This document shows, in pieces, positions 1 to 64,000 of a stretch of 64,000 nucleotides of DNA (positions are counted from its first letter, which is position 1; every line of letters starts with the position of its first letter). The notes under the pieces were generated by a model. That model saw nothing but the letters and a program-made list of their open reading frames with translations. It had not been told where the DNA came from and made no database searches. A program made the position numbers and the translations under genes. The stretch is from Girardia tigrina. Taxonomy: Eukaryota. The stretch covers positions 14,382 through 78,381 of the forward strand of contig MQRK01254223.1 in the NCBI GenBank assembly GCA_001938485.1, given 5' to 3'.

Positions 1-525
1 TACGTAGCAGACGAATGAGTATTAATTTGTGATTTTTTTTGACATTGCTTGTTAGTTTGGGTTTTTTTTGAAATTTACGTTTATATGTAGAACTAGTTAT
101 ATTTGAACTTAAAGGGAAGTAAGTTCTGAATTTAAGATTAAGTTGTTATGTGTACTAATTAAGTACACTAAAAGAGTTGTGTTAAAAAAACTTAAACTCA
201 TTTCAGGAAACTTTTATGCATCTTTTAGCGTATATTAAATAAAGTTTTGAGGAATCCATAAACTTGTTAGGAGTGCATCATAGTGTTTTTGGTCCCTTCA
301 TAAAGTCCCTTATTTTCTATCATTTTTCATAATATCCTGTTGCATTAAAAAGAAAATTATACATAGAATAAATAACCAATTCTTTATATTAAATTTTTAT
401 TAATAAATTAATATATTTTGTGAGAGATTATGAAAGAGATCTATCACTATGTTCATACTTGAAATAAAAATTATAAAAAAAAGTCTTACTCAAATAATTA
501 AAAAATAGTGGCATTTTATTTGTGA

Positions 526-1215
526 ACACATAAAAACACATTTTAAAAAACATTTTTATTATCAAAGACAATTAATTTCAGCGGTACAACCGTCATCGTC
601 ATGCCATAAAGAAAATAGGAATTCTAGACCGGATTATTGAAAAAAAGCAGTGATTACACAATCAAGGAATAATTGTGTCATCTAAAAACACTCAATATGG
701 TTGTCGAAAGACCTCTTTGTACATTAATATTAGGATTTGAAGATCTTATATATAACTCTTCGTAGATAACTCGTTCCCAATAATTATTAAACTAAGCACA
801 CAGAATTTTAAAATTATTTATGTTAATATTTTCTTTCAATTTGTAAATTTTTCTGTTCAGCAATATTACTTTCACGCACATTACGGCCTGTTTTTGAATT
901 CTCCAACAGAGATGATGAGACATCTCTCCAATGTATGTGGCATTGCATTCATTACATATACATTTATATACGAAATCCGAAAACAATCCCAATGTGGTTA
1001 GAGATTATTACAAAAAACCTTTTAGATTTTATATATTTAAGATCTTTAGATCATAATGTGCAAACGGGTATCTCGACAACCTTATTTAGTGTTTTGACTA
1101 TATAAGCAGATTTAAAATTCATAATTTCTTGTTGACCTGACGATGACGATTATACCGCTGAAATTAATTGTTTTTCATAATAATATTTTTCATAAAATGA
1201 CGTCTTTATGTGTTG
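526..1215 (-). mobile_element. Penelope-like element remnant: GIY-YIG fragment between inverted pLTR-like repeats (cassette 1)
   Basis: ORF 792..992 has VYKCICNECNATYIGEMSHHLCWRI, the PLE GIY-YIG pattern. About 526-750 is the reverse complement of about 1035-1215, and both arms carry a hammerhead-like motif. Confidence 0.8.
1132..1172 (+). ncRNA. Minimal type I hammerhead-like motif in a pLTR (mirror copy at 567-606, minus strand)
   Basis: gac-CTGACGA-t-gacgattataccgct-GAAA-ttaatt-gt. Core intact, palindromic stem III segment, weak stem II. Confidence 0.55.
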
Positions 1216-2139
1216 AAAAAGTCAATACTTGTTTCATCTAATTGTTAAAATAAACTGTTAATGTTCATTTATGCAATTCAAATTTCTATTAGACTTAAAA
1301 TAATAAAGTATTTCTCATTTTCTGATAAGAAACAAATTCTATTATGTCCGAGAGCATAAATATTTCTTTTGTTGAAAGAAGAATAGAAAGAATCACAGAA
1401 ATCAAGTTCGAGAGGGGAAATGCAACAATAGAAGAAACTGAGTAAGTACCACAGTACAAAATGACTAACAACTCATAAAATCCTTCATTAATTTGATTTT
1501 CAATGGGAAAAGAATAAAAATTGAGAAAAGATTTTGTTAGAGGATTTTATCAAAAAAAAATAAAAAATATCTTTCATACCGACAAAAAAAACTATTAAAT
1601 CATCAACGATTCATAACACAAAATATTTCATTCTTTTACTTTCGAATTTTAGAACGATTTTCCTAAAAATATAATTTCTCAACCGCAAACAAATTCTAAA
1701 AAATACGAAATAATAAAAGGAAAACAATTTGTTTATTTTCAATCGTATTATTTATGCCAACTTGTTGAAGCAAAATTTATTTTATTTTTTTTTCTCGAAA
1801 TCGTCACAAACTATAAAAAGCGAATTTCTACTTTTTTAAAAATGGAGAGCAAAAATAAATTCTATTGAACGAATTTTATTTTTCTATAATTTTCATTTCA
1901 ATTATTATTATTTTTTTTAATTTTTTTGATCTTGAAAATAAATTTAACATAATTATGGGAATTTTAGATTTTTTTCTTATTTTTCTTTTTACATATTTTC
2001 TAATATATTTTTCTTGGATCTGTGCCAATTATTTTGTTTTTTTGGATGTGAAATATCGTTTAATGAGAGAGGAAGAAAATATATTTAATCAGATTTTATT
2101 ACTTTTGACAGATTTTTATTTATCGCATTTTATTATTAC

Positions 2140-2298
2140 CCGAATATGTTCTAAGCATCCTTCGATGTCATCAAGGAGGCCCAAATTCACTTTTGAGTTA
2201 ACCATAAACGTATTTATTGACTTGAGCAATAGAGCGATTTGATTAATCTTTTCCTGAGTCTTTTGGGAATCCGGGGAATACTCTTCCTCGCCGACTGT
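2140..2298 (-). CDS. Exon of the spectrin-repeat gene (TVGEEEYSPD...CLEHIR)
   Basis: tttcag acceptor, gtaata donor, 159 nt, phase 0/0; lies within ORF 2116..2331. Confidence 0.85.
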
Positions 2299-5200
2299 CT
2301 GAAAGAGAGTCGGGATTATAGCTTGTTTCAATCAACAATCATATATCAAACTCTTTCTTTGGCTTCAAAAAACCTGGCTTGAATCTCTTGAATTATCGGT
2401 TGTAAATTATCAAAACGAATGTCAAGACTTTGTCGAAGTCCGTTCGGTATTTTATTAATTAATTCTTCTAATAATCGAATGTCAGAATCGGTATAATGGG
2501 TCTTAATTCGTTCTAACAACTGGTCTGAAATCTAGAATAATAACAGATTACTGACTGACAATTTTCAGTAGTTTATTTTTTTTAATTATTTAAATAATTT
2601 TGATTTTATTGTTGATTATTTATATTTTTATTTTATATATTGATAAATTGATATTTTGGAAAATAAAAAAAAATATTGGTTATTATGTGATTCTGTTTTT
2701 CGAAAGAAAATTAATTTATGTTTAGGTTTATTTTATTTTATTTTGTAGAAAAAATTATATTTTTCATTTTTCTATTTTTTTTAATATTTTAGTTAATGAT
2801 ACCGAAAAAAACGAATATATTTTGTGATTATAATATCCTCTAAACTGATAATTGTATTTTATGCTAATTGATCTCTTTTAGGTAAACCGGAATTAATGAC
2901 TTATTTGTTTAAATATTAAGAAATATAAATAAATATTGAAATCACGATTTCAACATAACATCGCCATTCTTTAATTTTTAATCATTTATTCGCGGAACTT
3001 TATTTTGTTTTTATATTTTACTATCAAAGTATGAAACAAGAAAGAAAAAAAAGAGAGAGAGTCACGTACCTTCACCTCTCCGCCTCAGTCAAGCGAAATC
3101 TGAACTGTTCATTTAATCAATAGCATATTCCCCTTAATTTTCTATGAAACATTCTCACTTAGAACGAGATTTATTATGCCTTGCTTATAAAAATTCTGAT
3201 CTTTAGAATAAAAAACTCTTGTATACCTTTTTTTCACTTACATAATGTTGCATCAATCTGAATAAATGAATATCATATGGTGCAATGTCCGGACTAAAGG
3301 GTAGATGAGGTAGAATTTCTCAGTCATACTCCTGGATTTTGCTGTAATTATTCTTTGCAACGTGCGGCCTTGCATTGTCGATCTGCAAATTATACCTTTC
3401 CTATTTGCTATTGCCGGATAGTTAATAGAGATTTGTTCTTTCAAGCGTGTCAATTGATGTAAATAAATAAATATAAATAAATACCAGGTTTCAGCAGTTC
3501 AAAGTGAATAATCCCATTTATTCCCCATCACATGCATAACAGAACTTTTTGTCCATGAATGTTGGATTTTCGAGTTGACAATCAAGCTTGATAAGGTGAT
3601 AACCAGTCCCTTCGTCTTTTATGATTATCAAACATCACCAACTTTTCGTCTTCAGTGACTTTTCTTTCCAGAAACGAATCATTGTTCTGTTTGGAAAGCT
3701 TCGGATCTTCTTCGACTACAATGCGAAGAGCTTCATCATCCACAGCTGATCTACGGCCCGGCCCGGGTTCATATTTTAAGCTGAAATTACCGATTCTAAA
3801 TTTGGAGAACCATCTTTAGTACTTCCTCTCATCCAACGTTCCAGGATAAATCTTATTGATTTTTCTTACTGTATTCGAAGCATTTTTTTCCTTTTCGATA
3901 TTCATAGAGAATACAATGTCGCAAATGCTCTTCCTACACAATTTTCGCTGCAATTTCCGTATTGCTTGGTAAAATTTTACGGTTCTTATTATAAAATAAA
4001 GAAGAGATGCTCAACTAACAAAAACGTATAAAACAAAAATGTGCTTCTAAAATTAGGTGGTCTACAGTTAGTTACAGTCAGTATACAAAAATCCAACGTG
4101 CAATATAAAATGACCTAATAAATTGGGTAGTTATAATAATTATAATCATACTTATTTATATTTTTTTATTTTTATTGTCTATATAAAAATCCTTTATTAC
4201 AAAGTTAAACAAAACACAATTAATTTTATATTGCTAACACCTTCACAAATGTAAGGTATAATTTTAATTTAATCCTTTTTTTTGTAAATAGAAGTTACAA
4301 AACAATAATTATTAGTTTCATACTTGATAGTTTTGTAAATGTTTTATTTCGTCAAAAATATTCTCCAGTCTCTTCAGCTGATCCTGAATGTGATGATATT
4401 GTACCTTTATTTCACTGAGTTCATTAGTTTTAAGGTATATAATGTTCTTCAGGTCCTGATATTTGACAAGCAATTGAGAGTTTGACTCGTCGGTTATCTG
4501 TGAGGATAATTCAGCAGTGATTGAATTGCTTTCACTACTAGAATGTTTATCCAAGCAAATCGATATTTGTGCCATTCTTTCCAAAGCTTCCTTTTTTACT
4601 TTCTAAATAAAGTATTATTTTACATTTGTTTTCTTGTATTTAAGAAATAAACTAATCAAATTATTGTTTTTATTCAAGAAAGAAATTATGTTAAAAATAA
4701 GATTTCCCGTGATAAAATAGTAAAATATATGAAAAATGATAACTGGAAAATTTGTTTACCGTGATCTCAGTAATCTTATCCTCAAGTTCTCCAATGGAAT
4801 CAAAATCGTTTGTAGATATTTGTGAAATAGTTTCACTTGTCAAATTGACCCAACTACTCAGATTTCCTGCTAAAACGGTGGCAGCTCCATCAATCATGGT
4901 TGATAATTCTTCACTCGAATCTCCGGATGTCGTTTCATAATCATCGTTTGGTAAACTGTCTTGCGAGCTGTGAACAGAATTTGCATTAAGATCTAACTCG
5001 GACGACTGAGACTGTTTGAGCTCATTACTGAAACGAGATTATCATATTTGATAAATCAAGCAGAAAATCAATTAAATTTTCCTCAAGCTACACTTTTAAA
5101 TCAGTAATATATTCATTATAATAATAGTTTATAAATTAATAATAATAAATAATTTATTTATAATTATATTCTATTTCATAATATTCTTATTGTCGAACAA

Positions 5201-7680
5201 TATAAAAAACATTTCTCATTCAAATGACAACAAAATTCGTTAAATTCGAAATTTTTTTATTATTGTCGACTACTTGATCATTAATTACAGGAAAATTAAA
5301 ACGAAACAGTAATTTTAAAAATCACAGTTTTTCTGACCACTCGCTCTGATTGGTTAACCAATCAGATCGCGTATACATTCAACCTGATCAATTCGGTCTA
5401 ATATCCGGCACAAACGAATCGATTGATAATAATGCACCATTATTCTCGGCATTACAATTTGATTACTGAGTCACATGATTCATTGAATAATTATTATTTA
5501 AGTATGTATGAAAGCATCAAAGCAGCGATAAACAATCAATAAATGTTTATCCAATAAAACGATAACGATTCTGATTTGAATTGTCTTTGGGCAGGAGTAT
5601 ATTGAAATATAACATTAAAAATAACCAATTAGGTTTATGCAAAAGAAATGTCGTTTTTTAACTGTATTAAATACATTAAAAACGACATTTCTTTTGCATC
5701 AACCTAATACATAATAATATTTAAATTTATATTGCGAGTAAGAAAACTATTGAACTATAAATTACATTTTACCAATATAATATTGGATTGGATTTTTCTT
5801 TGAACGTTTAAAAATATTGTAAAAAAATGTTAGTAAAGATATTTTATTTCATTGTGGTTTTAATAATTTTTACTAAAAAGATCTTAAAAATATAACAAAA
5901 AAGAATTTCTAAATTTTGAAGTGGATAAGATTGAACAACATGATGATTCGTTTGTCACAATTTACAGATGCAAGTCACCATGTACAAATATTAAAGTGGG
6001 AACATTTTTGAATATTAATAGAGGACAAAAGAATAAAAGATATTAAAAAATAAAAGTGATGCAAATAGTCGAAATGGCAAATGGGACAAATTGAAAAGAA
6101 ATAGAATAGATCGGTTAAAGCACCAATTCATAATACTTTTAGGGAGGTTGCATGCCTGCCCAGATATTCTAAACGAAATATTGTGAAATTATACTAAGAA
6201 ATGGATTTCCTTTCATCCCCCTGTGATGGAACACATAAGAGCGTGAACAGAATCAGATGCATTTAGAATGTTAGAAACTAAAATCAAAGCTTTTTTTGCA
6301 CCTCTACAAGATGTGGGTTGAACAAGAATAGAATGTAAATATTATTTAATTTTATGTTCATAAATAAACTGGAAAAAACATTTTTCGTTCAATTATTTTT
6401 GTTTTTTTACATTATAAATTGTTTTTACAAAAGATTTTTAAAGAAATCGTTTTATTATTTTGAATCATTGTTGCAGAAAAGAGATAAATAAAAAATCGTT
6501 ATACGTGTATAGAAAATAGCAAATAAATGATGTTAAGTATTTTTTGATCAGAAATAATAATGAATTATATATTATTATTAATTTTATTTAATTTTGTTCT
6601 ATTGAAGATCTGAACTTAATCAAAGAAATCCTAAATACAGTCAAAAGATTTGTTTTAAAAAACATAATAATATAAATAAATATAAATTCCAAATGTATCT
6701 GAATGATTCAATGTAAGAGTCAGAAGATTGTAAGAAAAGAATATGATGTATTGTTTCTGGATAAAAGAAAGAATTTGACTTGCAGGATTAGAACCGTTTC
6801 GCCGAATGTAATTGCTGAATTTACAATTTTGCGATGATTGTAAAATAACTTATTAGCAATGTATTATTTGCATACAATTCAAATTTTTATTTTGATTTAA
6901 AAAATTACTTTTTAAAGATACAATTAAGTTCATATGGAATACATGTATTAAATTTAATTTATAAAAAATATGTATATAAATATATAATAAACTCACTAAT
7001 TATTGGATATCTTTTCTTGGATTGTAATATCGGTATTATTTTCAAGGTAATATTGATCGAAAGAATCATCTTTTAAATTATCTTTTTCATCAGTTTTTTG
7101 AACATTCGGTTGTCGATTCATTTGGAGACAAATTGTATATCTTGATCTAAGATCAGATAAACGATCACGGAGAAAATCAGCATCAGTGTCGTTGCAGGAC
7201 ATGGACAAATTGTCGCCGTCTTGCTCCAGCAAAACCATTTTCTTCTCAAAGCCACTGAGATTTTTCTGAAATATATTTCAAATTAAAGACAAAAACAATG
7301 ATTAAAATATAAGTTATTAAATAAATGTTTAATTATAAAAATGTAACGATATAAATGAAAGGAATCCGATGACAAAATCAGTATAGTCATAAAAGTTTAC
7401 AAGACTCGATGTAAATTTATTTACTTTTAAGATATTTTGAAAAAGAATTATATAAGCAGATCTTTACAAATATTCCAAATTAGGGAGAGTAAAAATATAA
7501 AAAAGTATCCAGGAGTTCTAATCAGGAGCAAAAGTTGGCCATTAGTAATACTAAATTGATGATTCTGCAAACCAAAGATATTCTGCGAAAGAATAGGAAT
7601 GTGTGAATGATACAAAAAGTACTGAAATAAAGAATGAATTTCAATAAAACAGTAAATAGTTAAAAAAATTTATAAAAAAA

Positions 7681-7720
<40 letters not shown>

Positions 7721-9973
7721 ATAATATCATCATTAAACAAATATGATAATTATAATCTACTTCGAATGAAAAAATGATTGACTTGTTCTTCTAATATATT
7801 AATTTTTTTATTTCCATTATTTATATAATATCTCCTATGTTTTGTAATCATTTAAAATAACTATATTATCAAATTATTTGTGAGGAATGTATATATTTGT
7901 ATATAAATGTATATGTGTGCCTAATATATAATAAGTTGTTCGGAAGATCACATAATGCTTTAGAAATAATCGAAAATTTTATTGATTTTTGTCGAGATCA
8001 AACAATAAATATTCGCTTAGATCTGAGGGCGGATCAGACATAATTATGTGTAATAATTTTAATAAAATAACATTTAAAATTAATTAATTATCATATTGTG
8101 TTTTCTAACTCTCACAATTTGATTAAACAATGAAGAAATTTAAATTTTAATGAATTTTAAAATAAAAAAAATAATTGTAATACATTAAAATCTTTGATAA
8201 GAATGTTTTTGTAACCATTTATTGATTTGTAGCACCTAAATACTTCTACACCCATTGATCTGCAGTCATTTCAGTGTTAATTATAATATATAAAATATAT
8301 TGTAGAATTTCGTGATCGGATCAGCGGAGCCTGTGATCTTTAATTTAATCTAAAACAAATTCAATAACTATTTGTTTTTTTCTTTTTAATATAACTATTA
8401 GAAATTATAATATTACATGATTAAAAAATTGGATAACAATTTTACTGAAAATCAAAAAGGTTTATCAAATATTAATTTTTAATATATATTTGATATTATA
8501 TATATCTTAAAAATTTATATTTGATAAACCTTTTTGATTTTCAGTAAAATTGTTAACCAATTTTATAACTATATAAAATTAAAATTTTATATAGTTATAA
8601 TAATAATAGTTATAATTATAATTTAATAGTTATAATTTTTAATCCAAAAAGAAAAAAGAAATAGTTATTGAATTTGTTTTAGATTAAATTAAAGATCACA
8701 GATCCGATCACGAAATTCTACAATTGATGTTTCAACAGCACTTGAAAATATTTTACCGAAATATATCACAATAAATTTAGGATTTTCAAACCAAATTTTC
8801 CTTAGAATTTATTAAAAAATCCAAAATCATTTTTAAATTTATTAGTAATTTTGACTTTACATCAAGATTGTTGTCCAAATCAGATATTACTCTTACGAAA
8901 TACGATGATGATAATCTTATTGGAGGATGTACTTCAGTCCTCAGAATCATAAATATTCTGCAACTTGTGGGCGTGAAATCGCACATTTTGGCCTTGGGAA
9001 TAAAACTAGAAATTGATGTGTAATTTGAGACATGTGTATTTTAAATATTTATGATGGATCATTATTACTATCCATGTGTTCGAATATTAAAAACCCGGAG
9101 TTATAAATGTATTTTCTGTTACGACTTTTATATAGTTTTAGGAATAATTCTTAAAATAATCAAAAGAAGAATTACTTTAGGATTAATAATTGTTTTCATA
9201 AATAAGATATTATATTATTAAAAGAAATGATTATGTTTTTTAAACGGCTTTTTGAATGACGACAAGTTTTCCAGAAGAACAAACAATAATTTTGTTAAAT
9301 AATAAAAACATACAAGTATAAAATAAAATGTTTTATTTTGACTTTTATACATTTCTTCGCTAATTGAATACAAAATTTTGAATCAAAAATTATAAAGTGA
9401 ATTTAATTCTTTGTGTAATCCATAAAGACGTTAAGTAAGTTATTCTTACCTTCCAATGTCTGATAAAATTTAAGATATTTTTCTTAATACTCTTCTTACT
9501 CTTAGTAAATGAATAATCTGATAGCTACAGTTATCGTTCAATGTTCCTCTCATCTTCTCTGGTACCCAGCCAGTCTCTCACTTTGTCCCTTGAGATTAGG
9601 CTGTTACGTTCATTGAGTATAATTTATATTACATTTGAGTTCCAACAAGATTGTCGTATTTTCTTTAGTTTTATTCCCAGTATTAATTCCCAGTTTCAGT
9701 CTTTGTTAATCAATTATTACTAAATATTGTCAAATACAATGTCTTATTAAAAAGATATAAATTAACTTTCATTTAAGAAACTTTAAAATATTTTTCAAAG
9801 TATAACAAAAAATAATTTATGAAATTTAAACAAATTTTGGAAAAAAATTATTTGATGCTTTCTTTGGTTAAATTATATTAGTTATTTTTTTAAACAATTT
9901 TGGATTGGGAATATTTTCGTATTTACCAATTTTTCTAGTAATCAAAATATCTAAAAATGTGTCATTTAGTTTG

Positions 9974-10020
<47 letters not shown>

Positions 10021-11077
10021 TGTAAATTTTTCATAAAAAATCAAGCAATAACAGAAATATTAAAAAGAAGGTGATGATTGTTACTTGAATCAAGATCTAA
10101 AAAGGAAATGGTGGTTGTAGATGAATGAACAATAAAAATTAACTCAAAGATCCTATAACGTTCAGTATTGTCCGTTAATGAGACTTCAAATAGTCCGTGT
10201 TACATGCGACAACGAGAAATATCGCAATAATTTGCAAGCTGAGCAAAAACAGAAACGCTGTGAATTCTTGTGAAACGAATGAAAAGTTTTGTTGAGTATT
10301 CTTTGGATATTTTTTCTACTCACCGTAAAATATGACCGACAAAATCGCTTTTGTATCGAAAAAATGGAATAAATTTTCTATTAGAATTTCAGGGATAGGA
10401 CGAAATTATATGCTCGAGATTAAATGATGAATTTGGAATCGCATCCTTTTTTAACCTTTTTTTAAAATCAATCTTTATGGAATGCTGTTTTTACGAAAGT
10501 AATATTTTAGATTAGCTATGAGGTGATTTTTTAATTATCCATAATAATAATAATAATAATAGTTAGAATTGATAGGCACTCCATCATCCAGAACGTGCGA
10601 ATCCATATCAAAATATAGGAAAACTAATTTAACTTGAAAAATTAATTTGCAAGAAAAATTCCACCCAAAAAACAATGTCCAAAAAAATTGCTTACAATAA
10701 ACAAACAATTTTTTTATTATAATTAACTTTTATAATCAGTTACTTATAAATTTTAATTTGAGGAACAATCTTTTTCTAAAACTTGTTAATGTCAAACCGG
10801 AAAGTTTTAATTTTAATTTATTCTTAATTTACTTATAAAATTTAATTTAACTAATTATTCTATTCTTCATCTAATTATTAAATTTAACTCTCTATCTTAT
10901 TTAAATTTTAATTTACTTAATTTATTCTTATTTCTTTTTTCTTCAATTCTCGTCAATGTTATTCAAATAATCTCATCTTGCATTTCCACTCTAACTCACA
11001 AATTTTCTTCTGATGGTTTACTCCCTAACAATAATAATAATAATAATAATAATAATTATAATAATAATAATAATAAT

Positions 11078-11110
<33 letters not shown>

Positions 11111-14100
11111 TTTAATAATAATATTTCGTTAATGTATCTAAATAAAGAAATTAACTTTTGCATTTAATAATAAAATAATATCTCCATCGTTATAAAAAAA
11201 ATTTATAACCATATTTGAGATTTTTCTCAGATTTGGGAAATTTATCACTGGAGTCAACTGGATCAGATCACAAATGATCTGAGATCATTAGAATTTTCCC
11301 AAATGCAATTTATGAGCTTCATAAATTTTGATTTTTGTTTTAATTTGATTGAATTTTTTTTATTTAAATTTTAAATCAAAATTTATAAATAAATTTTTCT
11401 TACATTAAAGATTATAATTTTAACTTTCGTTTTTTTCTGGATTTATTTGTATCAATTTATCATTAATTCATTTTTTTTAATTTATTATTTAAAAAAAACT
11501 ATGTTTTATTGTTATTAAAAAACCTTTTTGAAATACCTTGATTTCCGACATTTCCTGGGCCGAACAACCGGCTCCATTCTCCACAGAAACCAATTCCTGT
11601 TCTATCATTTGTAAATCATTCTGTATTTTCTCCAATTTCTCCACAAATTCTTGCCATCTCGAAGCATTTTCCATCCATTTGCTAAAATATAAACAAAATT
11701 TACAACATAAAAAATATCTATTAGAAAAATCTGAAAATTTTTCAACTGAAAAAAAATCAACAAAATAAATATCTTTTATTACTTAATTTCTTATTTTGCT
11801 TAACAAATAGAAATCAAATAATAAACATAAAAATATAATTATCTCACTGAATTTTGGCATTTCGTCTCACAATACTCATTTGTAAAACATCCAAATTGAG
11901 AAAGACATTATTAAAAAGCGATGTAAAGTAGATAAAAACCGGATAGATAAAAGAATTGGACAAATAATTTAAGCACAAGTGAATCTATTATTTCATAAAA
12001 GATATAAAAATATTGTCAAATGAATTAAAATAGATTTGTTTCGTTTCTTATTGGCTAAAAAATATTAATATTATTCGAAGAAGATGAATTTGAAGAATTC
12101 AGTCTGTCTGGAAATACTCAACAATTTATTACTAAATGACACTTAACAATGAACATTTTGCTTAAGCGAGAGAGAATTATCATTGAAAAAAAATATTTTT
12201 TTATTACAAAAAAAGAAGCAAAAATTTCGGATAATTTATTTGTATAAATTGATTAATAAAAATAAATGGAAATAATAAAATCATTCTAATCTAAAATTAC
12301 AATTTGATAAGGGCGTGTTTCAACTGATGCTTCGAAATTTGGCAAAAAAAATTTAGTAAATGTTGGATAAAATATTTTTGTTATTTTTGTTTTTCCTGTC
12401 GCAAGAAAACCGATTTGAATTATTTATTTATTTATTTATTGGTAATTTCAAAAAAATTGTAAAAATTTTTGTAATCAGTTTTTTTCGATGTACCGTGTTT
12501 TTTTCAAAAGAAAAGAACACAAAATTCAATATAATGACCTTTTCGGAGAGAAAAAAATATTTTTTTTATTAAATATTTTCTTGAAATAAAATATTTTGCA
12601 ATTTCTTTTGAATTTATTAAAAATAAATCACTTAAGGAATTTCACGATTCGTATTTTCTCGTTTATTTATTGCTTTAAATTATTTCAAACAAAAAGAAGA
12701 TATGAAAAAATGTTTTTATTATTTATTAATTAATGAATTTATTAATTATGGGAAAATTTTTACGAAAGGAAATTAATTTGACTCTGAAAAAGGGACATAA
12801 GATTTCGTGTAAAAATAATTTGAAGTTTTTTTTAATTTCAAATAGAAACATTTTCAGAAAATGTTAATGAAAAATTGAAGTATTTCGTAAATATTAAAGA
12901 CTTGAATAATTTATAAATAATAATCAAAATTTTATTATTAAATATCAAATATTATTTGACAATATTAGAAAATAAATTAAACGAATACTGTGTTATAAAT
13001 TAAATGAATAGTGTTATAAGTTTTATAATATATTTTCATAATTTTCATCAGTTTTACAAGTAAGACTTTTAATCAAGTGTAGTGTGGTATAGGAAGTGAA
13101 TTTTCTGAACTTTTTAGGGTTCTGACTGAATGTTGTGGCTTTTGGTCGATTTATGAACATCTTCTATCTTCTTATGTTTCTATCTTTCCTTTAAATGTAT
13201 GTCTGTTAAGTTTAAAATACCTCCTGATAAGGGTATAAAATGTGCTATATTTATTCCATTCTTTTTATTATATTACTTTCTATACATATATATATATATG
13301 TATTCATGCCATGACGTATATTTGTGTGCATGATGATGTGGTCTGAGTCCGTACGTGTGTGCACTGCATTATTATTCTTATGTAATTTCTCGTTTGTGCT
13401 TGGAGTGAATGTGTGTGAAGTGCATTTATTCTTCTATTACTCTTTTCTCTTTAGTTGTGAATCCCTTTCTACCCATTCTGTTTCTAGTTATCATAAAGTG
13501 TTTGTGTAGGGAAAGAGTAGTATGAGATGGGTGAATAGTGTTGTTGTAAGACATAGTGTGATGGTGTGTTAATGTGTGCAAATTCATCACGAGTCCGGTT
13601 ATTCATGAATTGAAGTGATAACAACTTTTTTTGATTGCTTTCTTTAAAAAGTTCAAATGAAATTTTTGAAAAGAAATATGTTAGGGGGGCTGTAATCTTT
13701 TCTAGGGGGTTAAGCCCCCCATTGCCCCCCTGGCTACGCCCCTGATTCAAGGAATCTAGAAACCTATTTTTGAAGGCTTTTTACTCAATCAATTTTCTTC
13801 AAACTTTGAACACTTTCTCATTTTCGATGACAATAAATGATTTTGTGAAGATTTGATGGAAAAAACTTTCTAAAGTCCCAAAATGGAAAAAAACAGAAAA
13901 TTCGGAGATCCTGAACAATATTAATTGAAAAATATCTACTTATAGATTATAAGTAGTTTATATTAATTTTTATTGGGGTTTTTAATTAATATTTTTAAAT
14001 GTTAAATTTTTTAAATTTTAAAAACTTTGTAGGAAAAGTAAAGTTTTGTTTACATAAAGAATGGATACCAAAAATTTTATTTTATGATTTACTAGTTAAA

Positions 14101-17100
14101 CTTAAGTTCTAAATATTCGCAGATTATTGGAGAAAATAATTTGTGTTAAAAGAGCAAGTAGACTGCTGAATTTTAAAGCATCTGAACAAAGTCTTACGAC
14201 AATGAAATGTTAAGAAGGCCTTTTAAAATTACAAAAGAAAATGTTTTTGAGTTCTAAGACTTTAAATAAAGGATAGACAATTTCAGAGCTCTTTTGACAG
14301 CCTTAAACTTTGTAAAGAAATTGAAATCAAATTATTGCATAATATCGTCACTGCAGATAGAAAAAAATGCTCATTATAAATTATTGTGGTGTTCCAAAAA
14401 GTGAAAACTCTTCAGATAGTCAAGTTTGAAGAAATTGAAGAGTGGGATTTATATAGATTTCAGAAAAAAATGGAGAAACCGAAAAGAAGTTTATGTTTTT
14501 CATTCAAGCTAAAAGGGAAAAGAGACAAAGCCACAATGGATAAACATTAATATCTGGATGTTGCTCCAATCCACAAAATAGTTATGGTCATAATAACAAG
14601 GAAATTTCAAATCTCCCATACAGTCAACACATTGCTTCGATGGACTTTTTTGATGTTTTTCGACTTAAAAAAAACATTTGAAAGGCCGTTTATGTCAACC
14701 AGGGATAAATTTAAAAAAATCCTTCATTGTTTACATATTTAAAGCTTTATATGAGATTATGTCCCTTAAAAAATCTTCTATAGAATAAATCAAATATAAT
14801 GATTATTGATAAGTTTCAATCCGGATGAAAATATTTTAATAAAAACAAAATTCATCCATTACAAAATAAATTTAAAGACAATATATTAAGACGGATCAAC
14901 CCTCATCTTCAGGTTACTGATTAATTATTTAATTAACCTTTATATTAATTCAAAAATAAATATTATGTAATCGATTACACAAAATCACACTTAACAAAAA
15001 CTCTCAATAAGTTGGTTGAACATTGATTTTAGAGAATCGTGACCAAATTAATTAATATGTTCAGTTATAAATCTATTACACCTTTAACACTTTGTTCTTG
15101 TGAGGAATACTTTAAATTTGGTATGTTGAAATTGGTTTGTTGAATTTTGTATGTTGAGTTTAGTATTTGGAAATGTGTTTCTCCCACAACAGATGGAAAA
15201 ATGATATTTTGGATGTTCACAATAAATAATTATTCGAGTATAATTTGCATTTTAAAGTACAGTATAAGATATTTAAAAAACTTTAAAAATATTAAATCGT
15301 TTCAAATTTTCATATTAAAAATTTAAATAAAGTAAATAACTTTTAACTAAGTTTTAAATTAAATAAATGTTCCTTCTTTCAATGAAATATTTTTAAATAA
15401 AATTAATATGTAGATAAAATTATTACTAAAACTACAAAATTTGAACTTTAAAAATAAAATCTGAAAATAATGAAAAATTTGTTCGAATAATTGTTTATTA
15501 AAAAACATTAACTAAAATTTATCAATTTAGAACGATGTCAAATTACGAAAGCATTGCTGAGAGTTGTCCAAAAGACAATTCTAATTGTATTAAAAATTAA
15601 AGATCGTAAAGCTATGTTGGTGTTCTTAATATTTCTGATGTTGTTTATGAATATAAATGTAATGGATGCGATGCAACCTTGGAGTGACATGGTCGAAAAG
15701 AGAGTAAGAGTATTATTGCAGAACATAGAAAAAAATGTAAATGTGATGTTAATTTTGATAATGTCCAAATTCTGTGTAAGCATTTTGACAGTTATTGGGA
15801 GAGTGTCGTGTGAATCATTGTTAATTAGGTAACGTGGCCCTAAAATCAATGTTCAATCGGCAGTCTCAACCAGCTTATTGAGAATTTTTGAGAAATTATT
15901 ATTATTAACCTGAAGATGACGACGGTTGATCCGTCGAAAAATTTTGTCTATAAATATATTTTAAAATGGATGATTTTTTATATTGATATGAATTATTTAA
16001 ATAAATATAATTAAAAATTTTCTATCCGCAAAATGAAACATAAAATCAAGACTAATAACAATAAAATAATATAAATTATAATGTATTATCGAGGGATAAT
16101 TGATGAATCTGAAAGTGCTCCAGTTTCTGCTCAACTGTTTTGATTGATGAACTCGATGATTTTAATGAAAATTTTTGTGAATAAAACATTAAATAAATTG
16201 AAATAATTTTTCAAACATTATCAAATAAATAATAAAAAATTAAAAAAAAGATTTTTTAAAATTTATTTTTTTTAAATCATTTGATAAAATAGTAAATCAA
16301 AATTGTACTAAACCAATTTACAAAGATTTATTTTTGTGTTTTATATTATTTGTAATAACATAAAAATATGATAGTAATCCGGGAGATAGAATGACAAGAA
16401 AGTCGATTCACATTATATTTATATTAAAAATAAAATAATATTTTATTGTATTAAATTCGGATTTAATATTATTTATAAATAAAAGTAGTAAATAATTACT
16501 TTAAATGAGTCTGAAATTCGTTGTGATATTTTCCGAGTCGTTTCTTTTGGGCTTCTATGAGAAAATTGAGATTAATAGTGTCGTTGTTCTGATGCTCTAT
16601 TCCCGAAGCCATGTTATACTGAACCTCTGCAAGCATATGGGAACAATCAGCTAATTTATCGTCGATATCCTACAATTGTATAAATTTTATAAACAAAAAG
16701 AATATGTTCGGTCTACTTGTATTCTGTCGGCTAATTTGGATAAACAACCGCGACGACTGTCGTCGATATATATACGTACAGTGTTTAATCGTCGACCTAT
16801 TTCTTTCAGTTGTTCGCGAACCGTTTTCAGATTTTCCCGGTAATTCTCCTGAGAATTGATTATTTCTTGATTTAATAATTGTGAAACGGAATTATTGGAA
16901 TTGCTCTTCGTGATGTTGATATCTTGATTTCCGAGCCGGCCACATGAAGTCAGTCTCAATCGGTCTTTCTGTAGATTTACATTTAACTCTTCTTCAATTT
17001 GAGATATGAATCGAAGCGCTTTTATCCGTAACTTTTCAGATGGTTGAAGCTTTAAAAAAATAGTTTTTATAATCTTTAGAATAATCTTCAAAAATCTTTT

Positions 17101-17888
17101 ATTAAAATATGAACTCAGCTGAGAATATTTAATTGCATCAAAATGAGTTTTATAAAAAACATAAATTTAAAATAGATGTTATATATTTTATTACGGTAAA
17201 TAGATTTTCTACCAGTAACAACTTTTTTAAATATTCAGTTTTTATGTTAATTATTTTAATATCTTATTTCAAGTTATTTCTTAGAGTTTTAATTTGTTTG
17301 GAAAATATAATAAAAACAAAAAAGTGATTAGAATAGTTTTTTTGTTAAAATTTCGCTTGTAGAAAAAAATATGGAACGATTTACAACTTTTGATTCTGTA
17401 ATTTATTTTTTGAATATTTCATGTTTTGTTTAATAATTCAAAGACAAACCAAATAAGAATCTCAAGATATTTTATAATAATGCTTTTGACTTCCGAAAAT
17501 AGTCGTTTCATGTCGTAGAAACGACTTCAAAAGCATAATCAACCATCCACAAAACCTTGATGCGTAACGTTAGAATCAAACAAGATTACTACTAAAGTAA
17601 AAACAATCGTAAATTCTGCATCAATCGAGTTAAGAAGTCCACCATCACAAGGTTTTTATGTTTAAAGAAAGATAAACTTAACGAAAAGCAACTAAACATG
17701 AGTTTCATTCAATAAAAAGACTAGCGTTTGGTTGGACCACAAACGAGTATTTTTATTGGAAATATTTTTACCGAAAACAAAACTACTGTTTACGTAATTA
17801 TTACTGTTAGAAGACTTCAAGATTTTCATCGCAATTTATTCAAAAACAATATGATCTTCCAAAGAAGCTCGAATGAGGAATATCATCA

Positions 17889-17930
<42 letters not shown>

Positions 17931-20900
17931 ATTAATGCCGTCATCAATCTTGGTCAAACATACACTCATTCATTTCACCATACACGCTATTTCGGTCGTG
18001 GCCTATTACATAAAAATACAAAGATCACGCATATAGCATTCCATACAATAATTACGCAACATACATTTATTAGTTTTGATTATAATTTCCCTCACAATTA
18101 CAATTATAGAATTGTGTGATCACCTGTTTTCTTCAAAACAACATCCAACCATATACTGCAAAAATCCCTCGTAAAAAGATGAAACTAGATAAAAAGGGTA
18201 TTCATCACAAACCTTCACATTACCCCAACCAACTTTCATTTGTTCGTAAACCTCACTGTTACAAATTGATAAAGAAAATATATATTTATTTTTTTTACAA
18301 TTAGTGGCATTGAGATTTTTTAACAAATTTTTGTGAACATATTCGAATTTACTGTTTCTGTTTAAATGAATTTTTGTGAACGAGTTTTTTTGTTCAAATT
18401 GTCGAAATTATAAAACAATTATTAAAAAGAGTTTTGCGATGACCTTGAAAATTGTTTGTCTGCGATGATTGAATCAGGGAATTGTAAATAATAAAATGTG
18501 TTTTCTGGAAAATATATAAATTTGCGATCGATCAATTTTATTAAATTTGAGTTTAAATCGTAGTTCAATTTTAATAATTAATTCTAATCGTTTCTATGGA
18601 TTCTGATTTTCGCTTGAGGAAAATTATTCGCAATTGAATAGAGTGGCGATAAACAATCGAAATATTAATAGATACCGAAGTCCCGAGAAACCGGTTTGGG
18701 ACTGCATTGGAAACATATGGTCGAGTCAGGCGAGCGGCGCGAGTGTGAGAGTTGTTGCAATAATGTTTCCAATGGAGCGAATGAAATTAAAAATAATTGC
18801 AGCGGTGGTCATGGTTATGATGTGAGGACGATTGGCGAGAGCGACAACGAGAAACGCGAGAGCAATTCTGTGGCCGATTTGATTAATGTCGAGCAAAGAG
18901 TTGATTTTCTGAACGATGACCTTAGTTCGGTATTTAAGAGGATTTATTTTGACTGCTTGCTGATCAAATATTCACTGAGACCAGTGATAACTTTATTCAA
19001 TTCAATTCCTCCCCGTTTGACATCTCGACATCTAAAATGTCTCCCAGAAAACTATCCTGTAAATTACAACATATATCTCCGATTTACCGAAATATTTTTC
19101 GCTTATTTTAATAATCAAAACGGTTCTGGATGTTCTTCACACATATATCACAGAGATTTTCTTCACATCTTTCTGAAATCACATTATTTCTCCATTATGA
19201 CAGAATTTATTAACAAGCAAGTGTTATTTCGAAACGATACTCCTCAGAAATGTTATAATCAAAGGAAAGCTAAATTCATTCTTCACATCGTTTTGAGATC
19301 AATTACAGATTCAATTTCACATGATCTTTTCAATTTGGCAATCATTCAATTTGTCTGGGCCCGCACAAAAGATGCAACACCACACACGACTTAGTAAAAC
19401 CAAAATCGGAAGGTTTTTTTGGTCTAGCTTTGGCTGAAAAGGATTAATTTTTATGGGAGTATTTAAAATTTCGCTCATCGGATTACAATGTTGGCTTGAG
19501 TTTTAAAAATTGTAGTTTTTATTTATTTACCGATTATTGAATATTTTCATTTATTTTGTCTAAATTTTAAATATAATTAAAATTAATTGTAATTTTATAG
19601 TTAATTTATTTAATAATAATTGTATACAATCCAACTTTCGAATAATATATAATATATAATTATATTGTTATAAAACTTTCATTATAAATTATTTTTCTTA
19701 AAAAAAATGAAAAAATGTATTATAAAATAGATTGAATTTTGTAAGATTATTTTTTATTAAAAGTTATAATTTATTCTGCAATTTTTTACTTTCAACCTTT
19801 AAAAAAATTAGTAATGGTGAATTCTCTTTAATTAGAATGATAATTCAATTTATTAATTAAATTTAAAGTAACTCTCGAAAACGTTGAATTTTTTTTTGTT
19901 TTTTACTATTCATTTTAATTATTCTTCAATTATTATATAAAATGTAAAACACCTTTAGTCAATGGCAAAAGAGGCTGGGTAACAGAAATGTTGTATTGTT
20001 TGGGGATTTACTGCATTTTGAATAATATACACAAAAGTTTCATCTGTTTGTATTCTGTTGCAAAACATACATAATATCTTTTCTTTCTAGTTTTTATTCT
20101 GTTTTCCTTTTAATTGTATTTACTTTCATCTAGATTAGTGTTTCTCTAGTTGCATTTTATTAAGCTTTGGTTTATACAAATAGAAGATACATATTCAATT
20201 TTCTTCTGTCATGAATAGTTTTGAAAATTTTTGCTATCTCTCATTTTTTTCAAACAAGGTACCCCTTTATTCAGCCTTATTTCAATCAATAACAAGAATA
20301 TATTAATTTAATGATCTAAGAAACTTGTGATCTCGGCGAATTGGTAGAGGAATCTACTTCCTGACCTAATTCATTTGTTCCAGAGTTGCTTGTACTAAAG
20401 AACCAAGATTCAAATTGAACAAAGGGAAAATAACTAAAAATATTTTTTATGGAATCCCAGGATCTTAATAGTGATGTTAAAGTGTTAACAAGTGCAAGAA
20501 ATGTCAAATTGTCTTACAACGTTTTCGAGATTGAATGCAGAAATATATGTAACTCAAAATGCCAGTTACAAAACGGCATTCTGATCATATTTCTATTCTG
20601 CAAGGGTCAGAATCACTTGTTTTATTTAAAAGAATTATATTTACAACGTTCTTTCTTGCAAAATAAGAGTTTTTAATGAAACAATTTTTAAAATGAAAAA
20701 CAATGATATTTATTATTAGACGTTCTTATTTCGTTATGGTAATATTGGTATAATTTTACAAAAAAGTCACAGATAAAGAAAGAGATATTTTTCTACTTGC
20801 AGCTTCAATTTTTAACTACATTACCATTTTTACAATATAATCATAAAAAAGAAGAGAAGAGAAATACAATTAAAGCAGCAATATAACAATAATCGTATTG

Positions 20901-23780
20901 ATTATTATTATTGAAAATATTCTATATCAAATAATATAGATAAATAATATTTCAGCCATAAAAAAATAATAATCGGAGATCAGTTTTAAATAATATCCAT
21001 TAAACAAAAACCCTACCAGAAATGTTGGAGATAAATGAAGAACGCGATATTGACTCAAATATCAGGTGAGTACATGGATGAATAATGGTATGCCTTAATG
21101 AATCTAACCGATAATAATGCCATAAATTACAGTAATAATAGCGGTAATCGATTATATAATCTTATAAAGTCTTCTGTTTTCTTCTTTTCCTTATTCTTTT
21201 TTTAATATAAATTCTATGGATATTAGAATGAATCATTGAATCAAATGCAACCAAAATGTTCTAAGAAGTAACAACAAAAATCGAATTTTTGAATCTTCAG
21301 AAATGATAATGAATTTTATTTTGTTAAGACGGAATATTCGCTATATAGAGCGATACTTTACGTTTTTTGAAGAGTTCTATATTTTTAATCAATGTTGCTT
21401 ACTTAATCTAATGCAAATACAATTAATTATAAATTCCAGAAATATTATAATTCTGCTTACATAAAAATTACCACAAAAAATAATACATGTCTGAAAACAT
21501 AAGTCAAATCATAACTATTTTTCGTCTTTCCATAACTGATTTTAAATTATCATTTTGTGACATAAAGCTTTTAAAAAGTGCTTGTACATTTATATATCAC
21601 GAAACTATAATTGCATATATTAATTTTATACAAAAAAGATTTATGCAATTATTATTATTATATATGATTAAGCAAATTCAAAGCATCAGTAAATTGGAAT
21701 AAGTGACGCATTATGGGAGAGGATTATATTAATATTTTATAATTATTAAGTTTTCCTATTTGTCTTGAAAATTCTGCCTTTCATATGCATAAAAGAGTAT
21801 TATAAATGTAATTACATTTGTTACTAAAGTACAAGCTAAAATGCCAAAATAATTCCCAATTGATTTCGTATCAAAAGTACTGTTTATAATAAATATGCCA
21901 GGGTAATGTGAGCAAGCATCAAATAGAGATCCATTAAAGGAACTTTGCTGCTAATTTTTTAATCTCATTCCAATAATTTTGAGTCACAGAATCTAATACG
22001 CATTGGAATTGTGTCTACAAAATAAATATTGATAATTCCCCAACAATTATTATCCGGAACGCCTCGTTAAGAAAATATTGATTGAAATTCTGTATTCTCA
22101 TAAATGCATTAACAACTCGCGGCCACAAAACATCAATTTTCATGAAGAAAAATAGAATGTTTGTTTTACAAAATTGACGCTTATTAAAGAGAGATGTCCC
22201 ATCGAGCTACGTGGCGCAGGCCACAATCGAGCCCCCTCATACTCCCTACACTCTGCTCCACTCCATTCTATCAAGTCCTAATTAATAAATACTTTTATTT
22301 ACCAAAGTAAAGCATTGTAACTAAAAGACTTAGTCGTTTTTCTAAAATAAATAAATAAATATATAACAAGCAAATTATTTAATTATTTTTTTTCTGCTAG
22401 TTAAGAATTTCCTGTGCTTTTATTTTCTTTTGAAATTAATTTAACTTGATAAGTTATTTTTGCAAAATTATAATTTAATATTGTCAATAATTTCAGGGGT
22501 TAAATAAAATTATATTTTGTAGTTAATTTCGTGAGTTACGTATTTTAATAATAAATCTAAAATATATATTATTTATCAAATATTATTTACATATATATAC
22601 ATAACGAAAAACAAAATTGATCCATTAAAATATATATTTTTTGACAAAATATTTCGACGGATCAATCCGACACCTTCAGGTCACTGATTAATTATTAATT
22701 GACCTGTATATAAATGTAAAAATAGTGATTATGTTATCGATTGCATGAAGTCACACTAATAAGAAATTCTCAATAAGGTAAGACGATTTTTTTTGTCTTA
22801 AGGGCTCGTTCAAAAAAATACATAACACATAGGGGGAGGGGGTCTATGAAAGTGTGATATTTTGTGACAAGGGGTCGGGGGTGTCTAAATATTTGTTAAA
22901 TTACAAAAATGATTATTATTGTAATCTTTTTTTCAAAAAAACAATAAATAATATAATGCTTGATTTAACATTAGAATTAAATTAATTATGTAAATTTTAT
23001 TACACGATGTATTACTTTTAATGTCACTATAATTCCCTTCAAATTGGGGAAAATGGATAAGAAATAAATAAAATATTGTAGTTTGTATATTTTTGGTTTT
23101 TATGATTTGTGACGTCACACCTAGAGAGGGGTCTTATGAAAGTGTGTCACTTTGTGACAAGGGGGAGGGGGATCTAAATATCCAAATTTTTGCGTTATGT
23201 TTTTTTACGAACAAGCCCTAATGTAATTTGTTCTTTATTTAAACTCATATATGTCATAAATGAATTTTAATAATTCATAATTTAAAAATTTAAATAATCT
23301 CAATTGATAAATATACCCGAATTCATAGATTTCTGCTTAATATTATTGTTAGGAAGCTAAAAGACTAACTGAATGTATTTGAAAACTATTAGCTAATTAT
23401 GTATTTAAATATAAATAGGTGATTTGATTAATAATAATTAATACTAATCTATTTATAATAATTGATTAATAACCAAGCAGAAAGTAACAATGACGATCAA
23501 TATATCACAGAACAGGAAATAATTGTAGAAGGAATAAGTTACTATCACAAATTTCATTGTTAATGTAGAATATGTAGATTTGCAGGAAAATAATTATGAT
23601 GATCCTTGGCCCGATGAAAATGAGGTGAATGCAAGATTTGGCAGTGATTTTATATATAATTTTAGAGTTCGAAATCATTTTAACTTGAATGAATGAAGCG
23701 ATCGAATAAAAATGATAGAGCTGATTTTTTTCTGGTTTAAGGATTATATGATAATCGTATCACTGTTGAAATGTGCCTTG

Positions 23781-23828
<48 letters not shown>

Positions 23829-25584
23829 CTATAATATAAATATAAATATAATTTTTTCTAAATTTTTAATTTCTGTTATTGTAATACGGAAATAAATTTC
23901 TGGAAAACCAAATGGTAAAAGCAGTATTCCTGCAGTTACTGATATATGTTATGTTGAAAAAGGATAATGAACAGTTACTGTACCATTGATGTATTCTTCA
24001 ATACATCTCATAGTGATTCCATATCTACTAACATAATAGACCGATTTATGACTAGAAGCATTAATTTTATGAACAGAATGAGAATGTTGAGCAAAAAAAG
24101 TTGAGAATTTAAAAATGGAAAATTTTTCCAAGGAGGGAGGAAGATGATTCTTTCAAAATAATCGAACACTAATAAATAGGTATACACATTTATTTTAAAT
24201 GTCTATTTATCCATCCACACATTTCTTTTAATTAAAGAAATAGCAGTTTTCTAATCTAAATAGTAATTTGAGAAGAACAAATAAAATATTTAAAAATCAC
24301 ACAAAAAACTTCAATGAACAAATTATGCAAATAAATCGGTAAAGAGTATTAATATTTATAATATTTATAATTCAAAACTTCAAAGGTTAACAAGAAAAAA
24401 AATCTAATAATATGACTAAAAATAATTTTAATTATATTTTATTTTATTTTATAGAAATTTAGAAAAATTGCTTTTGAATAATAATAATTCTTTAAAAACA
24501 TAATTATAAATAAATATATCGAATTATATTACATTATGTATTAATTTACGTAAAATGTTTATGTCGTTGAACAGGAAATAAATGGAAATATATTTATTTG
24601 AATGAATGACAGAAACAATTTATTAAAATCTTGTTTCATTTAATGAAGATTGAAAATGGTATAATTTACATAATGCAGTTTACATATAATGTTGGTACAA
24701 AACAAATCTTTGAATTAGGTTTTTTTAGAGAAGGAGTCTCGTTTGAATTTTGTACTAATGCATTAATTCCATCTACGATGAAACTGTAAATGCATATTTC
24801 TCAGATTGAGAATTCTTGAAAAACAAAAAGTATTTTATTTTAATTTTCCGGACATCGAAATCATTAACACACAGAAAACAGTTCAGTCTTAAGTATTCAA
24901 TACAAGATCGTTCATAGAAGAGTAAAATATATAAACACGGGATAAAAATAAGACGACGTGTTTCGAGATAACACTCATTATCAGATCAATCCACACCGTG
25001 AATACTGGAATAAATAATAATTAAGAAACGTTTTACCAATAAATTATTGAATTAAAATAAATTTATTTCATTTTTCTTAAAAATTAGAAAAGATTTTATT
25101 TTTTGACTTATGTATGTAAATATATAGTGAACATTAATTGGTACTTTTTGAAAATATATTTGTTAAAGCACTTTTAAAAATCGTTGACTATTTTTCGATC
25201 AGCAAATGCGATCATTTTCAGTAACTTATTAATTTGATAAATTTTAGTGTATTTGAAACCGAAAAGAAATTTCTACTCATATTATGAGAGGTTGTTTTGT
25301 GAATCATTGCTGATCAGACATTACAGGAACTTGATTAACATCCAAATGGGAAAAGTAATGCAGCGTCAATATTAAATATTTTCAATTAATATATATTAAT
25401 AGAAAATTAATAAACAAATAATAGTAAATGAATAAATAATAATTATCGAAAAGTATACTATTTTATTGGTTCCCATATATACTAAAATTTATTAAAATAT
25501 TAAGTTGCTGAAGATGATCAAATTTGCAGATCGAAACTTATTTTGCGAAAATCTTTTAAAAAGTAATTTAATAAATTTATATTG

Positions 25585-25627
<43 letters not shown>

Positions 25628-28600
25628 GGTTTAATGTTCTATTGCCCGTAGAATATTCTTATATAAAGTCAATTTTTTATACTGTTCAAGAGACAATACT
25701 TAAATTGAAGACTGACGTATTGCTAAAAGATTCTTCAAAATCTTTTTAATTGTAGAACAGGAAATATATTTATGTCTTTTGAAATTATTTTAAGACAAAT
25801 AGTTCACAAATGCTGAAAGACAACTGAAAGAAATTGGTTGCACAAGAAAACCTGATTTCCTATTTAGACAGGAAACAAAAGAATGCGGCATAACATCCAA
25901 AAATAGTCTGTATGATCAAAATTATAAAACTGAATACAGGTTGCTAATGAATTACACATATTTCAATCACTATTTGTAATTCCAAAATTGGTTAATGAAG
26001 GATTAAAAACCAAAGATGTATTCAAATTTACTGGAAATCAAGAGAAATTTGGATATTGAATATAAGTGGTAAGTAAATAAACAATATAACTTATAAATTA
26101 CAGAGTAACGGGAAAGCAAAACACATTTTAATTCATTGAAGAAATTGCCGAAAGACAAGAAAATGTTGTTCCATCAAGTAGTCTTTATCCGATTATGTTT
26201 CAAGACCTTAGCAGTATTAAGTTTCTAGAGGATGGTAAATGGCCGTGCTAAAGAAACTCGTGCATTGCTTTAAGAGAATCTTTCAATCTTTGTCATAAAA
26301 ATATATTAAAGTGATTCTACCTCTAAAACTCATAATTTACTCTATCCTTTAATAACTTGATTGTTTTGATGTTAATAAGGAACGAAATCTTCAATTTCTT
26401 CTTGAGAATTTAAGTAAAATGTTTCCATTCTTTAGAATAGTTCATTCTTAATAATTCGTTATGGCTTTATCAACATTTAATCTGACATTTGTATTTTATA
26501 GAATTATTTTGTAATATACATTCTTCCATTTTAGGCCTTTTTTCTTTGAAGTTCTATTCAAACATAACAATTGTAATTGATAATTTTCGCCATTGATAGT
26601 TTTGCACATTTGTAGTGGTTAATACTGTGCCACACTCTTCATGTCCAACCAAATACACTGCTTAACCTTACTTTCGTGTATGTTTTAATTTATGTGAGGC
26701 TCAAAGAATACCTCGCAGTGATCAGATCAAATTTTTTTTGGATTTTTTCTGATCAGGATTTATTATTCGATTTTAAAAATTATTACCGAATAAAAGACTA
26801 TTACAAGACATGATTAAATTTGTCTAATTAGTATTTTGTCAAGGTCAAAAAATATATATATCCATATATATATATATATCCATATATATATATATATAAA
26901 CAAATATTCTGTGTTCGATACAGACACTGTTTTGGTTTTCGCTTTGAATGTTTAAGTATCTGCTCTTTCTGATTATGTCCTTTTAAAAACAAAACATGCT
27001 AGAATTTATGTGGTCGCCATTAGATCTGAGATTGAATCAAATGTAATATCAAAGAAGTGAGCGTAAAAGGTTCTATTGAATTCAAAATAACCTTGTGGTT
27101 TAAACCCTGTTTTAATGGAAATAAACAAGACAAATATCGATAAAGTATTGTTTTTAATGTGGAATATTGTTGTTTTAGAAAATAATAATACAAACAATTT
27201 ATTACACTTATTTTAACTATTTCTGAATTGATAAAATAATAATGAAATTTTAATGATGGAATATAAATAAATATTTATTTTATTATTCGTACAATAACAA
27301 CAGCAGTAATGTTTATGATGATAATAATTTTATTATTATCAATTTTTTATTTATTTTATTAGATTTATCCCGATATTATGAATAATGTAACCATTTTACG
27401 ATAAATTGAATTAAAATATAAATAAATAAATTTACTTCATATTCTCGGAGATTAGCTTCGACGTCTTCGATTCTTTTGTTGAGGTCTGCCAGACGACTGA
27501 TTCGCTTATTCAATTTTCCAATGGACTCCAACCAGTATCTCTGAACATTCATTCATCAATTATTTTTATTTTTTAAATTATTATATTCATTTCCTAAAAA
27601 TCCCAATTATTTTTCATTTCATTAGTTTTATTTGATCATTTAATTTTATTTGCAATATATTTTAAGTGTACTTTTATAAATAATATATAATATTATTTTG
27701 GTTTAAACCAAATTAAATGATGAATAGAAACACATATTTTATCAAGTATTTTGACAAATAAATGTTTCTTATTATATTTTTTTAAACTTTTTTTAAATAT
27801 TTATATTATTTAACATTTATTTTAGGTTATAATTGTGAAGGACAGGCTCACTCTTAAAATTTTGAAACAATTAATTTTTATAAAGAATTTCTAAAATAAG
27901 GAAATATTTAAAATCAAAAGTTTTCGAAGCAATTATAATTAAAAAAATATATCTTAATTAATTTTAAAAAGTTATTTTCGGAAATAATCAAATTTTAATT
28001 GTAGAGTAAAAACTTAAAATGAAATTAATTGGGAAATAATGGATTTTTAAATAATTGATTTAAAAGAAATATAGAAAGACAAGGATAATTATGGTTGTAC
28101 TAATTTTAAAATTTATTCTAAAAAATAAAATAATGAACTTTGTTGCAAAAGATTTAAATTAAAAAAACAAATAATTTTTAATTTTAAAGTTAGTTTGAAA
28201 TTCTGCAAATTAATTAAATTAGATTAATTAAAACGAAATAAAGATTAAAACTTTTATCATTAATGTATCGTAATAATAATAAAAATTTGAATACTGTAAA
28301 TTATTTTTTGTATTTAAATTGTATTTAAATTTTGTATGGTGTTTAAAATAGTTGTAGGTAAAAAATTCTTTTAAACTAAAACATTGATAATAAATAAAAC
28401 GTTAAAATTTTTTATTAATTAAAAGCGTTTCACAAATAAAAGAAAATAACATTAAACTAATTATGTCATCATTAAACTAATTCTAAAATAATAAAAAATC
28501 ATTTTATTAATTTAGTAAAAATATGAATACAATAAATTATGTTGGTTTGAATTTAAATTAAGTTGCATAAAATAGTGGAATGTAAATTTTCAAAATAAAG

Positions 28601-29651
28601 AGAATAAAAAAAATTCAATTTTAAAATAGCTTATCAGTATTTATAATTCCATATTTTTATATAAAAATCTGGTCAAAAAGAAAACGAAGAAAAGTTCCTC
28701 GACGAAAAATTGTTATTAAAAAAATTGTTAGCTAAAAATTGTTTGAATAATTGTTAATTGTGTTAGAAATAAAATTTGGTGTTAATGAGTCTTAATCTCG
28801 ATCAAGAACCCAACAATAATCATTTTAATTTATCTATTTATTTAAAAAGGACTTTTGTAGAGGGCATTTTTATACTAAAATAATCTCCCTCCTCTATAAG
28901 GCAGCACCCTCATATTCACAGACCCTTATTAATAAATGTACACTAGTTGTCTTTTCTAAGCACAAAACACTCTTGACTCAAAGTAAGATATGGCATGATG
29001 GATGTAATGTTGTTGAAAATATTTGAAAGACCAAAGTAAAACAAAAGATGATTTTTGATGTCACTAAAGAGAATTTTAGTATGCCAAATTGATTCTGGAA
29101 GATAATCTGATAGGCTGATGGACCAACGGAAACAAATGTAAACAAAAATTAAATGTAAATATAAAATACCAGTTTGGATAACGAATAATCTGGAAGAGAT
29201 TTGAGATATTGGTGGAAAAACCATAAAAAAGGAAAACGAAACTAATGAGGGAAAGACTATCGGAACTATACATAGGTCCTTCAACAGTGCTGAAAAGAAA
29301 TTACGAAAGAAGTTCTGAAATACAGCTTGAAGATTGAATACATTTTTTATAAGAAATGTTGAATGACGATGTTGAATGAAGATGCGAGGAATGTTTGCAT
29401 GTTTGAATGTTGAGTGTTGATTTGGAATTGTGTCTCTCCTACCCAGATGGATGATTATTATTTGAATTTTAATCAATGAAATTTGAGAGAAATATTTTTA
29501 AATATTAAAAAAAATTTAGTTCAGGTAATGTGAAAATAGAAATATAAATAAATTTTAATGATGTTATTATACTAAAGTTTTGTTAATTATTGTCAAAAAA
29601 ACAAATTAACTTGTAATAATAACAAAATTTCGAAATACATATTAGTGTTTT

Positions 29652-29691
<40 letters not shown>

Positions 29692-32350
29692 TCTTGATTC
29701 TAGCAGAACTACCAAAAACGGCTCTCAGAAATATGAAGCCCTGGTCTAAATTATATAACTAATCAACTCATAGGAAGCTCTTAAAAACGTCTGGCCTCTA
29801 GCTCTGTCTCGGATGGTATAAGTATTTCACAAAGAAACGCCGAGTAGATCCGCTACTTGTGAATACGAATAAAATAATCGCAAATTTAATGACAGTTTTT
29901 ATAATACAAGGAATACTCATTTGAAACAACATTTGATCATTATATTTTATACTTTTTCTTATGACTAAATTTTTCAATTTTTACATTAATATAGATATTA
30001 ATGTAAAATAATTTACAAAGCAGAGATGTACAGCAAAATGTTAATCGCTTAAGGATCGTAAATCGTACTGTTTTGTACTTAAAAACAGAATTATGTCAAT
30101 AATTATTATGGTAATTTAATTAAACATGATTAATTTAATTAAATTTTCATTGGAATAGTATTTAGGACAATAAATTAAATTATGGAATTACCAGGGTAAT
30201 AGAGACTGTACAAAATTAAAAAATTTTCAACACGGACATAAATATTTAAGTACATCTGATACCCTAATATTTTTTGAACAATCTTCAACCCCTTCAATCA
30301 TTGGTTATCACTTAAGACCCTAAAAACACTAACAGTTAACTACTAGCAAATCGAAAAGCCCTTTGATCATTTATTCTTATAAATCATTAGTTTAAAATTA
30401 TTTTAAAATATGATAAATTTCAAAAAACATTTAAGGATGATTCAGTATTTATTCGTTCACGGTGTATGTTAAAGGTGTTGCTGATATCTTCCATCTATAT
30501 GTAGAATTGATTCGGTTTCTAAATGTTTAAGTAATATTTGAGAGCTTTCTTATTAGTTTTGCTCAATGTCATAGAAGCAAACAGGAGATTATTTTAAGTT
30601 ACTTTTGCTTATCAATGAATGTTAAGTAAAAACTGATACTTTTGAATTTGTTGGAAAAGTAGTTTTTACAGTCTTCTGCTTCAAAAAATCAATTGTGTTT
30701 CCAGATGTAATATAAAAGTATTTTCTTATTCATAAATTGGTTTGTTTGAGCAATTTCAATTATTTCAGACAAACTAACGTTTATGTACGACTCAGCCGTT
30801 TTTTGATCATGAAAAGGAATTCATTTGAGTCGAACGAACACTTCTAGAATAGATAATTTTATTTTGTTTTACATGATCTCGATGTAACCAAATCGTAAAT
30901 TAACGGCCATTTTCCGATTCATGAATAAATCTATGTTTAATCATCATTCAAAATACTTGAAACAATAAGGGTTTTTGTTAAACCAACTGACGCGATTCAC
31001 CTTGAACTCTTCCTTTAAAAAATGAGACCCCCAAATGAAAAATAACTTCCTCAAACTCATTTTGTCATTTCGCATCACTGAACTTCAATCCTCTAAAATT
31101 TCTAAGAAAATATCAATCTTGCAATTTATTACATATGAATCTTCCTTGATTATTAGTAAATGCGGAGCATATATGTATTTCTATATGTCTGCTATTCCTG
31201 ATGAACACAAAGTCCTACAAACTTAGACTGATACTTCCACCTTTCAATTCAACAAAACACCATATTTGAAAGAAATTTCGAAAAACTCACATCAAAATGC
31301 TTAAGCAAAACATTTCTTCAATGAGTTTCATTTTTTCTAGCAACTTCTCCACTTTAACATCTTATTAAATATTAAGAGCCCTTGCTATTTAAAATAATTA
31401 ATTAACTTAAAATATTTAAACCCTCCTTTTGTGGACTGCACGGGATTGATTCTCAACTGGACATGAGATAAAGGTAATTTTTACAAAATTATAAAATTAG
31501 AGCTTCAAAGAAATTAAAAGCAAATATTTATTTACACATTTATATTTTATTTGCAGTGTTTATATAAAATCATGTTTTTAAAGGTTGTTCTAATAAGCTA
31601 TTGACCCCTGATATATAGCAATTTTTGGGATTACATTAAAAAAGTTTTCAATAAAATCGTTTTAAATTTTGGAAATCGTTTTGCATTTTTCATTATTATA
31701 ATATATGTGAAAACGAAAGAAAAAAATGCCGACGTTTATTACTCAAAAGATTTTTAGTATGACAAAAATCCAGTTTAGAATGACGAGAACAAGAATCGAC
31801 CCTAATATGTTTCAATGTAGATGTTTCAATACAAAATTATCATCTATGAATTTATATTAGAATATAAAAATATTGATCTTACATTCTTATTCTTTAAATA
31901 TACTTTTTAACTTATTATCGAGAACAAATAATAACGTCTTTAATCAAAATAGAAAAGGTCATCCATTATTAAATTTATATGCAATACAAACTGGATTCAC
32001 CATTACGGTATTATCAATATGATTAAAATATGCTAATTAATTTTTAATCTTTATTTTGGCCTATATTATAAGATTTCAAGGTATACATCATAATGGTGAT
32101 TATAATGATAGTAAAAAAGATTCAAAATAATTTTGACACAAATTATGAAAGAATTATATTGTCAAAGTATCATTATCGAATGTTTATGAAGCATCGTGTT
32201 AGTTGATTCATCCAATCACATTAAAGTATTTTAAAGCATTTTTATTGAGAAATGTTACGTAATAACTTTCAATTAAAACTTTATTTTAATTCCTCTGAGG
32301 ATGATATTATGTTTTGTCTATAAATTTTGTGAGAAATGGTCTTTCTTTGC

Positions 32351-32392
<42 letters not shown>

Positions 32393-35300
32393 GATTAATT
32401 ACTATTTATGTAGTTTGAAAACTATTACATCATACGTCTCAAAAACATGCTTTTTTTTCTTCTTTTTTAAAAAAATATTTTAATGATATTTAAAAAATAT
32501 TTAAAAAAACTTTAATATGAATCACCTTGCACGTTTAAGCATGGTTTATGATGCTTTATTAACAATGCTTCGGCAATAATCCTTTCATAATTTGTGTCAA
32601 TAAACGTGCAAGGTGATTCATCTAATCATATTAAAGTTTTTTAAATATCATTAAAATATTTTTTTAAAAAAAAGAAGAAAAAAAGCATGTTTTTGAGACG
32701 TATGATATATATATATATATATATATTCCACCTACTATCGGTATACTAATACTAAAAGAAAATAATTTAAAAGTTAAAGGAGACAGTGAAATATGAGATG
32801 GTCTAACTTGAATTCTGTCTAATTCCTCCAGTTGATCCGAAGTGTCAGCATAGGCACTCAGTTCGCGCAGTCGGTGATCAATGTAGAATCTTTGTTCTTT
32901 GAATATCTAAAATAAAATTAATTACATTGTTATTACATTCAATACACTTTTTATTGTCTCTCTTTCAATGACTGTCGTTATTAAATCAGCTTTTTTGCAT
33001 GCATTATTCTACAGACGATTAAAATTAGAATATCCGTTCACGTTTTTTTTGAAATAGTAAAATTTTATTAAAATATTTTCAATGTTATATTTTTTAAAAA
33101 TAGATTTTTCAAATTTTTATTCACAATTTAATAAAGAGAATAATATTTTTTATTTTCATTAATATTTGTTCAATTGAGAAAATTCTCTTTTAAATTTTGT
33201 ATATTAAAAAAATTATTTCTTGTAAACTTTATTAACAAATAATAAACAAGTCTTTTATTAACATTATATTTTATTTTAAATTATGGAAATAAAACAAACT
33301 TCAAAATATATTTTAGATATTTATTTATTTTCTTTTAAAAATTTCTAAATAATAATATTACATTAAAAATAAGTTAAAATAATTTAAAATCTAAAAAAAG
33401 ACAGATTAGCTTCTTAAAATCAATGTAAAAAAATTAATAATAAATTTATTTTTCTATATAATAAGATCATAATTAATTATTTTCTTTCAAATTTATGGAA
33501 GAAAATATTTAAAAAAATAAAAAAAAACTTTTTTTTTAAAAATGAAAGTAGTAAAAAGTTTTTCTGTAGAAAATTTTATTATAAAATTATATACTTACAA
33601 GTCACAGTTAATATAAATGCGAAAATACTTTTTTCGTATTTTCATCGCAAAAGAAACTCAAAAAAATAAAAATTATTGAAAAACGATTTCATCGTTTTAT
33701 TTCTTATTTGAAGTAAATAATGATAAATATTCTTCCGAAAATAATAAATATCTCTTTTAATGATAGAAAACTGTCAATACGATTTCTCTACCGATGTAAT
33801 TAAATTTCTTCAGGAATTTAATATTCTCTGTAAATTTCTTTTGTCATATTAAATATAATCGAATTTTATAAAAAAGATATATATTTATATAAAGCATACT
33901 TTTGAGAGCATAAAATAAGAATAAGTACATATTAAGTGGTAAAGATATTTGATTTAATAAATGTAAAACATGTACCAATTTTACTTCGACAAAAGATATT
34001 TCATAAGACAAATTCTTATGTATATAAATATAATAAGTTGGAACGATAGTTTTTTCAGTTATTTAAAAAATTCTTTAATTTAATTTTGTCATTTATATAT
34101 TTAATATAATCTGGATTTTATATATTATATATTCTTAGTAGTGTTTTTATATATTATTTGCATTGTATAGTCCCTTCTGTAAAACGTTATTGAATTTAGA
34201 AAACAAGTGAAAATGTCAAAAATAGCGTGATAAAATCCGTAGATTGATTTTCCAAAAAAGGCGTCTAAAATTTAAACTCGCAACACCAGAGATTCCACCA
34301 AAGAGCATATTTACGATGGTATTCCAAATTCTGCTCCGGTAAAACGAATGGTAAAAACAAAAAGAACTCCGGACGAGCTCTACGCCGTTTGATTGAAGCG
34401 GAGCAGACCCATACAGACAACTAAACTCAAAACTTCCACTACAATCATTATTTGGAACCTTCAAAAAATGAACAAGGAAAATAAACGTGGTCAACAGGTC
34501 TAACACTTTTTTAAAGAAATGCAAAAAAGCGGTCAATTAACGACTGTTCCTGACAATTGCACAAATTCAGCCGTTGTAGATTACAACGGATTTTGACGTG
34601 AGATGAGAAGTGGGTTGTATACGATAATCAGAAATACAAAAATCAATGGCTGAGGCAAGGTAAACTTAGAAAACGGCCACCTTGAAGTAATCCTCATCGA
34701 AAAAAATTTGATTTTGTGCGTTTGGTCAATCGCATAGGTACAGGTTCACTAAAAACTCCTTCCCCGTGCTCAAACCATCATTTCTAAAGCTTACTGCTCC
34801 CAATTATATCGTGTCCATGCCTCTTTGAGTGTTTGTGGTATCAGCACTGCTTGTGTTTGTTTTCAACTAGACAACGCCACACCTTAAAGATAAACACGTT
34901 AAGCAGACCCTTCAAAAGTTTTTCGACCTGAAAACTCCAAATTTTTTACCTACGCAGAATTTTCTTATTGTAGCCTCGTTGGAAAATAATAATTAAAATT
35001 AATGACGATTACAATAATGTAAACGACTCATTGTTATTGTAAAAAAATACTTTTAATAAAATGTTAATTTACTGACAAAACTTTCCAACCTATTAATATA
35101 ATTTATATATGATAAATAAACGATAAGACAAATAACATTTATATATAAATTATTATATATATATATATATATATTATCAACAAAAATTTTTTTTCTTTTA
35201 TATTTAATGTAATTAATATTACTTGATTTGTTTGGTGCTTAAAATCCCTGGAGATTATGAACATGTTTTATATTTTTTTCACAGATTTTGGAATAATTTC

Positions 35301-38300
35301 CAGTTTATCACAACAAATCATTTTTAATATTCATCATATTAACAGTATGAAAATGATTATCTGTAAAAAACATAAATGGATTGAGCCAATTTCTTCTTTT
35401 GTACCATAAATTTTTATATCAGTACTTGAAAAATTATCCTCCTTCAAGACATTTGTCTTTTGTGTTTAATCTTGTTCCAGTCATCTTATTTGTTCTTCCT
35501 TTTTTTGGTTACAATATTAAGAACAATTAAATGTATATAAAAAACTTTTATTATTTTTTCAATTTAATCATTTTTTACAACAATTCTCAACAATATTTTC
35601 GCCAGTAAACATAATTAATCTTCTTTAATATGGGGTTGGACACTTGGAATTGTTAGAAGAACATCTTAATACCAAAAGGGTTGTCTCTTCTGTGGAAAAC
35701 TTTAACCGATATTATTATTTACATTCCTCAATTTTAAAATAAATGCTGTTAATACTAAGTTAAAAAATTAATTCTCAAATGGATTTCACCAAAAATGTTT
35801 AGTTCAATTTTTTAAGAAAAATGATAATAAACATTAAACTATTTTGTTTTTATAAAATATAAAAAAAATAATTTTTCAAATTATTTGATGAAAAAATTCA
35901 TTTTTCATTATAATCAAGTTCATTTCATCATCCAAAGTATTATAAAAATAAAATTATATATATATATATATTATTTTTTTTATTATTTATTTCAAGAAAA
36001 TCTGATTTTACGTTAATAAATTACTTTCTTATATCACTTTGAACTTTTGTTTGTAAGAATATTCTTTAGACTAGATGTGAGAAGTTGAGTCCTCCTCGAC
36101 GACAGGGGTCATTGCCTTCACTCACAACTGAAGCAAATAACATAGTTTTTCCTTTTAAATATCAATCTTCATCATTTATTTTCAAAGGGAAGAACATATG
36201 TTTTATTATACAAAAAGCCCTTTTCAAATTATAATCTGATATTCATCAAAAATTATTGATAAAAGAAACACAAAATTTCTTTCAATAAAAGAACAATGTG
36301 TTTTGAGGTTATCAAAATTAGTGTGACGATTTTTCTTGTAAGACTAAAAAAAATTATAAGAAAAATTTCCATTAATGACGAATGAAATTCTTTTAATTTT
36401 ATATAAATATGAAAAGACGTTATTTTTAAAAAAACAAAATTGTCATAAGCAAATTATTTTTCTCATTATAATAAGCCGAAACGAAATCAAGTTTATGGAG
36501 ACTCTTGAAATTATTTTTTTTACTTCTAGAAATTTTAAAATTTAATGAAAACGAAAAACGGTAGACAAAAAGTATGTTTTGAAAATGCAAAAAAATCAAT
36601 AATAATTATTTTTCTTTAATAATAAATCGAATTTATTTGAATAAAAACTTAAATGAAGATGGTGATGATAATTGCAAATACTCATTAGAAAAATTGAACA
36701 ATGGTTTCCTGACGTTGAAGCTGTGAGAAATAATAACTGATCAACTTTTATGTTACCTATTCGATTGTTCTAATGACAATGTCTTGATAAAATGATCAAA
36801 GGACCACTTTTGATCCACTTTGGTCTTGTGCTGAGTTAGGAATAGTCTGAATTTTAACACTTAGTTAAAACTGTTACTTAAACAGGTGTATCTCCCAAGA
36901 ATAAATATGAAAAGAATTCGGCTAGTATATCAGGTCCTTCCATTATCAATATTACTTTTCAAAAATGCCTTTTAAATCAAAATATCAATGATAATTTTGA
37001 TAGACCTTATGAAACCTTATATACATCTATAACTTTGTGTTGAAAACATCTTTATACTACTTTGAAAAGTTGGTGGAAGAGGTTTATTCTTTTATAGCTT
37101 TGTAGGTGGGTTCTATATAAATTCCTACATAAATATCTTCCCTATTCTTCATTAACTAAAACAATTTTTTTAGTTATTTTAACTATAAATAAATCAATCA
37201 ATTGAATGAAAATTTTAAAGACGAAAAAATCGAATTATTCGAATGATTGTCTTTTACCATTTGTGCTTTCTCCGCATTCTTCTAAACCTACTGATAAAGG
37301 GACTAACTGGTGTTGATTTGTTTCTGTTAAAGAACCTCCTTCAACCAATAAGTATAGAATAACACAAATGAACGTGTAAATATATTTTTAACAATAAACT
37401 TTATAAAGAAAGGAATTTGGGCTATGTCAAATAAAATCAGGGCGAATAAGAGACCAAATTTCGACAAGATCAACGATATAATGCATCATTTAATCTAATT
37501 TGGCAGGAATATCTCTGGGGATTTAAAGGCCAGGTAGTTGACGGACGGAATCAAATATTCTGCAGGATAAATATTGACCAGACTAGCCTGATCAATACGA
37601 GATTCTCGTAATAAACGTTTCGCACGGAACTTATTGGAAAATTGTTGAGTGATTTTGATTCTTGTAATGTAAGTTTGAATAGAAGAAAATATATCTATTA
37701 TCATAAAGGAGGTTATATGCGATCTGCTCGACAGCAAAAATGAGACCGGGAAAGTCGGATAAACTTGATTGAGGATTTATTAGGAAACAGATCACCCGGA
37801 ATCGGAATTTAATATCATAAAGGTTTCTATGTATTTTAATTTTTATTGATCAAAAAAATAAATATATTTTTAAATCTAATTATAAATATAAATACAAATA
37901 TATTATATAAATATATTATATTATTTATCTAGATTTAACACTTACTCTTAAGTAATTATTTATTCCAAAATTTGCAAAAAATCATTTGTAACGTTTATAA
38001 AAATGTTTTAACAGTCTAAGGGAATGACTTTAATCAACACAATATTCTCCGTTGCTTTTTACATTTGAAATCATTCTTTAAGTTTCTTTATTCCCGTAAA
38101 ATTGTTCAAAGTGCTATTTTAAATCTTTCCCTAACAAAAAAAGAGATTTGAAGAGACCTAAATAGATAAGAATCAAAATGAAAAAGTTCTTGCTAAAAGG
38201 ATCCAGCCAAGTTCTCTCAATTTTTTACTGCCTCTATAAAGATATATACAATCTTGTATTATCATGAAGAAACATAACACATTTTCGGTTAGTTAATTAT

Positions 38301-41300
38301 TGGCACTTTTTAGAGTTTTTTTATTGTTTCTTTTTTAGAAGCAGATTATAATCAGAAATGCTTTTCGAATCTTATCAAAGACTTTAAAAAATCTGTTTTG
38401 GATGATGATTTGATTTCGCTAATGTTAGAAGGGTTTTACTTTTTGTTACTTCCGGAAACGCTCCCCTGTGTTTTCTATTCGAGAACTACATGCACATGTT
38501 CGTTTTGAAAGAACTTTTCTGATAATTGATGAGGTACCCAAATTTCAAGTCAAAGAACGGAACCAAGCTTGTATATGTGATGATATGCTCTGCTGTGGAG
38601 AATCTGCAACAAATTCGATAGCTCTTTGGTGGTAAATGGTCACACAATGTGTCTTAAATTAACTTTTTTTTCATTTATACTAATTATTTTTTTTCTAAAG
38701 AAAAAAGTATTTAATAAAACAAAATATATATCTTAATTATACAAGAGAAAAAACGTGATAAATTTTTGATATAATCTTATTAAAAATAATAATAAAAATA
38801 AATATAAAAATGCTACGAAATTTCCAAAAAACCAAATATTTATTCAAATACTATAATAAAAAATATGCATAATTCAAATTATATAATATATTTTTAACAT
38901 ATTACTGTAAAAATTGATTTTTTTGGTTTTGTTTTAATTTCTAAAGCCATCCTCAAATAACGTAAAATTAATATTTATAAAATTATAAATAATTTAATAT
39001 TTGTTTTCGTCGTTTTTTATTCTCAAAAAAATCTGAGTCTGCTTGAGTTAATTTTTTTTCAGTGAATAAAAAATAAATCTATCAAAGAAAAAAAAATCTG
39101 TAAAACTGTTTAATGATTAACCGAGTTTTTCCCCTCAGATTTATCCAAACCAACCCCAACAATTCTAGTTATTAAACTAAATTATCTGAAAATTATTCGT
39201 TTTTTCCCTCCATCATTTCTCGTCGAGAGATTGGCAATTATGAGACATCGTAAAAATTCGTCTAATTAGAAGATGTCTTTAAAAATTTAAACCAAGTAAT
39301 GTAAGTTTAATTTTTCACAGTCTATCACATTTTAATTGCTAAAAAGAATTTACAGTGTTGCTCCAAACTAAACTAATTTTATTTGTTAAATCAATCAAAA
39401 TGAGAAAGAAGAAATAAAGAAGAAAAATCCATTAAAATAATTTTATAAAAATAATACTATTCATTGTAGATAATATATTTTTATTTCATTAATTAAATGT
39501 TTGTTTTCTAAAGTACAAATTAATTATACAAAGATCTAACAAAAATTCTTAGAAAAGAATAATCTTCTTCAACTGTATTGACGTCTTATTACTTGTTGAA
39601 TCGGATGATGACGGTTGATCAGCCGAAATTAATAACAATATATTGGGTTGAGTAAAACGTATTTTCGTTTTTTGCAGATAAATGACAATAAGAGACAGAT
39701 TCGCATATAAAACGTCCATTTATTTGAAGAAACTATTATTGCATTTTGTGAAAGTTATTGAAAGATTAAATTCTCAAGTTGTGTTTTAAGATGCCATTTG
39801 TTTAATTAGATAAAATAATTATCATTTTTGTAAGTGAAAGAGTGTGTCAAAGTCCGTTTTCTAAATTTCGTGCTGATGATACCTCACGTCAAGATTGTGA
39901 GCGTTCTGGCCGACCAGTGGTTGAGGATGATCAAATCAAGACATTTGTTGAAAACAATCCACGATACACGACTCTGGAATTTGCAGAAAAAGTCAAAGTA
40001 TCCAAAAATATAGTTGTGAATCGTTTGCAAGCTCTGGAAAACTTAATTCAGCACAATATTTGGATACCTCATATTTTAAGTGAAAAAAAAACTTAATGGA
40101 CCGCGTCTATTTGTGACTCGTTGATGAAAAGAAACAAACATGTGCTATTTCTGAAACATATGGTAACATATGATGAAAAAAAGGTTGTTCTCCTTAAAAT
40201 AAAGCGTAACCGGTCATGGAAAAAAGCGAGGTGAATCTCCTAAAACTATAGCAAAAAGAAATATTCATACCAAAAAGCCATGTTGTGTCTGTAGGTGGGA
40301 TTTTGAAGGTGTGGTTTATTACGAATTGCTTTCTCCAATCGGGATTACTAATTCCTCTAAATATAGAGCACAATTGGATTCATTGAAGGCAGCAATCAAT
40401 GTAAAGTGGTCAGAACTAGCTAATCATTATTTTTGCACAGAAACCAAAAACGTTCTGGGAGGATGGAATCCTCAATTTACCATCACAATGGCTGAAAGTT
40501 ATTATTCAAAATGGAGCATATTTAATATACTACAAATACTTTTCTATGAAAATTGGTTTCAACTATTTTTTACTGAAAAATATGAAATTACTTTTTGCTC
40601 AACCCAATATTATGATGAACATTTTATAGGTTTACAAACTAACTAATCTCATTATTTTAATATTTATATGAAAAGAATAATATTTGAATTTATTGTGTGA
40701 TGTTTCAAATATTTTTTTGTTAAGTAAAAAGTTGTATGATTTATGTTTTATGGTGCAATTTGATATTTCTTCCTCTCTAAAAGAATGGATAAAGGATGTG
40801 ATGGACATATAAACTTTAAAAACGTTTTATTTCTTAAATATACTTTTCTAAATATGCATTATGTATATATCATATTTGAATTTGTTTAAATAATTAATCA
40901 AACTATAAAATATAAATAAAATATAATTTCAAAATCATTACAACATATTAAACGACAGTAATACTTTAGAGAATATCAAAATTTGATATTAAAACGTCAT
41001 CCATTAAGTACTTATTATTTATTATTATAAATGATTATAGTAATGCTAGTAATAATATTAATTATGAAAATATCAAAATATTGGGTGGAAATAAAATATT
41101 GGCATAAACAAAATCATAAAACAATGTGACACAAAAAACAACTGCACTAATAAAGTATAAATGGATGGCACAACATTGTAAAGTGCGAAATTGATAATTT
41201 ATAGAATAATACCAACAATGTTTGAGAGGGTTGGTTGTAACATTTGTCCCTTCCCTAGCCCCCAATGTCATGTCTAGGGGCATCCATAAACCACCAATTT

Positions 41301-44300
41301 CACATAATCTACGCAGAGCTATAATCTATGTCTGGCAGCCAATTATCAAAAAAAAACATTAATATGCAAATAACAACATCAATTGTTATAATATATAAGC
41401 CGCTCAGCATCTTTGATAAATATATTTGATAGAGAAATAAGAGTCACGCAATTAGGAGCAATTGAAGAAAACTCACTTCCGTTATCGTTTCTTTTACGCA
41501 CTGAAATAAATCAGAAGATTAAATAAAACAAGAATAAGAAATCGATTATTCCACGTTTAATTAATTAATTTAATCCTCTTCAATGAAACAAAATTAGTTT
41601 TCCAACTATTTCAAAAATTAAATATATATTTATTATTATTATTATTATTATTATTTAATATTAAAAAATTTTAAATATAAAGACATTTTAGTTTTAGTTT
41701 AACTATTTTATTTTGATTATTGCTACAAATTTAAATTATTTGAATTAATTATAAACGGAGTATTATCAAAAGTAAATGTACGTCTCAAACGGAGTAATGG
41801 CCTAAAAAACAACGTTGATTTTTATGGAAAGTTAAAAAATTTTCTTAAATATATCCTTTTGCTTACCATAATGATAATGCTACTATGCTAATACTATATG
41901 ACTACAGATGATAGTTTATGACAGTTACGTATATGAAAACGAGAGGAGAATCGCTGTCACCTTCAAAATATATTTATCAATATTTTCAAACATTGTTTAC
42001 GATTTCTTCGCTGTGAAAAGGTCTGCGCTATCCCTAACAGTGGACGTCCTAAGTCTTCACCTCGTATTTATGTTGCAAAGTAGTTTCCATTTCTTCTGTT
42101 TCACGGGCTACTGAACGCTGGTTTCTGAAAGATTTCGGTTACAATAGTAGGGTAATACCTGGATTTTTCGTAAATAAGTCATTGCTCTTGTATTAGGTTT
42201 TTTTGGTTTTTATGTGTTACACTTTGCACCCAAAAATAGACACATGTACTTATTTTTGGAAACTGTCATTTTTAACTCGAAATTGACCATTATTGCTTTG
42301 ATCAATTCATATGGAGGCAAAAAATTAGCACAGGTGTGCTTATTTTCGGAAAACCCCGGTAGGTAGGAAATCACTATCATTCTCAACCAATATTGTTCAT
42401 CACTGGTCTTGAGCACAAAAATATTGAACAAATAATTTTACTTTTAGGATACAATTATCTTCAGTAGATAATATTTCCTTTCATCTAGACGTCGGGTCAA
42501 GGTTTTGCGTCCACCAGATCAAGTATTTAATGTTAAATAAATACCTTCAATCAATGGTAGGTCCGAGTTCTGGTAATTTTTTGGCTCACATTTCAATCCC
42601 CTTTCACTATCCTCTTCAACAGTCCTTGAAAAACATTCTTCCGAATTCATAGGCGATAGTTCACCTTCCCTTCTATAAAGGCAACCAAACTCTTAATACA
42701 GCAAATAACGATTTTATACTTTCTGAGTCTGTCCAGATATTAAAATACATATACTGAAACATACTTAGGACCTCAGCCCTAACAATAACAGAAAATTGTA
42801 CAATATGTAAATTCAAACGAACTTTAATGAAAGTTCAAATAAAAACACCATATAATCTTAGAGGATTTTGATACTTAGAAAAAATTCCTAAATATCACAT
42901 TTTATATTACTTTCCGTTGATATAACACTCTTTGCAATGTCTCCTGGGAAATTCCACATTTTACGTAGGAATTAATTGTTCTGGATTATGTTGCAAAATA
43001 TTACCTGACACCTTTTGCTGCTGATAACATTCCGCAGAAAAGACAACATATCTTGTCAACGACTTCGACTGACTCTGCGATAATTCTTATCATTCAGACT
43101 CAATGTATTAATCTTAATTTATTTTCCACAAAGGATCTCTAAAACTGAGAAGAAACACGAGTCCAAAAAAGTCATTTTAAAGCATTCCTTGACAGAACAA
43201 TATGGAAAAAATGCAAATATTAAAAGTGTTTGTTTATTTAGCAGTTGGATTCCTGAATGATAAAAGTAACTCTTCCGGTTCACTAGGAATAAAATGAATG
43301 AAAATTTTATCAGTCTATTTCATATTGCTTGGTTATTTATATTGTATTTTATATATTCATTTTATACTTCTAGTCAGTATTATATTTTTGAATTATTTTC
43401 ATAAAGAATTGCAAAAATGTACACTAATTTTCTTTTAATCAAGGAGTAAATTGGTGCTAAATTATCAGTCCTGCAACAGAATATATAAAAATTCATCTTG
43501 CAAATTATGTACATTTTTCATTCCCAATTATTTTATTCTCAAAAGCAAAATATTCTTGTTAAGTTGCCTTTAAATTTGAAGTTGTAACAATTATTTTTGC
43601 CTAAATGTAAAAATAGCAGTTTGGGGGAATAAATATTGTTGGTCATTTTTAGCAAACAAAACGAAGGAGCCAGGCATTTTATTCCATACAATGTCGAGGG
43701 AAAATTAGGGACATATGGCTTTGTGAAAGTCATAAAATTGTTCTAATTGTATGACGAAACACCCTAAATATTATACGTCAGTCCAATTATAATTGAGAGG
43801 CAAATAACAATTAAAGAAAGATAATAAATTTATAAAAATAATTATAATATATTTTATCGTTATGATTAGTTCCACAAAGTTCGAAATGTTTTGAAGATGA
43901 AGTCTTTTGCACATCAATAACATCATATAACATCTCTATTATTACTTTTTATCAATCATTATAATAAGCATAATTATATAAAAAAGATAACATACATTCA
44001 CTTTGAATTTTAATTCATTTAATGTCGTTATTGGTTTAGATGAAGATCCAGTCAAAGACATTCCTGATCCAAGATTGTTTTGGCAAAATACAATGAATGA
44101 ATGAATATGATCCTTTATTTCTACAGTCACTTGATGAAGAATGTTTTTCTCTATCTTTGCAGCTTGTACTGAATATGAAAGATCGGACACCGCATTCTCA
44201 TTACCAGACATATCTTCAACACTATACGGAGACGAAAGAGAATCTCCAAAACTATTCTCCCGGCTTTTGAGCGTACTGATTTCAAGTTCATTATGTAAAG

Positions 44301-46691
44301 AAGACGCACTGGTTGATAGAATGTTTTCTTCTAATACTTCTTTGCCAGAAATTTTATGATCTTCTTCTTCCTCTTCTTCAATGTGGCCCTATGAATATTT
44401 TTTTTAAAAAAATAATCAAAGATTGAATTTTAATTACAGATATTTAAAAATGAAATTAATATCAAAACCAAATTAATAAATATTTATGTTATAAAAACGT
44501 GAAAAATACAAAAATATATTAAATTTAATATTACAGGAAATAATCAAGATTCGTATTTCTGTCGTCAGATCAACCGCAATTACGAAAACGTAAACAATTT
44601 GTCTGACCTCAAACAAAATAAAATAGAATTTGTGAATTAATCATTCTACAACCTTGTAATTCAAAAAGGAACGAATTTTGTTTTCGTTAAATAATGTTTA
44701 TTTTTGAATAATCTGTCATCAGTTTGTCTTGAGATTATATCATAAATGATCATGCAGAATGTAATGATAATAATATTTCTAGCTTAAAGTCTTGACGTTT
44801 TAAAAGGTTTAAGAACACAGGACTGAATAAGTAAAGTTTAAAACATACATAAAGCAATTACCATAGAACTTAATTTTTAGTAGTGATATGTTTACGAATA
44901 TAAGCATCCCCCTACTGTTTCGGATAACTGTGTATTACAAATAATATTCAGCATTGGCGCACAGAGTAGTGAATCATAGACTCTGTATCGGATAGAAACC
45001 ATATGACAAATACAAAGTTTTCTGATCCTCTCACACGGCTTCAGATGCAAGAGTGCGAGCTTTCAATGCACAGGCACGCTTCGGCTTCCCTCTGAAAAAT
45101 GAACAGTCATGTTCCTTCGTTCCGTGATTCTCGAGACTTTTGCCTGTAAACGTATCTATTGCAACTGGGAAATTGGCAATGAAACATTCCCTTATACTTT
45201 ATATTATCCAGCTGAAAATTCAGCACCACACTAGGGATTACTCTTGGACAGTCCTCATCAGTTACACCGGCAGACACTGGCATATCATGTTCCAAGTTCA
45301 AAGGTCCAGTACGGTTTTCTGTTTCTTCTCTTTGTACTACTTGGATGTTCGTAGTACCATTAACTTGGATTCGATGATCAATTAATAAATATCATTGTAT
45401 CCATCCATTATTTTTAAAACTTTTGCGGCAGTTCTCCTTGGGACATATAAATGAACCATCACCTCTCTGTGCCGACGGCGCCGTGGCCAGATGCACATTC
45501 TTAACGTGTCTTGGGAGTTCATTCTGCTCAGCAAATTCTTTAAAGTGAGAATGGAATGCGCAAGCTAATAGTTTGATGCGAGGCTGAAGCATTTGCGGAT
45601 ATTCTTTCTCGTACTCGACAACCTCTTTCAGTCGCTCAGATATGGTTCCTTTAATCAGTTGTTTAAATTCCTCATCCTTGTCGAGAAACTCTCTTTCGTT
45701 TAGACTTTCCCTGTATTCTAACAAATTTGCCGGTTCGATGAATATCCAGAGCACATCGCAAGCAATGAGCGCTCACATCACTTTCTTTTTACAACCACTG
45801 ATTCTGAGATTTTCTGAGAACATCTCAGAGTTTAGAACTCTTTGATCCTCAGCTACACCCTTCCGTGAATTATATTCATAGAATACTATGCGTCTTTTGA
45901 CCAGAATCACTCTTGCCCCAGTCAGTTCAATCGTCATGTCCTTATTCGGGATTCTGTCGAGTTTGGTCTTCTTGTGAGCTATCCTCTCTTTACCGCTATA
46001 ATAGTTTCAAATACCTTTAACTTATTTTTTGTTTCGAACTAAAAATTATTCTTTGCTTTATTTAAAAATTTAAAAAAAGTAAAGTGAAACAGACAAATAC
46101 AGATTCTCTTTAAAACAATGACTTATAGCCCGTGTGATACCTCATCTTTGTGAATGGATGTTGTTTGTTGCTTTTGCATATGTCTTTTCTTTTACTTATT
46201 TGGAATGTGCATGTTTATGTATCTGTATTATATTTCTGGTACGAGTTTTTAAAAATTTATTAATAAGTATGGATAAAAATTCGAATGTCAATATTGACGT
46301 CTACGTAGATAATTAATAATAACTAATAACTTCTATGTCTAGCAATCTATGATATTTTTGAACAATTAAGTCACCAGCAGCCAACATTGATCAATAGGAC
46401 TGACCCTATCCTCATCTATATACCTCTTCCACCATACTCTCAAAACCTTTCACCGACAGATTACACTTTTTCAAGCATCTTGATAATTTTCTCCACGGTT
46501 GGATCTTCATAAATTAGGACAAAGTCAAAAGATCATTCGTCGACTTCATCTAACCCCAAACACAAAATTTGTGACTCGTTTGGGAAAATGTGCTGATTTT
46601 TATGGTACTTATTTCGATTAAATTAAATGAATATGATAAAAAGGTTCTAAAATTATAAACCTGAAGGATGCAAAACATTTGTAACAACCTA

Positions 46692-46731
<40 letters not shown>

Positions 46732-49700
46732 AACAAAATGAAAATATTCTAATTTTGTATTATTAATAAAAAAGAAATTAAGTCGGATCTGGTTTTTATC
46801 AAATTTTGTTGAAACGAAACTGGAAATAAATAATAATATTTTGAATATTTAATATTATTTGTACATAGTCTTTTCAATTATGAATGTTGATCAATGTTTG
46901 ATCAATAATGATTCATAGTAAAGCTTCTGAAGTTAAATTAATATTATAATAAAACATTATTAGATAATATATACATCTACATATATTTATCAATTAATTA
47001 ATAAGAGAAACAATTGTACATAAATATGAATTCCTTTAGAATTCAGATTATCACTAATAAGAGAAATACATCCTTTTAAATTAACCAATTATTATGTCAA
47101 TTTTGTAAAAAAGATAGACATAAATAAAATATTTTTTGTAGAAATATATGGAAATGTTACAATGAAGAAATAAATTAAAAAAACAATATTTATTAACGAA
47201 ATAAATTAATTTCCCAAATATTTTTCATAAAAGAAAACTTGATCTTTAAATTTTAGAATAAAATATTTAATATAAAAATTGTTTTTTTTTACATTTAATA
47301 ATTAATTAAGTTTATTATTTTTAATTTATAATGATTTGATTCTATCATAAACTGAAAGGAAATAATAACTAAATCTAAGAATTTTAATTTAATTAAATAA
47401 TAAATTTTATTTCCTAGGATGAAGAAGTAGAATGATTGACACACGGAAGTTTGATGAATAAGAATTCGTCGAAAATCTTTGAAATAAATTTTATCTGATT
47501 CCTCCTTTTTATAAACTTGTATTTCTTTTATTAAAACAGCAAACGGCGCTCTGATATAATAATCTTTAATATTCGAGGAGATTCCTTTCGACACTCTTTG
47601 AACTGGTTTTACTTCATCATTCAGTCTTATCTTGTTTCAGATTGCCTTTTATTCAAGGAATTCGCAATTAATATTCGACCGTATGCTGTACTTATTCATT
47701 TTATAAAAAATATAATTATTGACAAAATAATATTTTTAATAAAATATATGTTGGAAAATGCATTTAAAAAAAGGAAATACAAGTTATTAAAAATATAAAA
47801 AGATATTATTATCAATTAAAGATAATATTAACAGTTACAAGTACAAAATAGTGTAACTCGCTCGCTCTTTTTGATGTGTACGCATATTTTATTCAGTTTT
47901 AATTAAAACATTTTACTGTAATCTTTTCTCATCCGACATAAATTACTTTTTTGTATTTTCTTCCTGACCTCTTACAGCAATAACTTTCTGCTTCTTTTTT
48001 TATCACAAAAAAATTTTAATTAAACTTAAAATTCTTATATTTTTATATATCATTAATTAACTTTTAAAAAAAATTTATAGTTTTTTTTTAAAACGTATTC
48101 AAAAATATTTATTAGGCTAATATTTTTCCAAACATGAAAAATAACAGTTAATGCAAACAAGTAGTGTTTCGGAATAAATCTTTATTATTAATATTGTTTT
48201 GTTATCATTATTTATTTATGAAAACATATCTCTCTTTGCGCAAGACGATTCAAATACACATCTTTAGTGTTATATTTGAATAAAAATAGCTTAAATTTAT
48301 TGAGTATATATAAATGATTTTTTAATTAAAATTAAATAATTAATATTAAAAACAGAATTTATTAAAATTGAATTTTTAAAAAAAATATTAAATTAAATTT
48401 GAATTTATTTATGTTCGTTTAGAGTCTAAAACTTTAGACATTTAAGAAATTCATTTTGATGAATCATTGATTTATTGGATTGACCGAACTGTGTAGGTGT
48501 ATGTATCAGTTTGGAGTCAGGAAAATGAGTGCAGGAAATTGCTCGCTCTGATTGGTCAACCAATCAGAAAGATTGTCGAACGTTATTATTTTAGTTAAAC
48601 ATTAAAACTGAAAGAATTGAATTTGAATTATTTTGTGAAATTTTGTCGAACGTTATTGATATTGTGAAATTTTTTCGAATAATTTTTTATTTACAATAAT
48701 CTGATAACGAATATTTTTAAGACACAAATTTCACTCTAGCAATTCAAATTGAATTTTTAGACGATACGAATTTTGCTCTGCCTATTCAAACTGATATTTT
48801 GATCAAAGGATTAGACACTGACGATTCAAATTTCAATGATGTCTCTTATTTGGGATTTACTTAAATTTAAGATTTACTTAAATTTTTGTCTAATTAGAAC
48901 GAGTTATAATTTTTGAATTTTGAACTGAAATAATTATTTGATTTTTTAAAATTATTTGAATTGGAGCTGTTATATTTGAATTTGATTACGGATAAAATTG
49001 ATTAGATGTTTTTGTGATTTCTCGATTTTTAAATAAAAGATAACGATTAGTTTGAACATTTTTAACTGGGCCCAGCACAAAATAAAAATGACCGAGTCTA
49101 CAAATTCACCTACACTGTTACTCTAGCACTACCACCGACCGTTCGTCTTGACAATATGGATATCGGGTGTAACACATAAAAAAGAATTCAGCGAAACTTC
49201 AATGTAAAAGTGCATTTTTGTCCTGATATATCAAAGAAGTGCTGTAGTTTGCAAAATGTAATAAGTTAGACTCAACCCATATATAAAAGAAAGCGATGTT
49301 ATTTAATTCTTTCCTACAGTTTATTTCTTCTCAAAGATGGGATGCTTTATAAATATTTTTTAAGAAATACAAAATGTACTGTTTACCGTTGTTGACGTAC
49401 AGTCTCTTCAAAACGGTATATATCATCATCCTCTTATTGAGCGTTAAACAAATTTTAAAATACGTGATGTGTTATTTATTTTAATATCAAAAAAGCTTTA
49501 AAATAAAAAGTTGTTATATTTAAAATATAATAAAAATATTACTTTTAAAAATTGATTTTTATAAGACTTATCTCATTAAAATATTGTCCATTTTGAACTT
49601 AAGTGATTTTCATGTAATAATAGATCTTAAAATGATAAAACACATCTATAGCTAGAAGGAAAATAAAATTGAGGAAATTTTATTCAAATTGAATAAATTA

Positions 49701-52700
49701 AAAACTGAAAAGATACTTATAGTCGTGTCGTACATATTTACAATCAACATAGTTGTCGACCAATGAATGGACACAAGTGACTAAAGAGGAAAAGTTACGG
49801 AATTGAGTACTTTGATAAGGAAATTTTTTATAAAAGGATTTTTAATTATGTATAAAAAAAATTAATGAATTCTGAAAATAACCAACAATTTGCATATAAT
49901 TATCTTTAATAATGCTTTTGCTTTGGGAGATTCGTTATTAAATAATAATTAATTGGTATATAAGCAGGAAATCCGAATCTCTGATTTGTCAATTGTAATT
50001 GCTGAACACACTTAATTGAATAGAAATAGATCGATATCATAAATGAGTCACCAATAATTGTGTGTGTATGCATGTATATGTGTTAATACACACCAATCAA
50101 TTTCAAATTTGTCATTTATTTTAACACACTTTTTAAATATTTACGTTTTATTCCGTTATAATTAATATTTCGTTCATTAAATCATTTTTCGATTTCCAAA
50201 AGAATGTTTTGTGACTTCTTTATTGAACCTTAAAAGTGTGATTCGTCCATAGAAAACATCTATATAAATCGTTACCCAAATATTTAATATTATAAATTTT
50301 CACGAAATTCTTTTTGAAAAGTAGTGAAATAATTTATAATATATAAAATAAGATAATGTAGACAAATGAAGTTGTACAAATAGTGTACTATATTACCTTT
50401 TTCCTCTTTTGCTACCGTTTATTTCTGTTCAATTTTATTAAAAATTAAAAAAAATATTATCTGATAATTCTTGTATACATATTTTTTAAATATTAAATAA
50501 AATATAAACAAATTCCTTTCTTTTGTGTTAAAATGTTTTTCTTGAAATGAGGGAATATTTATTATTGTACCCAGACTCTTTCAGTTTTCCATTACTATTA
50601 TCAAATTGAAAAATGCAAATACATTCATTTTAAAATATTGGTAAAAGCAATATAATTAATAATATTTCATTTACTTTTCAAGACGCTTCTTTTTTTATGA
50701 ACGTTAAGGAATGTATTATTATTAAACTAAAATTCTTTAAAAGGAATACAAAAGAAATTAACTTCTATATTATATCATCTGTTACATTGGGATAATATGT
50801 AGTTAATTATATTCTTTCTTCACTTGTTTCTTGAAAAGATAATTAGATTAAAATTCATTCTTTTACGTATTATATGAATACAATTATATATTCTTAAATA
50901 AAATAGAAAAAAATTGTGTCTTTAGATTTACTTCATGAACTTCTTTTAAATATTTTTTAATTAATAAATTTTCTCTTCTTTGACAGAAATTCATCGAACA
51001 AAAAACCTTTTTGATTAATTAGATACATAATATAACATCAAGGCATAATTAACATTTACTTATGTGTTAATAATTTTATAATGCAAAATTTTCATATTAA
51101 ATGTTTTTTCATGATATAATTATTTATAGTTTTATAATATATCTTTTTCCGAGGTCTTTTTCCGGTCTCCCTTAGAAATTACTCTTTATTATTTACTTTT
51201 AAAATTTAACTTTTATCAGATTAGTAAATTTTCATTAATTTTAAAAATGACAATTCTGTTCGAATGATCATTTATCGCAAATACCATAAAGCACAAATTT
51301 TCAAATTAGTTGGAAGAATCACAATTCCAATTTCAGGACACTCAAATAAACGCGCCACATCCATACACAATTTGAAATATTCCTTACAATCACTAATTTG
51401 GGTTTTGAGATGACCATTTTTCTCTCTAATGTACAAGTTTTTCCACCCGTGATAATTAAATTTATAAAACAGATTAGCAATCGCTCAATAAATCGTTTTC
51501 GATTTATTAGGGAGAAGCTTTGAACTTGATCATGTGTTACTTTGTAAAAAAAGAATCTCTTCTGTTTCAAAGGAAGAGTGTTCTGTTTTACAGACAGGCT
51601 ATGAATAATTAATTATTTTTCAATATATATATATATATATATATATTAATATCGTTTTGAAAAAGGCTCAATCGTAATTTCGATAAAAGAAAACAAAAAC
51701 GCAAGTTATCAATAATTTTATTTCGTAAAACTAGTTTAGCTTTTACAGGCATCGTTAGTTAAAATGAATATTTAAACAAAATTACAAGTCATTAAAATGG
51801 TTTTCTGACTGTTACACCATAATAATCCTTGTATATTGGAGAAACACATCGTCGTCTCCGAAATAGAATAGCAAAACATCATCAATTGAGAAGAAACAGC
51901 TTCATTCTCATATATATATATATATAATTTTCGTGATCGTGAAAGAGTAAATTTTGAAAAAGAATTCACTTTTGAGTAAAAATTTTGATACAAATTTCGA
52001 GCGTAGTATCACTGAGGTATTATCTATTTAACATTTCAAACCATGCTTAAATATACAAAGTGATTTATCTAAACACGTTAAAGTTTTTTAAACATATGGA
52101 AATTCTTTATGTTGTAACAGTCAGAAAATCATTTAAAGCACTTGTAATTTTTTTTAAATATTCATTTTAACTAACGATTCTTGTAAAGGCGAAACTAGTT
52201 TTACGAAATAAAATTATTGATAAATGGCATTTTTGTTTTCTTTTATATATATATATATATATATATCAGCAGCGTAGCCAGGATTGCAGAGGGGGGGGTG
52301 GAAAAAAATTCCTGAAAGATCTAGCAATCTTAAATATAAACTTGGTGGCAAAAATAACAAGAAAGAAATAATATTTATTTATTTTTATTTCTTTATAATT
52401 ACATGTCCAGCCGACGCTTTCCTTTGCGGAACTCGTGAATAAAATCTTCAAACGATACTTCTATGTCACGATGAATGCTCAAAAACATTAATCCATTGAG
52501 TCTTTCCTCTCCTGTCGTATTTCTGTCATCGGTTTTGAGTTGTTTCATCTTATTGAATGATCGTTCGATATCAGCAGTCGTTACAAGAATCACATTGTAA
52601 ATTTTCAGTAATGTAAAAACATTAATGTAAAAACTGGGGAGTCCCCAGTTTTCGGCCCCGCAATCGAGCCCGATAACTGTGGGAGTATGGTGGTAGCTAA

Positions 52701-55700
52701 TTATGTTTTAATTTTTTCAGGGGTGGGGGTGTCTCCCGATTTTAACCCTCTAAACTTAAACGATCCTTAAGCTCCTCGGACCTCCTTTTTTCTCCCCGAT
52801 TAAAATCCGATCAAGGGTTTTTATATTAATCTTTGTTTTCAGCCTCGCCAGTAAGGCCGAAAACGTGGATTAAAATGGGAACACCCAATTGGATTTTAAT
52901 TGGGGGGAAAGCGAGAGGTCCCGTTCCTCTAAGTTTTGTTTTTCGTAATATTTTTTTAAACAATTTTTAGGGCATTTTATCACGGGGGGGGGGTGGAAAT
53001 CCACCCAATCACCCCCCCTGGCTACGCGCCTGATATATATATTTTCATTTATTTATGAGGTAATGACAAAATTTGGAAATAATCAAATTATCAAAAACTT
53101 CATTTGGGTCAGAAAATTTGTTTTAATTTTTTTAAATACAAACTTTTTTTTGAGAGATTTTAATTAATTCTAATAATAATACTAATAGTAGTATTAATAA
53201 AAATCTCGTTCCTGTCCCATCATACCAATCTTACAAAGTCAACGTTGACGGGTGACATTATTTTATTTTTGTTAATTATTATTAATAAATAAAATATTTG
53301 ATTAGTTGACATATTTTATTTCGTATATTAAATATTTACACAAGTCGTAATTGAATTAATAATGAAACTGAAATTATATAACAGAAAGAGATAATAATAT
53401 GAAATATATCGCTTATTCTTGTCCATTAAAAAGATTAATCACACTGCAGCCAGTTATCGAGGTCTTCCTTTTCACCTTTGGAAATGAATGTCGAGATATA
53501 CTTGCTTAACAACCGCATTATTAAGTTGACTTATTCCTTTATTAATTACTTCAATAATGCTTATTCTATTCTATTAACGAAATTCTTTTCTATTTAATTC
53601 TTTTTTTTAAAAGCATTTAAAAATAATTTATTTAACAAAGTCTGTTGTTAAAAGATTAAATTTTAATTAAAATAATTACTAGTTAATTAAAAAACGGGAA
53701 ATTTTAATTTCAATGAATTGATAACAAAATAAAATAAATAAAATTGTCCATTCAGATCCAATCAAACAAAACCAAAATCAATAAACTTATTAAATAAATT
53801 AATTAGGAAAAAATTTTTCTCGTATCGATTTGTTTATTATAAAAAATAATTAAAAAAATGTTTCAATGAAAATGTTAATTAGAACAGTTTTTTTAAATGT
53901 AATTTAAGAACTATTTCAAAACTAAATTTATAATAAATAATAATAATGTTTTATTTTCAGTAAAATAAAGAAGATTCATTAACGTGTTTTAAATAACCGT
54001 GTTAAAAAATTTAGATGCAAGAACACCAAATTGTTAGAGGCAAACTGGTGTCAATTTGCTTCAGTCTACGAACCTATTTTAACCAATAAATATAAAATAA
54101 CACAAATTAACGTGCAAGTTGTAAATTTTGCAATATGATGAACCCTGCTCGTGACGTTTATTTTTGTATTAGTTTGAAATGATGAAAAGAATTGATGTGT
54201 TTGAAAGAAAAAGGATTTTTGTTGGAAAATGAATGATAATATTGGAATATATTTTGTAAGAAGGAATAATTGGTATCAATGATATACTTGATTATAGGAG
54301 AAAAAGCGGAAAAGAAGAGTGTAATGAAAGAAAAGTGTAATAACTAAGTAAGAGAATCGATAAAGAGAAATCGATTTTACAGGTTATTCTGAAGAATAAA
54401 TATGAGTCACGATGGCCGAGTGGTTAAGGCGTTGGACTTGAAATCCAATGGGGTTTCCCCGCGTAGGTTCTAACCCTGCTCGTGACGTTTATTTTTGTAT
54501 TAGTTTGAAATGATATTTGGAACAATGATAACAGGAGGAATTTGGACGAGCTCAGACAAATTTGGCCAAATCAGAGACCAGAATTCGAAAACGTTTATTG
54601 TATAATGTATTATTTAATCTAACGAGTTCTCGATAGTAGTATTTGTGGTGATTTTGAATCAGGCGGCTAACGGAGTGTATAGAATATTCCCAAGATAGAT
54701 ATTGATCAGATTACTTTGATCATTACGAGATTCTTGTGATTGTATTTTAAATAGCTAATATATGCTTCGTTCATAACTCATTGGAAGATTTTTGAGTGCT
54801 TCGGATTCTTGTAATGCTAGTGAATGGAACAAATATATCGATTGTCGTAAATGAGGTTATAGGTGATCTACATGAATGGCAGAGATAAAGGGGAATTGAG
54901 GATTTGATCAAAACGGATAAACCAAAATCAGTATTTTATAGCATAATAGTTTCTGTGTTTTAATTTTTATTGATAAAAAAACATTTTATTTTAATTTAAA
55001 TATTTATCTGGACTTAACAGATCCCGTTAAAATTGAGGAGCAATCTTTAGATGGGCTTAATTTTTCTCAAAGTATTTGTTTAACTCCAGCAGGGCACTGT
55101 TGTTCTTGATATCGATAATCATGTATGAGCCTTGGTATTTTTGTTAAAAGTTTTTTTTTCGATGGTTTCCCTGAACTAGGCTACGGCGTTATAGATGATT
55201 GAAACCATATAAGAGTTATATTTTTCCTTTATTTCTTTCGACTCTGTTGCACATGGGTTGGTTTGTGATTCCAGTTAGGTTTTTCGTGATTATTAAACTG
55301 GTCAACGAAGATTTTGAGAATGACGGAACATGAGGTAAACCTGACTTAAATCACCACACTGCTTACGAAAATGATCTCAAAAACATTTCATCACGTCCAT
55401 ATTTTTCGTTATTTACAGATTCGAGTATTTTCGATAAATACATTATTTTATATTATGAAACAAATTCAAAATACTGAATCAAAAGAATTGCCGAGTCACC
55501 ATGAAGTACGGTGCAAGTCTCAAACCCTCAGTCTTATCAATTGCCAGAGCTGCTTTTAACCATGGCTACATCGAGTGTTTTGCACCTAAGCATGCTACAT
55601 ACTGTAGATTTCACCTACATACTGTACATGAATAAATGGTTGTGCTCACACGTTGTCTCTGAGTTCAAATAGCATGGATATAAAAGGAGGGTACAGAGAG

Positions 55701-58700
55701 AGGACATCGGCAGTAAATGGATGAGTCATGGTGTGAAAGAAACTTAAAGACAGATGGTCAATGTCAACATTAACTGACATCTGTCGGACAAGACAAAAGA
55801 ATGGTACATGAAAATCAGTGGAAGTTATTTGTGTGAGAAAAAGTGTGTGTGAGCCAATGCAGGTAGCATGACGTAAAGTGTTATGATGGCAGTTGCTGTG
55901 TCTCATTTTTTCTATTGGCGAAGTGACGATTTTCCGGCTTATCATCTACCATCATCTCCACAAATGTCTACCGCACCATCTGAGGACCGCAGGAAGTGCC
56001 TCAACTACCCAGATAATTTTTGCTAAATATGCGGTAAATTCACCCTATCTGATCAACGACGATTGTTAACTCCTCCAGTATGCGAAGCTTATGTTCAATA
56101 CTTTAGCTGGAAAGTTGGAGAACAGGAGAAAAACTGGGCTCCACACGTGTGCTGTCACACATATCTGGCGGATCTGCTCAAGTGGCAAGATGGGAAATTA
56201 AAGAAGATGCATTTTGGTGCGCCAATGAAATGGCGTGAGCCCACTTCTGACTGTTACTTCTGTTTGACCAAAATCTCTGGATTCACAAAGAAGAACAAAA
56301 AATCTATCAAATATATAGACATTTCCTCCGTAACAAAGCCATAGTCACACAATAATACCTTGCCAGTGATACGGTTGCCGTAGAAAAATGCAGTACGACA
56401 GACACAAGTTCTTCTCAACAGGGAAAGTTTCTGCAGAACTGTAGTTCGAAGAAGTTGATGCCCCCCATCGCATTTCCTAAGTCGAATTAAATGATCTTGT
56501 GAGAGATTTGTCATTGGAAAAGCAGCAGGCAAAGGCACTCATATCTCGATTACAAGACTGGAACCTTCTTGCTCCAGAAACTCGTGTTTCTACCTTCCGG
56601 AATCGTCATGAAAGATTTTCCAGTGAATCGTTCCAGTAGATTTTGAGGGCAGTCAAGAAATGCAGCTGTAATAGTTGCTTTCAGCTCGTTGACATTGGCA
56701 GCTTTGTGAGCCAATATCTTTAGTTTGAGAATGCCCCACAGGGCATTATCGCAGGAGGTCAAATCAGGATTCCGTAGAGGCCAAGGCGTTGGTTTGTATT
56801 TGCAAACCCATCTGTCCTGAAAAGTCTGCTGAAGGAAGTCTCTTGTTGCGTGAGCCGTGTGAGCAGGCGCGCCATCCTGCTGGAAGTGAGATGACAGGAG
56901 AATGCCTTTACGTTGTAAAGCAGGATAAATAATTGACTTTCGCATGTCGATGTAAGACGCAGATGTAACAGATCTATATATGAAGAACGGTCCAATCAAA
57001 TGTGAAGCTGAAATAGCAGCCCAAATCATTACAGATGGTAGGTTCTGCTGCACTTGTTTCCAAAAATAAGGGTTTTCCTTGGACCTCAATTTGACCTCGA
57101 CCTTCAGCGTACACGACACATTTATCTGTGAAGAAAAGCTTACTGCGCCTTGTATTGTTGTCATATTTCGCCAAGATCTGCTGGCAACACTACACACGAG
57201 TTAAATGGTCTTCCTCATTGAGGTACTGCACCTTCGTTGGCCTCCAGCACTTGTAACCCAGATCTTCTTTTATTATGCGGTGAAGTGTCTTTGTAGGAAT
57301 ATCCAGTTCTTCAACTCGCTGCCGTATAGACAAACATAGTTTCGTTTGTAGTGACTGTTCCACATTGTCTTGCTCATCACCTCCTTCCCTGGGACGCCCA
57401 CCTCGAGGTAAATCAAGAATGGAACCTGTCTGAAATAACTTTTATTCCTATATCTGAAAAACTGTGGTATCTGAAGGCTCGCCTTCAAATTTTCCCCTAA
57501 TTTTCCTTTCATATTCTTCACTCCAGTCACAGTACTGCCATATTTGGGTACCAGAATGCAGCCATTAAACGATGTTCAAAAGAGTAAGGACTGCTATCAG
57601 TCATTTTGCAAAAGAAAATTTGAATTAATGCAATGAAGAAATCACGACGAAATAATGCATATAAACAAAGGTTTAGGGTTTACACTAAATTACTAAATTA
57701 CAATTTATTATTAATCTATTGATTTACAAGTACATAATTAATTATTCAAATTATCTAATAACATAGATTCCCATATTTAAGTCGCATTGAACTCGTAGGG
57801 ACTTATGACACATCCTGTAGAAAACGAAACTCACATATTTATACAACAAAAAGAGAGTGTCCGGGATTTGGCTATTTAAAAAAAACAGAAAATGTCAAAA
57901 ACCGTTTTTCCCAGCAAAATTTGAATTTATTTATTTTAAAAAAATTCTGATATGATGGAGAATTTTTACCGTCAGATTCGAAGTCAGTCTGGTCGATTAA
58001 CCCAGAAACACATAATGAAGTCTCATTCCCAAAAAAAAGTTGAAAATTGTTGAGCAGTGTTATCGGTTTATTGTTAATTTTATCACAAATCAATAAATAT
58101 ATTAAGAAGACACTACTGTCTTAAAAATTAAACCAGAAAAGTAGTATAAAATACAGTAAAAAACCCAATATAATTAAAATACATAATTAGAGAATTTCTT
58201 TTAAGCTTTGCAATGTGATATTATTGATAAAATATCTTTTTCTTGATTGTCATTTTATGTCTTGTTTTAATATTTCATGATTAAAATGAAGACAAATAAT
58301 GTCACACTTCAAACGGAAGGTTTGTTATACATGTAGTGTATTGAACGAGAGGAGGATGGTGGAAGAATGAGCTTTGGGAAGGAATATCCCAACAATTGAC
58401 AATAACTTACCTGGGGAAATGGATGACGATAAATGTTCACAATAAAATATTCTTTCTTTGAATATTTTGTGGAATATATAACATATATTTTAATTTTTAA
58501 AAACTATAAAAAACTTTCATTATTTTATTTATTTTCTTTAATTAAGACAAAGTGTAAATAAACAAAAGTATAAAAAATATATTATTTATGTAACTTATTT
58601 CGATAATTTTCTATTTTTTCAATAAAAATTCTGAATGAAAGAACTTTTTTTGGTTTATTGATAAAATGAATTTAAATTATAAAAAGCAATTATTGTAAGA

Positions 58701-60067
58701 AAAGTTAGATTAAATTTATATCAATAAAATTATTAAAAAGCAAAAAAATGTTTAATTATTAATCGAAAGTAAGAATAATTATAATTATGCATTAACATGC
58801 TTCGTTCTTATCAGAACATCACAAAATTGATCGTCTATTGAGAGAACAAATTTATAAAATTAAAAATATAACACCAAAAAGAGTCTGTATCAAACAGAGA
58901 ATATTTTTCAAAATTTGGATTGTATAGAAAAATTAAAAACCGTATTTATTTTAAAATACTAATATTTTAATTTATTTTTAACAAAAAACTATACTAATAT
59001 TTTTTTAAAAAAATATAATTTTATTAATTTTTATATTTAAAAACATTTTTTTAATACTGAAAAAATAAACTTTCCTAAACTATTAAACGAAATTTGTAGT
59101 AATTTAAAATCTAAAAAAGATAATCAAAATTAAATATCGTTTTAATACAAAGATAAAAGGTTATTCAAAAATGTTTCTTCGTGTTTCACAATGTTAAATC
59201 AATTAAAACAGCAAGACAATAATTAATTAATTTATTAATTACAACAAAAATATGTTTAACACTGAAAAATATTTCATTTATAAAAATCTACAAAATAACA
59301 TTAATAAGTTTTAAATTACATTTTATAATAATATTATTTTTAGAAAATTCAAAGTTAGCGAGGTAAAATTAATTAAACAAAATAAAATTATGGAAAATTA
59401 AATTTTAATTTTTTTAAATATTTGGAAATAATTTATTTGCTGAATATATAAAAAAAATTTCTGTGATTTAAAAGCTACAAAATTCAGTAACTTCTTCAAA
59501 TTCATTTCTTATATTTCTTTTTAATTGATTTTCAATAAAATAAAATTAATTTTCTTTTTTTCTGAAGCAAAATATAACAACTCATTTGCTAAAATAAAAA
59601 ATTCAATTAAAACAAAAATTGAATATATTTTATTATTTAGCTTTTTTATGAAAATATATTTTTAAAAAAATATATATTAAATTTTAAATTATTTATAAAA
59701 TTATTTATCAAACAAAAATAATAAATAATTCAAAATCATTTTTGTTATTATAAATAAAAAAAATCAAAATTTCATTTTTCATTTTTTTTAATTATTAATA
59801 AACTGCAAATGGTAATAAAATTTTTTTTACTATAAAAAGATAATAATCATATTAAATAATATTAAAGAAAATAATATTAAAATTTACATTAGTTATTTGA
59901 TGAGTCGAAATTGAAGAGAAAAGTTGTTCTAATTTATCCTGGAAAATGGGATATTTATTGATTTCCTCCTGCTTCTTTTGCAGTTCTTCTGTACTCACAA
60001 TTTGTGAAGCCACTTGTCTTATTTGATTTGTTTTACTGTACAAACTGTCCAATTTTCCTTCAATTGT
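2140..60067 (-). CDS. Large multi-exon gene (partial; continues past both ends) encoding a spectrin-repeat/coiled-coil protein, nesprin/dystrophin/spectraplakin-like
   Basis: Twelve exons with AG acceptors and GT donors, 5'->3': 60067-59888, 44388-43996, 32906-32808, 27540-27436, 17049-16717, 16669-16500, 11681-11537, 7265-6997, 5027-4760, 4602-4324, 2531-2352, 2298-2140. Phases match, including two split codons (aa|c and ta|t), giving 860 codons with no stop. The junction KWMENASRWQEFVEKLEKIQNDLQMIEQEL...KNLSGFEKKMVLLEQDGDNLSMSCNDTDADFLRDRLSDLRSRY reads as a spectrin-type three-helix repeat. The orthologue is not identifiable by eye, and small exons may have been missed. Confidence 0.8.
2352..2531 (-). 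CDS. Exon of the spectrin-repeat gene (ISDQLLERIK...FFEAKER)
   Basis: ttctag acceptor, gtttga donor, 180 nt open; followed by a 53-nt intron. Confidence 0.8.
3130..4120 (-). mobile_element. Degenerate mariner transposon
   Basis: Frameshifted motifs PGPGR..VDDEAL, VTEDEKLVMFDN, DNARPH and PFSPDIAPYDIHLF; ends approximate. Confidence 0.85.
4324..4602 (-). CDS. Exon of the spectrin-repeat gene (KVKKEALERM...LQNYQ)
   Basis: atttag acceptor, gtatga donor, 279 nt; overlaps ORF 4318..4584. Confidence 0.85.
4760..5027 (-). CDS. Exon of the spectrin-repeat gene (Ser/acidic linker ...ELEDKITEIT)
   Basis: tttcag acceptor, gtaaac donor, 268 nt; its first base completes the split codon from the previous exon. 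Confidence 0.85.
5629..5707. mobile_element. 79-bp mariner-TIR MITE (MADE1-like palindrome)
   Basis: ttaggtttatgcaaaagaaatgtcgttttt ... aaaaacgacatttcttttgcatcaacctaa, with TA on the right flank. Confidence 0.8.
6997..7265 (-). CDS. Exon of the spectrin-repeat gene (KNLSGFEKKM...)
   Basis: tttcag acceptor, gtgagt donor, 269 nt; overlaps ORF 6996..7238. Confidence 0.88.
8299..8724. repeat. Foldback palindrome / MITE of about 425 bp
   Basis: attgtagaatttcgtgatcggatc...gatccgatcacgaaattctacaat; arms pair along most of their length, including an inner caattttactgaaaatcaaaaaggtttatcaaatat pair. Confidence 0.85.
11028..11122. repeat. (AAT)n microsatellite; others near 7681-7725, 9975-10020 and 10542-10560
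   Basis: Directly visible. Confidence 0.95.
11537..11681 (-). CDS. Exon of the spectrin-repeat gene (KWMENASRWQEF...SEIK)
   Basis: ttttag acceptor, gtattt donor, 145 nt; spectrin helix-A-like W-x-x-F motif. Confidence 0.88.
13680..13744. mobile_element. Solo terminus of a hAT-type non-autonomous element
   Basis: Ends ccccctggctacgcccctg, like the terminus of the 52267-53032 element; partner end not found. Confidence 0.6.
14000..14800 (+). mobile_element. Highly degenerate mariner remnant
   Basis: IVTAD at about 14344; PYSQHIASMDFF and LKKHLKGR at about 14615-14690. Confidence 0.6.
14840..15990 (+). mobile_element. Penelope-like element remnant with inverted pLTR-like repeats (cassette 2)
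   Basis: Fragments SDVVYEYKCNGCDAT and NFDNVQILC..CESLLIR*RGPKINVQ (about 15630-15860). About 14840-15020 is inverted relative to about 15865-15990. Confidence 0.8.
15906..15950 (+). ncRNA. Minimal hammerhead ribozyme motif (best-preserved copy)
   Basis: CTGAAGA-tgac-GACGG-ttgat-CCGTC-GAAA-aatttt-gtc. Intact core boxes, perfect 5-bp stem II, palindromic aaaatttt. A 3-nt gac duplication precedes stem II. Confidence 0.65.
16500..16669 (-). CDS. Exon of the spectrin-repeat gene (DIDDKLADCS...QTHL)
   Basis: ttgtag acceptor, gtaatt donor, 170 nt; phase matches the next exon. Confidence 0.85.
16717..17049 (-). CDS. Exon of the spectrin-repeat gene (LQPSEKLRIK...ADRIQ)
   Basis: tttaaag acceptor, gtagac donor, 333 nt; followed by a 47-nt intron; lies within ORF 16687..17091. 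Confidence 0.85.
17480..18330 (+). mobile_element. Highly degenerate Tc1/mariner remnant interrupted by (TA)n
   Basis: IFTENK, FLQNNIQPYTAK and HKPSHYPN occur in DDD-domain order. Confidence 0.5.
18696..19394 (+). other. Orphan 232-codon ORF, antisense within a host intron; probably part of an unclassified dispersed element
   Basis: Longest ORF in the window and long for this base composition. TTG start, first ATG at codon 8. No recognisable domain. The 3' end resembles repeats at 37.4, 49.07 and 54.5 kb. Confidence 0.4.
22195..22280 (-). mobile_element. Possible 3' end of an RTE-like LINE
   Basis: GC-rich island reading DRMEWSRV...VACAT*, resembling the RTE C-terminal DRxxWRxxV motif. Confidence 0.35.
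22610..22782 (-). mobile_element. Solo PLE pLTR with a hammerhead-like motif (22643-22684); same family as cassette 2
   Basis: Colinear with 14845-15012. The reverse complement reads tgac-CTGAAGG-tgtcgg-attgat-ccgtc-GAAA-tatttt-gtca. Confidence 0.75.
22802..23218. mobile_element. MITE, Zator- or PIF/Harbinger-like
   Basis: taa TSD on both sides; GGGCT termini; TIR gggctcgttcaaaaaaatacataac; internal direct repeat atgaaagtgtg..tttgtgacaagggg. Confidence 0.8.
24952..24988 (-). ncRNA. Solo minimal hammerhead-like motif (PLE type)
   Basis: gat-CTGATAA-t-GAG-tgttat-CTC-GAAA-cacg-TC-gtc. Stems I and II pair; core has G8>A. Confidence 0.55.
25150..25590 (+). mobile_element. Penelope-like element remnant with inverted pLTR-like repeats (cassette 3)
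   Basis: YYERLFCESLLIRHYRNLINIQ (GIY-YIG C-terminus) at about 25280-25350. Arms about 25150-25265 and 25465-25590. Motif CTGAAGA-t-GATC..GATC-GAAA at 25508 with a mirror copy at 25185-25222. Abuts (TA)n. Confidence 0.78.
27436..27540 (-). CDS. Exon of the spectrin-repeat gene (RYWLESIGKL...LREYE)
   Basis: gttcag acceptor, gtaaat donor, 105 nt open; GC-richer than its flanks. Confidence 0.82.
32120..32350 (+). mobile_element. PLE 3' fragment with an internally deleted hammerhead motif
   Basis: NFDTNYERI resembles NFDTNFERS of cassette 4; ctgaggatga...ttttgtctataaat resembles the cassette 2 pLTR; ends at (TA)n. Confidence 0.5.
32429..32706. repeat. Near-perfect inverted repeat (arms about 105 bp, spacer about 65 bp)
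   Basis: atcatacgtctcaaaaacatgc...tgaatcaccttgcacgttta versus taaacgtgcaaggtgattca...gcatgtttttgagacgtatgat. Confidence 0.9.
32808..32906 (-). CDS. Exon of the spectrin-repeat gene (IFKEQRFYID...LDRIQ)
   Basis: ttttag acceptor, gttaga donor, 99 nt open. Confidence 0.8.
34031..35095 (+). mobile_element. Degenerate mariner with remnant TIRs
   Basis: DEKWVVYDN and QLDNATP motifs; termini taataagttggaa and ttccaacctatta. Confidence 0.85.
37411..37939 (-). repeat. Unclassified dispersed repeat, copy A (coding-like, pseudogenised)
   Basis: Colinear, clearly similar sequence at 54536-55019. Confidence 0.8.
38040..38660 (-). mobile_element. Degenerate mariner remnant
   Basis: IWVPHQLSEK (about 38515-38545) and VMFLHDNTR (about 38255-38280). 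Confidence 0.75.
39643..40607 (+). mobile_element. Internally deleted mariner with TIRs and TA TSD
   Basis: ta|ttgggttgagtaaaa ... ttttgctcaacccaa|ta; motifs ERSGRP, WIPHILSEK, VTYDEK and VYYELL. Confidence 0.92.
43540..43740 (-). mobile_element. Possible piggyBac transposase fragment
   Basis: FTKPYVPNFPSTLYGIKCL resembles the piggyBac FxQYxPxKPxKYGIK motif. Confidence 0.4.
43996..44388 (-). CDS. Exon of the spectrin-repeat gene (GHIEEEEEED...LKFKVN)
   Basis: tcatag acceptor; gtatgt donor, or an in-frame gtgaat donor 6 nt earlier; 393 nt open. Confidence 0.78.
45000..46000 (-). pseudogene. Disrupted C2H2 zinc-finger ORF, probably of mobile-element origin
   Basis: FICPKENCRKSFKNNGWIQ*YLLIDH, FHCQFPSCNR and a degenerate finger ending RHVKNVH. 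GC-richer block with stops, frameshifts and no introns. Confidence 0.55.
51685..52245 (+). mobile_element. Penelope-like element remnant with inverted pLTR-like repeats (cassette 4)
   Basis: LYIGETHRRLRNRIAKH and EVLSI*HFKPCLNIQ. Arms 51685-51815 and 52112-52245. Degenerate hammerhead ctaacga-t..ggc-GAAA-ctagtt. (TA)n lies on both sides. Confidence 0.85.
52267..53032 (-). mobile_element. Non-autonomous hAT transposon
   Basis: TIRs cagcagcgtagccagg / cctggctacgcgcctg; atatatat on both flanks (8-bp TSD inside a TA tract); hAT dimerisation-domain fragment TTADIERSFNKMKQLKT..R....EERLNGLMFLSIH. Confidence 0.92.
54141..54183 (+). repeat. 43-bp exact copy of the tRNA-Ser 3' end and trailer (54472-54514)
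   Basis: aaccctgctcgtgacgtttatttttgtattagtttgaaatgat occurs twice, 331 bp apart. Confidence 0.95.
54406..54487 (+). tRNA. trnS-UGA: tRNA-Ser, anticodon UGA (reads UCA); T-loop variant, possibly a pseudogene
   Basis: Acceptor gtcacga/tcgtgac plus G discriminator; D arm tggccgagtggttaaggc; anticodon stem ttgga-ctTGAaa-tccaa; long variable arm gggg-ttt-cccc; T arm gtagg-ttctaac-cctgc; T-rich terminator follows. Confidence 0.93.
54536..55019 (-). repeat. Unclassified dispersed repeat, copy B
   Basis: Homologous to 37411-37939; both end in tatttatct(a/g)ga(t/c)ttaaca on the + strand. Confidence 0.8.
55357..58059 (+). mobile_element. Chapaev3-type DNA transposon, internally deleted and interrupted
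   Basis: Termini cactgct...agcagtg. Transposase N-terminus from 55964: KCLNYPDNFC*ICG, WAPHVCC, FGAPMKWREP..DCYFC, LNDLVRDL, RLQDWNLL..FRNR. Flanks (cca/tta) are not a clean TSD. Confidence 0.75.
56623..57817 (-). mobile_element. DD41D (rosa/Visitor-type) Tc1/mariner nested in the Chapaev element, 3'-truncated
   Basis: VMIWAAIS..LIGPFF, then FQQDGAPAH...WPLRNPDLTSCD with 41 residues between the last two Asp; 5' end ta|caggatgtgtc. Confidence 0.88.
59888..60067 (-). CDS. Exon of the spectrin-repeat gene (TIEGKLDSLY...HQITN)
   Basis: tttcag acceptor, gtaaat donor, 180 nt; overlaps ORF 59852..60052. Confidence 0.8.
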
Positions 60068-60899
60068 CTGAAATATAAAATAAAAGAATGGATCGATTTT
60101 TTATCGGAATATTATTGTCGTAAATATCATTTTTTTATAAAAAATAATCTCAAATTCACTCAACCGAATAATTCAGTGATTTATACTATTAATAATTGAG
60201 AATGGCATCAATCATAAATTGATCGGATCCGAATATCGCAAATCAAATCTGATCATCAATTCTCACTGAATTTTTTTTCCTATAATTTTATTTTATTTTT
60301 TTTACTGATTGAAGTTTATTTATTTATATTTTTATGAGAAATGTTAGAGAAAATGTGTGAGACAGAAAGATTGCTTTTAAATATAGACAAAAAAAATTTT
60401 TTGAAAGAAAAGAATAAAATTTTGCAATTAATTTTTGGAATTGGAAAACTGTTAATAAATGTTTAAATGAATTTCGAAAAATGAAACAATGATTTAATAA
60501 AACATTTCCCGTGAGATTATTGTTTGGGAATAATAAATTGTGATGTTTTCTATTCTTTGTTTTGTTGATATTTGAGAATTAAATAATTTATTGGTTTATT
60601 ATTATTGAATTGGTTATTCTTATTTTGTCAAACAGTTGTTGAAGGAATATTTGAGGATTGTGTTTATTTTTGTACATAGTTATATACAACACTCTCTGTC
60701 GTCTCAATCCATAAATGAAGACAACACTATATTTTTTTCATTTTAACGTTTTTATTATACTTTTTAAAAACAATTTCAATAATTAACTGTAAATAATTAT
60801 ATAAATTAATATTTTCTTAAATATATACAGTCAAAAAAGTGGTAAATTTGAGAGGGTGGTAAATTATAGAGGTATAATTGGTTATGAAACATATATGGA

Positions 60900-61050
60900 A
60901 TTGTTTGGTAAAAGTGTAATTTTTATATATTTTGGTGTATATGCCAGTTGGTCAAAATTTACTAGCTAATCCGGATTCTCCACAAATAATTTTGTGATTA
61001 ATTTCATCTCGCTTTTTAAACTTATCCATCCACCCACTTGATGCCTTAAA
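60900..61050 (-). mobile_element. pogo/Tigger fragment (CENP-B-type HTH)
   Basis: KASSGWMDKFKKR followed by GESG. Confidence 0.7.
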
Positions 61051-61989
61051 ATAAAAAAAATTAAAAACAAATTAAATGTTAGTAGTCAAATTTAATATAT
61101 AAACTTCTAAGCCAGAAAAGATATATATATATAATTATATATAATTTGACCTTAAACTCTCCTCCGTATTTTAAATGTATCTTGCATTTTTATTATTAAA
61201 AGTAAAAAAATAAATATTTTACTACAAGAACGCTTATTTATTTTTTTCATCATGACCACCATTGACAGCAATACACTTCTCTACTTTATCTTCAGGTATT
61301 TATGCTGTTATTTGAGAAAATACATATTTTAAAAATTTTTGTTGGTTTTTACTATAAAAAGACCTTTCAGGAAATTTGGAACCTCCTTTGTACAATCTCA
61401 AGAAACTCGCACCACTACAAGTTGGCTTGGAAATATCTTCTTAGAGATTTCAACGTAAGAATTTAATATTTCTTTAATATATCTTTTTATTGTGTTTATC
61501 ATTTATTGAGTTTTCATCAAAAAATAACGGTCTATACAATTTTTAACTCAAAATTCTTATTCAAACGTTTCCTTTAGGACTTTATTATAATCAAAATTTC
61601 ATTAAAACAAATGAGAAAATTTACTCTTTTATAATATCTAAAATTTGCCTAACCCAGGACCACCATTTTGTTCAAAAAAATGTATTTGGGAATCGAATGT
61701 ATCAAGTAGCCAGTATTGCTGATTTATCTTCCTCAGATAGTTCTTACCAGTTTCGATATTTATTTGACAATAATTCGAAACTTTCTCTTCCTTTCTCTTG
61801 AATTGATAAACAAGGAAATGTTATTCCTTTAATAACTTCATCATGATCTGTCGATTATTTGTTATTTTAATAGTGTATTTGAATACAATGCTACTACAAA
61901 CCGGACAATCACAAATTAGTTTAGAAAATTCGTGAAATGTAATTTTAACCTCAATAAGATAACCATGGAGTCGGAACCATCACAAATTG

Positions 61990-62755
61990 CTCTATATTTA
62001 TCGTTAAAATATTTTGTTACAAAGCAAAAAAATATTGAATCACTTGAAAATGAAAATTAGAAACAAAAGCGTTTGGATTCTTGCTTTATGATTCTTTCTC
62101 GTTACTTATGATGAAGAGTGGATCAATTATGATAATCGAAAACGTTCAGTAAGCCGTTTGGACACAAATGTAGCACAAAAACACAGTCCAAAGCACAACA
62201 TTAATCACAAGAAGCTGATGGTGAGTGCATGGTTGCCGGTGGCAAGTTTAATCCATTATGACTTCATGAAACCTTGTTTGTCGATCACAGCAGGTGTCTA
62301 CTGCAACCAAATGGAAGATATGATGTGAAAACTCAAGGAAAAATAACTGTGTTTGGTAATCCGGTCGACTCTCATCCTGCTCCACGACAATTCGAAACTT
62401 CATACGGCACTTATGACCGTTGAAAAAGTACAGAAACTTTAATTGAAACTTTTGTATAATCATCCATACTCACCAGACCTAGCTCTAACTGATAACTATT
62501 TATTTTTATATTTGAACAACTTTTTGATTCCGAAAAAAAATCAATTCCGTAGGTACCGTAAAAATGGTCTTCCAGGAATTTATAGATTCTCGACTATTTA
62601 ATTTTAATTCAAATGACCTCAACAAGTTCCCGCTCAAATAGAAAAGTGTTTTGATAATACGGATACATAATTTGATCAATGATATAAATATTTGTATTGG
62701 TAAATTATCAATAAACTTTGAAAATATTACAAATTTCATACTTGCGGATCTCATA
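61990..62755 (+). mobile_element. Degenerate mariner (3' two-thirds)
   Basis: VTYDEEWINYDNRKR, LLHDN and HPYSPDLALTDNY. Confidence 0.88.
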
Positions 62756-64000
62756 TTATTACATTGTAATATTCTGATAGTGTGGGGCCTGTAAAATATT
62801 TTTATTACGGAAATTCAGTAAAATATAATTTTGTGATGAATATTGTTTTTAAGAAGATAGAGTAAAGTAAAGGAAAAGTATAAAAATTCATGTTTTAGTA
62901 CTATTGGGTTCTTGATCAAAAGATGTTGTCATTAAGACAAAACTTTATTTCTAACACAATTTAAGTTTTTCAAACAAATATTTTCGAGCAACTTTTGCAC
63001 TTTCTTCTTAAACAAACCATTATAAAAAATTGATATAAATATAAATATGGTTATTGTAATTTTTACGAATTAAAATTCTATACTTTTTTAATAAAAAATT
63101 ATAAAGTGAATTTATTAAAATTTTTTTGTCACAAAGATTTTGTTGCATCTTTTATTAAATTTCAATTTTATTGTACATTTAAATTTACCTGTTTCTCAAT
63201 TAAATTTCCCAATTCTGTACAATAGCATTTTTCATTTCGTTTTCATAATAGTTTTAAAAATTACTTTAGATTTAGTAAAATAACGTTTTGAAAATAGAAT
63301 TCAAAATCGCAATTTCGTTTAATTTAATAACTTTTAAATTACTCCTTTTTTACATAAAAAATAAAATTATATTTCCATTAATAATTACGTTTTCCAAAAT
63401 AAAATTAAAATCGCATTTTCATTTAAGTCGATTTAATTGTTTTACAATTATATTTTGATTCCAATTACAATTTCCAAAAACAAAATTATAATTTCATTTT
63501 TTAATATACTTCGATTTAATCGTGTAAAATAAAAGTTACCAAAAAATAGTTTAGTTTATTTTCATTTCGCAAATAAAATATTAATCTTTATATTACTTTT
63601 GATTTTATTTCAATTAAATATTTTCATGAAATTTGAAATTAATTTTTTTACTTTATAATAAATCTTTTAATAAACTTACTGTAAAATTTATTTTATTTCT
63701 TACATAAATTAATTTTTACATTAAATTTCTGAAAATCTTATTTTAACATATCGTTATATTTTACGGAATATAATTATTTAATTATTAATTTGATAAGATT
63801 GTAAATTCAAATTTTTTATGAACTCAACAACGCTCCCAACAAGTACATTTTAAAATGGACAGCCATGATATAAAATGATGGTACTCATTTATCGTTAAAC
63901 ATTTATGTTAATCAACCTTATTTAAATACTAACAGTTAACAATTTAAAATAGGGTATTTATAACAATACATTTAATCAAATAATATTCATTTATTTATTG

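Follow-up and report, generated by a model that had tools for sequence, protein, structure and literature searches.

A 64,000-nt stretch of the Girardia tigrina genome (hereafter the window; GC content 26%) contains four cassettes, C1 to C4, in which two pieces of the same Penelope-like element (PLE) face each other as inverted arms. The arms are 79% (C1), 75% (C3) and 91% (C4) identical in self-BLAST, and those of C2 74–80% identical (80% in self-BLAST). Each cassette comprises a main piece, made up of the endonuclease end, 3' UTR and hammerhead of a PLE, and a shorter inverted copy that has the same 3' end (Table 1). The pieces meet at tight junctions, with an overlap of ~13 nt in C1, a gap of 2 nt in C2 and an overlap of 3 nt in C4. 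A tail of 30–40 nt is present on a single arm of each cassette, the main arm in C1 and the inverted arm in C2, C3 and C4. Because this PLE tail adds 30–40 nt on one arm, the outer limits lie at ~488, 14803, 25124 and 51650. A search for TSDs turned up no clean one at any of the four sites; a (TA)n stretch surrounds C4 and terminates C3.

Table 1. PLE-derived cassettes and associated elements in the window, with strand where assigned.
Feature	Position	Strand	Remarks
C1 main piece, 5'-truncated PLE 3' end	488..1046	-	GIY-YIG region 681-1015, 3' UTR/pLTR, tail to ~488
C1 inverted shorter 3' end	1032..1220	+	internal deletion; no tail; ~13-nt overlap with main piece
C1 minimal hammerhead	566..606	-	C3 position mutated; stem II mismatch
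C1 minimal hammerhead	1133..1173	+	complete core; stem II mismatched
C2 inverted 3' end, with tail	14803..15051	-	hammerhead 14876-14916, GAAA lost
C2 main piece, GIY-YIG region	15054..15985	+	split by solo LTR; ~60-nt deletion upstream of hammerhead; tailless
C2 minimal hammerhead	15906..15949	+	complete core; 3-nt stem II duplication; one stem I mismatch; best-preserved arm
533-bp high-copy insertion inside C2, likely solo LTR	15099..15631		TG...TA ends; 5-bp TSD, 4/5 matching here
Solo C2-family 3' end	22568..22777	-	decayed hammerhead; no partner arm
C3 inverted 3' end, with tail	25124..25274	-	hammerhead 25183-25225: G8 mutated, palindrome broken
C3 main piece, endonuclease C-terminus and pLTR	25268..25586	+	(TA)n at end; hammerhead 25504-25546: core complete, palindrome broken
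Fifth cassette, fifth PLE family, inverted layout	32392..32709	-	missed in earlier note; both arms stop short of the family's hammerhead
C4 inverted 3' end, with tail	51650..51826	-	hammerhead 51724-51762: G5 and G12 mutated
C4 main piece, GIY-YIG region and pLTR	51824..52246	+	AAT overlap at junction; (TA)n target; hammerhead 52167-52204: G5 mutated

The interiors of C1, C2, C3 and C4 match the endonuclease end of PLE family copies in tblastn searches with family-copy peptides (E = 6e-33, 3e-39, 2e-15 and 2e-18, respectively), and the same type of search found no RT sequence inside the four cassettes. Pfam recognised GIY-YIG, or any other relevant family, in none of seven window fragments. 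An earlier note on this DNA had described four inverted PLE-derived cassettes of several families with one shared layout, each with a GIY-YIG C-terminal fragment and none with an RT remnant. The arm identities and the endonuclease matches at all four sites bear this description out, and C1 to C4 represent four PLE families. Its cassette limits marked the right sites but missed the tail, leaving one outer edge of each 30–40 nt too short, and its upper size of 1.1 kb does not hold: the PLE part of C2 is ~0.65 kb, and the rest is the unrelated 533-bp insertion.

Searches of the 1.43-Gb assembly returned 3722 candidates for C1, 2458 for C2, 1544 for C3 and 962 for C4, from which the best 40 were scored and 30 fetched in each case; the C2 search used the right part of the cassette, the whole being swamped by the solo LTR. 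Among the fetched loci, family copies have a common 3' end and scattered 5' ends, the latter at about -500 to -1430 in the C1 family, -370 to -955 in C2 and -400 to -1560 in C4, with lower limits that derive partly from reference length. Longer copies of the C1, C2 and C3 families match Pfam GIY-YIG (E = 2e-4, 6e-5 and 4e-4), the C2 match alone passing the curated cut-off, and one C1-family copy (L086) matches RVT_1 (E = 1e-8). Pfam gave no match for four of eight family peptides, among them all three from the C4 family. In that family a YIG motif, as well as RT-like motifs in three copies (L016, L017 and L027), can be recognised by eye, and the C4 endonuclease, given to Pfam as window fragments, had no match. 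The fetched C2 and C3 copies end short of the RT core. Several traits of EN+ PLEs are found here: a C-terminal GIY-YIG, an upstream RT in longer members, a minimal hammerhead in the pLTR and the optional 30–40 bp tail at one end. Judged by sequence, the cassettes are truncated copies of EN+ PLEs that comprise part of the GIY-YIG region and the pLTR.

Hammerhead parsing shows that every family has its own 8-nt palindrome with matching stems. Fully intact motifs occur in 9 of 26 parsed main arms in the C1 family, 18 of 28 in C2, 1 of 18 in C3 and 6 of 29 in C4, with 0, 2, 9 and 1 main arms, respectively, left unparsed. In the window, the tight pattern CTGANGAT-N10-22-GAAANNNNTT is seen three times against 0.14 expected (none of 100 shuffles reached three), and a loose hammerhead pattern 11 times against 4.6 expected. 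The full CUGANGA and GAAA core is present in three of the eight cassette arms (1137, 15910 and 25508), and none of the eight combines an intact core, stem II, palindrome, UH and stem I. The earlier note had read CTGANGA-T-stem II-GAAA in every arm; outside those three the motifs are decayed homologues. The palindrome that it saw after most motifs corresponds to the family-specific one, but both C3 palindromes are broken, and the Infernal search that it had proposed, performed as an Rfam scan of the window, found no hammerhead at E<=10. Several variants recur in both arms of a cassette, namely the TTGAT loop of C2, a G5-to-A change in C4 and a stem II change in C1 that is absent from all 25 other main arms; the C1 and C4 changes fit a mutated template or arm-to-arm conversion. 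From the parsed motifs, the minimal type I hammerhead is a normal pLTR component, genuine in each family and decayed in this window.

The window contains further PLE material. The fifth cassette has (TA)n on its flanks and a junction unlike those of two other inserts, L199 and L200. Its family is hammerhead-bearing, and the cassette itself has no motif, so the inverted layout is independent of ribozyme survival. An older, C3-family-like PLE endonuclease remnant adjoins C4 at 51304–51605, with opposed pieces on the minus (51304–51505) and plus (51525–51605) strands. Another locus, L188, carries two intact-looking hammerheads on the same strand, spaced 546 nt apart in a partial direct tandem; such a pair could undergo dimer cleavage. 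The same family includes L200, a younger insert with two arms.

The window also holds other elements. The 533-bp insertion inside C2 is 92–95% identical to 39 other scored copies (best 40 of 7140 candidates), and 16 of 29 other copies show a perfect 5-bp TSD by eye. Its TG...TA ends and 5-bp TSDs make it likely to be a solo LTR with no relation to the PLE. A large fold-back of ~426 bp at 8299–8724, 72% self-complementary overall, has no PLE peptide match, and short hairpins or MITE-like inverted repeats lie at 5606–5733, which has a mir-548 score under the gathering threshold, and at 52778–52921. A tRNA at 54406–54487 (Rfam, 60 bits) reads as Ser-like, given a UGA anticodon and a long variable arm, and the neighbouring 54043–55003 is related to 37305–37883. 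Reading frames at 56550–57200 (minus) and 40203–40646 (plus) resemble what we take to be candidate remnants of Tc1/mariner transposases.

We compared the junctions of inverted pieces across family copies. Adjacent inverted pieces were found at 8 of 26 distinct C1 loci, 7 of 30 C2 loci and 8 of 30 C4 loci, counted after dropping duplicates (L064, L074, L079, L080, L096, L097 and L113) and leaving out non-adjacent inverted arms (e.g. L070 and L141) as well as L138, where the inverted piece stops short of the 3' end and the junction is unlike the others. The C3 family, whose inverted pieces sit at differing places, had diverged too far to be entered in the breakpoint table. Of 77 within-family pairs among these 23 adjacent inversions, only one agrees to within 10 nt at both junction coordinates, and the next closest pair is 47 nt apart. 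The close pair consists of L002 and window C4, whose junctions differ by no more than 6 nt and which carry the tail on the same arm. By identity to window C4, L002 comes 28th among 29 copies, and the two have 4 of 45 derived bases in common, a number that five other copies exceed. Its sequence is best read as that of an independent event at a microhomology spot.

Searches with junction-spanning queries of 91–139 nt point the same way. In each of the four, none of the 39 other scored loci covers both sides of the junction, where scoring extended to the best 40 of 176–7140 candidates per genome search; the C4 query omitted the known near match L002, so low-copy old siblings could escape such searches. 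Four matches to the C2 query run ~10 nt beyond the junction and stop short of the conserved forward part. The BLAST for identical junctions that the earlier note had suggested thus returned no second spanning copy, and among the best 40 candidates per search we did not find the many copies with shared ends and a shared junction that mark a SINE/MITE-like element. A private breakpoint in every copy, which the note had taken as the sign of ordinary dead-on-arrival insertions, is what the junction data give, apart from the one near-coincident pair, whose members are not close relatives. Private junctions, shared 3' ends and scattered 5' ends favour the first of the two alternatives it had offered, independent truncation-inversion products of PLEs. 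We conclude, with a probability of about 0.92, that each cassette is the 5'-truncated 3' end of an EN+ PLE plus a shorter inverted copy, formed in one independent dead-on-arrival insertion.

The biochemistry of an anole PLE protein suggests how such inserts could arise. This protein cleaves and extends both strands, and the tail lies between its two RT start sites (PMC11167929). By analogy, the RT-endonuclease would nick each strand of a target that is AT-rich or consists of (TA)n, and reverse transcription of the element RNA would be primed at both nicks. Of the two start sites, one cDNA would use the one that takes in the tail and the other cDNA the one that leaves it out; both would stop early and then be joined, often through an overlap of a few bases. 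We infer the double-priming step from the activity of the anole protein on both strands, and we lean towards it without great confidence. The hammerhead appears twice in each cassette only because the motif lies within ~100 nt of the element 3' end, and hammerhead mutants of the anole element still insert (PMC11167929).

The tail occurs on one arm only in all 13 two-armed inserts in which both arms could be read by eye (eight on the main arm, five on the inverted arm; 6 of 19 inserts were unparsed and L082 was partly read), and likewise in C3. The start sites reported in PMC11167929 show no strand difference and so leave this pattern unexplained. We tentatively suggest that one tail per insert, on either arm, is a strict rule, which might reflect the coupled action of a dimeric PLE enzyme that primes from the distal start on one strand and the proximal start on the other; we would sooner doubt than defend this extension. 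TSDs of 13–17 bp flank 5 of the 19 two-armed family inserts (L063, L078, L122, L135 and L141).

The inversion might instead come from self-priming or fold-back on the antisense template, a model set out in PMC3846280, or from template switching, with no double-nick priming in an otherwise identical insertion. The near-perfect fold-back junctions of L008 (-539/-532) and L199 (-137/-136) and the overlap at the C1 junction are what this route would leave, but most two-armed inserts are very unequal, their junctions joining positions that are separated by hundreds of bases in the element, and the tail is found on either arm. We regard it as a possible but minority explanation.

One feature of C2 is not explained by a simple single insertion. 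Its ORF part is 95–97% identical to young copies (L122–L160), and its arms are only 74% identical to each other and ~80% to the family. C2, and perhaps C1, could therefore be composites, of two insertions from related subfamilies or of one insertion with later conversion of the interior. A 13-nt deletion in the left arm of C2 is also common to five of nine loci fetched by the junction query, but it sits between short direct repeats and may recur. The 2-nt gap at the junction, the tail on one arm only and the TTGAT loop variant in both arms all speak for a single event, and we consider a composite origin unlikely. The departures of the arms from the family majority are mostly private (in C4, 17 and 10 in the two arms and 3 in common), although such counts are inflated where an arm is tailless.

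The layout has a simple consequence for RNA. Because a cassette has its two hammerheads on opposite strands, a transcript includes one hammerhead and one antisense copy. We predicted minimum free energy folds for the four cassettes, each on both strands: of the 38–44 nucleotides of the hammerhead, 30–39 are paired to the opposite arm and none form local pairs; whole-cassette folds of C1, C3 and C4 are very stable, with z-scores of -15 to -19 against 20 shuffles. According to these models, the sense hammerhead in a read-through RNA would be buried in the hairpin and would probably fail to cleave. The earlier note had foreseen a hairpin with a ribozyme motif available from either strand; the stable fold and the single sense motif per transcript agree with it, but the motif is predicted to be paired rather than available.

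It is very unlikely that the host retains the hairpins as a source of double-stranded RNA directed against PLE families. Antisense small RNAs from rotifer Penelope copies have been reported (PMC3846280) and the folds are stable, but stability is a trivial outcome of inversion, and arms that have diverged to 75–91% identity through mostly private changes show no sign of selection for pairing. Least probable of all is the second alternative of the earlier note, an amplifying, non-autonomous, ribozyme-bounded mini-PLE moved in trans as a unit: the L002 junction, the reported mobilisation of unrelated sequence by pLTRs in cis (PMC3846280) and reports of non-autonomous Chlamys elements (PMC8557442) lend it some plausibility, but the junctions are private among the best 40 candidates of each search, all eight hammerheads are decayed with the sense motif predicted to be paired to the far arm, and motifs on opposite strands, one per transcript, are unable to cut both ends of one RNA, whereas a unit excised at both ends requires direct repeats, as in retrozymes (10.64898/2026.07.22.740005).

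The layout of an inverted truncated copy with a tail on one arm, a TSD and hammerheads on opposite strands already appears in accounts of PLEs (PMC4209133, PMC8557442, PMC3846280). Arkhipova et al. 2013 (PMC3846280) report inverted pLTRs, a tail, TSDs and microhomology in Adineta vaga Pen2a/Pen2, and Cervera and De la Pena 2014 (PMC4209133) report pairs of minimal hammerheads in Schistosoma that lie on opposite strands at a distance of ~100–700 bp and whose dimers show low activity in vitro. Like the 5'-truncated EN+ PLE insertions of PMC8557442 and PMC3846280, the cassettes have a C-terminal GIY-YIG followed by the pLTR, an inverted shorter copy at the 5' end, a 30–40 bp tail on one arm, family TSDs, short junction overlaps and microsatellite or AT-rich targets. 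Unlike those insertions, the window copies are old, 0.3–0.7 kb long and without recognisable TSDs at the four sites, and the family TSDs of 13–17 bp compare with 8–10 bp in rotifer PLEs (PMC3846280). Stem II is 4–5 bp here and 7–8 bp in the Schistosoma hammerheads described in PMC4209133, and the window motifs are decayed. The cassettes resemble non-LTR retrozymes (10.64898/2026.07.22.740005; PMC7229834) in carrying PLE-related type I hammerheads and in being short non-coding repeats. In retrozymes the repeats form direct tandems and the hammerheads share a strand, whereas the cassettes are inverted and single, have motifs on opposite strands and keep ORF remnants.

The cassettes are real, rightly assigned to PLEs, and ordinary examples of a described insertion layout. 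As found they are of little weight, though useful for repeat annotation of the Girardia tigrina genome. An amplifying inverted mini-PLE, which none of the titles and abstracts found in literature searches describes, would if true represent a novel type of non-autonomous element equipped with a ribozyme; the junction data speak against it. The remaining value of the cassettes is mechanistic. How PLEs form inverted ends and a one-sided tail is termed undefined in Craig et al. 2021 (PMC8557442), and the thousands of inserts in this genome could test how both are formed. If the one-tail rule is true, these abundant stubs would allow the second-strand step of PLE integration to be read out across the genome.
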